From: a virus
Taxonomy: Duplodnaviria > Heunggongvirae > Uroviricota > Caudoviricetes
Length of the DNA: 46,081 nt
Reading direction: 5' to 3' (one strand)
Virus record (IMG/VR): IMGVR_UViG_2862035965_000001
In this document: one piece after another, positions 1 to 46,081 of the stretch
How positions within the stretch are numbered: position 1 is the stretch's first letter
How the letters are laid out: every line of letters begins with the position of its first letter
Position numbers and translations under genes: made by a program
Notes under the pieces: generated by a model
Told to the model about the DNA's origin: nothing
Database searches by the model: none
Seen by the model: only the letters and a program-made list of their open reading frames with translations

Positions 1-368
1 GGCACCACAATCATCGACACAATCAACGCAATAGTCGTCACCGACGACAACACCGAGCCTGTACCCGCCAGCATTGCGCCTGCACGTGCGGTGATCATGC
101 CACCTGTAGCAGCAGAGATACCAGTACCGGCAGACAGGGCAAGCCCCATCATTCGTGTCCACAGGTTTTTAGCCAAATTACCCATAGAGCGAGCACCATT
201 GGCTGCAAGTGCTGCAGTACCAAAACCTACACGTAGTGCACCATAACCTAAGCCTTGTGCAGCTGAGCGGGTCTTATCTTTTGCTTCATCAACAAACCCT
301 GAGCCTCCCGAGTCACCATTATCAGGTGCATCGGGGGCATCATTTGGTTCTATAAAATCATTAGCCAC
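1..368 (-). CDS. 5' part of a membrane-anchored protein (runs off the window edge); next gene of the putative transfer cluster
   Basis: Read manually: GTG at 368, open to position 1 (MANDFIEPNDAPDAPDNGDSGG...TTIALIVSMIVV). Gly/Ala-rich, then a hydrophobic segment. Starts 28 bp after the upstream stop. Confidence 0.75.
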   Translation of the reverse strand, partial: MANDFIEPNDAPDAPDNGDSGGSGFVDEAKDKTRSAAQGLGYGALRVGFGTAALAANGARSMGNLAKNLWTRMMGLALSAGTGISAATGGMITARAGAMLAGTGSVLSSVTTIALIVSMIVV

Positions 369-396
369 AATGCACTCTCACAATCAATAAAAAAAT

Positions 397-1860
397 CTAG
401 AAACGGAATTCAACAGCGTCGGAACCTTGGGCAACCTGAGTATTTTCCACGGCCTGATCAAGCTGTGTTTCCGAGATCAACAGTTGTTGCAAAAGTTGTC
501 GCTGGTAGCGCTGCTTTTCGTTGAAGTAGTCCTGGTATGCCTGTGCCAGATTGTTTTTCAGATCAATGAGCGGCTTTGCGCCTTCACTGAGCACATGATC
601 TTCTAGGCGATCGCCATTGCTTAAGACCCACTCCATCTGGGTGGCATTCCACGTCTCTTTGGTTTGGTAAGCGTGATCAGTAATCCAGTCCATCGCGTCT
701 TGTCCACCTGGAATAACACTGTCTAGATAACCGTCCAGTGTGGTGCGATTACGCCAATCAAAGTCATAACCGCCACCAAAAATATGATCGGTGACCAGGC
801 GGTATGAATTGTATTGATAGCCCTCACTCATCAGATTATCCAGCGACGCAGCCATGAACGTCTTGTCCTCCCAACCTGGGACAGATTTCCCGGTGGGGTC
901 CTCAGCGAGCTGCTTGGTAACATCGACACTTGCCAAACCTTCGATACGATCGCCGCGAATTGACTCATGCGGAATAGGCTCAATCAGCGACACGCGCTCA
1001 CCCATAATGGTCGCGCTCGTAACGCCGAGCGCCTCCTTGTAATTCTCGATGCGACCAAGCAGTGCGTTCATACGTGAAAGTGACGTATCTAGTGCCTGTC
1101 GGTGACCCACCTCCGTATCTGTCATAGAGGTCTGCCAATACAACGCACGGAGATCAATCTGTTCGTCATTTAATGCCGGCAACGTCGCCAAAGTCTCTGC
1201 CGCTGGATTGAGCATGATGCGCCACTGGTCATGATCAATAAAGGAATCGTCATAGCCTTGAGCCTTCATATTCTCCGAGGTCAAGTTTGTACTATCGACT
1301 TCGACAAGCTCTTTCTTTGCACGCATTGTGATGTTGAGAACCTGCATATCAAAGCCCTCGGGGGCCTCAAGCATGAGCCCAATTCGACCATCACCAAAGC
1401 TATAAATGGAACCCACAGTTGCTTGAGAGACATCTGCTGCTTTGGGACTGGTGCCAAGGTCTTTCACACCGGTGACATAGGCAAAATAATCCTCAGCATT
1501 AGTGGACATATTGGCGGGAACAGCAAACTTAATAACAGCAAAAGCCCGTGTGCCCTCTACATTTTTCCAAAAGCCTGCGAGCTCGCTGACTTGGTTGGTT
1601 CGTGATGATCGAAACTCGACGTTGTACGTAGCTGTTTGAGAAAAATCAATGTTGCCGGCCTGCACTGCGTAAACAATTGTGCTGCCAAAAAGCAGTGACC
1701 CTGATACCACTGCTGCACCCGAAATAAGTGCTACCCGCTCGATCGTGTAGTGCTGCCCTAAACGAAAGCGACTGACAATACGATCGACTTTCTTCTGCAT
1801 ACCCTCTTTATTTGATGATGACTTTTTCTGCTTTGTTTTTCTCTGCACAGTATTTGTCAT
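397..1860 (-). CDS. Bitopic membrane protein with a large extracytoplasmic domain, putative conjugation component
   Basis: Long ORF (TTG at 1887, or ATG at 1860 with a better RBS). Basic N-terminus and a single TM segment (VALISGAAVVSGSLLFGSTIVYAV). Function inferred from context only. Confidence 0.8.
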   Translation of the reverse strand: MTNTVQRKTKQKKSSSNKEGMQKKVDRIVSRFRLGQHYTIERVALISGAAVVSGSLLFGSTIVYAVQAGNIDFSQTATYNVEFRSSRTNQVSELAGFWKNVEGTRAFAVIKFAVPANMSTNAEDYFAYVTGVKDLGTSPKAADVSQATVGSIYSFGDGRIGLMLEAPEGFDMQVLNITMRAKKELVEVDSTNLTSENMKAQGYDDSFIDHDQWRIMLNPAAETLATLPALNDEQIDLRALYWQTSMTDTEVGHRQALDTSLSRMNALLGRIENYKEALGVTSATIMGERVSLIEPIPHESIRGDRIEGLASVDVTKQLAEDPTGKSVPGWEDKTFMAASLDNLMSEGYQYNSYRLVTDHIFGGGYDFDWRNRTTLDGYLDSVIPGGQDAMDWITDHAYQTKETWNATQMEWVLSNGDRLEDHVLSEGAKPLIDLKNNLAQAYQDYFNEKQRYQRQLLQQLLISETQLDQAVENTQVAQGSDAVEFRF

Positions 1861-1982
1861 AGCTCTACCCCATTTCTTTAATGACAAACTTATTTTAACT
1901 ATTTAAAGACTAATTAAATTTAACACAATTAAATAAACAAACATACTGCATTATTTAACTCAACTAACGCCCCCAAAACATA

Positions 1983-2022
1983 CAAAAAGCACACCCTCAG
2001 ACATCTGAGAATGTGCTTTTTG
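1983..2022. terminator. Intrinsic terminator
   Basis: CAAAAAGCACA...TGTGCTTTTTG inverted repeat just downstream of the 2037 stop. Confidence 0.65.
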
Positions 2023-2036
2023 CGTGGCGCTAGATC

Positions 2037-2396
2037 TTAGCCACCTGTACCGAAACCGGTAACCGTATCGCCTGCACCAGACGCAAAGTTCAGCGCAAGT
2101 GTGATACCACCAACTAGGAACGCACCACCGACAATGATGAGCAAAATAGTGGTGAACCACTGAATCTGCTGACCACTCTGACCACCGAAGAGCTTGCGCA
2201 TCACGTTGACAAAGCCCCAAATCACAGCAGCACCACCAACAAGTGCCAGCAGCGAACCACCAATAATCATGAGGTAGTCAGTCGAGTTTTCAAGGAACGA
2301 CTGTAGATCCCAACTCTCACCCGTGGTGTACTGATCAGCACCATCCCAACCGGTGCCACCCTGTGCAACATAACTAACATTTCCAGGAATTGACAT
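2037..2396 (-). CDS. Small two-TM protein, TrbC/VirB2 (pilin-like) candidate
   Basis: ~119 aa from ATG 2396 with RBS. Two Gly-rich hydrophobic helices separated by a short basic/polar loop. Adjacent to the VirB6-like gene. Confidence 0.65.
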   Translation of the reverse strand: MSIPGNVSYVAQGGTGWDGADQYTTGESWDLQSFLENSTDYLMIIGGSLLALVGGAAVIWGFVNVMRKLFGGQSGQQIQWFTTILLIIVGGAFLVGGITLALNFASGAGDTVTGFGTGG

Positions 2397-2570
2397 ATTC
2401 ACCCTACTTTCCACACTGTTCCCATAAGTAATAAACAACTTTTGTTACCAACCAATAATTTAGTCTGTTTCTTAATGGGTTTCAATTCCTTAAAACATTT
2501 ATTACTTAAATAATCCTTAATATCTAACGGTCCCAGAAGAGAAGCAAAATACACCCTAATAAGACACAGG

Positions 2571-2608
2571 GAAACCCCTGAGAAACATCAATGTTTCTCA
2601 GGGGTTTC
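2571..2608. terminator. Intrinsic terminator
   Basis: GAAACCCCTGAGAAACAT / ATGTTTCTCAGGGGTTTC perfect inverted repeat. Confidence 0.8.
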
Positions 2609-2635
2609 TTTACTTACTTAGTGGCTACCGGCTCA

Positions 2636-5600
2636 TTACTGCTTCGAGCCAGTGTCACCGCCCTGTGGCTGTGACCCCTGATCACCGTGATCAGTCTTTT
2701 TTGCCTGCTGCTGTGTCTCGTTGCCGCCCATGCTTGCCATGCGGCTGCTTACCGCAGCTGATCGCATCGCTGCGTTCATCGCCTGACTGGTCGCAGAAGG
2801 CTTCTGGCTTCGCTGTCCACGAATGCCATTCTTGGCACTGACACCGCTACGCTGTGCACCTCCGCCGCCTTGGGTTGCTCCACCACGACCACCAGTGCGT
2901 CCGCTACCACCCATCGCGTCACGAACATTAGCACCCATCTGACCAGGCTGTCCGAAGCCTCGAACAGCTTGTGATGCCAGCGAGCCTGCGACGTTCGCAC
3001 CCATAATCTGAGCTGATGACGGAGTACTTGTATTCGCTGTGTGTGCAGTATTGGCCTGGTTGTTCTGCACAAATGCCTGCGCATGTCCAGACTCTTGGTA
3101 GTGAGCCTGACCAGGTGCTACAGGTCCATGTGATGCGTTAACCACATGAGCAGCACCTGTAGAACCGGCAGCACCACCAGAAACAGCGTTACTGATAAAT
3201 CCAGCACCTGTCGCAGCGTTACCCATTGCGCTTGAGACAGTGCCTGCGCCTTGTGCTGCGGAACTTGCTGCGCCCGCTGCACCGATCACACCTGCAACAC
3301 CCGCAATGCCGGCTGCACCTTGTGCCATCTGACCAAAGCTTGCGCCAGAGGTACCTGCATCAGCATTAGTCACTGCATTCTGGATCTGACCAGGAACCTG
3401 TGACAAGTGCTGTGCCGCCTCAGTGAACTTACCGGCCACATCAACACCACCCATACCACCTGCTGCATAAGCACTGTTTACACTGTCGCCAACCTGCTGA
3501 CCCATGGACGCCAGCTGAGTATTCAGTGCCGAGCCAGAAAGATCACCAAGCTGCTTACCAGCCTTTCCAACCGGTGCTTCAGTGGCCTGAGCATTAAGCG
3601 GCTCGACGCCACCGAGAGAACTAGCTGGTGCAAGACCCTGGGATGCTGCAACCTGAAGCGCTGCATCATTCACAGCCTGATCTGAACTCGACACAGACCC
3701 ACCAGCGAGAGCACCCACTGGGGCACCACCCTGCAGCGCAGCCTCGCTCATATTCAGACCTGCACCAGAACCTGTCGCACTGTAATCAGCACCAGTGGTA
3801 CCAACCGCACCCACAGCGCCAGAGACCTCTGCGCCGTAAGTGTCTGGAATCTTTGACAGACCAGACTCAGTGACACTGCTTGCCAGGGACTGATCATCCA
3901 TGACATCAGCTGCCGTGGTAATGCCACTCGACTTCACACCAGATTTCTCCATCATGGTTCCTGACGAGCTCAGACCAGCCATCTTCGTCTCAGCTTCAGC
4001 AGCGCTCATTGGTGTGCCATCAGCATGAAGCGGGTTGCCCTGTGCATCGACGATCGCACCCTCACCGTCGAGGGTGGTTCCATCAGCACTGTACGCAGCA
4101 TTGCTAAATGATGCCTGACCAGAGCCACCAACAGCACCGTCAACGAAATCAGCACTAGCATCCGCAGAAGCGGTTGTATCGCCATCTGCTACATAGTCAC
4201 CATCGACCGTTCCTGAAGCAGAACCAGCTGTCGCATCGGCATCAACAGTAGCGTCGCCACCTGCTGCAAACGAGCCATCGCCGTCGCCGTCCATAATGCC
4301 CTCAGCTGCTTGATCAATGCCTTCCTTGGCGAGCCATCCAGCACCTGCAGCACCACCAACAATTCCAGCAGTAGCCAAACCGGTCTTAGCAAAGTCACCG
4401 AGCTTGCTTGAGCCAGATCCACCACCGTCAGCGCCGCCGCCTGAGCCAGAACCTGAATCAGATCCGCCATCATCACTACGAAGTAGTGCATGGGTGGCGC
4501 CAATACCGACACCAGTCGCAGCAGCACGACGCATCATGCCGTCACCAGAGGTAGCACCCGCAGAAGAAACCTGCGTATCGAGGAACCGGTTAACAACAGA
4601 GGTCACAGCCTCATCAACGCCAGATACCAGGGAGCTACGCACCTTCATCGCGATGATAGTGAAGACGATGACACCGAGCGAAGAGATCACCGTAATAACC
4701 AACGCTGCAACAGCCATGTTATTCGAGGCGCTCAAAGCCAAGCCAACAAGACCCATACCACCAGCAACCACCGCATCAGATTCAACATCACGAAGTGTCG
4801 ATGCCAAAGGTTGCTCAAAAAGCGCCGGCACGGTCATGAGGAACTTGGTGATCAACTGGTACAAGAAAATGGTACCGATAATCTCAATGAACATCGCCAC
4901 TGTGTACACAATGACCTTAGCGACACCGGCGATAAAGCCCATGGCTGCGAAAGGAACAGCGCCAATCAACGAAATAGAACGTCGAATCGAGTTAAACAGC
5001 ATTGCTCCGGCATAACCGATACCAATAACAATAAAGCTACCCATGAGCGAGATCGCAGAGAACCAGTACACGATAGACATTGCACCAGTGCCGATGAGAT
5101 TCACCGAGTTATGGGACGCACGTGAATAGGTGGAGGTTGATGTCGAGGCCGAGTAGACACCGGCGTCAGCAGGGTTGAAGGAGGTGTTGAGGTAGTTATA
5201 CATCGTCAGCGGGGACAAGTTGCAATAACTGCGGTAGTCACCATCGAGAGCTGCGCCTAGATCACCTGGCAAGCCACCAACTAAGCCACCAAAAAGATCA
5301 TCCCAAATTCCGCCAAGTCCACTCGCCGTAGAAACAACAGAATTAGTGCAACGTACAGTCGGATCAAGTGTCCTAAATCCGATTCCGCTATCACTGATCT
5401 GCGCACTTGCCAAGCCAGCCGAGTCATGAACCGCTAGCAGTGGATTTTTCGCCTCAGCAATGTCCTCTGCAGTCTTTTCCTTAATGGACGACTCAGTATT
5501 GTAATCGGTCACCCACGCCATCACATCTGACGCAGAAGTTGGATCATCCTTCGCCAAGTCCTCCATAGCACTTCGAATCGAAGTCTCAAAGCTACCCGAA

Positions 5601-7261
5601 GAGAGGCTCTCATTTTCAATATAACGAGTAAGCATATCCACAGTACGGCCAAAAATAGTCGTTGCTGAGTTTTGTGCAGCTGCGCCACCACCACCAACGA
5701 TATTATTCATCTCCGAGGACTTAGGGTTAGACATCTTTGACATCCAGCCTGCATCTTCACCGTTTTGGAACTCTAAATCAATCGCTGCACCAGGTTCTTT
5801 AAAAGCACTGAAATAATAATTTGAGTTCGCATTAATTTCCAATGTTGTATTCCGTACCGTCCGCAATGATTGACCTGTCGGCGCCTGCTCATCCAGATCC
5901 CATGAGATCACATTGGCATTACCTACCTTCGACGGGATCTGTAAACGTGTATTCTCTGCCCACGACTGGAAATCAACATAGGTGGACAACACGATTTTTG
6001 TCGCGTTTGATCCCGCACCGGTCGAGCTACCAGCGCTCAACAAAGAATCGAGCGCGCCGGTGTAGGTCACACCAAGAAGTGGCAACCCAACAACACCATA
6101 AATAACCCGGATCGCGACCTTTTTAATTGCCGAACCCTTATCCATGCGGCGCATCATGAGAATACCCATCATGGTCAGGCCAAGTGAGACCGGGATAACC
6201 ACAAGCCAACCAATGCTGACAGCCCAGTTATAGATCTGGGTAAAGAAGCTCGTCATGCCTTCAAATGGAGTACCTGCTGCGGTCTGTCCGCCTGCCATAC
6301 CCTCAGTGAAAGTGGCATTAGTGTTCTGTGACGCCGGCGTCACAAGAAGGCGGAAGGGGTTAATAGTCGTCAAAACCTTTAGTACAGAGTTAAAGACAAG
6401 ATCAATACCACCAGAAATCATGTACACAGCCATGATCGAGTAACCCATACCTTTACGCTGCGCCATATCAGTCGCAGAGTCTTGCGCTGCAGAACCATCG
6501 AGACCTAAGCCACTGAGTGTCGCGCCAAACAACGCATATTGGTAAGGACCCTTGTACGAATGCGTAGCCAAAGAGTCATAAGAATATGTCTTCTGGTTAT
6601 TCGCATCACCAACACCGAAGAACCAACCAGAGTCTTCATTGTGCTTCGGATCTGAATAACCCAGCACGTCACCGCCATTAGCAGCCTTATTAAGAACACC
6701 ACCCCACGCGCCAAGGCCAGCGTCCTCTACATCAGTGAACTCATTACCGTCACCTTCTTCAATACCTGCAGTTGCTGCACGGCCATTGGAGTAGAAGGAC
6801 GCCATAGCAGAGGCCATGCGGTACATCGAGTAATCAGGCGCCTTGTCAAGGTTCTCCTCTTTGCGTGTTTCTTCGTTTTTTGCATCATAGAAACACTTAA
6901 GAACATCGTCAGCAGCCAAGCATTTCTCCACTATGTGAAGCTCGCCGAGATTCTCAGTAATGCACTTGAGCAACATTTCCGTGTCACCGTCACTGGGACA
7001 GATCGCTTCAAAAGCAACCTCGCCCATAGCACCAACGACCTGCGCGATAATTGCCGACGCAAAAGCGTCAGCCTCGCGCTCTTTGTTGCCAAATGCACCA
7101 AAACTAAAGCCCATGGCGACAATAAGTGTCAGCACAGCAACTATCACCCGGCGTTGCCAGGTTTTCCGCTGATGCTGCGCACGATCCATGCGTGCAATTT
7201 CTGCATCTACATCCAGACCATTGAGCTGAATGGTTTTTTGATCCAAGACCGCTGTGGTCAC
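2636..7261 (-). CDS. Giant polytopic membrane protein, VirB6-like, with a long Gly/Ala/Ser/Gln-rich C-terminal tail
   Basis: 1541 aa. An N-terminal TM, two clusters of hydrophobic helices separated by a large loop, and a ~600 aa low-complexity tail. This architecture is typical of extended Gram-positive VirB6-like proteins. Confidence 0.7.
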   Translation of the reverse strand: MTTAVLDQKTIQLNGLDVDAEIARMDRAQHQRKTWQRRVIVAVLTLIVAMGFSFGAFGNKEREADAFASAIIAQVVGAMGEVAFEAICPSDGDTEMLLKCITENLGELHIVEKCLAADDVLKCFYDAKNEETRKEENLDKAPDYSMYRMASAMASFYSNGRAATAGIEEGDGNEFTDVEDAGLGAWGGVLNKAANGGDVLGYSDPKHNEDSGWFFGVGDANNQKTYSYDSLATHSYKGPYQYALFGATLSGLGLDGSAAQDSATDMAQRKGMGYSIMAVYMISGGIDLVFNSVLKVLTTINPFRLLVTPASQNTNATFTEGMAGGQTAAGTPFEGMTSFFTQIYNWAVSIGWLVVIPVSLGLTMMGILMMRRMDKGSAIKKVAIRVIYGVVGLPLLGVTYTGALDSLLSAGSSTGAGSNATKIVLSTYVDFQSWAENTRLQIPSKVGNANVISWDLDEQAPTGQSLRTVRNTTLEINANSNYYFSAFKEPGAAIDLEFQNGEDAGWMSKMSNPKSSEMNNIVGGGGAAAQNSATTIFGRTVDMLTRYIENESLSSGSFETSIRSAMEDLAKDDPTSASDVMAWVTDYNTESSIKEKTAEDIAEAKNPLLAVHDSAGLASAQISDSGIGFRTLDPTVRCTNSVVSTASGLGGIWDDLFGGLVGGLPGDLGAALDGDYRSYCNLSPLTMYNYLNTSFNPADAGVYSASTSTSTYSRASHNSVNLIGTGAMSIVYWFSAISLMGSFIVIGIGYAGAMLFNSIRRSISLIGAVPFAAMGFIAGVAKVIVYTVAMFIEIIGTIFLYQLITKFLMTVPALFEQPLASTLRDVESDAVVAGGMGLVGLALSASNNMAVAALVITVISSLGVIVFTIIAMKVRSSLVSGVDEAVTSVVNRFLDTQVSSAGATSGDGMMRRAAATGVGIGATHALLRSDDGGSDSGSGSGGGADGGGSGSSKLGDFAKTGLATAGIVGGAAGAGWLAKEGIDQAAEGIMDGDGDGSFAAGGDATVDADATAGSASGTVDGDYVADGDTTASADASADFVDGAVGGSGQASFSNAAYSADGTTLDGEGAIVDAQGNPLHADGTPMSAAEAETKMAGLSSSGTMMEKSGVKSSGITTAADVMDDQSLASSVTESGLSKIPDTYGAEVSGAVGAVGTTGADYSATGSGAGLNMSEAALQGGAPVGALAGGSVSSSDQAVNDAALQVAASQGLAPASSLGGVEPLNAQATEAPVGKAGKQLGDLSGSALNTQLASMGQQVGDSVNSAYAAGGMGGVDVAGKFTEAAQHLSQVPGQIQNAVTNADAGTSGASFGQMAQGAAGIAGVAGVIGAAGAASSAAQGAGTVSSAMGNAATGAGFISNAVSGGAAGSTGAAHVVNASHGPVAPGQAHYQESGHAQAFVQNNQANTAHTANTSTPSSAQIMGANVAGSLASQAVRGFGQPGQMGANVRDAMGGSGRTGGRGGATQGGGGAQRSGVSAKNGIRGQRSQKPSATSQAMNAAMRSAAVSSRMASMGGNETQQQAKKTDHGDQGSQPQGGDTGSKQ

Positions 7262-7441
7262 TTGCCCGCCACCCCCTCAATATTCGTTTTAAACAATTGC
7301 TTAAAAAGTTTCATTAATCCCCAATTCAAAGTTACTTTAGAATGGAATATAGAAACTTTAACACATTAAAATTGAATATTAAATGTTGTTTAAAGTCGAA
7401 ATTGTGAATCCAGAATGACAGATATTTCCAGCTCACGACAC

Positions 7442-7477
7442 AAAAACACCCTGTGCAGATTTAGCACAGGGTGTTTT
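7442..7477. terminator. Intrinsic terminator
   Basis: AAAAACACCCTGTGC...GCACAGGGTGTTTTT. Confidence 0.8.
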
Positions 7478-7492
7478 TTATTCTAACGGGAC

Positions 7493-8314
7493 TTAATTCT
7501 CACGTTCATAAAGAATTGGGCTTGATGGAACACCGTCAAAGAGTAGCCCGTAGCAAGTCTCGTCCGTACAGGTGACCCGAGAGAGCGACGAATCTATCTG
7601 AGCTTGTGTGAACCCATCTGCCAGAAGTTCCTTCGTCATATCCGAGGTGAACTCATCTAAATCATAACCATTTGAGAACATTGAGTTGCTCACCTCATAG
7701 GCCACAAGGTAATCGGCACCAGCTTGGAACTCATCGCTGAAAATCTCAACCGCTTTCTCCGCAGCAGAGTAACTAAAGCCCTTAGTAACCGCCTTATCTA
7801 CCGCGCCTTTAGGTGAAGTAACATCGGCAATATCCTTGACATACAGACCAAGCATCGTGGAGAAGTCAACGTTATCGGCTACATAGTCGCTCACTTCTGA
7901 ATCGTAGTCGCTAGCAAGCTTCGCTACTGCTTCAGGCCCCTTGGCATCGTCCAAACCCGTGCCATAAATCTGCTTCAGCACCACCTTGACACCATCTTCA
8001 TTGTCTGCCCCAGCACCCATAGCAGCAATAGCAATGAGCTTCGATGAGACATGTCCATCAAAACGGTTGAGCGCTTCGAACGCAAGCGCAGACATACCCT
8101 CGCTGTCTGCACGAGCCTCTGCCTCAGTTGCGTCCTTGATGGTGTCAGCGGTGTACTTCGCAGACACAGAGCTATCAGAAGAGCCTGAATCACTGCTGCT
8201 TGAGGCAGATCCTGTACTGTCAGCGCCGTCAGCATCACCAGAGCAAGCTGCTAAGCCAAACATCAGCGTACTGACAGCCAGTACGGACAGGGCTTTAGTC
8301 TTAAACTTTTTCAT
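7493..8314 (-). CDS. Lipoprotein with Ser-rich linker and Ltp-like helical repeats
   Basis: Signal peptide with lipobox LAAC, then a Ser-rich linker. Repeats GFSYSAAEKAV and GFTQAQIDSSL resemble the Ltp lipoprotein repeat. Confidence 0.8.
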   Translation of the reverse strand: MKKFKTKALSVLAVSTLMFGLAACSGDADGADSTGSASSSSDSGSSDSSVSAKYTADTIKDATEAEARADSEGMSALAFEALNRFDGHVSSKLIAIAAMGAGADNEDGVKVVLKQIYGTGLDDAKGPEAVAKLASDYDSEVSDYVADNVDFSTMLGLYVKDIADVTSPKGAVDKAVTKGFSYSAAEKAVEIFSDEFQAGADYLVAYEVSNSMFSNGYDLDEFTSDMTKELLADGFTQAQIDSSLSRVTCTDETCYGLLFDGVPSSPILYEREN

Positions 8315-8557
8315 GAGGAGTCAACTTTCTTTTATCAACGTTTGTTATGGTCATCTGCCACAATCGCTGTAGAAGTCTCCCCCTTGTGCACCTATGGCTT
8401 TTAGTATTTATAACCCAAACCATATTATTTCTTGCAACAGCGTGCAAGATCTACACAGCTCTATACCCCCGATCCCAGCGGTAAATCGCCACCACAAAAG
8501 CAAACACCGGCTCCACGTAATGCGAGAGCCGGGTAGCGCTTAAGTCTCAAGCAAAGA

Positions 8558-9397
8558 TCAAGAACTCAGAGACGATCCGGCAGGACGAATGACATCCACA
8601 GGTTCAGGCTGATCCGTCACCTCGATGGAATAAGAGGCCGTCGCATATGTGCCGTCTGGATAAATTAATTCTACAGCAAACCATAGTTGACCAGTACGAT
8701 CTTCCGATGCTGTGAAAGTAAGCTCACCGGTTTTCTCATCAATAACGACAATTGCACCCATCAACTCCGCATTGTCAATTGATCCATAACGATCACGAAC
8801 AACCTTAGATCCCTGTGGGACTCCGCCAATCGCTCCTGTACCGTCCATCACCCTCAATGGAATCTTAATAGTCTGCCCTTTACGCACCCTCGGAATCTCT
8901 TCACTCTGGATGCTGTAATAAATATCATCTGCCACAGTGATCACTGAATGTGGTGTCACTATGTCACTAGAACCATCGGGGTAGATAGCCTTGACCGTCA
9001 CTCGGTCAATGTAGGATCTGGTCATTTTTCCGGGGATAAAATAAATGACCTCTGAGCCAGCAAGAGTATGCCGAATCATACCTGTTCGTGAATCTACCCG
9101 AGAAGCAAGCAAACCATCATCAATGACATTGGTGAACGTATCACCATCAAGAACAAATTGAGTTCCTTCGGGTAATTCAGCGGAATTCTCAACGAACTGA
9201 AAAGCTGTGTTAGACAAACCCGTAGTATCCCACGGCGTACCAAGACGCGTTTCTAAGGGCTCATACTGTGGCTCATACTGAGCTGCCATAGATACATTGT
9301 CTTGTGCATTCGCAGCACCCGTGCCATTAACCGTTGCTCCGAATAGCAACGAACATGACAGTGCGACAGTGACCAACGTGCGTGAGCGTACCAACAT
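8558..9397 (-). CDS. Secreted protein with two Rib/alpha-like (YPDG) domains
   Basis: Sec signal (ANA-Q). Two YPDG motifs (KAIYPDGSSD, ELIYPDGTYA). C-terminus GSSLSS. Confidence 0.8.
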   Translation of the reverse strand: MLVRSRTLVTVALSCSLLFGATVNGTGAANAQDNVSMAAQYEPQYEPLETRLGTPWDTTGLSNTAFQFVENSAELPEGTQFVLDGDTFTNVIDDGLLASRVDSRTGMIRHTLAGSEVIYFIPGKMTRSYIDRVTVKAIYPDGSSDIVTPHSVITVADDIYYSIQSEEIPRVRKGQTIKIPLRVMDGTGAIGGVPQGSKVVRDRYGSIDNAELMGAIVVIDEKTGELTFTASEDRTGQLWFAVELIYPDGTYATASYSIEVTDQPEPVDVIRPAGSSLSS

Positions 9398-9532
9398 ACT
9401 TCTACACCACTTTCCAAATCAGAACTACTCTTTGCTCACTCATAATATAGGGACAGGATGCCCCAATATCTTTATGGTATCGAACTGATCCCCTTTCAGA
9501 AGCGTCTGCTGATCTGTTTTTTGTACGACACA

Positions 9533-9570
9533 AGAAAACACCGCCTCGATAATTCAAGACGGTGTTTTTT
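9533..9570. terminator. Intrinsic terminator
   Basis: AAAAACACCG...CGGTGTTTTT inverted repeat downstream of the 9592 stop. Confidence 0.7.
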
Positions 9571-9591
9571 CCTCACCATGGTGACCAACAA

Positions 9592-12021
9592 CTACCGCTT
9601 CGCCAGGCGCTTCTTTTCTACCTGTGCAAGTGCGTCGTCAAGATTCTTCGGCCCTGTTTTCGCAGCTAGTTCTTTCGCCTCCACATCATCAAGCTCCTTC
9701 ATCTTGCGCGCAGCCTTCTCCTCAAAGCGCTCTTCGCGGTGCTCGGCCTTGGCCTGAATAGCCACCACATCCAAATCCGCTGTACCCACCATGGTCGTGC
9801 CACCGCCGTAGTGCTTATCTCGCTTGGATCGTCGCCTACCGCGCTGCGCTTCAATCTTGCGGCGCTGCTCCATATAAGGATTCACACCCAACGCAAGGTT
9901 GGTTTCAAACACCACATTGGTCGCACCTCGGCGCAAATAGCTCGCACCAGAATTCTGCGTTGTTACCAACCGCGCCAAGTCCATCGGAATCTGACTGTTA
10001 ATCAGCGACTGATACATATCCACCGAGTCAACATTCATCGGGCCCAAAATGGTGTACGCAGCACGTTGGAACTGGTTGAAACCGACAGTGCCAAGCATGG
10101 CGTCCATCGAACTGTAGAGATAGGCCACTCGCCCACCACGCTCAGCCATGTAACCAAACTGATTCGCCAAATAATCCTGCACATCAACATCGACAATGCC
10201 ATCAGCACCGTGGATAATAACCACATCACCTTGACCGAGCGTCTCCACGGCAAAACCAATGACGTTAACTAGCTGTGCCATCGCAACACCTGCGCCACGT
10301 CGCAGCAAACCAGAAAAATCATAGATCACGCGGCGTGCAGAGTTAACAGAGTCAATGCCATCTGCAGTGTGCTGATTAAACAAGTCACCGTGAGTATCGA
10401 GCAAATCTTTATAGGTCAATCGCAGCACAGAAATAGCTCGGAACATATCGGGGTCTTTCACACCCTCGAACTTCTGCCTCTCATACTCTTGATCAAGATA
10501 GGACACAAAGACAGAGAGCAGCGGGATCTGATCATGAGGAACCCCAACAAGTCGCAATTTGTCTCGGTTTTCACCAGCGTTAAGAGCCCACATACTCATG
10601 TCCACATAAAAATCTGTGATGATCTCTTTGAGCTTTCCACGCAATAGCGCCAGCTCAGAAGTCTTATCGCCCAGTGCTTGCTCGGTCATGAACACGATCT
10701 TGTCCATGTGTGTTGAATACAGCGACAGCTCATCTTCTTGCTTACCAAAAAGCTCAAACATGTTGAGATCACCGCTGGTCATGTCCACATGCGCGGTCAT
10801 AGATTCTAACTTCGGCCCCATTTCATCAAGCTTGGCGCCATTGAGCACCAGATGCACCACGCGACGGTTGTTGAGCAACGCTGCCTGGGAGATCTTCGAC
10901 CCCCACATATCAACCACACGTGGTCGATTCAGCAATGGCGAGGTGTTAATAGAATTATCTGCGCATACGACATGTCCAGACCAACGATCCACATCAAAAA
11001 GCACAGCGGAGTTGTTGACATCGCCACGCATGACACCGACGTATTCGCCGGCAACATCGTTAAGACCATTGGTGACCAAAGAATAAGAACCTGCAAATTC
11101 GGTCGAAGTAAAGTGGAACCCTTTACCTCGCTTTTTACTATTCTTGGTAAAAATCTGTGACAGCTCCTGGCGCTGCTCACCGTGGTGTGCAGCAATATCC
11201 ATTCGCGATAAGTGCTCGATGAAACTGCGTCGAATCTTCTCTACAGTAGAATCCAAAATCTCAAGGCTTGGTCCGCGCAACAGCAGGCGGTTGTGCACAG
11301 TCAAATATGATGCACCGTCATCAAGTTCAGCAATCACTTCATCAAGATCAAGTCCACGTTTGACTGTCTTGCGACGATTCGACTTGGTGGAAGAATCTGC
11401 CAAGTCCGATTCCTCTGTCTTGGAAAGTCGGTCAGTGTTTTTTAGGTTGTCATCAATCCATGACTGCTTCATACGCTCCACCTGCTCAAAGAGCACAGCG
11501 GAAACACCCTCAGGAAGGTTACGCGGAATACGGTTCACTCCCCAGAAGGCACCGAATTCATCCTTGGCATCCTCATTGTGGAAAAACGACAAAATAGTGC
11601 CGATTTCATCATCCACCTCAAAATAATCTGAGTGGAAAACATAATGTTCCCGTGGCTTAATCACCATGAGGTGGCCATGATTTTCCATGGTGCCTAACGC
11701 TGCCTGCGCGTCCTTTTTCTGCTGGCGAGTCATCGTCTCGTCAGCAAGATCATCGCCAGACTCGTCCACATCATCCGTGGCAGCGCTGGTCGCACGATCG
11801 TCAAGGTCACCAAAACCAAATGATCCACTCAGGGTGCGCGCAGTGCGCGCAGGTACAGGTGTGGTTTCCTCGGGCGCGCGACCAATGATGCGAGCTCCCA
11901 GTGAGGGTGCTGGGAGTGGTGCTCCTGTGTCAGGTGTTGCATGAAGTGCATCAATCTCCGTAGCGGAGGTGTCTGCAGGTGTTTTCGACTGCTTTTTCTT
12001 GAGTCTGTTTAGAAGTTTCAT
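9592..12021 (-). CDS. VirB4/TrsE-like conjugation protein with degenerate Walker motifs
   Basis: 809 aa. Segments resembling VirB4 pre-ATPase motifs (LLLRGPSLEILD; TSTEFAGSYSLVTNGLNDVAGEYVG...AVLFD). Lies directly downstream of a PrgI-like gene. No GxxxxGK[S/T] present. Confidence 0.65.
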   Translation of the reverse strand: MKLLNRLKKKQSKTPADTSATEIDALHATPDTGAPLPAPSLGARIIGRAPEETTPVPARTARTLSGSFGFGDLDDRATSAATDDVDESGDDLADETMTRQQKKDAQAALGTMENHGHLMVIKPREHYVFHSDYFEVDDEIGTILSFFHNEDAKDEFGAFWGVNRIPRNLPEGVSAVLFEQVERMKQSWIDDNLKNTDRLSKTEESDLADSSTKSNRRKTVKRGLDLDEVIAELDDGASYLTVHNRLLLRGPSLEILDSTVEKIRRSFIEHLSRMDIAAHHGEQRQELSQIFTKNSKKRGKGFHFTSTEFAGSYSLVTNGLNDVAGEYVGVMRGDVNNSAVLFDVDRWSGHVVCADNSINTSPLLNRPRVVDMWGSKISQAALLNNRRVVHLVLNGAKLDEMGPKLESMTAHVDMTSGDLNMFELFGKQEDELSLYSTHMDKIVFMTEQALGDKTSELALLRGKLKEIITDFYVDMSMWALNAGENRDKLRLVGVPHDQIPLLSVFVSYLDQEYERQKFEGVKDPDMFRAISVLRLTYKDLLDTHGDLFNQHTADGIDSVNSARRVIYDFSGLLRRGAGVAMAQLVNVIGFAVETLGQGDVVIIHGADGIVDVDVQDYLANQFGYMAERGGRVAYLYSSMDAMLGTVGFNQFQRAAYTILGPMNVDSVDMYQSLINSQIPMDLARLVTTQNSGASYLRRGATNVVFETNLALGVNPYMEQRRKIEAQRGRRRSKRDKHYGGGTTMVGTADLDVVAIQAKAEHREERFEEKAARKMKELDDVEAKELAAKTGPKNLDDALAQVEKKRLAKR

Positions 12022-12128
12022 CTATCCCCAATTCACTTTAAGAGAAATATATTAAACAAACTTTAACACAAAGAAAGTCTCTATTAAATGTCATTTCATT
12101 AGTGCAACCGCCACCCAGAAGACACGAA

Positions 12129-12163
12129 AAAGCAGGTTGTCGGATCTTCCGGCAACCTGCTTT
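12129..12163. terminator. Intrinsic terminator
   Basis: AAAGCAGGTTG...CAACCTGCTTT. Confidence 0.75.
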
Positions 12164-12177
12164 AAAAAACGTCGCGA

Positions 12178-13047
12178 CTACTTCTTCTTATGTCCGTAAA
12201 TACTGCGCAACAGGTCATTAACCTCAAACCCGTTGAGTTGACGACACTGCTTGTACATCGCACTTGAGTTTTCTACCTCAGAGAGCAAAATCTCTTGTGC
12301 AGTATGCAGTGCGGCGTCATTCGGTGAATGCAGCGCCAAATACTGGTGAATTGAGCTGAATTTTCCACCTACGTCATAACGCAAAATATCAAGTGATTCC
12401 TCCATAAGCTTGGTGAGCTCAGGGTGTCGATACACCAGGTTCTGGTTTTTACGTTCGACGTTGGCGACCTGACTAAATACTGCTTGGGATTCCTTTGTCG
12501 TGATGAAATTCCACTGCGTGTCTGTTTCTACTTTTTGCCAAAAAGAATCTACGCGGTCAACAATCTGACTCCGATCGCCAGAGAACAACAACGCTGAGGC
12601 TGTACCCACAACCGAGTAGAAATAACCCACACTGCCATCCAAGTAGCGCACATAACCATCTTCATCGACACTTTTAATACCGACAAGCTGCATGAATGGG
12701 TATGGCGCAGTATCACGTCGTGTGGAAATTCTACGGTGTTGTTTCTGCAGATAGCCGAACAGAGCCGGCAGCTGCATAAACTTCATTTCCTTGGTTTTAG
12801 TCCACTGTCCGAAATAAGCAGCGAAACCAATGACCCACAACACAATGATGATTTTCAGCCACACCGGTGAGTGCTTGACCGGTGGTGTCATAATCACAGC
12901 TGCAGTGGAAATAAACACCACAAACCAAAACAGCAAAACTTTAACAGGGATAATGCCCAAGCTAAACGACTTGGTGGTAATCGGGATCTCATAATCCAGC
13001 ACACTGCGCGCCAGGGATGGTGGAACTTTGTATTCTGCTTTTGCCAT
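12178..13047 (-). CDS. PrgI/VirB3-like membrane domain fused to a TrsD-like cytoplasmic domain
   Basis: N-terminal YKVP motif and two TM helices, then GIKSVDEDGYVRYLDG...LLFSGDRSQIVD, resembling TrsD-type proteins. Immediately upstream of the VirB4-like gene. Confidence 0.6.
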   Translation of the reverse strand: MAKAEYKVPPSLARSVLDYEIPITTKSFSLGIIPVKVLLFWFVVFISTAAVIMTPPVKHSPVWLKIIIVLWVIGFAAYFGQWTKTKEMKFMQLPALFGYLQKQHRRISTRRDTAPYPFMQLVGIKSVDEDGYVRYLDGSVGYFYSVVGTASALLFSGDRSQIVDRVDSFWQKVETDTQWNFITTKESQAVFSQVANVERKNQNLVYRHPELTKLMEESLDILRYDVGGKFSSIHQYLALHSPNDAALHTAQEILLSEVENSSAMYKQCRQLNGFEVNDLLRSIYGHKKK

Positions 13048-13103
13048 CTCACACCTTCTTTCTTCAATCTATCATTTGACTCTTGTGCTGCACATGCTCG
13101 GGG

Positions 13104-15383
13104 TTAGTCTCGCGGTGCCAGCTGGAAGCCGACAAAGGAGTTGCCGTTGTACTCGCCGCGCTGCAGCGATCCCCGAGCTGTGTACGGCTTCTTTGCCTTC
13201 GACATAGCATCGAAAGCAATCTCGCGACCTTCAAGCAGATCGGCGATCTCCTTGTCGGTGAACTTGTGACCACCCCATACGCGCTTGAAGCGAATCTTTT
13301 TACCCTCAACCTTCCACACACCCACCGCGTACACAGCTGGGTCTGCAGAGGCAATGCGATCAACCTGACCCTTAAACCCAAAGAAATTGATGGTCTTGCC
13401 GTCTTTGTTGAAGCTTTGATGCGCTAGCTTGCCGGTGACTGTCGTGATCTGCCCACCAATCATCGCATCGGTAATGGTGAGCTCCTCACCATTGAGCAAC
13501 GCCTCACATTCAGCATCGCTAAATTCATGCCCGCAGTAGACCTTCTTAAAGCTCACCTGCTCGCCGTTCCAGATGCCGGAGTGCTTCGCAGTGGGGGTAA
13601 AAGTAGTAGTCATGAGTTTCTTTCCTAGTTCTTGGGGGATGTTTTTTGCGTTGCGGGTCATGGTGGCAATATCCTCTTCGACCCACTGTTTCACTGGCTC
13701 TAGTGCCTGCTCTGCGGTCTTTTCACCAGCAGCAACCGCAGCCATATCCGCATAAACGCGCTCGGTCAATTTGAGGTCGCCAATATGGGTGCCAGGAAGC
13801 AGCAGATAATTCAGTTGCCCTGCGTCAGTCATAGTGACTTTGCCGCGAGTTTCTTTGAGCAATGCTGACTTGCCGGCTGTGACCTCGGCATAAGTGCTCG
13901 TTCGTGTCGCACCGGTACCGACATCATGCTTATCGAGCTGTTTCATCAACCACGTCATCGACGGATGCGGTGGTCGCTGCGGAAAACCCTCAAACACCTC
14001 TGGCTCAGCACGGTTACCAATCCCCTGCTGTGCTGCATCACTGCCGGCAGCGGCATCATCAGTCTCGGCGTCTACGTCGAAAATACCCTTCCAACCCAAG
14101 GACTTCGGTACGTTCGCGGTACCGAGAAACGCTGGGTAATCCACGACGCGGCCTTTTTGGTGCTCATAGAGGTAATCCTCTGCCAGCATCGTGAGGTAGC
14201 TCTTAGCCAGCACTTCATAAATGCGCTGTCCGAGCACACCATAGGTGGTTTTCACCGCTGCAATACTGGCCGGCACATTAAATCCCGGACGGTTAGCACC
14301 GTGGGCACCCTTAGGCTTGACGTGGGTCGATCGTGGCTGCCTATGCGTAAGGTCAGCCGGATTCACACCGACCAGGCCGGCAATCTTATCTACCAGTGGC
14401 GCAAGTTCCTTAAACTGCTCAGGGGTAATCGTCTTATCCTCGGTACGCGGATAAGACACCACCTGTGCTTCATACATCTGCTGATAGGTCTTCAGCACGT
14501 TCTTTGCGCTAAAACCTTCTTTGGACAGCAATGCCGACAGGCTTGCCAAGTCAAGTAGACGTGGCGGCGCCGTCTTTTTCATGCTCTTCTCATAGCATTC
14601 GACAGCACTTGCTTTGTACTGCTGCGGTACCTCGTCGCGAGTCTTATAACGTGGCTCCTCGGGGTTGACGTAACTTACCCCGTGATCATCAGTGAAGCGG
14701 TTTTGATAAAAAGGAGTCTTTTTATAATCGTTGTACGCATCTAAGCCCTGCCCCACAATCGCAACCATGGCAGATTTCAGGCGCCCATTGCGCAAGACTG
14801 CACGCCGACCAGTGGCCTCCAACACTTTGGTGGCACCGCGAGTCCACTGCATCGACAGCAGATCAAAGCGTGATCGGAATTCCGCCTTAAGATAATTGGG
14901 CTCGTCATGCATGGAGGTCACATCGCGACGGTTGATAAACGCCTGCTGAATCGAGGCCGGCGCCTCATCAACAAATTCCATACGCTGAATCTTCTTGGTG
15001 TCTAACCCCAGCTCAGCGATAATCTCCCACGCCAACAGATCGCCTTCACCCGTGGGATCAATATCTGATCCGATCACAATGGTGTTGCAACTGCTCAAGG
15101 TTTTCTTAATGCGCGCAATCGTGTTGGCTGCGCCGTGCTTTTGCTCCCGTGACCACAAAAACTGCCTCTCGTCCCACGGCAGCTTAGCGAGATCCCAGTA
15201 TCCACCGATTTCATCGGCATAGCTTGGCGGCACCATCTCTTCTGGTTCCACGAACTCATAAAGATGCCCACTGGCTGCAGCAATGACGTATTTCTCGCCG
15301 TTATAAGTACCAGAGGGTCCGCCGAGGGCTTTCGCAAAGTTTTTTGCAGCCGAAGCTTTCTCCGTCAAAATTCCAATTGTCAA
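13104..15383 (-). CDS. Type IA DNA topoisomerase (mobile-element TopB/topoisomerase III-like)
   Basis: Toprim motifs (TEKAS, GHL, DIDPTGEG), GRLKS, catalytic SYPRTE and GTGATR. Two C-terminal repeats (FKKVYCGHEFSD..., FKRVWGGHKFTD...). TTG start with AGAAAGG RBS. Confidence 0.93.
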   Translation of the reverse strand: MTIGILTEKASAAKNFAKALGGPSGTYNGEKYVIAAASGHLYEFVEPEEMVPPSYADEIGGYWDLAKLPWDERQFLWSREQKHGAANTIARIKKTLSSCNTIVIGSDIDPTGEGDLLAWEIIAELGLDTKKIQRMEFVDEAPASIQQAFINRRDVTSMHDEPNYLKAEFRSRFDLLSMQWTRGATKVLEATGRRAVLRNGRLKSAMVAIVGQGLDAYNDYKKTPFYQNRFTDDHGVSYVNPEEPRYKTRDEVPQQYKASAVECYEKSMKKTAPPRLLDLASLSALLSKEGFSAKNVLKTYQQMYEAQVVSYPRTEDKTITPEQFKELAPLVDKIAGLVGVNPADLTHRQPRSTHVKPKGAHGANRPGFNVPASIAAVKTTYGVLGQRIYEVLAKSYLTMLAEDYLYEHQKGRVVDYPAFLGTANVPKSLGWKGIFDVDAETDDAAAGSDAAQQGIGNRAEPEVFEGFPQRPPHPSMTWLMKQLDKHDVGTGATRTSTYAEVTAGKSALLKETRGKVTMTDAGQLNYLLLPGTHIGDLKLTERVYADMAAVAAGEKTAEQALEPVKQWVEEDIATMTRNAKNIPQELGKKLMTTTFTPTAKHSGIWNGEQVSFKKVYCGHEFSDAECEALLNGEELTITDAMIGGQITTVTGKLAHQSFNKDGKTINFFGFKGQVDRIASADPAVYAVGVWKVEGKKIRFKRVWGGHKFTDKEIADLLEGREIAFDAMSKAKKPYTARGSLQRGEYNGNSFVGFQLAPRD

Positions 15384-15640
15384 AGTATTAACCTTTCTTA
15401 CTTTTTTAATACTTTAACACGGTCAAGAAACTAATTGAATTAGTTATTTGGGTTATTCAACCACCCCAGCCGCATGGTCAGCGCCAACAACTCCCAACGA
15501 GCCACCATGACCGAATTTTCTGCTATCGCAGAACGGATTTATTTATAGGATTTGCACATAACTAGTGCCATCTAGGTCGCTCACTAAGTGAGACTGTAGT
15601 CCCACACGGTGAGATGACGGCTGAAAAACTGCACAAACGT

Positions 15641-16247
15641 GAATTTAATTCGAGCGTAACGTTACGTATCGTTACACTCCGTTACACAGCGTTACAGCAC
15701 CAAAGATGCACGTCAAAGACCCTTTTATTATATTAAAGTTAATTATTAAAATAATATAAGCGTTACATTAAAGTTACATAAAAAATACACTGTGACCTGC
15801 ATGAATGCAAAAGTGTAACGTTGTAACGATACTGTGCATGTTTTACGTACACGCGAGGGATCGCAATAATCCGTTATGGCTTTTACCTATCATCACCACC
15901 GTGCAGAGTAGTAGTGCTCATGTGCACGCTTATGGGGTGAAAAGTAGTAAAACGACATAGCATGATGCTCATATGCGCTTTTAAGTACTTATGTGTCCTA
16001 TTTCACGTTTATGAGTTTTTACTCTTACTCTTCTGTCAATATTAAAGTTCCAAAAGTATCGTTACAACGTTACAAACCACAATTTTGTGACTATAGTTGC
16101 ACGTCAAAGGATACTTTTAGGTGTAACTTTAGCTTTTTCGTATCGTTACACCGTAGCGCTACAAAACTACTGTTACAGCAGCTCAAGGCATGTTTTTGGG
16201 GTGTAACGATACTGTGGCTTTGTAACGTTACGTTCATAATTAAATTC
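15641..16247. repeat. Nested direct and inverted GTTAC(A)/TGTAAC repeat cluster with an AT-rich tract; putative replication origin
   Basis: CGTTAC at 15660, 15670, 15680 and 15690. Perfect 20-bp inverted repeat at 15814-15833/16055-16074. Direct repeats at 15707/16098 (12 bp) and 15822/16202 (15 bp). Outer inverted repeat at 15641-15665/16222-16247. Confidence 0.8.
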
Positions 16248-16639
16248 ATATATGTGTCTGTTATACGCACTTTCGTTCTATTTCGATAGCCAAGTAGTTA
16301 CTGTGTTGATAATTAAAAACTTATGGGAATTTTGAGGTTCTGCACAGCGTCACTTTTTCCGGTATATTCGAAATCGTTGAAACTGTAGTCATAACACTGT
16401 TATGAGAATGTCAAAGGTGCACTAACAAGCCCCAGGGCATACATCAACCACTGCCCTACATCGTGCACGGCGGCGCCACGGTCTCTACGCACAGCAACAA
16501 CTAAAGGCACTGTTTTTCATGCCCCTGTGCGTGTTTAAGCACCTCAACCATTGTGCACAGGCACAAACCAGCACAACACCACTCAAGCCGTTAAACAGAC
16601 GCGAAAATACAACAGCGTCCTTCTTCTTAGGGGACACAA

Positions 16640-16687
16640 AAAAGCAGCTTGCTCCGGGGCACTTACACCCTCGAAACAAGCTGCTTT
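16640..16687. terminator. Intrinsic terminator
   Basis: AAAGCAGCTTG...CAAGCTGCTTT downstream of the helicase stop. Confidence 0.55.
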
Positions 16688-16764
16688 AATTCTTGGCGCT
16701 AATTGCTCAGCGCCACCATCACAGCAGTAGCAACGACCACCACTACCCCACACATCAACACCAT

Positions 16765-18852
16765 CTAACGCGCGCCTCCACCAGTGCTGGGTAGATCGAA
16801 GTTACCGACCCGGTAATCCTGCTTGGAGACACACAGCACCACAGCATTAAGAAAACGCTTCGGGTCAGGAACACGCACCTGCCACGCCTCATCTGTCCGG
16901 GTGTTCCACAAAATACCGTCCTTCATCCCAGACATGACCAAATACATTGCCAGCTGCAAAAACATCGGATGGGTCAGCTCAGAAACGAATTTCAGCTCAT
17001 AGAGCACATCCTTGTGCACCGCGTCTGCGACACCCGCAAAAGACATTGGCGTGCGCACTGCTTTACTCTGTACTGCCTCGCCGTCAAGGATCAGTGGAAT
17101 CTGATTGCGTGAATCAGCATTCAGCCTCGTACCCAGTCGTGACACCAATGCCTTCTCTGCAGCAACCGGAATAGAGCTGCGCACCTGATCGACATACCGC
17201 ATCTGCTCTGTAGACGCTGCTGTGACAATAAGGCAGTTACGCCATACGCTGTTGTTTTTCTTCACCAGGCGTTTGAGATTTTTCGCAAACGGTCTCGGGT
17301 ACGCCGATAGTGCTGTATGGACGTTGTAGTCCTTGAAGAACACTGCCTCCTGAAAGTTTCCAACTGTGGGTGACAGATCAATAAGCCCGTCACTGCGATT
17401 GACCTCAATGGCTGCACCTTTGCCGTTGTCGAGACGCTTCACATCAAGCAGGTCAAAACATGCTTCGACATTCTCTGCGTACTTAAAATCAAAGGCTTCG
17501 GTCACAGAGATCGGGCGCTCATATTCACTAGGCGCCAACTCAGGTAGTTCTTTAAACACTGAGACAGGAATGAAACCCATGGTGCGCTCAATCTGTTGTT
17601 TCACCTCATCCACATCACCCTCGCTTTCTTCTGCCGACGCATGGACATCTACCTCAGGTGCAACCTCGGTATTGTTGTCCACCACACCCACAGCACGCCC
17701 TGCAGCCCAGTCCGCACCAGCCTCATACGCTGCTTGGAGAGAATCACTGCGTACAAAAACAACCTTGTTTTTGCCGCGTGATGCTGCCACCAAGAACACA
17801 TTGCGCATGACTACGGGGTCAACATTGGGGTAACCAAGACGCATGTCCCAGAATTCTTCGTCATAGTCAAAGACCACGCAGGTATCGCGCTCTAGACCTT
17901 TACTGGAATCAAAGGTGGTAAACACCGCAGCATCATCTGGGTGTGCAATCTGGGAATCACCATCGCGAATAGAGGCGAACACAGTTTTCTTGTTGAACTT
18001 TGCCGGTGACTTCCTCTCCACGACATTAAGCGCATCCGACATCTGTCCATTGCGACTACCTAAGCACAGCAGGTTGCTCGGTTCAGTACTTTGAATCAGC
18101 ACCACCGCTTCAGCAAAAGACTTGTATTCAATCTGCTGTGCGGTATTGACACCCACAATCGGTTTATTCCACGCATCAGACAATCCTGCTGCCATAGCCT
18201 CACCAATGCGAAACGACTGCGTAAACGGCGCATAGACTGGATCTTCACACAACTGTGCTGCAAATTCTTGTGGATCTAACGTGGTGTCAGATCGGACTTT
18301 CTGTTCCAAATCACCCACCATGACAATCTGCATGAGCGGGTTGACAGACTTAATGTTGCGCAGCAATTCTGCATAGTCCTCATTGATGTCCTGATACTCA
18401 TCAATAACCATCAGGTCGTAGCTGGGGAACGTGCCAGAAATGTGCTTGAAGTTCTTGTTAAACTCCCGAATCGACTCGCTAATACCGCACTTAATGCCGG
18501 CCTTGAGTAGATGAGGATAGACAATGCCGTGATAGTTCTGCACCTTGGCACCACGAACACGCTGCTGTGCATCAATTTTCAACAACTTCGAATAGGTCAG
18601 ATACAGCACCTCATGGTCTGCACCCATAATCGAGCACAGTCGTTGAATAGCAGTAGTTTTGCCCGAGCCCACGGTGGCATCAACAATGACGTCTTTGCCA
18701 GCAAGCACGTGATCAATCATGGCTTGCTGTTCGGCACTGAGTTGGACTTCGCCTGCACCGGTGCTCAACTGTGGCGGAGGTGCCACCTGCGTGCTGGTGT
18801 TGTACGCAGCGAGCATTGCTGCTGGATTATTTAGCGACATCATATTTGCCAT
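16765..18852 (-). CDS. SF1 (UvrD-like) helicase fused to a C-terminal PD-(D/E)xK nuclease domain
   Basis: Walker A ATVGSGKTT, Walker B VIDEYQD, VGDLEQ, QSFR, SKGLE and VAASRGK. C-terminal GVADAV...YELKF...LQLAMY is a RecB/Cas4-like nuclease signature. Confidence 0.88.
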   Translation of the reverse strand: MANMMSLNNPAAMLAAYNTSTQVAPPPQLSTGAGEVQLSAEQQAMIDHVLAGKDVIVDATVGSGKTTAIQRLCSIMGADHEVLYLTYSKLLKIDAQQRVRGAKVQNYHGIVYPHLLKAGIKCGISESIREFNKNFKHISGTFPSYDLMVIDEYQDINEDYAELLRNIKSVNPLMQIVMVGDLEQKVRSDTTLDPQEFAAQLCEDPVYAPFTQSFRIGEAMAAGLSDAWNKPIVGVNTAQQIEYKSFAEAVVLIQSTEPSNLLCLGSRNGQMSDALNVVERKSPAKFNKKTVFASIRDGDSQIAHPDDAAVFTTFDSSKGLERDTCVVFDYDEEFWDMRLGYPNVDPVVMRNVFLVAASRGKNKVVFVRSDSLQAAYEAGADWAAGRAVGVVDNNTEVAPEVDVHASAEESEGDVDEVKQQIERTMGFIPVSVFKELPELAPSEYERPISVTEAFDFKYAENVEACFDLLDVKRLDNGKGAAIEVNRSDGLIDLSPTVGNFQEAVFFKDYNVHTALSAYPRPFAKNLKRLVKKNNSVWRNCLIVTAASTEQMRYVDQVRSSIPVAAEKALVSRLGTRLNADSRNQIPLILDGEAVQSKAVRTPMSFAGVADAVHKDVLYELKFVSELTHPMFLQLAMYLVMSGMKDGILWNTRTDEAWQVRVPDPKRFLNAVVLCVSKQDYRVGNFDLPSTGGGAR

Positions 18853-18939
18853 AAACTTTCTCCCTAAATTAATGAGATATTAATGAGAGAAAATTATAAC
18901 AATTACATTCTAATTCACCTAGACATTCAGACACAGCAC

Positions 18940-18973
18940 AGCCCTTCCCGGAAAAACATCCCGAGAAGGGCTC
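18940..18973. terminator. Possible terminator
   Basis: AGCCCTTC.CGG...CCG.GAAGGGCT inverted repeat. Confidence 0.45.
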
Positions 18974-19079
18974 GCTTTCATCCGATCTTTGAAAGGTGAG
19001 TGGTTTTGCTACAACTAAATACTCGCAATTTTCCATCCTTTCCTCAAGATTGAGCGTCCTACATCACGCTCGTCAATCC

Positions 19080-19859
19080 TTATATACTCCAACCTAAATC
19101 CTTGTACCACCACCGAGGTACTAAAGAATCCCCAAGAGTATCCTGATCAACGCCGTAGATAATCCCATCATTTACCTGACAGTTGACATATTGAGCTACA
19201 GCACCGGCCGGTAGTTCCAATGCAGAACCTTTAATAGTTGATTCTGTGAAGAAAAGGAAAACCTCTGCGCGAAAAACCTCAATAATTTGTATGAGACAGT
19301 TTCGGAAAATGAAGGAAGGTGCCCAATCTGAAGCTGGATCTGGTTTAGGAAAAGAGATCATACGAATTAAGAGTGATCCCTGGGCAATAAACTGAGTATT
19401 AGTCATTTCTATGGTGGTTGCGCAAGACACCGCAGTTAAATGGAATGCACTAGCAAAGATGCAGTCCGTAAAACGTAATTTCTCCAAATGGACGCTAGTT
19501 AGAATAAGCGGTTTGGTAAAGGAAATCCCCGTGAATTCAAGAGAGAAAGATCGTGAGGAGGACTCATTATGATTTTTTGAGAGCTGATAGATAATAAGGG
19601 AAACCGCTATTTCCTCTAATTCTTCGTGAAGATTCACATCAATTTCTTCACGTTTCAATAACCTGCTTGAGCTTTGTAAAATTTCAATCGCCAAGTAGAT
19701 GATTCGTTGCGACAAAGGGAAACTAAATCCCGAAGGGTTCTCAACGTTAAAGAAGAAATCGTTTGACTCTCCCCGTAAGATTTGAACCACTGCCTGTAGC
19801 TGGTTCTTTGTGGGTTCTTGCAGCAGATTCTTTAACTTTAGTATTAATGCTTCATTCAT
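19080..19859 (-). CDS. Hypothetical protein, AT-rich gene, pentapeptide-repeat-like C-terminal half
   Basis: 259 aa ORF with GAGGG RBS, visibly lower GC than its neighbours. Recurring FTGISF, FTDCIF, MTNTQF and FRNC patterns. Confidence 0.7.
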   Translation of the reverse strand: MNEALILKLKNLLQEPTKNQLQAVVQILRGESNDFFFNVENPSGFSFPLSQRIIYLAIEILQSSSRLLKREEIDVNLHEELEEIAVSLIIYQLSKNHNESSSRSFSLEFTGISFTKPLILTSVHLEKLRFTDCIFASAFHLTAVSCATTIEMTNTQFIAQGSLLIRMISFPKPDPASDWAPSFIFRNCLIQIIEVFRAEVFLFFTESTIKGSALELPAGAVAQYVNCQVNDGIIYGVDQDTLGDSLVPRWWYKDLGWSI

Positions 19860-20011
19860 TTTCTATCCCTCACTCAACTAAAAATACCCTCTTCTTCTAT
19901 GCCTTCTCGTAGAAAATCTGGTAAAAAATCAATGATTCTTTCTCTCTTGTTTTAACGAATTCGTATTTTCCGCATAACTAAATCTCGCTTAATTAAGGGT
20001 TTGAACCAATG

Positions 20012-20050
20012 ACAAAGTTCTCAGCTGTGGACCCACCGCTGAGAACTTTG
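20012..20050. terminator. Intrinsic terminator
   Basis: CAAAGTTCTCAGC...GCTGAGAACTTTG. Confidence 0.7.
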
Positions 20051-20086
20051 ATGATCTTCAGAACGAGAAACAAAGGTTATCCATAG

Positions 20087-21910
20087 TTACCGGTTAAAGA
20101 TCCACCCGAATTTCTTCGTACTCCTCATACGCTCTGGGCAAAAGTTGGTAACGATCTCAGCATTTTTCTCACAAAATGCGTTCACTAAACCTAAATCTTC
20201 CGTATCACTTGCCCCATTTCTTCCGGGTGCACCTTTGAACCATTCTTGATTCACTGGAAGATAAATCTGGCGCAATGTGATTGGCGCGGCATACTCTTCG
20301 CAGTCAAGTACACAGCTTACAAAGTAAACAACAGTTTCCCATCCCTCGGCGCCCGGCTCAGTTGGGGTGAAATAAGTTGCTGTCGATGCATAGTAAGCAG
20401 CCTCCACCATATCGAGTCGAGTAATTCCGTGCTTATACCGAAGCTTATCTGCGCCAAAACCTACATCGGGTTTGTCATTTGGGTCCCAATATCCGCGACG
20501 AATTAGATAATCAATGTTGGTACCTGGGTTCTTTGGGTAAACAATATCTCCAGTAGGACTACCGCTGGCGAGTGTTTGCAGTTGACGATGAGGGTTTTGA
20601 TTTACTGGGGCAAACTTCTCAGATTGACTATTCGAGAGGCTTCCGCTTCCCTCTCCACCCATGTACGCAAGACCGTCATCCGTTGCCCACAGAGATCCGT
20701 TTTCAAAGCGTTGAAGTAACGTCTCCTCAAATGGGTCTAAAGATACCCAGGGTAAGCCTAAGCCCTCGATACCACCGAGTTGCTTCCACAGGGCAACAGC
20801 TTCACCATTTAGCTCACGCGCCCCAATTCCCGCACCCCATAAAATCATGGAGTTTTCTCCAAAATCAACATGGTGTGCAACGCCCGGGACATAAGCTTCT
20901 TCATCTGCTTCAGGGAAGCCTAAACGACCCGTTTCCCGACCAAGTGCATCCCACACCCGCTGTGTAGCCAAATACATGAACCGAGTCTGACGATCATTTC
21001 GCCAGGAGATCGTTCCATTGGAGAAATTATTGTAAAAATACTCAGTACCGCTAGGTAGCTCATTAGTGATCGGGATGCCAATGGCATGATTCGAGCCGCC
21101 AAGTTCTTCGTAGCGCTGTTTAATATCGCCCCACACAGCACCGCCAGTCAATGGGTTGTAGTAGTTGTCACCACCTTGAAAAGTCTGTCGCTGAGTAAGG
21201 GGATAGTTTGTATCCATCGGACCAGAGGTTGGGTACCCCAATGGCCCTGATTCCCAGTTCAAGGTCCCCCACTGTCGCAAACCGTCCAAGGTCACTGCAT
21301 AAGCGCCTGTGTCTGGGTGCCAATAGATGGCTCCACCAAAAAATTCACTTCTTTTACCAACACCGTCAGGATTGGTCAACTCGTTTGACTTCGGTGGTCC
21401 AAGCCATGACAACTGACCTCCAACCTGACGATAAGCGTCAAGAATCCGGCCACACACTGAAAAGCCCGTCGGCCACATAACTTCACACCCGGTGGTTGCC
21501 ATCAGTCGTGCACCCTCGTTAAGTCGTGCTTCTGCGACTTCTACCTGGTCAGCTTTGTCCTTGCTTACCCCCTCCGGTAACTCGATGACATCTGAACGCA
21601 TGTCCCCTGCAACGATGTCCCGCTTAGGTGGCGGGAGTTCCTCGACATTGTCTTCACTATCGTTGACTTGCTCGTGATACTCAACGACTACTTCTGGATG
21701 TGCTGTTTCGTAATCCTCAAGTTGTTCCTCAACTGTTGGAGCATTCCTATTGGGGACATAATCAACACCGTCATCAGCAAACTGCTCATCAGTGATTTCT
21801 TCTACAAGCTCAAATTGATCGTCCACCTGTGCTTGAGCCACCGGAGATGCAACCCCGATGGCCAGCAACATGACAGCGGAAACCCCCACCAATCTTCGTG
21901 TCAACCGCAT
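20087..21910 (-). CDS. psp1: Secreted LGFP-repeat protein (Psp1-like) with a distinct C-terminal domain
   Basis: Sec signal (AQA-Q). LGFP repeats LGPP, LGYP, IGIP, LGFP and LGLP. The N-terminus recalls C. glutamicum Psp1; the symbol is from recall. Confidence 0.85.
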   Translation of the reverse strand: MRLTRRLVGVSAVMLLAIGVASPVAQAQVDDQFELVEEITDEQFADDGVDYVPNRNAPTVEEQLEDYETAHPEVVVEYHEQVNDSEDNVEELPPPKRDIVAGDMRSDVIELPEGVSKDKADQVEVAEARLNEGARLMATTGCEVMWPTGFSVCGRILDAYRQVGGQLSWLGPPKSNELTNPDGVGKRSEFFGGAIYWHPDTGAYAVTLDGLRQWGTLNWESGPLGYPTSGPMDTNYPLTQRQTFQGGDNYYNPLTGGAVWGDIKQRYEELGGSNHAIGIPITNELPSGTEYFYNNFSNGTISWRNDRQTRFMYLATQRVWDALGRETGRLGFPEADEEAYVPGVAHHVDFGENSMILWGAGIGARELNGEAVALWKQLGGIEGLGLPWVSLDPFEETLLQRFENGSLWATDDGLAYMGGEGSGSLSNSQSEKFAPVNQNPHRQLQTLASGSPTGDIVYPKNPGTNIDYLIRRGYWDPNDKPDVGFGADKLRYKHGITRLDMVEAAYYASTATYFTPTEPGAEGWETVVYFVSCVLDCEEYAAPITLRQIYLPVNQEWFKGAPGRNGASDTEDLGLVNAFCEKNAEIVTNFCPERMRSTKKFGWIFNR

Positions 21911-22038
21911 ATATCAAACCCTTACCTGTCGGAAAAATGTGTACAAACTGAGGATAGGCATAGATTTAATTAAAAGTTGGATGGAAGAAAAAATACATAA
22001 TTTTTACCCAAAAAAAGGGGTGAAGATTATGTTGTACT

Positions 22039-22338
22039 TTAGGGCGCAATAGGTTCCCCGGTCGCCGGATCAACACCGTACACAGTCTTAAACATCTCCG
22101 GTGCCACTGCTGCCTGGTAGTTCAATGCGGCATTAAACGACGCCTCATCACCAGATTCACGGAAACGGTCAAGACCGTCACCAAGCAGTGAGAACATGGC
22201 TTCATTAAGCACTCCCAACTGCTTCTCCCGTGCCTCATCGCGCTCACGAAGACGCTTGACCTCAGCTGCCAAATTATGAATCTGCTTCTGCTGATCTTTG
22301 ATGATCTCGCCAGCAGTTTTTCCCTGTGCCATAATCAT
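22039..22338 (-). CDS. Small coiled-coil hypothetical protein
   Basis: 99 aa with AAAGGGG RBS and a heptad pattern. Confidence 0.75.
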   Translation of the reverse strand: MIMAQGKTAGEIIKDQQKQIHNLAAEVKRLRERDEAREKQLGVLNEAMFSLLGDGLDRFRESGDEASFNAALNYQAAVAPEMFKTVYGVDPATGEPIAP

Positions 22339-22413
22339 TATTCCCCTTTTTAAGTCACTAACTTTATCTGTTTGATTCTTACTATATCTGCATCAGTATT
22401 AAGTCGAAAGCCT

Positions 22414-23643
22414 TCAGTCATCATTTCGCACCGCATGGAACTGTCTCCCGGCTGCATCTTTCTCTCGCTGCCACTCATGCTCCGATGACTTTTTCAATAC
22501 AGCAAGCACTTTCTCATGCTTTTCACTGTGTAGATCAATATCTTCAACTGCTGAACCAGTCGCAATATCACCGATCATGAGACGTTCTGCGAAAAACGCA
22601 CTGAGCAAATGCTCAAAAAAGAAATTGTCGCGTTCGTTTTGCACACTGCGTTTGTGCAAAAAGCCCAGCGTCTTGTTGATCTGTGCCATCTGCTGCGCCT
22701 GTTCATCAAGCGCGTCATTGACATTTTCCTGCCAGCCTACAGATCGGTGCTCATTGAGAATGTCGAGCACAAGCTGGTCATCGTCACTTAAAGACACTAA
22801 TCCTCGGACATCTTCGTGATTCGCCAGCAGTGACACAATCCCGAGGTTCACCAAGACCCCGAAAGGAATGGGACCTCGAAACGCCACACCCTGCTGTGCA
22901 AGCTTCTTGTGCACATGATCCTGAAGCAACTCAGTCAACCTGGCACTCGTCCTGTGCACAGTGCGCAGTTGATCATCTATCTCAGTGCCATCACCATCAC
23001 GCAACGTAATGCTTGAGCTAAAGGCTGCCGCACCTGCACCCGGTGTACATGCTGCTGCATCGGTGGTTGTGCGAGCATTACGTTGTCGTCGCGGTGCCTG
23101 TTTCACAGGTTTTTTGCCAGATCGCTTAGGCTCCTGTGCTAGTTGATGCTCTTTCACGGCATCTAGATCCGCAACTACATCAACAGCTGGCGCCCCCTGG
23201 GTCACCTCTGCAGATTCTGCAACCGCCTCATGCAACACAGGCGCCTGTGCTACCTCTGTGCCAACCTGAGCCTCTGGTTGCGCCCTCTCTCCGCCTGACA
23301 CTGCTGACTGCTCCAACCATGTCTGGGCATCAGCAACACCCTGGTAAATATCGCGTAATCGCAGCATCTGCTGGAAAAGCTGCTCCTGCGCTCTTGTCAC
23401 CGTGCCGGCAGCAACACCCTTATTAATTCGCTCCGTTACGGTCACCCATGAGCGCTCATAGGCTGGATGTGTGCTATCGCCAAGAAGCAGATTCCTTAAA
23501 TTATCTGAACCTAAAGACAGCTTGTCCCACAGCTGTGACAGCACACTGTGTAACCGTGCATCTCCTGCAACAAGATCTGACCCATCAATACTTAAACGAT
23601 CGGTCAACATGACAGTCGCCACGTTCTTAGTCATCTCCGCCAC
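22414..23643 (-). CDS. Hypothetical protein
   Basis: 409 aa. Overlaps the upstream gene by 17 bp and has a GAGAGGG RBS. Confidence 0.8.
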   Translation of the reverse strand: MAEMTKNVATVMLTDRLSIDGSDLVAGDARLHSVLSQLWDKLSLGSDNLRNLLLGDSTHPAYERSWVTVTERINKGVAAGTVTRAQEQLFQQMLRLRDIYQGVADAQTWLEQSAVSGGERAQPEAQVGTEVAQAPVLHEAVAESAEVTQGAPAVDVVADLDAVKEHQLAQEPKRSGKKPVKQAPRRQRNARTTTDAAACTPGAGAAAFSSSITLRDGDGTEIDDQLRTVHRTSARLTELLQDHVHKKLAQQGVAFRGPIPFGVLVNLGIVSLLANHEDVRGLVSLSDDDQLVLDILNEHRSVGWQENVNDALDEQAQQMAQINKTLGFLHKRSVQNERDNFFFEHLLSAFFAERLMIGDIATGSAVEDIDLHSEKHEKVLAVLKKSSEHEWQREKDAAGRQFHAVRNDD

Positions 23644-24841
23644 CCTCTCCCATCAGTGCAGCACTGAGCTCTGCAGCGAGCGCATCAACTTCTTTTTTAA
23701 GCCGTTCATTTTCTGCTTCTAATTCATGCTGCTGCTGAGCTTGGGATTCGCCCTCGGCAAGTGCCTTAGCGTAGATCTCATCAAGTTCCTTATTATGTGC
23801 CACCTGAGTCATCAGCCCCAAGCGTCGCAACACCACGCTGTGCTCAATACCGTTGAGCTGCATAAAAGACCGAATTGCCTGATCAATCGGTGTAATAGTC
23901 TCACCCACCAGACCATCGACTATCTCTACGCGCTCAACCTTGGGTGCCGGCTCTGGTGTTGGTTCTGGTGTTGGCTCTGGTGTTGGCTCTGGCGCAACAA
24001 CTTGTTCATCAACAGCTACTACGCTGTCCGCATCATGAGCAGATAGTGTCGCAACCTGTTCATCAACGTTGTCTACTACAGCTATATCCTGATCCATCTC
24101 TACGTTCTCCTTCTCTGTTCCCCTGATGCTCTCTGTCTCTATGGCTGTCTTTATCATTTCAGTGACCCCATCATGAGGCTCGTTCTCCGGTGGTTGCTGG
24201 TAACGATTTTTAAGTTCTTCCAGCATGATCGCCCCATCAGCACCGACAAAGATGCTAAGATCCCGGTGACCATCTCGCATAGCCTGCTCATGCCTTATAT
24301 GGCGGTGACCATCAACCTGCCCAAAAGCCAGCTCAAAATGCGTACCAAAAAACACTCCCTCCCCTACATCGGCCGCAGTCGCGCCAGCTGTATTCTCTTG
24401 CCCGTCACCATCTGTGTCAGTGTTCACTGCCGGTTGTGTTCGGATGGGTGGTCCTGGTCGCAGTGCATTGGGCGCAGGGAGTCTGGGTCGAAAAGATCGC
24501 ACCGCTGTCGCGGTGCCGGTGGAATCACGGGGATCGTCTACCGACTCTTCGTGACTGTCCTCTTGTGCAGACTCATCTGTACTTGTCGCAGTGTCGTCAG
24601 CACCGGCCTCAGCGACATGGTTCTCACTGCTCAACTCACCTAGCGGGCCAGCGTCACAGGGTTCCTCCTCAGCAAAAGGGTCCTCATCAAACTCGTCCTC
24701 ATCATCAAGATCGGCAGCATAGTCATAAGGCTCGACTGACCCTTGCACTTCAGCTTCAGCCTCTAATGCAGCTAATTCATCGGTTAAGGCTGCTTCCTCA
24801 AGGGCAGCATCCTCCAACGCTTCTCGCTCCTGCTCATCCAT
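23627..24841 (-). CDS. Acidic, largely low-complexity hypothetical protein with a C-terminal coiled coil
   Basis: 404 aa. D/E-rich N-terminus and PEPT repeats. Confidence 0.8.
   Translation of the reverse strand: MDEQEREALEDAALEEAALTDELAALEAEAEVQGSVEPYDYAADLDDEDEFDEDPFAEEEPCDAGPLGELSSENHVAEAGADDTATSTDESAQEDSHEESVDDPRDSTGTATAVRSFRPRLPAPNALRPGPPIRTQPAVNTDTDGDGQENTAGATAADVGEGVFFGTHFELAFGQVDGHRHIRHEQAMRDGHRDLSIFVGADGAIMLEELKNRYQQPPENEPHDGVTEMIKTAIETESIRGTEKENVEMDQDIAVVDNVDEQVATLSAHDADSVVAVDEQVVAPEPTPEPTPEPTPEPAPKVERVEIVDGLVGETITPIDQAIRSFMQLNGIEHSVVLRRLGLMTQVAHNKELDEIYAKALAEGESQAQQQHELEAENERLKKEVDALAAELSAALMGEGGGDD
23949..23992. repeat. 12-bp tandem repeat (about 3.7 copies) encoding PEPT
   Basis: GGCTCTGGTGTT units, in frame. 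Confidence 0.85.
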
Positions 24842-24846
24842 CGGGT

Positions 24847-25179
24847 TTAACCCAGACCATCAAAATCATCGGAGAGATAGGAGTCGCCGCGAGTCATACC
24901 GATAATGGTGTCGAAACCACTAGTCACAACTGTCGTGTTGTTCGCCAACTCACGAGCAAATGAGCTGAGCTGGTCAACGATCTGATTAAGACGGTTGTCC
25001 AACAGTGAATTCGGAATGACGTGCACACCGTTATCACGATCAATTTTCTCTCTGATCGCCTCTTCTGCATACGCGCTCAGCGAGATGCCTTTTCGATCTG
25101 CCCAATAGATTGCCCGCTGGTGGGTGTCTGAATCAAAGCGCAGTGTGGCACGTACATGAACCTTTTTCCCGTCTGCCAT
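24847..25179 (-). CDS. Ribbon-helix-helix DNA-binding protein
   Basis: ATLRFDSDTHQRAIYWADRKGISLSAYAEEAIREKI fits the RHH pattern. ATG 25179 has an RBS (alternative start 25206). Confidence 0.75.
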   Translation of the reverse strand: MADGKKVHVRATLRFDSDTHQRAIYWADRKGISLSAYAEEAIREKIDRDNGVHVIPNSLLDNRLNQIVDQLSSFARELANNTTVVTSGFDTIIGMTRGDSYLSDDFDGLG

Positions 25180-25287
25180 GTCTACCCCTATTCTCTGAAA
25201 ATCCATTAATGTTAATGATTAAGTTAGTCTATTTCATAGTTGATTAACTTATCCACTACCCAGACCTCTACGAGAAAGTTCCCCAGA

Positions 25288-25926
25288 ATGTCACTATCTT
25301 TTAGTTTTCGTAAAATTGCACTCTCTGCCACCACTATGCTTGGCGCTGTCGCAATCTCTGCCTGTGCGCTAGTAACTCAAGCACCCCCTATTAACGCAGC
25401 CCCGGTTACCGGCAGCAGCTCATTAAGTTCTACTCTCGACCTGGGCACCACCACCCCTACCAGCATCGACACAGTAAAACTCACTCAGCAAGCACGAAAT
25501 CAAGCAGCGCCACGCGTTGCAGCCAGCCTGGTGCGCGTAGTAGACGGCGACACCATTGTCGTGAACTATCAGGGCGCTCAAAAAACTGTCCGCATGATTG
25601 GTATTGATTCTCCCGAAACCAAGCATCCGACCAAGCCTGTCGGCTTCTATGGACCAGAATCTTCACAGAATCTCACCACTATGCTGCGTGGTGCCACCAT
25701 CACACTAGAATTTGATTCCACCCAAGCCCGCGAAGATCAGTACGGTCGTCTGCTTGCTTATGTCTGGTACACCAAGGGCGATAGCGGTCTCAAGCTTGCC
25801 AATTTAGAACAAATTGCCTCAGGCTCAGCTGCTGAATATAGCTTTGACACCCGCTACAACCATCGTAATATTTTCCTGCGTGCACAGACTCTCGCCAAGG
25901 CAAACAACCTAGGCATGTGGGGTTAA
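25288..25926 (+). CDS. Secreted thermonuclease (staphylococcal nuclease-like)
   Basis: Signal peptide. Motifs RVVDGDT, VRMIGIDSPE, DQYGRLLAYV and AKANNLGMW. Confidence 0.93.
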   Translation: MSLSFSFRKIALSATTMLGAVAISACALVTQAPPINAAPVTGSSSLSSTLDLGTTTPTSIDTVKLTQQARNQAAPRVAASLVRVVDGDTIVVNYQGAQKTVRMIGIDSPETKHPTKPVGFYGPESSQNLTTMLRGATITLEFDSTQAREDQYGRLLAYVWYTKGDSGLKLANLEQIASGSAAEYSFDTRYNHRNIFLRAQTLAKANNLGMWG

Positions 25927-25950
25927 AACACACCTGCCCACACCAACCAC

Positions 25951-25997
25951 AAACCCCCAGCAACTACCGCAATACGGTACAAGCTGCTGGGGGTTTT
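25951..25997. terminator. Bidirectional terminator between convergent genes
   Basis: AAACCCCCAGCA...TGCTGGGGGTTT, followed by a second hairpin ACCCTGCC-AAA-GGCAGGGT. Confidence 0.7.
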
Positions 25998-26051
25998 ACC
26001 CTGCCAAAGGCAGGGTCGGGTCAACATGCGCGAGGAGTTTAACAGCGCATG

Positions 26052-26171
26052 TTAGCCAATCGCGTTCATGAGCTTGACAAAGAAGTTGAGCAAGCCATTG
26101 GCGTTATCCAAAAAGGTGCCGAGTCCATCGGAGCTAAGAACACCTTCGAGCTTTGAGCTAAGTCCATCCAT
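26052..26171 (-). CDS. 39-aa PorA-like mycomembrane porin peptide (not in ORF track)
   Basis: MDGLSSKLEGVLSSDGLGTFLDNANGLLNFFVKLMNAIG*, with an AGAAAGG RBS 10 nt upstream. VLSSDGL matches PorA VLSGSGL. Amphipathic, no signal peptide. Confidence 0.7.
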   Translation of the reverse strand: MDGLSSKLEGVLSSDGLGTFLDNANGLLNFFVKLMNAIG

Positions 26172-26228
26172 TGTGTAACAACCTTTCTTGAGAATTTAAG
26201 AGAGAAAAAACAACAAAACAACGCCTGA

Positions 26229-26372
26229 CTAGGCGCTAAATGCTTCGCCGTAACCTTCGACACCAAGTTCGGTAGAGATCAGACCACCAAGGTCAAGCAG
26301 ATCCCCAAAACCAAGCGCCTGCGAGATCGCACTGGCACTAAGCAAACCTTCCAGCACTGCACTAAGCATCAT
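26229..26372 (-). CDS. 47-aa PorH-like peptide (not in ORF track)
   Basis: MMLSAVLEGLLSASAISQALGFGDLLDLGGLISTELGVEGYGEAFSA*, with a GAAAG RBS. FGDLLD and terminal FSA resemble PorH FGDLAD and FSS. No basic residues. Confidence 0.55.
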   Translation of the reverse strand: MMLSAVLEGLLSASAISQALGFGDLLDLGGLISTELGVEGYGEAFSA

Positions 26373-26404
26373 CACCACAAACTTTCACAGTAGTTTTTGT
26401 TAGT

Positions 26405-26433
26405 AACTTTGTTGATTAAGTTTCAACAAAGTT
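26405..26433. promoter_or_regulatory. Operator-like inverted repeat in a divergent AT-rich promoter region
   Basis: AACTTTGTTGA-N7-TCAACAAAGTT. Confidence 0.5.
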
Positions 26434-26547
26434 TACTATATACTAAAGTGCAAACCAAAGACGAGGAAAGTATGTCTGTTTGTTTGTCCCCAGATTATTC
26501 ACACTCGTTATATCTCCCGAGAATGTCCTAGAAAGGAACTCGATCTC

Positions 26548-27114
26548 ATGTCCTATTCGCTGATTATTTCTAAAGCAGCAACCCACTCCATGCCTTTTGA
26601 TGAGGCTGAACTCCTAGAGCTTGTCGATGAACTGCACTCAACCACCACCGTGAAGAAGCCGGTTGTTGTGCCACTCCCTGATGATTTTTCCTACACCGTT
26701 GATAGCGCTCTGCGACTACATGATTTGGGCGTTGACCAGGAACTTACTGACTGGATTACTGCACAAGTCGCCGCAGCCTATCCAAACCAGATCGTCTCCG
26801 AGATCGCTGCTGCCCCAGATCCACAGGCAAAGACCTTGTTTTCCGCCAATGTGCATAACACCCGGTCTTTTGGCACTTTTTGGACTGAGCACCCTATTAC
26901 CCAGCTCCAATACAAGCGCTGCTACCAAATTGTCATCGAGAAATTCACAGGTGTCTATCGGCCGCTCCCTGTTGATGACTACCGCTACGTGCCACCTGTT
27001 GCACCATCCTTGCCACAGCCGGTCTACCACGAAGCCATCCACCTCGATAAGTCTGACACGACAGATCACGGTACTCGTGCAGCCAAGCACGCAACGATCA
27101 ACCGTCGCGTCTAA
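26548..27114 (+). CDS. Hypothetical protein
   Basis: 188 aa with AGAAAGGA RBS. Confidence 0.8.
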   Translation: MSYSLIISKAATHSMPFDEAELLELVDELHSTTTVKKPVVVPLPDDFSYTVDSALRLHDLGVDQELTDWITAQVAAAYPNQIVSEIAAAPDPQAKTLFSANVHNTRSFGTFWTEHPITQLQYKRCYQIVIEKFTGVYRPLPVDDYRYVPPVAPSLPQPVYHEAIHLDKSDTTDHGTRAAKHATINRRV

Positions 27115-27212
27115 CCTCCCAACACGCCACAGATAACCCATTGTCTGTGGCGTGTTGTTGTATACCGACTTTTTCCCTTAACCATCCCACTACATCTAAG
27201 AAGTACTCCATC

Positions 27213-28673
27213 ATGTCCTACACCGAATCCACCCCACCACCTGTACCCAGCATGAACCCAAGCGAATTTGCTCTCGCATCACAAGAACTCACTACCACCA
27301 CAACCCCTAGCCCCACACAGGTCGCTATTGCGGCCCAGGAAAAAATTCGCCAGCGCAAGCTCAAAGAGCTTAAAGCAAAAAAGCGCACAGACACGACAGC
27401 TGAGCCACTTCTACCTGCTCCTGTGCTGCATACACGCCCACTCCCCTCACCGAATCCACCGCGACCATCTGCACCGGCGCCTACCACTGGACACTGGGAA
27501 CTTCTTATTGTCAGGTCACAACAAAAGAAAATGATCGCAGCCAACCCCTTTCTCAAATTCCTTCATCTCGGTAAAGCCTTCAACGTAAAAGACCTAGGAC
27601 TTACCTGCGATCGCACCGCTGATGTTGATCTTTCACGGTTGGGCAAGCTCAATCCGCCCAGCTCACTTGTCCTTGAACTAGCAACAGCACTGAAACTACA
27701 TCCGTTCCTCTCTGTCGCACTCTCCTCGCACAGTGCAGTTAACGCTCGTCGCAACCAGCTGGAGCTTACCCTGCACAACTATGATGCTCAGGGCACAGCA
27801 TTAGGTCACAGCGTGACTATGACCCAGCTACCCGAGGTTATTAACCGCGCCGCTGTTGAGCCCTATATCAAGCCCAAGGGGACAGGTAACGATCCGCTTG
27901 ATCAAAGCCTCGGCCACCGTGCCCCAACACGTAGTGATGTGCAAGAAGCACTTGCCCAAGAAAACAACGACGACGTGGTAGACATCGACGGTTACCTTCT
28001 CCCCTTTGACCCTGAGTCTGGTTCACCAATAACCACCTCGCTTAATGCGCACAATAGGGATCTTCTGCAAGCCCAGCATGAGCTTGCCTATATTCCAGAA
28101 ATCACCACCATCACATCATGGCTCGATCACCTGGACCCCATCATGCACGCACACCGCAGCCTGGCGCTTTCAGTTTTCCCACCAGATCTCCTGCGTGCTG
28201 CCATCGCCGATCTCTCTAACTGCACAACAGATCCTCATAATTATCTTGACCCCGAGGAACTTCTTCCTACAGAAATCACCACCTGGTTGGATCATCTTTT
28301 CGATGCGGACGCAGCTGATCTAACAGCGTGTCCACAGCTGGCACCCCCTACCGTGCGCAGCCGCCAACACGCCAAAGCCATATCAACCATCACCGTGACC
28401 TCCATCATGGACGCGCTTATCACCAAGATTCTCGACGACTATGACGACGATCTACTGCCCTCACTACCAGAGTTTCTCACTCTGTTGCGTGATGCCGTAG
28501 CCAGGCTCGCAGCACAGATTAAGCAGCAGCGCGGTGAAGTTCTCCCCCAACGCAGTGGTCTGCAACATGCTAGCGACTTTGGCCTGCTGTCCTCCATCTC
28601 CGATGCCTTGCATGAATATGCACTTGCCATCGACTTTGGGCTGATTTATCCCACTGAACTTATTACCGAGTAA
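27213..28673 (+). CDS. Hypothetical protein, Pro-rich N-terminus, possible degenerate XRE-type HTH
   Basis: Long ORF, likely ATG at 27213. LSRLGKLNPPSSLVLELATALKLHP resembles the end of an XRE HTH. Confidence 0.78.
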   Translation: MSYTESTPPPVPSMNPSEFALASQELTTTTTPSPTQVAIAAQEKIRQRKLKELKAKKRTDTTAEPLLPAPVLHTRPLPSPNPPRPSAPAPTTGHWELLIVRSQQKKMIAANPFLKFLHLGKAFNVKDLGLTCDRTADVDLSRLGKLNPPSSLVLELATALKLHPFLSVALSSHSAVNARRNQLELTLHNYDAQGTALGHSVTMTQLPEVINRAAVEPYIKPKGTGNDPLDQSLGHRAPTRSDVQEALAQENNDDVVDIDGYLLPFDPESGSPITTSLNAHNRDLLQAQHELAYIPEITTITSWLDHLDPIMHAHRSLALSVFPPDLLRAAIADLSNCTTDPHNYLDPEELLPTEITTWLDHLFDADAADLTACPQLAPPTVRSRQHAKAISTITVTSIMDALITKILDDYDDDLLPSLPEFLTLLRDAVARLAAQIKQQRGEVLPQRSGLQHASDFGLLSSISDALHEYALAIDFGLIYPTELITE

Positions 28674-28690
28674 ACCCACCCCTAGAAAGG

Positions 28691-29161
28691 TTGTTACCCA
28701 TGTCTCGTATTACTACTGCACCCGTCCACAAGCCCTACATCATCGCAAGTGAAATCAAAGGTGTCTCCCATGTCCATGACACCTTTGGTGGCAAGTGGCA
28801 GGCGACGCTACATACCCTAAGAGCTGGCGAATCCTGGCCAAAACCATCGCGGTTTACTGTGCCGGAATCAACCTCCATCTGGTTTATTGCAGTAGCAACC
28901 CACCCACGTAACCCACAGGCACGCAAAGGTACCCTACTTGGTCGCGGTGGTCTTTACGAGCTCAAAGACACTGATCTGAACTTTCTCACAGAGCGACAGG
29001 ATTTGCTCGCCACATCTACCTCTCGTGACTCAGAGGATCACCGTTTACGGTTTGATTCGCGCACTGATGCGGCAGCATTTTTCCATGCTAACGCCCGCCA
29101 CATCAACAAGCTTTTTCATCCGGCACTAGGTCATGCTCGCTACGATCGCATAGTTATGTAA
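28691..29161 (+). CDS. Hypothetical protein
   Basis: 156 aa with AGAAAGG RBS (ATG at 28700 likely). Confidence 0.75.
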   Translation: MLPMSRITTAPVHKPYIIASEIKGVSHVHDTFGGKWQATLHTLRAGESWPKPSRFTVPESTSIWFIAVATHPRNPQARKGTLLGRGGLYELKDTDLNFLTERQDLLATSTSRDSEDHRLRFDSRTDAAAFFHANARHINKLFHPALGHARYDRIVM

Positions 29162-29261
29162 GCACGGCGTTCAGGCTGCGAACTGATGGTCATCTACTAC
29201 ACCCCTCCGGGTGTAGTATCACGATAACAACACCCCCACAATCTCAGCCGGTCTCCCATAC

Positions 29262-30434
29262 ATGACTGTGGGATTGATTAGAGTCTCTTTCATGATGCTC
29301 TACCAACACACCACGCGCGGGCTGATCATTAGTGACGCGATCATCGCGAAAATCAGCCAAGTCAACCAACTCCTGCTACTAAGACCCACGCTGTTGCAAG
29401 ACGACGATATGCACCACGCGACACTAAGTCGCGACACCCCAGCGATTCGCAGTCGCCGTCGCTCCTATCGCGACAATAAAACCGCCTATGCGACCACGAG
29501 CACCATCCGAAACCGTGAGACCTTTTTCAGTACGTCTGATATTGAGTTCGCCATACTCATGATCCAGGACGTACAAGAATCTCTCGTATCTTTTGATCCC
29601 ACCTTGGCTCAGGATATGAAATCAAGAACCAACGCAGTCATTTCTGCACTCAATGAGCTGCGCGATCCTCTGAGCGCCTTCTACCTAGCCCATGAATACG
29701 GCGACATCATCAGTGATGGTGCTTATGAGTTTGATCATGCTGCTATTAATGCGCAGCACAGCCTCAGCGAACTCGTTGCCGGTCTACATAATTATGACCA
29801 GCTCATGTTCCCACAGGAAACCGCGCCGTTGATGAGTGAATCCAATGGGATTCAGCTGGCTCAGTACTATAAGTCCACCAAACTCGATGAGTCTCAACTG
29901 ACGGTAGAACCTGATGAGCCTGGTATCAGCATTATGTGGCACGCCCATGATTTCACCTGGTCATGCCTAGTGCGTTATGACGATATGAACCGTTACCCAG
30001 ATCATTTCAGCATCTCTTTCAAAGACATGCTGATCCCTGAACAGATCTACACATTCCACTTCACCCCACGTGAAGCGATGCAACTGCGCAAGGTACTTTT
30101 TAATGCCATCGCTGCCTACAAATCCCAAACATGGGGTGATGAGAACACTGATCTCACCAAGGCTGAACTCGAATTTGGTGGTACCACCATGACGTTTCGT
30201 GCTGGTCTCTCACAGCTTAGTGTCACCGGCCCCCCTGATCACCGCCAGGTGTTCTGCTTGTCGTCCTCTGGTCGTGAGGATCACAACACCCCACCAAATA
30301 TGCGAGACGGACATGTCATTGATATTGCGGTTACTCAATTGTCCACCCTGCGTAACCTCATTCGGGTGCTGTGCACCACTCACCCAGATCATTCACCAGC
30401 ACTGCTGCCTTATGGTCAGCAGTACACCATCTAA
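29262..30434 (+). CDS. Hypothetical protein
   Basis: 390 aa ORF followed by a terminator. Confidence 0.78.
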   Translation: MTVGLIRVSFMMLYQHTTRGLIISDAIIAKISQVNQLLLLRPTLLQDDDMHHATLSRDTPAIRSRRRSYRDNKTAYATTSTIRNRETFFSTSDIEFAILMIQDVQESLVSFDPTLAQDMKSRTNAVISALNELRDPLSAFYLAHEYGDIISDGAYEFDHAAINAQHSLSELVAGLHNYDQLMFPQETAPLMSESNGIQLAQYYKSTKLDESQLTVEPDEPGISIMWHAHDFTWSCLVRYDDMNRYPDHFSISFKDMLIPEQIYTFHFTPREAMQLRKVLFNAIAAYKSQTWGDENTDLTKAELEFGGTTMTFRAGLSQLSVTGPPDHRQVFCLSSSGREDHNTPPNMRDGHVIDIAVTQLSTLRNLIRVLCTTHPDHSPALLPYGQQYTI

Positions 30435-30455
30435 CATGCTCTAGCTCGACCCCAG

Positions 30456-30493
30456 AAAACACCCCATCACAATGTTTGTGATGGGGTGTTTTT
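30456..30493 (+). terminator. Intrinsic terminator
   Basis: AAAACACCCCATCAC...GTGATGGGGTGTTTTT. Confidence 0.8.
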
Positions 30494-30633
30494 GCATATG
30501 TGGAGGTACTTACCAAAGACCACAATCATATTCATTTTATTAGTAAGAAACAGTTTTAAGCATTATTATTAAAGTAATTAATACTGTTTCTTTTTTTATA
30601 CCTTAAAATACTAGAAAGTAATGCAAAAAACTC

Positions 30634-32064
30634 ATGCTACATACTCCCCGCACCCACCGCGCACTCGGACTTGCTGCGCTCACTGCTAGTGCTCTCCTGC
30701 TGAGCTCGTGCTCTACTACCACTGATCTTCTTAATACTGATCCTGTGGCACAAACTGTCACTGACGCCGGTGGCTCTGCCCTTAATCCCACCGCAGCCCA
30801 TGTACTCACCATTACTAACGCAACTGCAATGACGCTTGGTGAGCTACCAGAACATACTGATGCTGCCTCTGATGCTGACACCACAGAATCAACCACCATG
30901 GCCCAAAGTGCTCTTAAGCGTATTTATGGTCTCGAAATTTCTGCCGATGGCACCCTCATTGCCGTCGCAGCACCATTAACATCACGCAATAGTAGTTCTG
31001 AGCAGCCCACCCCAGCTGCACTAGCTGATCCAGAAAACAATACCGAGCTCACCACAGCTCATATTCTTGAACTTGACCCGACCACAGGAACTGCGACACC
31101 GCGTCAAGATGTTGCCCTACCCGAAGATTTTCAGACCATGGCCGGTTCGTTTAGCCAAATCCGCAATGGTTGGGGTATTACCCAGCTTATTGGGCAAGAC
31201 CCAGACAACCGTAAAGAATCCATCCGTTCTGCTGATACCTGGACGGTCACCGGCTCTACCAATCTCACGGGATTCAACACCGACGCCACCGCTGACTCTG
31301 ATGTCGCTGCCTACACAATGCCGGCGACCGATCCAGCAGTCGGGATCTGTGCCCTAGAGTCACACTCTGATGCCCCACTCGATGAACACCGTGACCTCAG
31401 CGCCAGCGCCTTGCGCACCGCTTCAGTGTTGTCAAGCTCTGGTTCAGCCACCCTCAAGCTGCATGACCCCATGGTCATGGCAACCACTAGCACCATCCAG
31501 GCACGTGCCTATGTCGATGGCGAAGTCATCAACCAGCACGAGATCGGTGATCTCCGCGAACAGCTGGGCATCAACATCGAAGAATCTGAAAGCAATCAAG
31601 CAGAATCTGATGCACAGGCAGCCGCTGATCACCCGCTCGCAGCCTTAGGCTTAAGCAATCCCACCAGCTCAGCGCTGGTACCAGGGCTTGCCGAGCTTGA
31701 TTGTCTCAGTGCTGATCAGGCTGCGACCTGGCACAACCGAGACGCCAGCATCGGTACTGGCAAGCCGGGTGTGATTGCTGTCATTAATGCTGAGATGGCT
31801 GATGACTACGCCATGCAGCTGTTGAGCTCAGGTGCCACCACTGCCGAAACACAACTTGCCCAGCTGCCGGATGAAACCGCGTTTGTGCTCATTGACCCCT
31901 CTTCTGGTGCGGTCACTGATCTGTTCTTTATCCAAAGCCTCAACACTGATCTACCGGCACCAGCATCCCAGATTAACTCTATTGCTGTTGATCAGCGCGA
32001 CCCCAACATCATCTACGCCACCTTTGCTGATGATGACCACCTCTACCAGATGCTGCTGGGTTAG
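30634..32064 (+). CDS. Lipoprotein of unknown function
   Basis: Signal peptide with lipobox LSSC; 476 aa; AT-rich promoter region upstream. Confidence 0.82.
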   Translation: MLHTPRTHRALGLAALTASALLLSSCSTTTDLLNTDPVAQTVTDAGGSALNPTAAHVLTITNATAMTLGELPEHTDAASDADTTESTTMAQSALKRIYGLEISADGTLIAVAAPLTSRNSSSEQPTPAALADPENNTELTTAHILELDPTTGTATPRQDVALPEDFQTMAGSFSQIRNGWGITQLIGQDPDNRKESIRSADTWTVTGSTNLTGFNTDATADSDVAAYTMPATDPAVGICALESHSDAPLDEHRDLSASALRTASVLSSSGSATLKLHDPMVMATTSTIQARAYVDGEVINQHEIGDLREQLGINIEESESNQAESDAQAAADHPLAALGLSNPTSSALVPGLAELDCLSADQAATWHNRDASIGTGKPGVIAVINAEMADDYAMQLLSSGATTAETQLAQLPDETAFVLIDPSSGAVTDLFFIQSLNTDLPAPASQINSIAVDQRDPNIIYATFADDDHLYQMLLG

Positions 32065-32114
32065 TAACGCAACCCGGCAACCCAGCATCAACCTTCTTAA
32101 GAAATACCCTCATC

Positions 32115-32708
32115 ATGACTTTTCTTCACCCTAACGCCACGTTTCACCCACCCACCCTTGATCGACTTACTGATCTAGGTCTTGATCCCGAGCAGCTCGT
32201 TGCTGAGCTACCCACCATTGTCTACGAGGTCCAACCACACAATGTCTTTGTTTTACAGTTCGCAGCAGTTGACGTGCGTGTCTACCAAGAAGGCGATGCC
32301 CTCTTTATTCGCAGCGCAGAGCTGATCAACCCTGAGTTGCGAAAACGACAGCGCAATGAACTACTCAAAAGTATTCTTGACCAATCTGCACCCCGCGTCC
32401 GTGATGACATCAGTGGTCGCACCACGATCTTTCTCAAAAACAAGAGTGTCGTCACCCAAGGTCGCGGACCTATTACAGTGATTCCGCATAACCCTGATGA
32501 AGCTAGCGCCAAAGCTGCTGCCACCAAACATAAGAGCACTCTACCTGGTACCGCCTCTAGGCACCCTTATGTCAATATGACACTCAGTGAGATGTTGAAA
32601 CAGGGCTTTACACTCACACCACTAGAGTTCCCACTCTGTGCTGTTGATGATCCCAAAGACTCTGGTCGCACCATGCACGTCATTAATGTTCGTGAGCACA
32701 GTGTGTAG
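32115..32708 (+). CDS. Hypothetical protein
   Basis: 197 aa, co-oriented with the cluster. Confidence 0.75.
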   Translation: MTFLHPNATFHPPTLDRLTDLGLDPEQLVAELPTIVYEVQPHNVFVLQFAAVDVRVYQEGDALFIRSAELINPELRKRQRNELLKSILDQSAPRVRDDISGRTTIFLKNKSVVTQGRGPITVIPHNPDEASAKAAATKHKSTLPGTASRHPYVNMTLSEMLKQGFTLTPLEFPLCAVDDPKDSGRTMHVINVREHSV

Positions 32709-32772
32709 GTTTTAAGGCGCGGTATAACCGCACCAGCATTCAATCCATTCCTAGAAAAGGACTTAACTTATC

Positions 32773-33171
32773 ATGACCACCTTCGCTCTCATTGCCAGCC
32801 CCAACAATGTTGATCCCACAGCCGCGTCCCCACTAGCCATTGAGATACATACCGACGAGGACAGCGGTTATCCGTTAGACCTCATTCTCACAGACCATTT
32901 GGTTCCTGCTGTGGTCTACGGAGATATGGTTATCTACACCAAAACCCTGTTGGCACAGACCCCACCGGATACTGTGCCCACTGCCGAAGTTTTTTTCGAC
33001 AAACTAAAAAAGCTTATTGCTCAAGGTCGCACCCGTGACCGCGTATACAGCGACACCTACAGCCAGCTTGTTATTGCCGGCCACAATCGCACTGTGTTGA
33101 CTGACAGCTCAGAGTTCTATGACGAGTTTTACCAGTTCATCGAAGCCGCACCTGGGGTGATCTTGAAATGA
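32773..33171 (+). CDS. Hypothetical protein
   Basis: 132 aa with GAAAAGGA RBS. Confidence 0.75.
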   Translation: MTTFALIASPNNVDPTAASPLAIEIHTDEDSGYPLDLILTDHLVPAVVYGDMVIYTKTLLAQTPPDTVPTAEVFFDKLKKLIAQGRTRDRVYSDTYSQLVIAGHNRTVLTDSSEFYDEFYQFIEAAPGVILK

Positions 33172-33404
33172 TCTTCTCTGCCACAGCACAACCTGTACTA
33201 GAATCCACAGACATTTTCTCTGTACTCGCCCTCGGTGTTGTGGCACTGATCTGTGGTATCCCTATTTTTCTTGCTCTCGAAAAAGGCGCTGAGCTTGATG
33301 ATCTTGTAGCAGCTCTGCTTATCTCCGTACTCTTGGGTTTTGTGACCTTTACCTTTGTGCTCCCCAAGCTCGTTGATCTGGGATGCACCTTGTGCCAGCT
33401 GTAA
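33168..33404 (+). CDS. Small two-TM membrane protein
   Basis: ATGA overlap with the upstream gene; two hydrophobic helices. Confidence 0.7.
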   Translation: MIFSATAQPVLESTDIFSVLALGVVALICGIPIFLALEKGAELDDLVAALLISVLLGFVTFTFVLPKLVDLGCTLCQL

Positions 33405-33589
33405 AACATAAGTCCGTAACTTTTAGTCCCAATCCTTGTTCAGTCCTGGAAAACCACCCATGTATTGACTCACCACCATTCCGTCACTGTGACGGGACAA
33501 CTCACCCTAACCCCACACCTTGTGCGCTCTCTGTTGCGCGTATGGTGTGGGTTTTTTTCATAAATACTGTTGCTGGATGTGCAAAAGAC

Positions 33590-33827
33590 CAATGACAGCG
33601 AAGCTGCATTCGGAAAAACAGGCGAAGCCTTAAAAGCTTTAAAAAATGGACAAACTCAACGACAGCGAAGCTGCGTTCGGGAGCAACCATGAGAGACAAC
33701 AAGAAACTCTCAAACAATAAGAGCTAGGTCAGATACCTAGTTCTACAGGATCTAAAGAGTCAGAAGACTTCTAAAAGATCTAAAAGACTTTAAAAACCAA
33801 CGACAGCATAGCTGCGTTCGGAAAAAC
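33590..33827 (+). repeat. Three ~30-bp hairpin direct repeats upstream of ssb
   Basis: CAAYGACAGCRWAGCTGCRTTCGG at 33590, 33657 and 33798. Confidence 0.85.
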
Positions 33828-33923
33828 TCTCGAAAGACTACACAGCCAACAGCTTAAAAAATAAGCACTGCGGGTCTTAACACTTAATCCTTCATTCACT
33901 CATACCATTAAGGGGTATTTACC

Positions 33924-34550
33924 ATGTCTGCTAATCCTTCCAACAACTTCAACGTCATCGGTCGTCTCGCTGCTGATCCAAAGATCTTCTCCAACCCAGA
34001 TGGCTCCCGCAACATTCAGATCACCCTGTACGCCACCAACAACTTTGCTAACCGCAATGGTGTCTATGAGGACTCCATCGTTCCGCTTACCCAGTTCTAC
34101 TCCGCATCCAAGGAGGGTAACGGAATCTACACCCACCTTAAGGAGGGTGACCAGGTTGCAGTCAACGGCTACATCCACCAGGATCAGTTCATTGACAAGA
34201 CCACTGGCGCTAAGCGCTACGAGTTGAACCTGTCCATCGACTCCATCCAGCCACTCGAAACCAAGTCTGCTGCTGACGCTCGCCGTGCTCGCAAGCAGGT
34301 CGTTGAGGCAAACAAGGCTCAGGCTGCTGCACAGCAGGCCCCTGCACCAGTTCAGCAGTTCGCTGCTCAGGACGCACCTCAGTACGCAGGCAACCCTTTC
34401 GCTGGTCTGGCTCAGACCCAGGGACCAGTTGCAGCCCAGGTCGCACCGCAGCCACAGTACGTTAACGACCCTTACGTACAGCCACAGGCCGGTTTTGTTG
34501 CGCCTGCACCAGTCGCCCCACAGGTTGAAATTGACCCACGCTTCATCTAA
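33924..34550 (+). CDS. ssb: Single-stranded DNA-binding protein
   Basis: OB-fold motifs NVIGRLAADP and HLKEGDQVAVNGYI; Q/P/A-rich tail; AAGGGG RBS. Confidence 0.9.
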   Translation: MSANPSNNFNVIGRLAADPKIFSNPDGSRNIQITLYATNNFANRNGVYEDSIVPLTQFYSASKEGNGIYTHLKEGDQVAVNGYIHQDQFIDKTTGAKRYELNLSIDSIQPLETKSAADARRARKQVVEANKAQAAAQQAPAPVQQFAAQDAPQYAGNPFAGLAQTQGPVAAQVAPQPQYVNDPYVQPQAGFVAPAPVAPQVEIDPRFI

Positions 34551-34562
34551 GAAGCACCCCTA

Positions 34563-34612
34563 AAGAAACCCCCACCACCCAGTATCTGCTGGTGGATGGG
34601 GGTTTCTTTTTT
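34563..34612 (+). terminator. Intrinsic terminator after ssb
   Basis: AAGAAACCCCCA...TGGGGGTTTCTT followed by a T run. Confidence 0.8.
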
Positions 34613-34644
34613 CTCGCCCACTATTAATCCAGAAGGATTCCTAC

Positions 34645-35225
34645 ATGTCTACGACCACTATCAATATCATCATTAACAATGGCGCCGCACCGGACCCAGT
34701 TGATCTCAATCGCGCAAAAATTCATGATCACCTACCCCTCACCGCCTCTGATTCAGAGCTAACCCACTCCCCCACAAATCAGCTCTCTATCACGATGATC
34801 CAGCGACAGTCTTGCGCACCATGGTTATTCCTGCAGACCTGCACGTCGCTATGAAGCGTCTAGCTAAAAAGCACAACCTCACGGCCACGGAGATCTCGCG
34901 CATCCTTCTACAGCGCTATATCGACCGCAATATTAACCGCATAGAGCAAAACCAGGCCGAATCCGACATGGCTGAAGTCTTTGCCAGCCAACCAACCAAT
35001 GCAACCGCAATGATCCCTGTACCTGGAACCAGCTTCAAGCAAATATTTATCAAGCACAGCACTGGTTTCTGGAAAAACATTGATCATGATCTTGTCGATC
35101 TCGACGCCTCAGAGACCCCGCGTGTACGCGACCACAGCGTTTTACCACAACCTCGACTCCACAGAGCGTTGTTATCAGATGCTGATATGGCTCGCCTTGC
35201 AGCACAACTGACCGACAAACACTAA
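34645..35225 (+). pseudogene. RHH-domain gene, probably frameshifted (ORFs 34645-34854 and 34812-35225)
   Basis: Strong RBS and ATG at 34645. The RHH-like sequence (MVIPADLHVAMKRLAKKHNLTATEISRILL) is in another frame, open from 34752, with no clear RBS. Confidence 0.55.
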
Positions 35226-35249
35226 AGCCTCCACAACAAGGACATCATC

Positions 35250-35714
35250 ATGACTACTCGTACCGTATCTACTTCTGCACCCCATGTCACTGTCAACATC
35301 AATACCTCACACGGAAGAAAACGTACTGTTGCTAATGGTGCCAGAAGCACTAATGCAAAGCGTGGCAAGCGCTGCATCTCGTTCCGTGTGGAGCCAGAGT
35401 TATTCGATGAATTCAAAGCAACCTGCATGGACAACGACATTCCCATGACCAAGGCATTTGAAAACGAACTTCGCATCTGGATTGATGAGCACAATACTGG
35501 TGCAGCAAAGAAAAGAAATACCCACCGCACCTACGTACAAGCACCCGTTGGCACTGTCGCCGCAAGTTCCATCCCTGGTCTCGGACTTTTCACCGTGTTC
35601 AAGAAGGGCTCTGATCAGATGTGGTACGACCTGGAAAGCAGCCCGCTGATCGCACAAGAGCCCATGTCAAATATGGACATGCATCGTAACAGCTCTTTTG
35701 AGCTGCACCTGTAG
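35250..35714 (+). CDS. RHH (ParG/CopG-like) DNA-binding protein
   Basis: KRCISFRVEPELFDEFKATCMDNDIPMTKAFENELRIWI; AAGGA RBS. Confidence 0.75.
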   Translation: MTTRTVSTSAPHVTVNINTSHGRKRTVANGARSTNAKRGKRCISFRVEPELFDEFKATCMDNDIPMTKAFENELRIWIDEHNTGAAKKRNTHRTYVQAPVGTVAASSIPGLGLFTVFKKGSDQMWYDLESSPLIAQEPMSNMDMHRNSSFELHL

Positions 35715-35770
35715 ATCTCTTTCCCGACCACACACAGCTCTCACCACCTCCTAGAAAGGACGGTTTCACC

Positions 35771-36289
35771 ATGTCTAACAAACGCGACCACCTCACCGTC
35801 ATCCCCGGCCTTGAGTCACGCACCCATCGCACTCGCAGTACACAACCGCCAACTACGCTGCCAGCACCACAGCTGACTATCATTACTGCACCAGACAAGC
35901 ATCAACCACAGCTTCGGGTCGTTAAGACTAACGCAGCTGACACTCGACCATCTTCTGTGCAGCCCTCACCGATCAACTACAGCTTTACTGATCCTGTACT
36001 TCGCGATGCTCACTATGCATTCCAGCACAGCGAACGTGCCAGACCAACAATCCTGGACTCACACTGGGTTCGTCGCGCACAAGAAGAATTCGACACTGAG
36101 CATAATGCCGCCTATGTCCGTGCCGCAGACCAGCTTTTATCCCCTTTTGATGCCTACATGCTCGACAACGGCGATGTTTACACCAAGACCACACGTGCCA
36201 TCAGTGCTGCTGAACAAGAAGAAATACTTGAACACTTGCACGAGCACCACATCTGTTGGGACGAAGAGGCTGAGTTCCTACTGCGCTAA
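35771..36289 (+). CDS. Hypothetical protein
   Basis: 172 aa with AGAAAGGA RBS. Confidence 0.78.
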   Translation: MSNKRDHLTVIPGLESRTHRTRSTQPPTTLPAPQLTIITAPDKHQPQLRVVKTNAADTRPSSVQPSPINYSFTDPVLRDAHYAFQHSERARPTILDSHWVRRAQEEFDTEHNAAYVRAADQLLSPFDAYMLDNGDVYTKTTRAISAAEQEEILEHLHEHHICWDEEAEFLLR

Positions 36290-36512
36290 AGGTTGCTACT
36301 GGTTTCAGGTGTGTGGGTAGGCACACCCCACCCAGGTGAGCGGGGCTGAGGGTGTGCATAACACAGCGAAGCTGTGTTCGGCTGAATGCTCGAACACAGC
36401 TTTTTTGTGTACCCCAACTGCTATACACAGCCCTTATCCATAAGGCCGGCTAAAATCTATCAACAGAAAACCTGGCGCTTAATCGCCCACTCTTGTGCAA
36501 GAAAGTACACCT

Positions 36513-37073
36513 ATGCCCAACGATTTTTACGATGTCGAACACATCATTTCCGAAAAACCTTTTTGCTCCATTTTTTTCCAGCTCCCCGCTGCAGCACTGA
36601 AACCTACTATCAGTAAAGCAGCTACCAATCGCGATCTCGATCACTTGAGCACCGAACAGATCGCTGAGAACCTACAGCGCTACCTCGACACCTACAGTGT
36701 CATGTCTCACCAGCGTGTCACCATTGAAGAAGTCACTCATGTGCGCAATCCTCATGAGCCTGATTATGAATTTTCACCACAGTATGGTTCGCATATTTCG
36801 CTGATCGGTGAGTCTTATGCTGTTGACACAGCTACTAACGAGCCTTATGCCACCGACTTTGAGGGTCATCCTCTCGCGCTATATTTTGAAATGAGTTTGG
36901 CACCCGAGCTACACGGCGTGATCCATAAGTTCTTCCCTGGTTTTGACCTCGGTGGCGAGTATCTGCCGGAGGATTCTCGCGACATTCACACCGAGCTCAA
37001 TGACTTGCTTGATTCTGATGATCTTGTCGGCAAAGACATTACTATCCAAATTGATCGCTTCAACAAAGACTAG
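36513..37073 (+). CDS. Acidic hypothetical protein
   Basis: ATG 36513 with AGAAAG RBS. Confidence 0.78.
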   Translation: MPNDFYDVEHIISEKPFCSIFFQLPAAALKPTISKAATNRDLDHLSTEQIAENLQRYLDTYSVMSHQRVTIEEVTHVRNPHEPDYEFSPQYGSHISLIGESYAVDTATNEPYATDFEGHPLALYFEMSLAPELHGVIHKFFPGFDLGGEYLPEDSRDIHTELNDLLDSDDLVGKDITIQIDRFNKD

Positions 37074-37106
37074 GCTGCTCTAGCTGCATCAACTTGACCC
37101 ACCCCA

Positions 37107-37141
37107 GCACCCCATGAGGCACCTGCTTCATGGGGTGTTTT
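37107..37141 (+). terminator. Intrinsic terminator
   Basis: CACCCCATGAGGCA...TGCTTCATGGGGTG followed by a T run. Confidence 0.75.
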
Positions 37142-37190
37142 GCTATGCCACAACACTTCCCTAAAAAACCTCAGAAAGGCTCTCCCCATT

Positions 37191-37463
37191 ATGTCTGCCC
37201 CACTGACCATCCATGATCTGCTGTCCACCAATTCCCAGCGCAACCTCAAGTGGTTGACCTGCACTGTCTTAAACAGCCCAGATCTCGCCGAACCCTGCAT
37301 CACTGTGTCTGTCAACCACACTGAGGGTATGTCCCTGGTCTCTTTCGAGGGTGGTCACGGGCTTGCTGAAATTGCGAATACCCAGCTGGTACCAGAGCTT
37401 GATCTACCAAGGTTTAACCCTTTTAATGCCCTTGCTATCTACCTTGAAGCCACCAACAACTAA
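37191..37463 (+). CDS. Hypothetical protein
   Basis: ATG 37191 with AGAAAGG RBS. Confidence 0.7.
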   Translation: MSAPLTIHDLLSTNSQRNLKWLTCTVLNSPDLAEPCITVSVNHTEGMSLVSFEGGHGLAEIANTQLVPELDLPRFNPFNALAIYLEATNN

Positions 37464-37476
37464 GAAAGTATCACCC

Positions 37477-37941
37477 ATGACGGATAACTCCACCTCAGAT
37501 AAGTCCACCGACCACCCAAAAGCCAACCTGGATTACAGCTTCGATCCGCTCCCCGACGAGCCCTATGCCTATGGTTTTGAGTTGGTTGAATCAGATTCGG
37601 CAGACACCGATACCCCAGAAACTGTCGCTGTGGCACTTAGAACCCGTGAGGATGCCTTCAACTGGGTCAACACCCAACGCGCCGATAACAAGCCTGATGA
37701 AATCCGCATCAACAACCCAATTCGCCCCGAGCGCATTGCTGAGTTTGTCCACGAATTGATCATGAATTACGGCATCACAGCCTGCATGGAGGATCTGGCT
37801 ACGCTTATTAAGCGCGACAAGCTCACCCAGCTGGAAGCAGAAAACGCTATCACTGCCTGGCACAACCTCACCAAAGAATCCCTTGATCAGATCATCGGGG
37901 TGTTCTATCACTATGTAGAAAAGGGCTCTACTAGTGACTAA
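37477..37941 (+). CDS. Hypothetical protein
   Basis: ATG 37477 with AGAAAG RBS. Confidence 0.75.
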   Translation: MTDNSTSDKSTDHPKANLDYSFDPLPDEPYAYGFELVESDSADTDTPETVAVALRTREDAFNWVNTQRADNKPDEIRINNPIRPERIAEFVHELIMNYGITACMEDLATLIKRDKLTQLEAENAITAWHNLTKESLDQIIGVFYHYVEKGSTSD

Positions 37942-37997
37942 ATTCGCACCCTCCATACAACATGCTGCTCAAAACACTAGAAAGAAGAAACACCATC

Positions 37998-38570
37998 ATG
38001 TCTGACAACACTCAGAACAACCCCTTTTCCGTGCGCTACGCACATCCCGATCATCAGCTTGCCCTGAGTGAACTCATTGATACTGCCGATCTACCCGCCC
38101 CAACCGGCTATGTGAAAAACCCATGGGGTAGAGATAGCGCACCTATCGCCGAGTGGCGACGCGAGCGCATTACCCAGTGGCAGCGCACCGAGATCATTGT
38201 CAATCAACGCGATGATGACGATCTCATTCACGTTAGCCTCCCGAAGCTCGGCCAAAACATTCAGCTCAACACCGACGATATTCTTGCCCTCGTCGCAGCG
38301 TGCGTCACACCCACAGCCAATGATATTGAGGCAACTATCGAAGAGAACCTGCACTCATATCCCCCCAATACGGTCATCATGTTTAACGCAGATGATCTAG
38401 ATGATGCCCTCGGACTCGTTGTTGCAGTCAAAGACGCAAGCTGGGAACACTCACCGCGCGCTGTCTGGCGCACTAACACCGATCATGGGGCTCTTGACGA
38501 GACTGAACTCGCGCGGCTCATTCTCAAATTCGGTGGCAGCTTCGATGACTACGGCGTGCTGCAACATTAA
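37998..38570 (+). CDS. Hypothetical protein
   Basis: ATG 37998 (or 37962); acidic. Confidence 0.75.
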   Translation: MSDNTQNNPFSVRYAHPDHQLALSELIDTADLPAPTGYVKNPWGRDSAPIAEWRRERITQWQRTEIIVNQRDDDDLIHVSLPKLGQNIQLNTDDILALVAACVTPTANDIEATIEENLHSYPPNTVIMFNADDLDDALGLVVAVKDASWEHSPRAVWRTNTDHGALDETELARLILKFGGSFDDYGVLQH

Positions 38571-38651
38571 ACAGACTCACTAAGCACCGCTTTCTCTACC
38601 GCCTCCACTCCACCAGCTCTCTCCTCTATCCCCTCTCTCTCTCTTCGTCCT

Positions 38652-38695
38652 CAACCCCAGTTCATACAGATGTTCTCTGTGTGAGCTGGGGTTTT
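38652..38695 (+). terminator. Intrinsic terminator
   Basis: AACCCCAG...CTGGGGTTTT. Confidence 0.6.
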
Positions 38696-38765
38696 CTGCA
38701 TCTCCCACTTGTTTTTTCTCCACCACTCCACACACACCTTCAAAGAAGAAAGTTCGAAAGATTCT

Positions 38766-39662
38766 ATGAAAAGCCGTAAAAAAATCATGTCTACCCTCAC
38801 CACTGTCTGCGCCGTACTCGGTATAGTTGCAGCTTATCCATTCCACGCCTCTGCTGTCATCGGCGGCTCTGTCCCATCAACTGATTCCGTTGCCAACGCT
38901 GTCGCAAAAATCGGACCAGGCGCATTGAACTGCAGCGGTGTCATGATCTCACCATCATGGGTACTCACAGCACGCCACTGTGTCGATGACATCAACATTC
39001 TTGGCGACATCGACACCATCACGCCTATTACTCCAGGTATTCATCGCAATGAAGGTAACTATATGGGTGAGGTTTACCGCGCACCGTCCGGTGATCTAGC
39101 GCTCATTAATATCAACGGCGTGCACAAGGGCACCATTGCGCAGCTCCCCACACAAGAATATCCACTGGGAACCGCTGCACAGTCAGTCGGTTTTGGTGGC
39201 GGTGGTGTCAATATCCGCACTGCTGAATCTGTCAACATGATTCTCACCGACATCTACAGTGAAAGGTCAGGAAAATTCCATCACGGTGTCGGTCGATCGC
39301 ACTATCTGCTCTTTGATTATGACAGCGCGGAAACTGGTCGAATCCACAAGGGTGATTCTGGTGGCCCCATCTTCATCGGTGACGAGGTTGTGGGCATTAT
39401 GTCTCACGGTACAATAAATAAGAACGATAGATCTTTTGATGACGAATCCGGCGCTGATGTATTTGCCTCCCTTGAGTGGATTCTTGACACCACCGGCATC
39501 ACGGTCACAGACACTGCCGAAGATAGTGACGATGCTGACCAGGAGGAAGGATCTGCATCAAATACTTCACTTGTGCTTACTGATAACGGACCGTCACACA
39601 TTGGTAGCAACACTTCTTCTGCACTCATCGGATTGTCCTCAGAAGCACTGTTTTCTTCTTAA
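38766..39662 (+). CDS. Secreted trypsin-like (S1) serine protease
   Basis: Signal peptide ending ASA-VIGG. Catalytic triad motifs LTARHC, GDLAL and GDSGGP. Ends in LFSS. Confidence 0.92.
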   Translation: MKSRKKIMSTLTTVCAVLGIVAAYPFHASAVIGGSVPSTDSVANAVAKIGPGALNCSGVMISPSWVLTARHCVDDINILGDIDTITPITPGIHRNEGNYMGEVYRAPSGDLALININGVHKGTIAQLPTQEYPLGTAAQSVGFGGGGVNIRTAESVNMILTDIYSERSGKFHHGVGRSHYLLFDYDSAETGRIHKGDSGGPIFIGDEVVGIMSHGTINKNDRSFDDESGADVFASLEWILDTTGITVTDTAEDSDDADQEEGSASNTSLVLTDNGPSHIGSNTSSALIGLSSEALFSS

Positions 39663-39724
39663 TACGGAGTGCACCGTGATAACTAACTGTTGAATTGAAA
39701 GTTAACGCCCGCCACCTAGAATGA

Positions 39725-40444
39725 ATGGGCATGAATAGTTTCAGAACGTCAATCATCACTGCCGCAGACCTAAGCGAAGTCATCTATACATCTGGACGTG
39801 TCTTTGACAATCTCCGAAGCTCCCGTCTAGATACCGCAGAATTCCTCCGAACAGGAGACACCTCCGGCATTAACAGTCGTGCAGATCTTGCACTATTAGA
39901 GGACTTACGCGACGCGGCTACGTTCATTATCAATGATCCGCGTTCAGTATTAAGTGCCAAGTATCTGTGTGCTATTAATGCCACCATCATTCGCAGTGGC
40001 GCCCTTAATCCAGGACAACTACGAGCTGAACATCAAAATATCGGAGTCAGTACTGTCTATGGGCGCCACGAACCACCTGCACTAACAACGACAAGCCTTG
40101 ATCGGCTGCTCAGTAAACCATACCCGTCAAGTACGCCATTAGAAGAGCGAGCAATCTCTACATTTGTCAACATTGCTCGTGCTCAACCCTTTGAGGACGG
40201 CAACAAACGAACCGCACTGTTCGCAGCAAACTCCATGCTGATAGCGTACGCGTCAGATTATGTGCTTACCGCACCTGTCTCTGACAATGACCCCACCATC
40301 ACCAAGAATTTCACGGATAATCTTGCTCGCGCTTATATCTTCAACGACGACACACCTGTTATCGCTGACATGCAACAATTCGGGCTTATCGACCGTGAAC
40401 ACGGGAAACATCCGCGTCAAACATCAAAAGGATATGAGTTTTAA
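39725..40444 (+). CDS. Fic/Doc family protein
   Basis: QPFEDGNKRTA motif (Doc-like, with Gln at the canonical His position); PGQLR flap. Confidence 0.88.
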   Translation: MGMNSFRTSIITAADLSEVIYTSGRVFDNLRSSRLDTAEFLRTGDTSGINSRADLALLEDLRDAATFIINDPRSVLSAKYLCAINATIIRSGALNPGQLRAEHQNIGVSTVYGRHEPPALTTTSLDRLLSKPYPSSTPLEERAISTFVNIARAQPFEDGNKRTALFAANSMLIAYASDYVLTAPVSDNDPTITKNFTDNLARAYIFNDDTPVIADMQQFGLIDREHGKHPRQTSKGYEF

Positions 40445-40473
40445 GCCCTAAATCTCGCAACATACACAGCTCT

Positions 40474-40516
40474 ACAACCCTCGCACCACATCTGGTGTGG
40501 GGGTTGTGCATTTTTT
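40474..40516 (+). terminator. Intrinsic terminator
   Basis: ACAACCC...GGGTTGT followed by a T run. Confidence 0.6.
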
Positions 40517-40557
40517 AAACCCACCTCCATCCGCACCACAATAAAGGATTCATCATT

Positions 40558-41565
40558 ATGAGCCACAGCGCTCTCCTCATAGCTAAAGATGCCACCATCG
40601 GTCTCCGTCTCAATATGAACGGCAACCGCAACTCTGTCAAAGCTTTTCTCAAATACGCCGAATATGCACAACTACCATCCATCAACGCCGATGATAAGTG
40701 GATTTCACCATTCATCACGATGCTGCAGAATTTCTTCCGTGACAACAACGATGCCATCCGTCTGGAAACTGTCGATCCACAGCATTTAGGCGACAAGACC
40801 GACTACGACAATGGCATTTACGTGCTCGAAGATTACGAGATCGTTGATCGAATTAATTCCCCTGCCGACACGTCGCCAGAACACCGAATTCACGACAGGT
40901 TACTCAGCATCGACAGTACGCAACCACTCGTTAATCAACTCGGTGATTTTCTTTTCGGCATGGACACACCTATTACGAGCATCAAGATCGGCGATCAGGT
41001 ATTCCTACCGCGACTTTTCCCATCTTATGAGTACCCTGGCCGCTATCGCATCCACACTGTGCTGGGATTCGCCGACAACGATCCGTTTAACCCATTAACC
41101 AGCAATAAGCGATTTAAGGGTAGACCTTATGTCGATATGTTTAACAACCAGGACAATGCTGTTAATCCACAGTCCTACATCACCACCGACACTGTGCGCG
41201 TGCTCAGCTACCCCATCTACGTCATTTCTTTTGCACCAGCTAATGATCTCCACGGGGCAGGTGGTTTCGACTGGCTACCCGCGACCACCATGAACGACGG
41301 GACCGAAGCCCTCGATACGTTTTACCGTCACGTGAAAGATTCGCGCGACGAGGGTGGATCGCATATTGTGCGCCTGCTTCGCATTACTGACCCCAACATC
41401 ACAGCCGACATGCAGCCTAAAGATGTTACTGACTATATCGACGCAGACATCGACCGCTGGGAATCCAAGGAACATGCGCTCAAGCAGTTTGTCCCACCTA
41501 ACGCGGATGCTGATCGCGTACCTACCGGTGGTGCCGACGAGCACATTACCCACCCCTACCGCTAA
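40558..41565 (+). CDS. Hypothetical protein
   Basis: 335 aa with AAAGGA RBS. Confidence 0.8.
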   Translation: MSHSALLIAKDATIGLRLNMNGNRNSVKAFLKYAEYAQLPSINADDKWISPFITMLQNFFRDNNDAIRLETVDPQHLGDKTDYDNGIYVLEDYEIVDRINSPADTSPEHRIHDRLLSIDSTQPLVNQLGDFLFGMDTPITSIKIGDQVFLPRLFPSYEYPGRYRIHTVLGFADNDPFNPLTSNKRFKGRPYVDMFNNQDNAVNPQSYITTDTVRVLSYPIYVISFAPANDLHGAGGFDWLPATTMNDGTEALDTFYRHVKDSRDEGGSHIVRLLRITDPNITADMQPKDVTDYIDADIDRWESKEHALKQFVPPNADADRVPTGGADEHITHPYR

Positions 41566-41709
41566 TAACTGTGCAGCGTAGCTGCACACGGATTCACCTG
41601 CGCTGTGGATGCACCCCAACACCACAACACCGCCCCTAGTGCCATAAATGCTAGGGGTGTTTTTTTCATACCCACAACACCGTTCTTCTCTAGAAAGAGA
41701 CTCGATACT

Positions 41710-42354
41710 ATGCCTCATAACCCCATCGAACTTCACACTAATGATGTACTCGATGCTCTCGACATTGACGCCATCTGCGACGATGTGTTTCTCTACACCG
41801 ACTTCGAGCACACCCCAGGTCAGCTTGATCGCTTCGAGCAACTCGCCTTCACAAAAATCTACGACATGCTGGAAACAGCTGCTGAAAAATTCCCAGATGT
41901 AGCAATTAATGACACTTTAAGCACTGGCAACCACGCTGCTGAACAGTACTTTCTTGCCAATCCCGGCAACATCATCGTGCTGACCAGCTTCGCGCTCAAT
42001 CAGACCGATCTCCGCGACCTCATTATCTCACCGTGCATTAAGTACACAGCACATGCACGAGCACTCATGCGTGCGGTGACACGAACATTGTGCACTGCAA
42101 ACAACCCTGTAGAACGCGCGACTATCTTCCCTGTGTCTGTCGCTAATGCCTTAAGCATCGAAGCGCTGTGTTCCGAATATCATGCGTTCCGCACCAAGCA
42201 GGTGCTCAACACTGCTGCACTCATCAATCCTGATAACACTCTTATACCCATGTTGTTGAGCAAAGCGTATGAGGCATACGCCTGGTACAAGGGTGTCGAA
42301 TCCGCACAACGAGGTAGCAACCTAGCTCGTGAGTACTACGCAGGACTTATCTGA
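41710..42354 (+). CDS. Hypothetical protein
   Basis: ATG 41710 with AGAAAG RBS. The upstream extension in the ORF track crosses a terminator (41633-41666). Confidence 0.78.
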   Translation: MPHNPIELHTNDVLDALDIDAICDDVFLYTDFEHTPGQLDRFEQLAFTKIYDMLETAAEKFPDVAINDTLSTGNHAAEQYFLANPGNIIVLTSFALNQTDLRDLIISPCIKYTAHARALMRAVTRTLCTANNPVERATIFPVSVANALSIEALCSEYHAFRTKQVLNTAALINPDNTLIPMLLSKAYEAYAWYKGVESAQRGSNLAREYYAGLI

Positions 42355-42423
42355 AAATTCACTACTCAACTCTGGCCCCAACTAACCCGTTCACACACCT
42401 AGCCCAGAAAGGCTCGAACACCC

Positions 42424-42569
42424 ATGATCGTTGAGGTAGCTCCGAGACCGAAGAGATCAGCCTCATTGATGATGATTTCCCTGATCTCGATGAGGACGAT
42501 AACACCGTGCTCATCGCCGAAGACATCCGTGATATGGATGACTATGGCGAAGATCATCCTGATCTTTAA
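42424..42569 (+). pseudogene. Remnant of a small, very acidic protein gene
   Basis: RBS and ATG at 42424. The protein-like frame (GSSETEEISLIDDDFPDLDEDDNTVLIAEDIRDMDDYGEDHPDL*, 42435-42569) is out of frame with this ATG. Confidence 0.45.
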
Positions 42570-42617
42570 AGCTCACTGTTAAGCCCGCAGCGAGCTTATC
42601 GCTACACCCACCTTTTT

Positions 42618-42656
42618 AACCGCCTGTGCAACTAACCCTGTTGTGCAGGCGGTTTT
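42618..42656 (+). terminator. Intrinsic terminator
   Basis: AACCGCCTG...CAGGCGGTTTTT. Confidence 0.7.
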
Positions 42657-42719
42657 CTCTATCTACACCAACAACTCCACAACACTATCCGGTCCAAATC
42701 TAGAAAAGAGACAACCTCC

Positions 42720-43085
42720 ATGACCTCCCCCACCACGTTAAAGCCCTGGTCTATTCGCGGACCCATCGACGGTGAATACACCATGCTTGAGGCATATCCG
42801 TTTCAGTATGTAGCAAATACTCGCCCGGCCATCATGCTCTACGCACTCGATGAAAACGGTGTACCGGAACAATATGCCGACCTCACCATCAACCTTGCCG
42901 ATGTAGAGCTCAAGCAACTTAACCACGTCATCATTAACCCAGATCTGCACGCTGATGTTACCGAACTGTGCATTAGCGCCGGCCTGCTGCGACCTGGTGT
43001 TCTAGGCCAGCACCAGGTCGGTAGTACCACCGCCAAGGTCTACCGGCTCACTGAGCGTGCTGCTGGCTGGCTACAGCTGTTTTAG
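42720..43085 (+). CDS. DUF4313-like hypothetical protein
   Basis: YADLTINL...AGLL..G...VG.....VYRL pattern recalls DUF4313. Confidence 0.72.
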   Translation: MTSPTTLKPWSIRGPIDGEYTMLEAYPFQYVANTRPAIMLYALDENGVPEQYADLTINLADVELKQLNHVIINPDLHADVTELCISAGLLRPGVLGQHQVGSTTAKVYRLTERAAGWLQLF

Positions 43086-43156
43086 CAGCTACCTGTGCCT
43101 ACCTGTGCCTAATCCCCTTCCACCCACACTCACCCCAAAACAAGAAAGTAGTCATC

Positions 43157-43432
43157 ATGCCTCAGTACACCATCACGATCACCGACGAGCAGAAAGCTGT
43201 TCTAAAAAGCCTCACCAACCCTCATATTGCTGCTGCTGAACACGGCGCTATCACCGCAATCGAGATTCATGACGACCATGATGTTGTTGTCTATCACGTT
43301 CAACCAGACGGCACACTAACTTACGAGCGCCTTGTTGAAGGCTTCCATTACGGCTGGACACGTTTTGACAGCGAAGGTTTTGAGATCGACGCCGACAACA
43401 ACCGCGTTGTAGACGGGCTCCGCGACGAATAG
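43157..43432 (+). CDS. Small acidic hypothetical protein
   Basis: 91 aa with AGAAAG RBS. Confidence 0.75.
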   Translation: MPQYTITITDEQKAVLKSLTNPHIAAAEHGAITAIEIHDDHDVVVYHVQPDGTLTYERLVEGFHYGWTRFDSEGFEIDADNNRVVDGLRDE

Positions 43433-43460
43433 TTAACAACATCAACACAGAAAGGTCGCT

Positions 43461-43721
43461 ATGTGTACAGCACATAAATCCACCATCAGCATCCCCACCG
43501 ACCAGCTCAGCCCCGCGATGCGGCGGATATTTCACGCAACAAGCTTCTTGGGTTCGCTTATCAAACCGCTGTTTATCATCACAGCAGCACTGCTGCTGGT
43601 CGTAGCACTCACCCCTGAGCGCGTCCATGAAATGCTGGTGCTCAACATTCTTGCCTTTTCTGCCGGCTACGCGATACTACGCAGTATTCGCGGTCTACGC
43701 CGACTTATGCGGCGCGACTAG
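43461..43721 (+). CDS. Small two-TM membrane protein
   Basis: AGAAAGG RBS; two hydrophobic helices; basic C-terminus. Confidence 0.7.
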   Translation: MCTAHKSTISIPTDQLSPAMRRIFHATSFLGSLIKPLFIITAALLLVVALTPERVHEMLVLNILAFSAGYAILRSIRGLRRLMRRD

Positions 43722-43765
43722 CTCGCCAGCCAACCACACAAACCCAACAAGAAAGAAACACCACT

Positions 43766-44002
43766 ATGGCGACATACCAAGTCAGTTTCATTGCTCTCGC
43801 AGAATCAATAATTGAAGTCGAAGCAGACAGCCCTGAGGAAGCACTCGACCGAGCCAACGAAGAATTTGACTACCCTGACGTTAATATCGGAAACAACTTT
43901 GAGCTCCACGACTGGGAGGCACGCGCGGACGTTGACTGGCTAGACACTCACTCCACCGCGCAGCAACGCCTCAAAGAGCACGTCGTCAAAGTCGAAGACT
44001 GA
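43766..44002 (+). CDS. Small acidic protein, DpnD/PcfM-like (paralog 1)
   Basis: YQVSF...IEVEADSPEEALDRA motif. Confidence 0.78.
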   Translation: MATYQVSFIALAESIIEVEADSPEEALDRANEEFDYPDVNIGNNFELHDWEARADVDWLDTHSTAQQRLKEHVVKVED

Positions 44003-44042
44003 ACTCGAACACCACATATCGCCTTAAGAAAGGACACTAATA

Positions 44043-44279
44043 GTGGCGACCCACCGCGTCCATTTTGTCGCAACTGCATCCACCTACATTGACGTTGAGG
44101 CAGATTCCCCCGAAGATGCTGTAGAAAAAGCATATGAACTCTCCGGCGATCTACCCGGCCTCATCGCCGACAACGAATTCGATCTGGGTGAATGGGAGCC
44201 TCAGGCTAACGTCCGGTGGCCCGATAACTCTGTCTCTCGCGAGCAACGCCTCAAAGAAGGTGTTGATCTGCTCGATTAA
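44043..44279 (+). CDS. Small acidic protein, DpnD/PcfM-like (paralog 2)
   Basis: HRVHF...IDVEADSPEDAVEKA; AGAAAGGA RBS; GTG start. Confidence 0.78.
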   Translation: MATHRVHFVATASTYIDVEADSPEDAVEKAYELSGDLPGLIADNEFDLGEWEPQANVRWPDNSVSREQRLKEGVDLLD

Positions 44280-44294
44280 ACAAACTACAAACAC

Positions 44295-44347
44295 ACCCCC
44301 TCGTGCTTCTGCTGTTTTCACAGCTGCGCGAGGGGGTTATTTTTTTT
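44295..44347 (+). terminator. Intrinsic terminator
   Basis: ACCCCCTCG...CGAGGGGGT followed by a T run. Confidence 0.7.
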
Positions 44348-44647
44348 GGGTGACCGCACGGCTGGCGGTGGCGTCAGGTGAAAAAAGATGAGGGCACACA
44401 ACGCCTGCGCGTGCATAAGGTGGCTATCCCTTGCTGCTGTGTGGGACAGCAGCCGGGAGTGGGTGTGAAGATCAAGGGTTCAAGGTTATCTGTTCTGGCT
44501 AAGGTTTACCGTTTAGCACTAACGTGCTAACACTACTGAAGGTACATGCACGTGCGTGTCATATACCTTTGCTACCTTAAGCACAGACAACAACCACAAG
44601 CTCTTGTTTATCTATTAAAAACACTCAACCACAAAGGAAAAACCATC

Positions 44648-44923
44648 ATGTTCGTTGCATTTATGATCCCCATCGTTATGGCGCTCGGTGCCATGGCTAT
44701 TATTACTCTCTTCGGCCAAAACCCATCCCAGCGCCGCAAGCGTGCTCAGCAGCAAGCTAAAGATCGCTATGAGGGGGCTATTCGATCTGGTCAGTTCATT
44801 GACCACTGCAGCTGCCCGCGCTGCCGACGCAACTGCCGTCGCCGGCACAAGAAGCTCAAAGGCTTCAGCGGATACCCCGATGAAATTCTCAAAAAGTATC
44901 CGGTGAAATACCTTTCCCGTTAA
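44648..44923 (+). CDS. Small membrane-anchored Cys/Arg-rich protein
   Basis: AAAGGA RBS and ATG at 44648; N-terminal TM; HCSCPRCRRNC motif. Confidence 0.65.
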   Translation: MFVAFMIPIVMALGAMAIITLFGQNPSQRRKRAQQQAKDRYEGAIRSGQFIDHCSCPRCRRNCRRRHKKLKGFSGYPDEILKKYPVKYLSR

Positions 44924-44977
44924 CAACACCCAACAACAGCGTTAGAAAAAAATGCCTGTGGTTGGGTGTTTTTTTTT
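44924..44977. terminator. Terminator between convergent genes
   Basis: AACACCCAAC...GTTGGGTGTT followed by a T run. Confidence 0.65.
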
Positions 44978-44986
44978 GGAATTTAA

Positions 44987-46081
44987 TCAAGCACTTTTAC
45001 GTGCCACACGCTTTGCCAATTCCCCATCGCGCTCACCTGAGTGCTGATAACGCAGTGCTGCACTCGGCGTTGAGTGCCCAAGCCGTGCCATCACCTCCTT
45101 GAGGGTTGCGCCAACCTGTGCATATTTCGTACCGGAGTAGTGACGCATCGAGTGGACGGTCGCTGTACTGTGAATGCTTTTTCGCGCTCGATCCCAGTTG
45201 TGCTTAAAGGTGTGATACGGCATCGGATCTTCCGGGTCCCCAATAGCACTCCACAACCGCTGACCCACGTCAACGCTGTCCACATATGCTGCAATAGTCA
45301 CTGCATCCTCACCGTAGATATACAAGCTACGCACGCCTGCGGCACTCTTAGGTGGACCTTCTACTCGACCGTGATACTTAGTATGAGTAATACTCCGGGA
45401 GATTCTTATTCGAACACAATCTACTTCTCCCTCGCGATTAAAGTAGACATCCACATCAGTGGTGCGCAACGCTACAATTTCGCCATATCGCAGCCCACCA
45501 GCAATGGCAACTACAGCGATCACAAAGTACTTCACCGGTAATGCGGCAATAATCGCATCAAGCTCTGCACTCGTCGGCACATCAACATCTTTGCCTGTGC
45601 TGGCACTACCCCCGCCACGTACTTTGCACGGATTCGTCGGGATGATGCCATCTTCTACAGCAGTATTCATCACAGACTTCATCAACGTATAGTTTCGTGC
45701 CATCGCGGTGAGTTTGCCGTCCTGGATCGTATCGCTATACCACTCACGAACATCAGCGACAGTAATTTCAAAGAGCCCATAATCAGCCCAATAACTTAGT
45801 CGATCTGATGTTATATAACGTAAGTATTCATCCTTCACCCCTTGAGTAAGCTTCTTACCTCGGGCATTTGTCCGGGTTTCTATCCACCTCGATGCATAAC
45901 TGAAGAAGGACTCCATCATGCGTTCTTCAGCCTCAAGCTGTGCCCGCTTAAACTTTTCCCGCATCTCAAAATCCATCCACGTGCCATTGATAATGGCCGT
46001 GCGCTCAGAGGCCAAGAACTCATCAGCCTCACCCTTGGTACCGAAAGTATGCGGAGCCGAATATCGCCTACCCTCGTGCAT
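44987..46081 (-). CDS. int: Tyrosine recombinase/integrase (N-terminus probably beyond the window edge)
   Basis: Catalytic set GLRYGEI (R), PKS (K), HSMRH (H-x-x-R), LGH and LRY (Y). Confidence 0.95.
   Translation of the reverse strand: MHEGRRYSAPHTFGTKGEADEFLASERTAIINGTWMDFEMREKFKRAQLEAEERMMESFFSYASRWIETRTNARGKKLTQGVKDEYLRYITSDRLSYWADYGLFEITVADVREWYSDTIQDGKLTAMARNYTLMKSVMNTAVEDGIIPTNPCKVRGGGSASTGKDVDVPTSAELDAIIAALPVKYFVIAVVAIAGGLRYGEIVALRTTDVDVYFNREGEVDCVRIRISRSITHTKYHGRVEGPPKSAAGVRSLYIYGEDAVTIAAYVDSVDVGQRLWSAIGDPEDPMPYHTFKHNWDRARKSIHSTATVHSMRHYSGTKYAQVGATLKEVMARLGHSTPSAALRYQHSGERDGELAKRVARKSA

What the first reader, a model, noticed from the sequence alone, without database searches (positions are those of the whole stretch)
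1..15383. The 'prophage' arm looks like a divergent conjugative type IV secretion system
Seen: a co-oriented run of topoisomerase IA, PrgI/TrsD-like, VirB4-like, Rib-domain surface protein, lipoprotein, giant polytopic membrane protein, two-TM pilin-like protein and two bitopic proteins. No phage structural gene appears in 46 kb. Known: PrgI(VirB3)-VirB4 adjacency with VirB6, VirB2 and TopB is the hallmark of Gram-positive conjugation loci. Inference: this CGP3-like element may be an ICE, or a phage-ICE hybrid, with a transfer machine adapted to a mycolate envelope and too divergent for routine annotation. No relaxase or coupling protein is visible in the window.
Basis: partly seen in the sequence, partly recalled or inferred. 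Interest (0 to 1): 0.85.

Follow-up and report, generated by a model that had tools for sequence, protein, structure and literature searches.

The report
Conjugation machine inside CGP3 'prophage'
The left third of the window encodes the channel-building half of a very divergent Gram-positive type IV (conjugative) secretion system. Its relaxase and coupling protein lie just outside the window, so the 183-kb CGP3-type 'prophage' of Corynebacterium glutamicum looks like an integrated conjugative megaplasmid rather than a virus.

Summary
Window 1-15383 (minus strand) carries these genes:
- a type IA topoisomerase;
- a 2-TM protein with a TraC/VirB4-N-like domain;
- an 809-aa protein whose model matches the VirB4 ATPase domain (Z 28.7 to 4AG5) but has no Walker A;
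- a Rib/YPDG surface protein and a lipoprotein;
- a 1541-aa polytopic protein, a small 2-TM protein and a bitopic protein;
- the start of a bitopic lysozyme.

The element spans about 183 kb, from tRNA-Val to the integrase at the window's right end. C. glutamicum ATCC 13032 holds orthologues at least 90% identical, so this is CGP3. No capsid, terminase or portal family matches anywhere in the genome.

The backbone (transfer, replication, Lsr2, AlpAC) is collinear with Gordonia plasmid pGKT2, which has been transferred by mating. The same module sits unannotated on staphylococcal and enterococcal plasmids.

One caveat: in C. glutamicum the coupling-protein gene is split inside a degenerate mini-intein, so self-transfer may be impaired.

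The scan has not noted this on other DNA.

The parts
13104..15383 (-). Type IA DNA topoisomerase (TopB-like), first gene of the conserved run
   Evidence: Pfam Topoisom_bac 5.6e-31, Toprim 4.1e-8; NCBIfam topB 1.2e-38. Present upstream of the 2-TM gene in 58 of 81 related loci. 52% identical to the pGKT2 topoisomerase.
12178..13047 (-). 289-aa membrane protein: N-terminal 2-TM hairpin (VirB3-like topology) plus a cytoplasmic TraC/VirB4-N-like domain
   Evidence: TM helices 26-57 and 59-82. Sits directly upstream of the VirB4-like gene in 79 of 81 loci. The five best Foldseek PDB matches are R388 TrwK/VirB4 chains, E 2.4e-3 to 9.5e-3. ESM Atlas shape match TM 0.69 (by target) over residues 112-289 to a cluster that is 52% PF26593 TraC-like. 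The PrgI Pfam model gives no match.
9592..12021 (-). 809-aa VirB4-fold protein without Walker A or B (probable pseudo-ATPase scaffold)
   Evidence: VIA Z 28.7, rmsd 3.2 A, 344 residues aligned to VirB4 4AG5 over model residues 310-714. Foldseek E 8e-12. No GxxxxGK[ST] in any of 20 family members, in pGKT2 or in the Firmicutes homologues; WGSKIS is invariant, and I-H-G is invariant at the Walker B place in the 20 actinobacterial members and kept in the three Firmicutes homologues aligned. About 980 homologues with no Pfam domain.
8558..9397 (-). Secreted Rib/YPDG-repeat surface protein (accessory; candidate adhesin)
   Evidence: RibLong 6.8e-16, YPDG 4.3e-27, signal peptide. No homologue in 81 related loci.
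7493..8314 (-). Lipoprotein (accessory; entry-exclusion role is only a guess)
   Evidence: Lipobox L-A-A-C after a signal sequence. No homologue in 81 related loci.
2636..7261 (-). 1541-aa polytopic membrane protein, VirB6-like by position and topology; conserved core is residues ~130-900, followed by a Gly/Ala/Ser-rich tail
   Evidence: About 10 hydrophobic segments. Follows the VirB4-like gene in 79 of 81 loci at ~31% identity over ~780 aa. No Pfam family in it or in 17 homologues. Strong terminator-like hairpin just after its stop, at 2608-2571.
2037..2438 (-). 133-aa protein with two TM helices (VirB2-like or VirB3-like by shape only)
   Evidence: TM helices 54-77 and 91-120. Syntenic homologues in 18 loci and in staphylococcal plasmids (phmmer 8.6e-13). 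No family match.
397..1887 (-). 496-aa bitopic protein with a large extracytoplasmic domain (candidate VirB8/TcpC-like scaffold; fold not tested)
   Evidence: One TM helix at 52-72. Syntenic homologues in 23 loci. 37% identical to pGKT2 47096-48544. No Pfam family.
1..368 (-). 5' end of a 553-aa bitopic peptidoglycan hydrolase (VirB1/PrgK-like role); the rest lies left of the window (L005:13707-15368)
   Evidence: Phage_lysozyme2 1.6e-28. TM helix at 98-118. phmmer 5.7e-16 to pCF10 PrgK. Same position in Rhodococcus, Gordonia and Staphylococcus plasmids.
15384..16764 (.). 1.4-kb non-coding stretch packed with GTAACG/CGTTAC repeats and a perfect 20-nt inverted repeat; candidate oriT or origin (untested)
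   Evidence: 8 direct-repeat families and 11 inverted pairs; I1 arms at 15814-15833 and 16055-16074 are 100% complementary.
16765..18852 (-). 695-aa SF1 helicase with a C-terminal PD-(D/E)XK-like region, conserved with pGKT2
   Evidence: AAA_19 5.2e-10, UvrD-helicase 1.7e-6, PDDEXK_3 0.0033. P-loop ATVGSGKT. 49% identical to pGKT2 36620-38809.
33924..34550 (+). SSB in the plus-strand arm of small genes (possible leading region)
   Evidence: Pfam SSB 2.8e-9. Homologue on pGKT2.
44987..46081 (-). Tyrosine recombinase at the right end of the element
   Evidence: Phage_integrase 2.1e-11. A 515-530 bp direct repeat (85% identity) lies 390 bp to its right (genome 2099838-2100352) and at the 3' end of tRNA-Val(cac) (genome 1917324-1917851).

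Best explanation
[quoted passage not shown] It belongs to a deep, largely unannotated clade.

The clade's gene set is: MobL relaxase; a VirD4-type coupling protein; a two-ring Clp-like AAA+ ATPase; a 2-TM protein with a TraC-like domain; a VirB4-fold protein that has lost the P-loop; a large polytopic protein; a small 2-TM protein; a bitopic protein; a membrane-anchored lysozyme; a type IA topoisomerase; an SF1 helicase; and a giant single-chain RNA-polymerase-like protein.

In this genome the set occupies the right ~85 kb of a ~183-kb element integrated at tRNA-Val. That element is CGP3 of C. glutamicum or its orthologue. Its backbone is collinear with the transferable Gordonia plasmid pGKT2.

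Likely working (inferred, except where marked shown):
1. The integrase excises the element. The AlpAC-to-membrane step below is from published CGP3 work read here (PMC4446434); excision, replication as a circle and SOS inducibility are from my own recall of that literature.
2. Its own primase, polymerase-like protein and helicases copy it. AlpAC brings the DNA to the membrane.
3. MobL nicks at an oriT. The helicase and topoisomerase unwind and relax the DNA.
4. The coupling protein feeds the relaxase-bound single strand into a channel. The channel is built from the polytopic protein, the 2-TM proteins and a ring of the VirB4-like scaffold, and the lysozyme opens the wall.
5. The Rib/YPDG and LGFP proteins make cell contact.

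Because the VirB4-like protein has no Walker A, energy would come from the coupling protein and the AAA+ ATPase.

Shown here: homology or fold of each named part, synteny, element borders, and lack of detectable virion genes. Not shown: transfer itself.
For: - VirB4 fold: Foldseek E 8e-12 and VIA Z 28.7, rmsd 3.2, 344 residues to 4AG5, well above DndH-C (21.0), TrwK (20.7) and HerA (~18).
- Relaxase: MobL 1.5e-57, the only copy in the genome apart from a fragment.
- Coupling protein: PF02534 1.5e-15, TraG-D_C, TrwB_AAD_bind; P-loop and two TM helices.
- Hydrolase: Phage_lysozyme2 1.6e-28.
- 2-TM protein: structure matches to the VirB4 N-domain / TraC-like fold.
- Synteny: conserved in 81 loci from Actinomycetota and some Bacillota.
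- Co-occurrence: five complete genomes that carry the VirB4-like gene each have exactly one MobL and one coupling protein.
- pGKT2: 41 of 169 ORFs match, in three collinear blocks that include the whole transfer set, the replication set, Lsr2 and AlpC. pGKT2 was transferred by mating to three genera (Jung 2011 as cited in PMC5640721).
- Borders: tRNA-Val and integrase, flanked by a 515-530 bp direct repeat.
- Identity with CGP3: ATCC 13032 proteins BAB99234.1, BAB99188.1, BAB99172.1 and BAB99168.1 fall in the same 90% clusters. A C5-methylase/NgoFVII/Z1 restriction-modification trio is present; that it matches the CGP3 cglIM-cglIR-cglIIR system is from my own knowledge.
- No virion genes: no HK97 capsid, TerL or portal family anywhere in the genome. 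The left 100 kb holds replication and nucleotide-metabolism genes.
Against: - No transfer of CGP3 has been reported in the papers I could search.
- The coupling-protein gene is in two ORFs (1118 and 507 aa). The break lies inside a mini-intein that has Ala instead of Cys at position 1, has lost its LAGLIDADG part, and holds a 3.1-kb insert with two genes. The 507-aa piece is identical in length in ATCC 13032.
- The VirB4-like protein lacks Walker A and B.
- VirB6, VirB8 and VirB2 assignments rest on topology and gene order only, and no family model matches.
- The module was not found in 200 other species of the genus.
- Three collagen-repeat proteins near the left end match a PHROG labelled 'tail protein'.
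- The virion-gene test used three Pfam families plus partial Pfam/PHROG tallies. Very divergent capsid genes could be missed.
Confidence: 0.82

Rival explanations
1. The genes are true T4SS homologues, but in the C. glutamicum lineage the module is an inert relic. The element can still excise and replicate but can no longer transfer itself. The genes persist only through recent ancestry or other roles.
For: - The coupling-protein gene is split inside a degenerate intein (Ala1, endonuclease part lost, 3.1-kb insert), and the same split is in ATCC 13032.
- A 202-aa MobL fragment lies next to mobL.
- A restriction-modification cassette sits between the RNAP-like gene and the coupling-protein gene, which are adjacent in five other genomes.
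- No published transfer of CGP3 was found.
Against: - Every other transfer ORF is full length and collinear with pGKT2.
- Both coupling-protein halves keep open frames and their motifs. The break sits at the usual split-intein site, between block B and block F, so the halves could still associate or splice in trans.
- Loss of Walker A in the VirB4-like protein is clade-wide, including transferable pGKT2, so it is not decay.
Confidence: 0.35
2. CGP3 is a real, if odd, prophage or phage-plasmid. Its virion genes are too divergent to recognise, and the T4SS-like genes serve phage DNA handling, or were picked up from a plasmid (phage-ICE hybrid).
For: - Long-standing annotation as a prophage: SOS-inducible, replicates after excision, kills the cell (PMC5137423 and PMC4446434).
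- Three collagen-repeat proteins match a PHROG called 'tail protein' at 1.2e-41.
- Many replication genes match phage families.
- The hydrolase domain is named 'phage tail lysozyme'.
Against: - No capsid, terminase or portal family in the whole genome at E 0.1, and none among the families listed by the Pfam and PHROG tallies of 99 left-arm ORFs (25 of 43 and 25 of 56 were shown).
- The collagen match can be driven by the repeats alone.
- The same backbone exists as a 182-kb circular plasmid with ParA (pGKT2), which moves by mating.
- The lysozyme2 domain is also the PrgK hydrolase of pCF10.
Confidence: 0.07
3. The apparatus is a T4SS-like machine used for something other than self-transfer, such as protein secretion, contact-dependent killing or DNA uptake.
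For: - The VirB4-like protein has no ATPase motifs.
- Surface proteins are embedded in the cluster: Rib/YPDG, and LGFP with a variable C-terminal domain.
- Fic and trypsin-like genes lie in the same element.
Against: - The module always travels with a relaxase, a coupling protein, a topoisomerase, a helicase and SSB, which is the signature of DNA transfer.
- It sits on plasmids and integrated elements, not in core genomes.
Confidence: 0.04

Closest known systems
Gordonia sp. KTR9 plasmid pGKT2 (NC_018580, 182,454 bp, circular)
   Same: It holds the whole transfer set in the same order: topoisomerase, helicase, 2-TM protein, VirB4-like (54% identity), polytopic protein, bitopic protein, lysozyme, four small membrane or unknown genes, MobL (43%), AAA+ ATPase (55%), an 866-aa coiled-coil protein, coupling protein (59%) and RNAP-like protein (45%). 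It also holds the replication block (P4-type primase, 1300-aa polymerase-like protein, helicases, RecJ/DHH), Lsr2 and AlpC/AlpA. Its size is nearly identical. Its VirB4-like protein also lacks Walker A.
   Different: pGKT2 is a free circular plasmid with ParA. Its coupling protein is one 1412-aa ORF with no intein. It lacks homologues of the Rib/YPDG and lipoprotein genes (no pGKT2 match) and carries RDX-degradation cargo. Only 41 of 169 ORFs are shared. Its transfer was shown by mating (Jung 2011, via PMC5640721). To my knowledge the genes responsible were never mapped.
pLS20 / pHTbeta-type Gram-positive conjugation systems (MobL relaxase family PF18555)
   Same: Relaxase of the MobL family. 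The coupling protein matches the pHTbeta VirD4-like protein (phmmer 1e-25), the topoisomerase matches (7.4e-17), and the VirB4-like protein has a faint match to the pHTbeta VirB4 (5.8e-6, small database).
   Different: pHTbeta has a VirB4 with an intact P-loop (GKMGFGKS), a VirB11-like ATPase, an annotated VirB2-family protein and a MobP2 relaxase. I did not inspect pLS20 itself.
pCF10 Prg/Pcf T4SS of Enterococcus faecalis (model Gram-positive T4SS)
   Same: Both share the layout small membrane protein, then VirB4, then a lysozyme-type hydrolase, with a coupling protein and a relaxase nearby. The hydrolase matches PrgK (5.7e-16).
   Different: hhalign finds no similarity to PrgI or PrgJ. PrgI is 117 aa and has no TraC-like domain. 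PrgH is 266 aa, against 1541 aa here. The relaxase is a different family.
R388 TrwM/TrwK (VirB3/VirB4) inner-membrane complex, PDB 8RTD/7O42
   Same: The 809-aa model aligns to full-length TrwK over model residues 131-713 (Z 20.7). The 2-TM protein's soluble domain has TrwK chains as its best, though weak, PDB matches.
   Different: It is a Gram-negative system with an outer-membrane core and a pilus. TrwK is an active ATPase. Sequence identity is about 10%.
Staphylococcal plasmids SAP020A / pAYP1020 and E. faecium plasmids of 80-250 kb
   Same: SAP020A carries MobL, the AAA+ ATPase, an unsplit 1289-aa coupling protein, the 2-TM protein, a Walker-less VirB4-like protein (26-27% identity, E 2e-54), the RNAP-like protein and a topoisomerase. 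The related S. aureus TUM20888 plasmid shows the coupling protein, the 2-TM protein, the VirB4-like, RNAP-like and small 2-TM proteins and the lysozyme; a topoisomerase is annotated there but did not match my query, and its MobL/AAA+ region lay outside the stretch fetched. In the E. faecium plasmid I detected only the AAA+ ATPase, the 2-TM protein and the VirB4-like protein.
   Different: They are Firmicutes plasmids with a different gene order, and the RNAP-like gene sits inside the transfer operon. No homologue of the actinobacterial polytopic protein was detected. MOB-suite types most of them as non-mobilizable or mobilizable. I found no published study of their transfer.

Membership tests
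Conjugative type IV secretion system (Gram-positive type) | VirB4-family protein (fold) | tested here: met
   VIA Z 28.7, rmsd 3.2 A, 344 of 374 residues of 4AG5. Foldseek E 8e-12.
Conjugative type IV secretion system (Gram-positive type) | VirB4 Walker A and Walker B (active ATPase) | tested here: not met
   No GxxxxGK[ST] in the protein, in 20 family members, in pGKT2 or in Firmicutes homologues. The site aligned to the P-loops of pHTbeta VirB4 and PrgJ reads C-A-D-N-S. The Walker B place reads I-I-H-G.
Conjugative type IV secretion system (Gram-positive type) | Type IV coupling protein (VirD4/TraG) | tested here: met
   PF02534 1.5e-15 (cut-off 20.1 bits, score 57.5), TraG-D_C 1.2e-6, P-loop AMTRAGKG, two N-terminal TM helices. 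The gene is split in two ORFs in this lineage.
Conjugative type IV secretion system (Gram-positive type) | Relaxase | tested here: met
   MobL PF18555 1.5e-57, 195.9 bits against a cut-off of 28.5. NCBI names the ATCC 13032 orthologue 'relaxase MobL'.
Conjugative type IV secretion system (Gram-positive type) | Cell-wall hydrolase (VirB1/PrgK/TcpG role) | tested here: met
   Phage_lysozyme2 1.6e-28 in a bitopic 553-aa protein. phmmer 5.7e-16 to pCF10 PrgK.
Conjugative type IV secretion system (Gram-positive type) | VirB6-like polytopic channel protein | tested here: inconclusive
   About 10 TM segments and a conserved place after VirB4 in 79 of 81 loci. No family model matches it or its homologues.
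Conjugative type IV secretion system (Gram-positive type) | VirB3/PrgI-like small membrane partner of VirB4 | tested here: inconclusive
   2-TM hairpin directly upstream of VirB4 in 79 of 81 loci. Weak structural matches to the VirB4 N-domain / TraC-like fold. PrgI Pfam and hhalign are negative. VIA wide search is not above noise.
Conjugative type IV secretion system (Gram-positive type) | VirB8/TcpC-like bitopic scaffold | not tested
   The 496-aa bitopic protein is a candidate by topology only.
Integrative and conjugative element (ICE) | Site-specific recombinase and flanking repeats at a tRNA | tested here: met
   Phage_integrase 2.1e-11 at window 44987-46081. A 515-530 bp direct repeat lies at the tRNA-Val(cac) 3' end and right of int, giving an element of about 183 kb.
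Integrative and conjugative element (ICE) | Contact-dependent self-transfer | not testable with these tools
   There is only indirect support: the collinear plasmid pGKT2 transfers by mating.
Tailed prophage (Caudoviricetes) | Major capsid, terminase large subunit, portal | tested here: not met
   PF05065, PF03354 and PF04860 give no match in the whole genome at E 0.1. None appears among the families listed by the Pfam and PHROG tallies of 99 left-arm ORFs, which showed 25 of 43 and 25 of 56 families, or among the window ORFs tested with Pfam. Very divergent versions cannot be excluded.
PrgI family (PF12666) | Match to the family model | tested here: not met
   No hit at the locus even at E 10 in a whole-genome six-frame search.

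The most novel reading that the evidence does not exclude
CGP3, pGKT2, about a thousand actinobacterial elements and a set of 'non-mobilizable' staphylococcal, enterococcal and lactobacillal plasmids may form one ancient clade of conjugative elements. In this reading their T4SS runs with a catalytically dead VirB4 ring. It is powered instead by the coupling protein and a dedicated two-ring Clp-type AAA+ ATPase. The elements carry their own single-chain RNA polymerase, perhaps for establishment in the recipient. In CGP3, the AlpAC actin system, described as moving 'viral' DNA to the membrane, would in fact deliver the element to this secretion machine. The coupling protein would be rebuilt from two halves by a split intein.
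Probability: 0.25. Interest if true: 0.85.

Novelty: new variant of a known kind. Interest (0 to 1): 0.72.

Why it matters
CGP3 is a standard model for prophage induction, xenogeneic silencing (CgpS) and 'viral' DNA transport by actin-like AlpC. It is also deleted in industrial chassis strains. If it is an integrated conjugative megaplasmid, those results need re-reading as ICE or plasmid biology, and C. glutamicum would have a native conjugation system to test and perhaps use.

More broadly, the module marks a T4SS clade that the Pfam and PHROG models tried here do not detect. Pfam AAA_10 and CagE give no hit. An earlier actinobacterial survey used AAA_10 and TrwC (PMC3218068). MOB-suite calls most of the carrying plasmids non-mobilizable or only mobilizable (185 of 196 records). 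This bears on the old puzzle that Actinobacteria seem to have many relaxases but few T4SS (PMC3158045).

A VirB4 that has lost its ATPase motifs across a whole clade, including a plasmid that transfers, challenges the view that VirB4 ATPase activity is universally required.

Tried and rejected
- Sequence searches of the 809-aa and 289-aa proteins, alone and as profiles, against PDB sequences found nothing useful.
- Pfam and PHROGs found nothing for seven of the nine proteins in the run.
- hhalign of the family profiles against single pCF10 PrgJ and PrgI sequences gave probabilities of 0.1-0.2.
- The PrgI Pfam model did not hit the locus. PF26593 is not in the local Pfam copy.
- AAA_10 found no canonical VirB4 anywhere in the genome.
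- The VIA wide search with the 2-TM protein model was dominated by helical-hairpin matches. TrwK ranked only 15th at Z 5.9, which is not above noise.
- A Pfam scan of 66 homologues of the polytopic, small 2-TM, bitopic and two downstream proteins gave only scattered single weak hits.
- Megablast of 9592-15383 against the phage collection gave no match.
- I suspected the E. faecium hits were pMG1/pHTbeta-type plasmids. pHTbeta turned out to carry a different, pLS20-like T4SS with an intact VirB4.
- The pELF linear-plasmid TraC 'VirB4 analog' (PMC13492992) is a 420-aa FtsK-family protein and is unrelated.
- I considered that loss of Walker A was decay of this copy. I rejected this because the loss is shared by all clade members examined.
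- I considered that the core was specially adapted to the mycolate envelope. I rejected this because the core is shared with non-mycolate genera.

Full report
**1. What is in the window**

The window is G000:C1:2053367-2099447 of a 3.54-Mb single-contig genome. From 15383 down to 1, nine ORFs lie head to tail on the minus strand.

- The first (13104-15383) is a type IA topoisomerase: Topoisom_bac 5.6e-31, Toprim 4.1e-8, NCBIfam topB 1.2e-38.
- The fourth (8558-9397) has a signal peptide and RibLong/YPDG repeats.
- The fifth (7493-8314) has a lipobox.
- The others have no Pfam or PHROG family.
The 289-aa protein has two TM helices. The 1541-aa protein has about ten. The 133-aa protein has two. 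The 496-aa protein and the ORF that runs off the left edge have one each.

**2. The VirB4-like protein**

The 809-aa protein has about 980 homologues at roughly 50% identity across Actinomycetota. All are 'hypothetical' and none has a Pfam domain. Its only sequence hint is a sub-threshold NCBIfam match to a mycoplasma ICE VirB4 (1.3e-5).

An AlphaFold2 model built on 20 homologues has mean pLDDT 64, and mostly above 80 over residues 340-710. Its best PDB match is the VirB4 ATPase domain of Thermoanaerobacter (4AG5):
- Foldseek E 8e-12, TM 0.75 by target;
- VIA-align Z 28.7, rmsd 3.2 A, 344 residues.

The next matches are DndH-C (21.0), R388 TrwK (20.7), HerA (~18) and TrwB (~16).

No member of the family has GxxxxGK[ST]. 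Where pHTbeta VirB4 and PrgJ have their P-loops, this clade reads otherwise. The Walker B place reads I-I-H-G. The same holds for the Firmicutes homologues and for pGKT2. The loss is therefore old and conserved, not decay of this copy.

No canonical VirB4 (AAA_10) exists elsewhere in the genome.

**3. The 2-TM protein**

The 289-aa protein sits directly upstream of the VirB4-like gene in 79 of 81 related loci. The PrgI Pfam model does not match it, and neither does hhalign against pCF10 PrgI.

Its model (pLDDT 69) gave three results:
- R388 TrwK/VirB4 chains as the five best Foldseek matches, but weakly (E 2.4e-3 to 9.5e-3);
- a shape match (TM 0.69 by target, residues 112-289) to an ESM Atlas cluster that is 52% 'TraC-like';
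- language-model neighbours that include TraC-like/PrgI clusters, below the 0.9 line.

The wide VIA search was not informative. I read the protein as a VirB3-like hairpin fused to a VirB4-N-like domain, with moderate confidence.

**4. Synteny**

A scan of one genome per species returned 80 loci. They came from Nocardiopsis, Streptomyces, Arthrobacter, Kribbella, Microbacterium, Actinomyces, Promicromonospora and a few Bacillota and Coriobacteriia MAGs. BLAST of my ORFs against their six-frame ORFs gave these counts out of 81 loci:

| Gene | Loci with a homologue |
|---|---|
| Topoisomerase | 58 |
| 2-TM protein | 79 |
| VirB4-like | 81 |
| Polytopic protein (core residues 130-900) | 79 |
| Small 2-TM protein | 18 |
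| Bitopic protein | 23 |
| Lysozyme | 22 |

Two further downstream genes were found in 12-19 loci. All lie in the same order. The Rib and lipoprotein genes have no counterpart.

**5. The missing parts lie left of position 1**

- The ORF cut by the window edge is a 553-aa bitopic protein with Phage_lysozyme2 (1.6e-28). This is the domain of the pCF10 hydrolase PrgK.
- Six to nine kb further left is a 914-aa MobL relaxase (1.5e-57), with a 202-aa MobL fragment beside it.
- Then come a two-ring AAA+ ATPase (AAA_2 5.2e-40, two P-loops) and an 841-aa coiled-coil protein with a C-terminal TM helix.
- Last is a VirD4-type coupling protein: PF02534 1.5e-15, TraG-D_C, TrwB_AAD_bind, P-loop AMTRAGKG, two TM helices.

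**6. The coupling protein is split**

The coupling-protein gene is in two ORFs of 1118 and 507 aa. They carry TraG-D_C profile positions 3-59 and 56-125 respectively.

I aligned them with a Streptomyces homologue that has an intact intein (it starts C-L-A-L-D and ends T-H-N|T-S-N, with a LAGLIDADG domain) and with an intein-less Pseudarthrobacter homologue. The break lies inside a mini-intein with three defects:
- it has Ala at position 1;
- it has lost the endonuclease part;
- it carries a 3.1-kb insert with a DUF4379 zinc-finger gene and a membrane-protein gene.

**7. The element and its identity**

A tyrosine recombinase sits at window 44987-46081. A 515-530 bp direct repeat (85% identity) lies just to its right and at the 3' end of tRNA-Val(cac), 182.5 kb to the left.

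Between the coupling-protein gene and a 1927-aa RNA-polymerase-like gene lies a restriction-modification trio: a C5 methylase, an NgoFVII-type endonuclease and a Z1/DEAD protein. From my own knowledge this matches the cglIM-cglIR-cglIIR system of CGP3.

Exact-sequence cluster look-ups place four proteins in the same 90% clusters as C. glutamicum ATCC 13032 proteins:

| Protein here | ATCC 13032 protein | Note |
|---|---|---|
| VirB4-like | BAB99234.1 | |
| MobL | BAB99188.1 | NCBI already names it 'relaxase MobL' |
| 507-aa coupling-protein half | BAB99172.1 | same 507-aa length |
| RNAP-like | BAB99168.1 | |

So this is CGP3 or its orthologue, and the split coupling protein is shared with the type strain.

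The VirB4-like protein was not found in 200 other species of the genus.

**8. Phage or plasmid?**

HK97-capsid, TerL and portal families have no match in the whole genome at E 0.1.

Ninety-nine ORFs of the left 100 kb gave replication and nucleotide-metabolism families: P4-type primase, a polymerase-like giant, helicases, RecJ/DHH, dNMP kinase, a resolvase and AAA+ ATPases. Three collagen-repeat paralogues match a PHROG called 'tail protein'. Repeats alone could explain that match. Only the top 25 families of each tally were visible, so this test is not exhaustive.

**9. pGKT2**

tblastn against plasmids found the VirB4-like protein at 50-54% identity on Rhodococcus, Gordonia and Streptomyces plasmids. 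It found it at 25-27% identity on 190-odd Firmicutes plasmids. MOB-suite calls most of the 196 matching records non-mobilizable or only mobilizable (111 and 74; 11 'conjugative').

Gordonia sp. KTR9 pGKT2 (182,454 bp, circular) shares 41 of my 169 element ORFs, in three collinear blocks:
- the full transfer set, from the RNAP-like gene through the coupling protein (one 1412-aa ORF, no intein), AAA+ ATPase, MobL, lysozyme, bitopic, polytopic, VirB4-like and 2-TM genes to the topoisomerase and helicase;
- the replication block, including Lsr2 (the CgpS counterpart);
- AlpC/AlpA.

[quoted passage not shown] TW2 (Jung 2011, as cited in PMC5640721). The pGKT2 annotation lists no other recognisable transfer system.

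This is the strongest indirect support that the module works as a conjugation machine, even with a Walker-less VirB4.

**10. Firmicutes relatives**

Staphylococcal plasmid SAP020A carries MobL (4e-31), the AAA+ ATPase (6.5e-88), an unsplit coupling protein (7.7e-129), the 2-TM protein, the VirB4-like protein (7.6e-71), the RNAP-like protein (1.5e-54) and a topoisomerase (1.1e-8). The related S. aureus TUM20888 plasmid shows the coupling protein, the 2-TM protein, the VirB4-like, RNAP-like and small 2-TM proteins and the lysozyme (4.7e-11). A topoisomerase is annotated there but gave no phmmer match to my query, and its MobL/AAA+ region lay outside the stretch fetched.

The coupling protein, the topoisomerase and, faintly, the VirB4-like protein also match pHTbeta. 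pHTbeta is a pLS20-like system with an intact VirB4 P-loop. The clade is thus a distant sister of the pLS20/MobL systems.

**11. Literature**

No paper in the searchable library links CGP3 to conjugation or a T4SS. The earlier actinobacterial ICE survey used AAA_10 and TrwC models, which would miss this family (PMC3218068). Guglielmini et al. remarked on many relaxases but few T4SS in Actinobacteria (PMC3158045). A 2025 T4SS review does not mention such a system.

**12. Verdict**

The 'prophage arm' is the channel half of a conjugative T4SS, and the DNA-processing half lies next door. The whole element is best described as an integrated pGKT2-like conjugative megaplasmid (an ICE).

Whether the C. 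glutamicum copy still transfers is open, because of the split coupling protein.

The kind (ICE with T4SS) is known. This clade is divergent and unannotated and has unusual features: a dead VirB4, a dedicated AAA+ ATPase and an RNAP-like giant. The reassignment of a much-studied 'prophage' would surprise specialists.

Noticed in passing
L006:4495-7851(-) and L003:14824-16347(-); genome 2028190-2036217, left of the window: The VirD4-type coupling-protein gene is split into 1118-aa and 507-aa ORFs inside a mini-intein. The intein has Ala instead of Cys at position 1, keeps H-N|T at its end, and has lost the LAGLIDADG part. A 3.1-kb insert (a DUF4379 zinc-finger gene and a 259-aa membrane-protein gene) lies between the halves, at the place where natural split inteins are split. 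A Streptomyces homologue has the intact intein. Pseudarthrobacter and pGKT2 have none. The same 507-aa half exists in ATCC 13032.
   Followed up: partly
L003:4463-10246(-); genome 2017829-2023612: A 1927-aa protein has weak Rpb2_6 and Rpb1_2 hits, suggesting a single-chain two-barrel RNA-polymerase-like protein. UniProt calls the ATCC 13032 orthologue 'DNA-directed RNA polymerase'. It lies next to the coupling protein in five other actinobacterial genomes and in pGKT2. In staphylococcal plasmids SAP020A and the TUM20888 plasmid it sits inside the transfer operon. It appears to be a conserved part of this conjugation module, with unknown role.
   Followed up: partly
window 9592-12021 and homologues (L099:19725-21854, L098:9540-11666, L100:15947-17917): Loss of Walker A and B in the VirB4-like protein is shared by actinobacterial elements, pGKT2 and Firmicutes plasmids. 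A two-ring Clp-like AAA+ ATPase (L005:483-2270) co-occurs with it on SAP020A, an E. faecium plasmid and pGKT2, and may supply the missing motor.
   Followed up: partly
plasmid records GQ900386.1, NZ_CP150776.1, NZ_CP007602.1, NZ_LT598665.1 and about 190 more: Staphylococcus, Enterococcus faecium, Lactiplantibacillus and other Firmicutes plasmids carry homologues of this transfer module. MOB-suite types them as 111 non-mobilizable, 74 mobilizable and 11 conjugative. Their mobility may be underestimated.
   Followed up: partly
window 15384-16764: A 1.4-kb non-coding gap between the topoisomerase and the helicase is full of GTAACG/CGTTAC-based direct and inverted repeats. It includes a perfect 20-nt inverted repeat with a 221-nt spacer. 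It is a candidate oriT, origin or regulatory site.
   Followed up: partly
L005:9021-9629(-); genome 2047387-2047995: A 202-aa ORF just upstream of mobL matches MobL profile positions 63-167 (1.4e-9) and the pGKT2 MobL (34% identity). It is a partial duplicate or remnant of the relaxase gene.
   Followed up: no
L093:9572-15546(-); genome 1922938-1928912: Three paralogous collagen-repeat proteins (867, 375 and 642 aa) lie near the left end of the element. They match PHROG 29134 'tail protein' (1.2e-41) and Pfam Collagen/DUF4988. This is the only phage-structure-like signal in the element, and it could be driven by the repeats.
   Followed up: partly
L003:10670-14743(+); genome 2024036-2028109: A C5 cytosine methylase, an NgoFVII-type endonuclease and a Z1/DEAD protein lie between the RNAP-like gene and the coupling-protein gene, which are adjacent in other genomes. 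From my own knowledge the trio matches cglIM-cglIR-cglIIR. It looks like an inserted restriction-modification cassette.
   Followed up: no
window 25240-44923 (+ strand): A plus-strand arm of small genes includes a staphylococcal-nuclease homologue (25240-25926), SSB (33924-34550), a trypsin-like protease (38709-39662) and a Fic protein (39725-40444). Most of the rest have no Pfam family. Only SSB and one 119-aa gene (24847-25206) have pGKT2 counterparts.
   Followed up: partly
window 2571-2608 and 1982-2023 (- strand): Two long terminator-like hairpins (17 and 19 pairs) lie directly after the stops of the 1541-aa and 133-aa genes. The run is therefore probably not one transcription unit.
   Followed up: no

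Follow-up and report, generated by a model that had tools for sequence, protein, structure and literature searches.

A VirB4 homolog lacking both Walker motifs, with a remodelled nucleotide-binding site, in a monoderm conjugation cluster

An ORF of 809 codons in the window (the whole 46,081-nt stretch analysed, IMG/VR record IMGVR_UViG_2862035965_000001) encodes a genuine VirB4 homolog. VirB4 itself is the hub ATPase at the inner membrane in conjugation and type IV secretion systems. In the lineage of the homolog the nucleotide-binding site has been remodelled: a variable loop stands for the P-loop, and a conserved His-Gly plus an acidic residue for the Asp-Glu pair of Walker B. The absence of the Walker motifs predicts, from sequence, that nucleotide binding has been lost. 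Our results support the interpretation first offered for this gene, a VirB4-fold pseudo-ATPase scaffold, and we consider it probable that the protein is a catalytically dead VirB4 whose element takes its energy for transfer from other, intact ATPases. Searches for conjugative elements use VirB4 as their marker, and the Walker motifs of VirB4 are regarded as essential. To our knowledge, it is treated as the one universal component of type IV secretion systems (T4SSs), the ATPase of all known DNA-transfer machines. A full-text literature search of incomplete coverage returned no description of a VirB4 without Walker motifs.

The ORF proved open over its full length, as the earlier note had claimed. 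Pfam models including PF03135, PF12846 and PF19044 did not match the protein even at E<=10, and NCBIfam VirB4_plasma matched it weakly (E 1.3e-5, 23 bits against a cut-off of 590); it falls below the curated cut-off of every Pfam and NCBIfam VirB4 model tried. An AF2 model built with 94 homologs reached a pLDDT of 86.6, while a single-sequence model (pLDDT 35) was discarded. In the retained model about 120 disordered N-terminal residues precede a VirB4-like NTD (aa 122-317) and a RecA-like CTD (aa 318-714), followed by a charged helical C-terminal tail. The predicted structure has the two-domain architecture of VirB4, with an NTD and a RecA-like CTD of the FtsK/HerA clade.

The earlier note had called the protein VirB4-like and proposed superposing a predicted structure on VirB4; this superposition identified the fold as specifically that of VirB4. 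With VIA-align, the model matched the T. pseudethanolicus VirB4 CTD (PDB 4ag5) at Z 31.6 and an rmsd of 3.1 A over 349 of 374 residues, and model residues 122-713 aligned with full-length TrwK chain residues 220-783 at Z 23.1 (495 aligned). The next families, DndH-C (Z 22.5), HerA (Z 20.6) and TrwB (Z 17.1), fell about 9 Z units or more below 4ag5, and EssC scored Z 13.1. Foldseek likewise returned TrwK/VirB4 (E 1e-15, about 660 columns) and the T. pseudethanolicus VirB4 CTD as its top matches. Searched against the PDB, the HMMER family profile ranked 4ag5 VirB4 first (E 0.013). Local hhalign against canonical actinobacterial VirB4 gave a probability of 91% and E 1.2e-6 over 555 columns; local mode was used, as global mode yielded no alignment with canonical VirB4.

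A regex search for [AG]xxxxGK[STN] in the 809 residues came back empty, in line with the earlier reading that no GxxxxGK[S/T] occurs, and the string quoted there, G349-HVVCA-DNSINTSP, is present at aa 349-362. The AF2 model shows strand 350-354 leading through loop 355-368 into helix 369-383 at the beta1/P-loop/alpha1 position; when four canonical actinobacterial VirB4 homologs are aligned with hhalign, their GSGKS falls within the loop of the query. The segment flanked by A354 and W373 (aa 355-372) is 6-39 residues long in the 94 aligned members and shows no conserved sequence; the loop is well ordered in the predicted structure. K376 in the following helix is kept in 53/94 members, and in 41/94 the position holds L, Q, R, Y or A; a remnant 'GxK' opens this helix in about half. 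No Walker A was found at the P-loop position in 150 representatives or 83 genomic copies, except in the distant member P0143, which reads GNDTTGKT at the exact P-loop column. Because P0143 has H-G at its Walker B position and shares GNDTTGKT with no other member, we discounted it as evidence of activity and rejected it as an active, Walker A-retaining member. Five further representatives have chance Walker A matches elsewhere in the protein, off the P-loop position.

The string VVIIHGAD, which had been read as replacing hhhhDE, indeed lies at aa 600-607 and maps to the structural Walker B site. In the AF2 model strand 600-604 terminates in H604-G605, and the HMMER family profile pairs 'vviIHGad' with 'VLVVDEAW', the Walker B of 4ag5 VirB4. 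The placement of the motif sites follows from three independent mappings (AF2 model, HMMER profile on 4ag5, hhalign). Canonical VirB4 homologs carry DE or EE at the aligned Walker B place. Among the 94 members, D599 is conserved in 92, H604 in 81 (Y in 9) and G605 in 91, position 607 is acidic (D or E) in 84, and R631 and R698 are strongly conserved. The former active site has not simply decayed, and such conservation could point to a new ligand or to catalysis at a non-canonical site.

The family comprises 248 clusters at 50% identity (E<=1e-3) and spans two phyla, Actinomycetota and Bacillota, in which ICEs and plasmids carry it. Both Walker motifs together occur in 0/94 aligned full-length representatives and 0/83 genomic copies. 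The homolog alignment that the earlier note had proposed thus revealed family-wide motif loss (P0143 holding the lone GxxxxGKT), and because this loss recurs in all 94 aligned members and 83 genomic copies, strain-specific decay is excluded. Selection, another point on which the earlier note had proposed a check, is purifying: dN/dS lies at 0.08-0.23 in the closest pairs listed. Between independent metagenome copies, 22 of the 28 differences listed fall at third codon positions, and there is one in-frame 9-nt indel only. No family member was found in 150 other species of the same genus or in 400 sampled genomes of the same phylum.

The VirB4 homolog is encoded within a monoderm conjugation cluster that lies in a chromosomal island (Table 1). 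The setting is characteristic of a T4SS; its VirB3-like and VirB6-like components are assigned from topology and position only. The upstream 289-aa partner adjoins the VirB4 homolog in 81/83 loci and is homologous to the 288-aa neighbour of the family member on plasmid pELF2. Pfam gave no match to it even at E<=10; hhalign paired it at low probability with the N-terminus of canonical VirB4 (E 0.016 and 0.0016), and it resembles Atlas TraC-like/PrgI clusters (0.86-0.89); both are weak leads. RNA-library runs contained only 7% of words, with one contig covering only the partner gene at 92% identity, and gave no evidence of expression. By position and topology the 1541-aa membrane protein is a candidate VirB6-like channel. 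A TopB-like topoisomerase lies within 10 kb in 59/83 loci, and the pGKT2 ortholog of the SF1-helicase-like ATPase is 49% identical. The tyrosine recombinase suggests that the cluster belongs to an integrated element; a search for direct repeats of at least 16 nt shared by the integrase side and the left flank found none, nor were the element ends found. The left flank of the element encodes a lysozyme, the MobL relaxase and a coupling protein.

Table 1. Features of the conjugation cluster and motif sites of the VirB4 homolog (window positions, except for the relaxase, which lies in the left flank)
Feature	Position	Strand	Evidence and remarks
496-aa bitopic protein, one TM	397..1887	(-)	23/83 loci within 10-kb flank
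133-aa two-TM protein	2037..2438	(-)	18/83 loci
1541-aa polytopic membrane protein, ~10 TM (hydropathy), VirB6-like channel candidate	2636..7261	(-)	79/83 loci; no Pfam match
Secreted Rib/YPDG-domain surface protein, adhesin candidate	8558..9397	(-)	Pfam RibLong, NCBIfam YPDG_rpt; inside cluster
Degenerate VirB4 homolog (P0001)	9592..12021	(-)	809 aa; AF2 model, VirB4 top structural matches, weak NCBIfam match
Motif G-D-VVII-H-G-A-D (aa 598-607) in place of Walker B hhhhDE	10201..10227	(-)	HMMER, alignment of 94
Loop replacing Walker A P-loop, aa 355-368 (DNSINTSPLLNRPR)	10918..10959	(-)	Between strand HVVCA and helix VVDMWGSKISQAALL
289-aa partner: two-TM hairpin (VirB3/PrgI-like topology) and ~190-aa cytosolic domain	12178..13047	(-)	Directly upstream of VirB4 homolog
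Type IA DNA topoisomerase (TopB-like)	13104..15383	(-)	Pfam Topoisom_bac and Toprim, NCBIfam topB
695-aa SF1-helicase-like ATPase	16765..18852	(-)	Only canonical Walker A (ATVGSGKT) in 46-kb window
Tyrosine recombinase (phage-integrase family)	44987..46081	(-)	
MobL relaxase	L005:11183-13927	(-)	PF18555, E 1.5e-57

Among the other ATPases of the element, a VirD4/TraG-type coupling protein and a ClpB-like double AAA+ protein keep intact motifs, and the SF1-helicase-like protein has a canonical Walker A. The coupling protein matches PF02534, PF12696 and PF10412 and carries Walker A TRAGKGQT and Walker B FMLDELG. Its gene, contiguous in relatives, is in two pieces in this genome, and owing to this interruption the element may not be transfer-proficient. 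Orthologs of the coupling protein occur in 19/20 genomes, 3-5 kb from the ClpB-like gene where both lie on one contig. In the ClpB-like ATPase both Walker A and both Walker B motifs are invariant across 17 orthologs, which were found in 24/25 family-positive genomes or plasmids against 0/400 sampled genomes of the phylum (E<=1e-60). Since this gene adjoins that of the coupling protein and not that of the VirB4 homolog, its product need not compensate for VirB4.

The hunt for a second VirB4 that the earlier note had suggested turned up no canonical one in the element, the 3.5 Mb genome or three family-carrying plasmids. PF03135 and PF19044 had no match in the genome, and PF12846 none over its cut-off. 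The same three models were without a match over cut-off on pGKT2 and SAP020A. On pELF2, PF19044 and PF03135 found no match, and PF12846 gave only sub-cut-off matches on the pELF-like plasmid NZ_LT598665.1. Other channel candidates were not found on pGKT2, on SAP020A or in this element. Both pGKT2 (PMC5640721) and pELF2 (PMC13492992), which carry family members, are reported to conjugate. The pELF2 member (656 aa; hhalign probability 100%, E 9e-84) lies at 41-43 kb, with the 288-aa partner directly upstream, an LPXTG surface protein embedded in the module and a ClpB-like ATPase 8 kb away. The genes of this member and its partner occupy 40148-42999 of NZ_AP022343.1. The genes shown to be essential for pELF2 transfer are traC, traD and traG at 72-78 kb, in a system described as minimal (PMC13492992).

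In the mechanism that we favour, the VirB4 homolog would no longer hydrolyse ATP and would act instead as a structural hub. It would dock on its two-TM VirB3-like partner, whose gene lies immediately upstream, and within a monoderm mating channel it would organise the giant VirB6-like polytopic protein and the bitopic proteins. DNA transfer would draw its energy from the VirD4/TraG-type coupling protein and from the ClpB-like double AAA+ ATPase encoded beside it, the latter possibly an unfoldase for the MobL relaxase; the SF1-helicase-like ATPase might also contribute. The loss of catalysis, the scaffold role and the assignment of motors to tasks are all inferred.

Three other readings bear on this picture. 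Conservation of GD-hhhh-HG-x-[DE] and the two arginines in more than 85% of the 94 members is seemingly more than scaffolding needs, and together with the 'GxK' remnant it favours a protein that still uses a nucleotide or another phosphate ligand through a non-canonical site (D599/H604/G605/[DE]607/R631/R698), as an active motor without a classical P-loop. Such a motor is nevertheless hard to reconcile with a P-loop replacement of widely varying length without a single conserved residue and with the frequent substitution of K376; we know of no RecA/ASCE-fold NTPase that works without a P-loop, and regard this reading as quite improbable. Another reading, that the gene is what remains of a formerly active VirB4 and is decaying within a defective element integrated in this strain, would fit the interrupted coupling protein gene of this copy and the absence of the family from the other species of the genus. 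But the same motif state in every member across two phyla already refutes decay at the family level, and the intact ORFs, the low dN/dS, the predominance of third-position differences among metagenome copies and the new conserved motif at the former Walker B site leave it with next to no probability.

The third reading concerns the module as a whole: the two-TM partner, degenerate VirB4 and giant membrane protein could be an exapted T4SS-derived apparatus rather than a conjugation channel, serving in surface adhesion or mating-pair stabilisation, protein export or entry exclusion, while DNA is transferred by FtsK/VirD4-type motors only. The surface proteins embedded in the module (Rib/YPDG here, LPXTG in pELF2) speak for this, as does pELF2, where traC, traD and traG are the only genes shown to be essential and the family member was outside that study. 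Actinobacterial modules, however, keep lysozyme, MobL relaxase and VirD4-type coupling protein in the usual monoderm T4SS order, and pGKT2, SAP020A and the present element offer no alternative channel candidates; we therefore hold exaptation to be unlikely.

Beyond the single protein, we tentatively raise, without favouring it, a wider proposal: a widespread class of monoderm conjugation systems could be built on a catalytically dead VirB4, powered by the coupling protein and a dedicated ClpB-like ATPase, and missed by the family models tried and by MOB-suite typing. If this is true, VirB4 ATPase activity is not universally required for type IV secretion, and the class would provide a natural test separating the structural from the enzymatic functions of VirB4. 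Its carriers would include pGKT2 and the pELF-type linear vancomycin-resistance plasmids of Enterococcus faecium. Of 196 plasmids with a family member, 111 are typed as non-mobilizable and 74 as only mobilizable; the family may explain such typing, given the reports that pGKT2 and pELF2 do conjugate. The family also points to candidate transfer genes on the pELF-type plasmids, which spread vancomycin resistance, and makes the ClpB-like AAA+ ATPase a new candidate for a T4SS-associated motor.

Among known systems, the closest comparison is with the monoderm VirB4s (T. pseudethanolicus VirB4, PDB 4ag5; PrgJ of pCF10; TraE of pIP501; ConE of ICEBs1; Pfam AAA_10 / CagE_TrbE_VirB). The 809-aa homolog shares with them the two-domain fold, its CTD superposing at the Z score given above and its NTD also aligning to TrwK, and the landmarks GxYVG, NP[FL], a YDFS/FDV strand and an R-rich motif after Walker B. 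The gene neighbourhood agrees too, with a small two-TM protein encoded upstream and with genes for a VirB6-like polytopic protein, a cell-wall hydrolase, a relaxase and a coupling protein. In contrast to these VirB4s, it lacks Walker A and has H-G instead of the Walker B D-E; according to a 2025 review, Gram-positive VirB4 homologs keep all signature motifs, Walker A and B included (PMC12857230). Canonical VirB4 also has about 200 more N-terminal residues. The published 'VirB4 analog' of pELF2, TraC, is a different, 420-aa protein of the FtsK family, and the pELF2 member of our family lies outside the operon studied for transfer (PMC13492992).

TrwK/VirB4 of R388 (PDB 7o43, 8rtd) matches the 809-aa homolog structurally over its full length at a sequence identity of only 10-11%. 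TrwK itself, an active ATPase whose motifs are canonical, works in a diderm system that also has VirB11 and an outer-membrane complex. Degenerate RecA-like domains of the FtsK/HerA clade exist in type VII secretion, where D2 and D3 of EssC/EccC have weakened motifs and are kept as regulatory or structural modules. Those domains, however, are fused to an active one, whereas the homolog described here is degenerate throughout, and its candidate motors are encoded as proteins of their own.

The earlier note had described an intact VirB4-like protein, and the frame is indeed open over 809 codons, with the strings it quoted lying at residues 325-329 (GEYVG), 339-343 (AVLFD) and 349-362 (G-HVVCA-DNSINTSP). 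Pfam gave no match to this ORF even at E<=10, and NCBIfam a weak one, pairing residues 127-343 with the N-terminal part of a mycoplasma VirB4 model (E 1.3e-5, 23 bits; cut-off 590). HMMER, run exhaustively over 1.84 billion cluster representatives, returned 248 relatives at E<=1e-3, 97 of them at E<=1e-30, and 94 full-length members were aligned. AlphaFold2 was useless for the ORF from single sequence; with the alignment it produced a confident model (mean pLDDT 86.6, pTM 0.74). When this model was compared with the PDB using Foldseek, VirB4 ranked top, with TrwK of R388 (8rtd, 7o43) at E 1e-15 over ~660 columns and the C-terminal domain of T. pseudethanolicus VirB4 (4ag5) at TM 0.76.

Superposition with VIA-align bore out the proposed VirB4 fold, giving Z 31.6 for 4ag5 (rmsd 3.1 A, 349/374 residues) and Z 23.1 for full-length TrwK (495 aligned, model 122-713), against 22.5 for DndH-C, 20.6 for HerA and 17.1 for TrwB. 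Likeness to VirB4 thus extends over the N-terminal domain as well as the RecA-like C-terminal one, and it is specific. The family HMM likewise found 4ag5 as its top PDB match (E 0.013), and hhalign aligned the family over 555 columns with four canonical actinobacterial VirB4 homologs, taken from genomes and carrying GxLGSGKS (L108-L111; probability 91%, E 1.2e-6). By fold and context the protein is a VirB4 homolog, one that fails two defining sequence features of VirB4.

The missing features are the Walker motifs, as the earlier note had stated. No [AG]xxxxGK[STN] occurs within the 809 residues. The model shows strand 350-354 (HVVCA) leading into loop 355-368 and then helix 369-383; these three occupy the beta1/P-loop/alpha1 position, and hhalign places the GSGKS of the canonical template inside the loop. 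Between A354 and W373 (residues 355-372) the 94 members vary in length from 6 to 39 residues (median 20) with no residue conserved, and K376, a lysine early in the helix after the loop, is kept in only 53. At the Walker B place, where canonical homologs have DE or EE, the ORF reads VVIIHGAD (residues 600-607), and HMMER pairs the family's 'vviIHGad' with 'VLVVDEAW' of 4ag5. H604 terminates strand 600-604 and is conserved in 81/94 members, with Y in 9; D599 is kept in 92 and G605 in 91, and position 607 is acidic in 84. GxxxxGK[ST] is likewise missing from all 83 family genes retrieved from genomes and plasmids. One distant member, P0143, was considered as a Walker A retainer since it carries GNDTTGKT exactly at the P-loop column, yet its Walker B place reads H-G and no other member shares that Walker A. 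Seen across 94 members and 83 genes, with P0143 isolated, the loss thus characterises the family rather than this strain.

The family genes evolve under purifying selection, with a median dN/dS of 0.23 (83 genes, 1016 pairs at 70-97% identity) and 0.08-0.23 for the closest of the pairs listed. Independent metagenome contigs (compost, chicken gut, others) carry the ORF locus at about 98% identity; 22 of the 28 substitutions listed within the ORF fall at third codon positions, and the single indel is an in-frame 9-nt deletion in the disordered N-terminus. Copies of window 9592-13047 at 95-99% identity were seen in contigs from compost, chicken gut and one unlabelled run, and shared words place it also in air, drinking-water and sludge metagenomes. 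About six studies contributed these copies, so the element or its host is in wide circulation.

The former nucleotide site is not merely decayed: it retains a novel conserved motif, GD-hhhh-HG-x-[DE], together with R631 (77/94) and R698 (90/94). This motif and the two arginines, like the family-wide span of the Walker loss, argue against a decaying gene, which we regard as highly improbable. The same residues would form the catalytic centre if the protein had a non-canonical active site, a reading that we consider quite unlikely.

Computation, as far as it reaches, supports the interpretation first put forward: the protein is a new VirB4 variant and probably a pseudo-ATPase hub, and a scaffold role is reasonably likely. 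An exapted role outside the channel appears unlikely, though less so than an unconventional active site. The gene layout is that of a monoderm conjugative T4SS (VirB1, B3, B4, B6, D4 and relaxase), VirB3-like and VirB6-like being assigned by topology and position only. At related loci the 289-aa partner adjoins the VirB4 homolog in 81 of 83 cases, the giant membrane protein is present in 79/83 and a topoisomerase lies within 10 kb in 59/83. The T4SS subtype is recognised neither by the family models tried nor by MOB-suite typing.

Features of the element, its flanks and relatives (the window spans 2.05-2.10 Mb of a 3.54 Mb single-contig genome)
Feature	Location	Strand	Remarks
Degenerate VirB4 homolog	window 9592-12021	-	809 aa
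Partner, two-TM hairpin	window 12178-13047	-	289 aa; directly upstream of the ORF
Giant membrane protein	window 2636-7261	-	1541 aa; about 10 TM segments
Type IA topoisomerase		-	
Rib/YPDG surface protein		-	
Small two-TM and bitopic proteins		-	
Phage-tail-lysozyme-type hydrolase	left of window		cluster continuation
MobL relaxase	left of window		cluster continuation; E 1.5e-57
ClpB-like protein	left of window		cluster continuation; two AAA+ modules
VirD4/TraG-type coupling protein	left of window		TRAGKGQT, FMLDELG
Coupling N-piece	L021 (flank) 364-3720	-	1118 aa
Coupling C-piece	L006 (flank) 14824-16347	-	507 aa
Restriction-modification cluster	L006 10670-14743	+	adjoins element on left flank; NgoFVII-type endonuclease, Z1/DEAD-domain protein, putative C5 DNA methyltransferase (read from sequence)
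Tyrosine recombinase	right end of window		
LGFP-repeat protein	window 20087-21910	-	accessory/cargo
Staphylococcal-nuclease homolog	window 25240-25926	+	accessory/cargo
SSB	window 33924-34550	+	accessory/cargo
Trypsin-like protease	window 38709-39662	+	accessory/cargo
Fic/DOC protein	window 39725-40444	+	accessory/cargo
ClpB-like genes with insertion	G302:C1:1761555-1764392; G303:C1:6835029-6837887; G558, G566, G568, G569		relatives' genomes
pELF2 gene set	NZ_AP022343.1 (L112) 31075-42999		ClpB-like ATPase; 1213-aa, 718-aa and LPXTG proteins; 288-aa partner; 656-aa degenerate VirB4 homolog
pELF2 VirB4 homolog	NZ_AP022343.1 41029-42999		656 aa

Many further island ORFs had no family match. LGFP repeats, together with the sizes of related genomes, hint at a Corynebacterium-like actinobacterium as the possible host. 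In profile comparisons the partner's cytosolic domain weakly resembles the opening ~120 residues of canonical VirB4, as well as the N-terminal domain of the ORF, which itself is without about 200 residues of the canonical N-terminus; the VirB3/VirB4 gene boundary has possibly shifted, fusing a VirB3-like hairpin to the first VirB4 subdomain.

A second VirB4, which the earlier note had suggested looking for, did not appear: no canonical VirB4 was found in the genome, pGKT2 (Gordonia), SAP020A (Staphylococcus) or pELF2 (E. faecium) by the models used on each. In the genome, PF03135 and PF19044 had zero matches and PF12846 nothing above cut-off; all three were without a match above cut-off on pGKT2 and SAP020A; PF19044 and PF03135 had zero matches on pELF2, and PF12846, run on the pELF-like NZ_LT598665.1 in its place, gave sub-cut-off matches only. 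Within the 46-kb window, a 695-aa SF1-helicase-like protein is the only one with a canonical Walker A.

The ClpB-like ATPase co-occurs strongly with the family. Orthologs (49-60% identity) are present in 19/20 family-positive genomes of different genera, and the protein was found in another 5/5 genomes and plasmids, the pELF2 copy being 30% identical; 'AAA family ATPase' neighbours in Staphylococcus and Enterococcus are homologous to it. Among 400 sampled phylum genomes no match was better than 1e-53, a value that housekeeping Clp paralogs reach. In 17 orthologs of the ClpB-like ATPase the two Walker A and two Walker B motifs are all invariant. Coupling-protein orthologs (53-67% identity) occur in the same 19/20 genomes; where one contig gives both coordinates, they lie 3-5 kb from the ClpB-like gene. 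Elements of this family thus combine two sets: a coupling-protein/ClpB-like pair accompanying the relaxase, and the degenerate VirB4 accompanying channel genes. The ClpB-like protein might serve as a relaxase unfoldase or otherwise compensate for the presumably dead VirB4.

The ClpB-like gene of several relatives in Streptomyces, Actinomyces and Clostridia bears an in-frame insertion of roughly 0.8-1.1 kb directly after residue 335/336, in Walker A of the second AAA+ module, with open frames of 960-1439 aa; the insertions are probably P-loop inteins. The coupling gene of our genome is itself split (G000:C1 about 2028190-2036217, outside the window). A Hint-like tail of about 79 aa (AQPLTAKIATPDGW...) closes the N-piece, and the C-piece starts with about 91 aa ending ...DHLYITDDMIPTHN directly before T and resumes the TraG-D_C domain exactly at the N-piece stop (profile 3-59 vs 56-125). 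Between the two pieces lie 3.1 kb, which encode on the opposite strand a 606-aa protein bearing four treble-clef zinc fingers of the DUF4379 type, and also contain a 259-aa membrane ORF. The layout resembles a split intein or 'fractured gene'; orthologs in relatives are mostly contiguous (1300-1400 aa).

The family is a sporadic, horizontally moving element, not found in 150 other species of the genus or in 400 genomes sampled from the phylum. Scanning species-representative genomes by pattern yielded 113 relatives, chiefly in Nocardiopsis, Streptomyces, Arthrobacter, Kribbella, Microbacterium and Actinomyces, with some Clostridia MAGs. By tblastn, 196 plasmids carry it (MOB-suite: 111 non-mobilizable, 74 mobilizable, 11 conjugative), at 50-54% identity in Rhodococcus, Gordonia and Streptomyces and at about 25% in Staphylococcus, Enterococcus faecium (102 records), Lactiplantibacillus and others. 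The pGKT2 homolog is 54% and that of SAP020A 27% identical to the ORF; pGKT2 moved by mating into Gordonia, Rhodococcus and Nocardia, according to Jung et al. 2011 as cited in PMC5640721.

The E. faecium matches inspected are pELF-type linear plasmids. In pELF2, a linear vancomycin-resistance plasmid, the 656-aa gene is a clear family member (hhalign probability 100%, E 9e-84), and the 288-aa protein upstream is homologous to our partner. Work published in 2026 on pELF2 transfer was confined to a 12-gene operon at 71-80 kb; it termed the machinery minimal and named a 420-aa FtsK-family protein, distinct from the family member, 'traC(B4)' by analogy (PMC13492992); the gene set tabulated here falls outside that tra operon. 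A full-text literature search found no account of a Walker-less VirB4. According to a 2025 review, Gram-positive VirB4 homologs keep every signature motif, including Walker A and B (PMC12857230).

Follow-up and report, generated by a model that had tools for sequence, protein, structure and literature searches.

It is an open question how very small proteins without signal sequences pass through the plasma membrane, how they are selected for O-mycoloylation and how they form pores in the mycomembrane (PMC13643282, PMC11066868), and the locus described here bears on whether a mobile element may bring such proteins of its own. The window, meaning the whole stretch of DNA that was analysed, comprises 46,081 nucleotides of a Caudoviricetes record (IMGVR_UViG_2862035965_000001) and lies in a Corynebacterium genome. 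The sequence-only reading had proposed that two tandem open reading frames in it, here ORF1 and ORF2, form a hidden micro-operon of the porH-porA type that encodes a variant porin pair. PorA, PorH and the further small protein ProtX lack signal sequences, and infection by phage Cog needs ProtX and PorA (PMC13643282, PMC9671496). The analysis revealed that ORF1 and ORF2 are real, constrained and orphan genes, that their products have the right size, charge, composition and predicted fold for such peptides, and that they are organised like porH-porA.

Layout and conservation of the locus

ORF1 is located on the minus strand at 26229-26372 (stop codon included) and encodes 47 aa from its first ATG, or 49 aa from an alternative GTG start at 26378, with an RBS-like GAAAG preceding the GTG/ATG cluster. 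ORF2, on the same strand at 26052-26171 (stop codon included), encodes 39 aa and is preceded by an RBS-like AGAAAGG (26182-26188, minus strand) 10 nt before its ATG, which is identical in all haplotypes compared. The two frames are separated by 57 nt, and their position, sizes, spacing and RBS-like sites are exactly those claimed by the sequence-only reading, as are the motifs that it quoted, namely VLSSDGL, FGDLLD and a C-terminal FSA. Its statement that the pair runs against the surrounding genes holds for the two immediate neighbours, a nuclease gene and a 188-aa gene, but not for the genes below 25206, which are also on the minus strand.

Several signals accompany the two genes. A terminator-like hairpin with a U-rich tract (26205-26238, minus strand) overlaps the stop codon of ORF1 and reaches into the spacer, and it is a possible attenuation point between ORF1 and ORF2; the C. 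glutamicum-type haplotypes have a U-tract that is shorter by 8 nt, so strains could differ in how strongly ORF1 is expressed relative to ORF2. Three hairpins were observed 3′ of ORF2 (25945-26053, minus strand; z −4.9 for the 301-nt fold against shuffles), with stems that are kept between haplotypes and a loop that is variable. The last of the three is a long G+C-rich stem common to the convergent secreted-nuclease gene, which gives it the appearance of a bidirectional terminator-like element. The expected terminator at the end of the pair was accordingly found, with the hairpin after ORF1 as a second one. On the other side, a divergent AT-rich control region of 36% G+C (26373-26547) lies between ORF1 and the plus-strand 188-aa gene and is conserved between haplotypes. 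A simple scan of this region disclosed no sigma-70 consensus promoter. It contains a perfect 11-bp inverted repeat with a 7-nt spacer (26405-26433), operator-like and upstream of ORF1, with a single G/A difference in one arm in two haplotypes; from its sequence the repeat resembles an operator bound by a small repressor of the element, and the AT-richness upstream of ORF1 suggests that the genes may be silenced in the lysogen.

The locus was aligned with three other haplotypes, two from C. glutamicum-type contigs and one from a metagenomic contig, at DNA identities of 90-94%. Each ORF contains eight variable sites, with synonymous to non-synonymous ratios of 7:1 in ORF1 and 8:0 in ORF2, so 15 of the 16 variable sites across the four haplotypes are synonymous in the proposed frames (binomial P about 1e-8). 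A further contig added one synonymous change in ORF1, bringing the count to 16 of 17. No indels were detected within the 264 nt of the ORFs, against 11 gap columns in the 57-nt spacer, and variability per site rose from 0.06 within the ORFs to 0.10-0.23 in the flanking DNA. Against the C. glutamicum-type allele, 10 codons of the pair carry synonymous changes and 1 carries an amino-acid change, while five of the six neighbouring genes compared (35:20, 121:100, 32:17, 14:9 and 37:44) are much less constrained; the nuclease gene (40:6) is under a constraint similar to that of the pair. Because 16 of 17 sites are synonymous and indels occur in the spacer only, ORF1 and ORF2 appear to be translated genes under purifying selection, and judged by these substitutions they are real and strongly conserved protein genes. 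The frames of the haplotypes compared contain neither stops nor frameshifts.

A conserved RNA or regulatory region, or an antisense frame over ORF2 as the real gene, would leave the pair without a protein function, and this is very improbable. The region does fold better than its shuffles, at the z value given above, and the antisense frame at 26068-26178 (plus strand) fits the substitution pattern as well as ORF2 does. However, that frame has no RBS, gives a low-complexity product and is not chosen by gene callers, and antisense frames over ORF1 fit worse (5:3 at best). Moreover, the substitutions fall at third codon positions in two separate frames that each have a start and an RBS, the indels spare both of them, and both ORFs on the minus strand are among the genes called in several public sources. 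Contigs assembled from RNA-seq in three studies cover the locus at about 92% identity (C. glutamicum-type allele), those of one study breaking at 25928-25993 beside the terminator, and one 224-nt contig that is identical to the window covers 26165-26388; these contigs are not taken as evidence of expression, because they carry no information on strand or expression level and could include DNA. The first 15 residues of ORF1 (26232-26372) and ORF2 (26055-26171) are alike, following the pattern M.LS..LEG.LS (local score reached by 96 of 5000 shuffles), and this likeness between the two sequences could be a trace of tandem duplication.

The carrying element and the search for relatives

The genes of the window include those for a topoisomerase IA, an SF1 helicase, an SSB, a Rib-domain protein, an LGFP protein, a secreted staphylococcal-type nuclease, a trypsin-like protease and a Fic protein, together with many orphans, and for two large proteins, of 809 aa (9592-12021) and 1541 aa (2636-7261), Pfam returned no match at E 0.01. 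No transporter, immunity or lysis gene was found in the neighbourhood of the pair, and a transporter or immunity gene is likewise missing at porHA and protX. Prophage CGP3 contains the run cg2062-cg2065 (supplement of the Gip preprint, 10.1101/2021.01.28.428610). Because the order of the 809-aa gene, a 289-aa gene, the topoisomerase and the helicase parallels this run, we infer that the element is of the CGP3 type.

NCBI/UniRef-derived collections already include the two peptides, on 122 and 147 contigs and always in the same neighbourhood, and since public annotations call both of them they are annotated hypothetical proteins, not the hidden genes of the sequence-only reading. Among 320 other Corynebacterium species genomes, the 188-aa neighbour gene and ORF1 are present in one (G157), whose PorA and PorH we take to be the textbook C. 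glutamicum sequences. The peptides of the element are 98-100% identical between the two species, but their canonical PorA and PorH share only 47% and 35% identity, respectively. Near-identity of the element's peptides beside such divergence is in keeping with a recent horizontal movement of the element between the two Corynebacterium species.

Beyond the element, relatives of the two peptides were sought widely. ORF1 forms a single 90% cluster among 5.8 billion proteins, a search for longer or fused forms of it found none, and an exhaustive HMMER search of 1.84 billion representatives with ORF2 returned its own cluster only, plus matches to cadherin-like repeats, a tape-measure protein and an HhH-repeat protein that were rejected as spurious summed matches. 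Short peptides match easily by accident, given that the unrelated cadherin repeats reach about 24 bits. Pfam, NCBIfam and PHROGs yielded nothing for either peptide even at E 10; the Pfam family PF11271, named 'PorA', consists of proteins of roughly 300 aa and is unrelated to the small PorA peptide. Sequenced phages contained no real match to the locus (DNA) or to ORF2 (tblastn), and a tblastn search of plasmids with ORF2 returned chance matches only, with E of 4 or more. The Atlas shape search found generic helices only, and the Atlas language-model search gave leads below 0.9 for ORF2 and none for ORF1. The second nearest neighbour of ORF2 in that search, at 0.86 and below the level that is reliable for such matches, was a cluster containing the staphylococcal PSM-beta peptides. 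In the literature searched, no report was found of ORF1 or ORF2 peptides themselves, nor of extra small mycoloylated peptides in prophage-bearing C. glutamicum. On the basis of these searches, ORF1 and ORF2 are orphans restricted to this element.

Relation to PorH, PorA and ProtX

The canonical porH-porA locus of this genome (C1:3091234-3091622, with PorA at G000:C1:3091234-3091368) lies about 1 Mb from the candidate pair, which is on the mobile element. Profiles were built from sequences collected from Corynebacterium species, with 22 and 52 sequences for PorA and 19 and 41 for PorH, and in the six-frame ORFeome they picked out the canonical genes alone, at E 1e-13 to 1e-16. ORF1 scored 0.1-0.6 bits with the PorA profiles, the same as its own shuffles, and 0.2 bits with the PorH profile (reached by 906 of 5000 shuffles). 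ORF2 reached 5.3 bits with the 22-sequence PorA HMM (25 of 1000 shuffles) and 4.2 bits with the 52-sequence one (222 of 5000 shuffles), corresponding to p 0.025-0.044 and to rank 129 of 83,033 genome segments. Its score against PorH was higher, 7.1 bits on the TF..N.G..L core (13 of 5000 shuffles), which is below any genome-wide threshold; it ranked 53 of the 83,033 segments with the PorH N-domain model, and its best pairwise score against any PorH was 47 (reached by 1 of 500 shuffles). With about eight tests taken into account, the likeness of the ORF2 sequence to PorA or PorH is suggestive at best.

The details of the alignments are in keeping with this. The alignment of ORF2 with PorA is limited to VLSSDGL (residues 11-17), which falls on the invariant LSS.G loop at profile positions 10-16, and 9 small ORFs out of 12,144 contain the motif LS[ST].G[ILVF], PorA and ORF2 among them. 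The C-terminal half of PorA, G.WA..A..L[IL]GL in the family consensus, has no counterpart in ORF1 or ORF2, neither of which the HMM aligns in that half. PorH of C. glutamicum is mycoloylated at Ser56, and about half of the collected PorH sequences end in SS; in ORF1 an acidic stretch leads into the ending EAFSA, which has one serine and not two, and ORF2 has no acidic tail. Across 321 Corynebacterium species the PorA profile finds the family in 157, and within this genome it finds the canonical gene only and not ORF2. Extra PorA copies are tandem at one locus, for example about 0.3-0.7 kb apart in G198, G019, G062 and G109, and no copies away from the canonical locus were seen among the 321 species. 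Two tandem PorA-like genes at the canonical locus were observed in several Corynebacterium species, e.g., L054/L073 (G198), and some species have 34-aa PorA variants that start directly at the LSS.G loop (L098, L099, L101-L103 and L105).

Homology of the pair to PorH and PorA is thus not established, because ORF2 gives two weak signals that lead to different families, the stronger of them at odds with the proposed gene order. The assignment of ORF1 to PorH and ORF2 to PorA found no support in the comparison: ORF1 behaves like its shuffles on both profiles, and the better match of ORF2, to the PorH core, would reverse the order. Neither the profile comparison nor the structure comparison that the sequence-only reading had called for supplied a relationship, with no significant profile match to PorA or PorH for either peptide and no match in the PDB by Foldseek. 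Of the wider claim that order, size and acylation contexts all match, the size and the LSS.G loop of ORF2 are supported, with charge and composition besides, and the FSA/FSS and FGDL resemblances are too short to count for much.

Set beside PorA, a mycomembrane channel peptide of 40-45 aa, ORF2 shares its size (39 aa against 34-48 aa), the lack of a signal peptide, few basic residues, a predicted helix-short break-helix plan with the LSS.G serine loop at residues about 10-17, and the place of second gene in a two-gene unit that is followed by a terminator. It differs in having no profile similarity outside the seven-residue loop and no PorA-type C-terminal half, in lying on a mobile element and not beside porH, and in being near-identical between two species that are about 50% different in PorA. 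PorH (about 41-85 aa) shares with ORF1 the first-gene position, a net charge of −6 and a C-terminal ending of F-S-small residue, and with ORF2 the MD start and the weak core match; ORF1, however, has no profile similarity to it, the PorH-like signal sits in the downstream gene, and ORF2 is without the acidic tail ending in SS. The 38-aa ProtX (Cg2875 of C. glutamicum), a phage receptor (PMC9671496), is equally very small, signal-less, acidic and helical. It is unrelated to PorA and PorH, and it differs from the pair in being a single chromosomal gene between purC and purB and in having no sequence similarity to ORF1 or ORF2. Since ProtX is unlike PorA and PorH in sequence, what defines the class of small mycomembrane proteins is a set of physical properties, not membership of a single family. 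In this genome the ProtX orthologue (G000:C1:2949068-2949184, minus strand), also between purC and purB, encodes 38 aa ending in ASS and is strongly amphipathic (hydrophobic moment 0.57).

A physical envelope with few parameters was set from PorA, PorH and ProtX of this genome only: 35-60 aa, at most two K/R/H, at least three D/E, no C, P or W, and a GRAVY of about 0.33 or more. The envelope is met by 11 of the 12,945 ATG-initiated ORFs, and together with an RBS by only six, which are PorA, PorH, ProtX, ORF1, ORF2 and one antisense ORF; having been drawn after the candidates were seen, the envelope shows resemblance and not function. The antisense ORF (G000:C1:2759658-2759780, plus strand) encodes 40 Ser/Phe-rich acidic residues behind an RBS-like site, inside a 219-aa frame, and may be an artefact. 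The net charges of ORF1 (−6, with zero basic residues) and ORF2 (−2) compare with −6 for PorH and −3 for PorA, and their GRAVY values are +0.87 and +0.44. AlphaFold2 predicted helices at residues 2-20, 22-35 and 41-46 of ORF1 (pLDDT 83), and in ORF2 (pLDDT 86) a helix at 2-12, a three-residue break at S13-D15 that contains both serines of VLSSDGL, and a helix at 16-38. With a hydrophobic moment of 0.48 (p 0.016) this second helix is amphipathic, and ORF1 is not notably so. In PorA the acylated Ser15 sits in a linker between helices (PMC11927696), and the serines that receive O-mycoloylation lie in flexible Ser/Gly-rich stretches and follow no strict consensus (PMC11066868). The description of the pair as two tandem, signal-less, acidic and helical micro-proteins on a mobile element was therefore borne out, with size, charge and composition matching the small mycomembrane peptides.

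Other known types of small peptide were considered for the pair and dropped. A Sec signal peptide in ORF1 lacks a basic n-region and would carry a Glu inside its hydrophobic stretch; a double-glycine bacteriocin leader does not fit at its consensus positions and no C39 transporter is nearby; and a WXG100/Esx pair would require peptides of twice this size, with the WXG motif that these lack.

Possible roles of the pair

The pair is best read, in our view and with rather less than even confidence, as a self-contained, moron-like accessory unit of a CGP3-type element that encodes mycomembrane-type peptides. Its architecture of two small genes, a short spacer and a terminator is that of the canonical locus of this genome. 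From the likeness in physical class and layout we infer that the peptides would be exported, acylated, localised to the mycomembrane and paired, and that they may affect channels or phages. They would leave the cytoplasm by the route that the host uses for its small mycomembrane proteins, ORF2 would be O-mycoloylated on S13 or S14, in the inter-helix loop, by the host mycoloyltransferase Cmt1/MytC, and both peptides would insert into the mycomembrane, either together or mixed with host PorA, PorH or ProtX, where they would change the permeability or the surface used by corynephages. The complete scenario, in which the pair is the element's own two-component mycomembrane system, acylated by host Cmt1, co-assembling with or displacing PorAH/ProtX, altering the outer-membrane permeability of the lysogen and blocking or redirecting ProtX/PorA-dependent corynephages, is rather unlikely. 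As pure conjecture, the pair might have the roles in receptor switching, exclusion or DNA transfer that the sequence-only reading had suggested.

Three other accounts of the proteins have to be set against an accessory unit of mycomembrane-type peptides. True, highly diverged porH/porA paralogues, captured by the element and forming a PorAH-type hetero-oligomeric channel, would explain the PorA-type LSS.G loop at the same position in ORF2, its sub-threshold match to the PorH core, and the shared bicistronic layout and charge pattern, and both families do diverge strongly (the 47% and 35% identity between this genome and the C. glutamicum type). We nevertheless regard such a capture as distinctly improbable: ORF1 has no signal on either profile, the signals of ORF2 are split between two families with the better one, PorH, contradicting the gene order, the PorA profile misses ORF2 in this genome, extra PorA copies are tandem at the canonical locus and never on elements (157 of 321 species with PorA), and 1.84 or 5.8 billion proteins contain no intermediate sequences. 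Small acidic proteins often serve as anti-defence factors, and the neighbourhood of the pair is full of small orphan genes, which would suit small cytoplasmic effectors of host takeover or anti-defence, comparable to Gip, the gyrase inhibitor of CGP3, with the two peptides perhaps forming a helical heterodimer. Many small proteins are encoded by CGP3 itself, and overproduction of at least two of them has an effect on the host (preprint 10.1101/2021.01.28.428610). Yet the hydropathy of ORF1, with no basic residue, and of ORF2 is unusual for soluble cytoplasmic proteins, their hydropathy and basic-residue values cluster genome-wide with those of the three known mycomembrane peptides, and, judging by the primers, one of which was looked for in the window and is absent from it, the pair does not belong to the eleven 'cytoplasmic' small proteins of the preprint screen; a cytoplasmic role is rather unlikely.

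Release from the cell is also conceivable, with the peptides acting on membranes as PSM-like surfactants, as a leaderless two-peptide bacteriocin or as lysis helpers that disturb the mycomembrane. A leaderless helical pair of about 40 aa with alike N-termini, as in duplicated peptide pairs, and with a strongly amphipathic long helix in ORF2 would fit this description, and the PSM-beta-containing cluster in the language-model search is a lead only. The PSM-beta peptides (PF05480; psm-mec on SCCmec) share with the pair that they are leaderless, roughly 44-aa amphipathic helices, sometimes on mobile elements; they differ in belonging to another phylum and envelope type and in requiring a dedicated ABC exporter, and no HMM match to them was found, even at E 10 in Pfam. 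Leaderless bacteriocins are typically cationic, whereas both peptides are anionic, and neither an adjacent transporter, immunity or lysis gene nor a double-glycine leader accompanies them, so that we hold release to be distinctly unlikely.

The meaning of the pair depends on which of these accounts is right. If the peptides are cytoplasmic instead, they would join the small CGP3 effectors such as Gip. As mycomembrane-type peptides they would stand beside the phage-encoded porins of Gram-negative lysogens, e.g., Lc of phage PA-2, a prophage-borne outer-membrane channel that alters the receptors of the lysogen. Such porins share with the proposed role the concept of an outer-membrane channel supplied by a prophage, and they differ in being beta-barrels with signal peptides and clear homology to host porins, whereas for the pair the fold, the export route and the localisation are predictions. 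Because the element is missing from the prophage-free strain MB001, which is used in most recent work on the envelope and on phage receptors, the pair could be added back there as an orthogonal test substrate. An effect of the pair on phage infection that depends on ProtX or PorA would amount to the first lysogenic conversion of a mycomembrane. If the complete scenario given above is true, no mycomembrane proteins were known on a mobile element before ORF1 and ORF2, and the two would be the mycolata counterpart of the Gram-negative phage-encoded porins. With only three unrelated substrates to compare so far, a fourth and a fifth that share no sequence with them and are borne by a mobile element would sharpen the rules by which such substrates are recognised.
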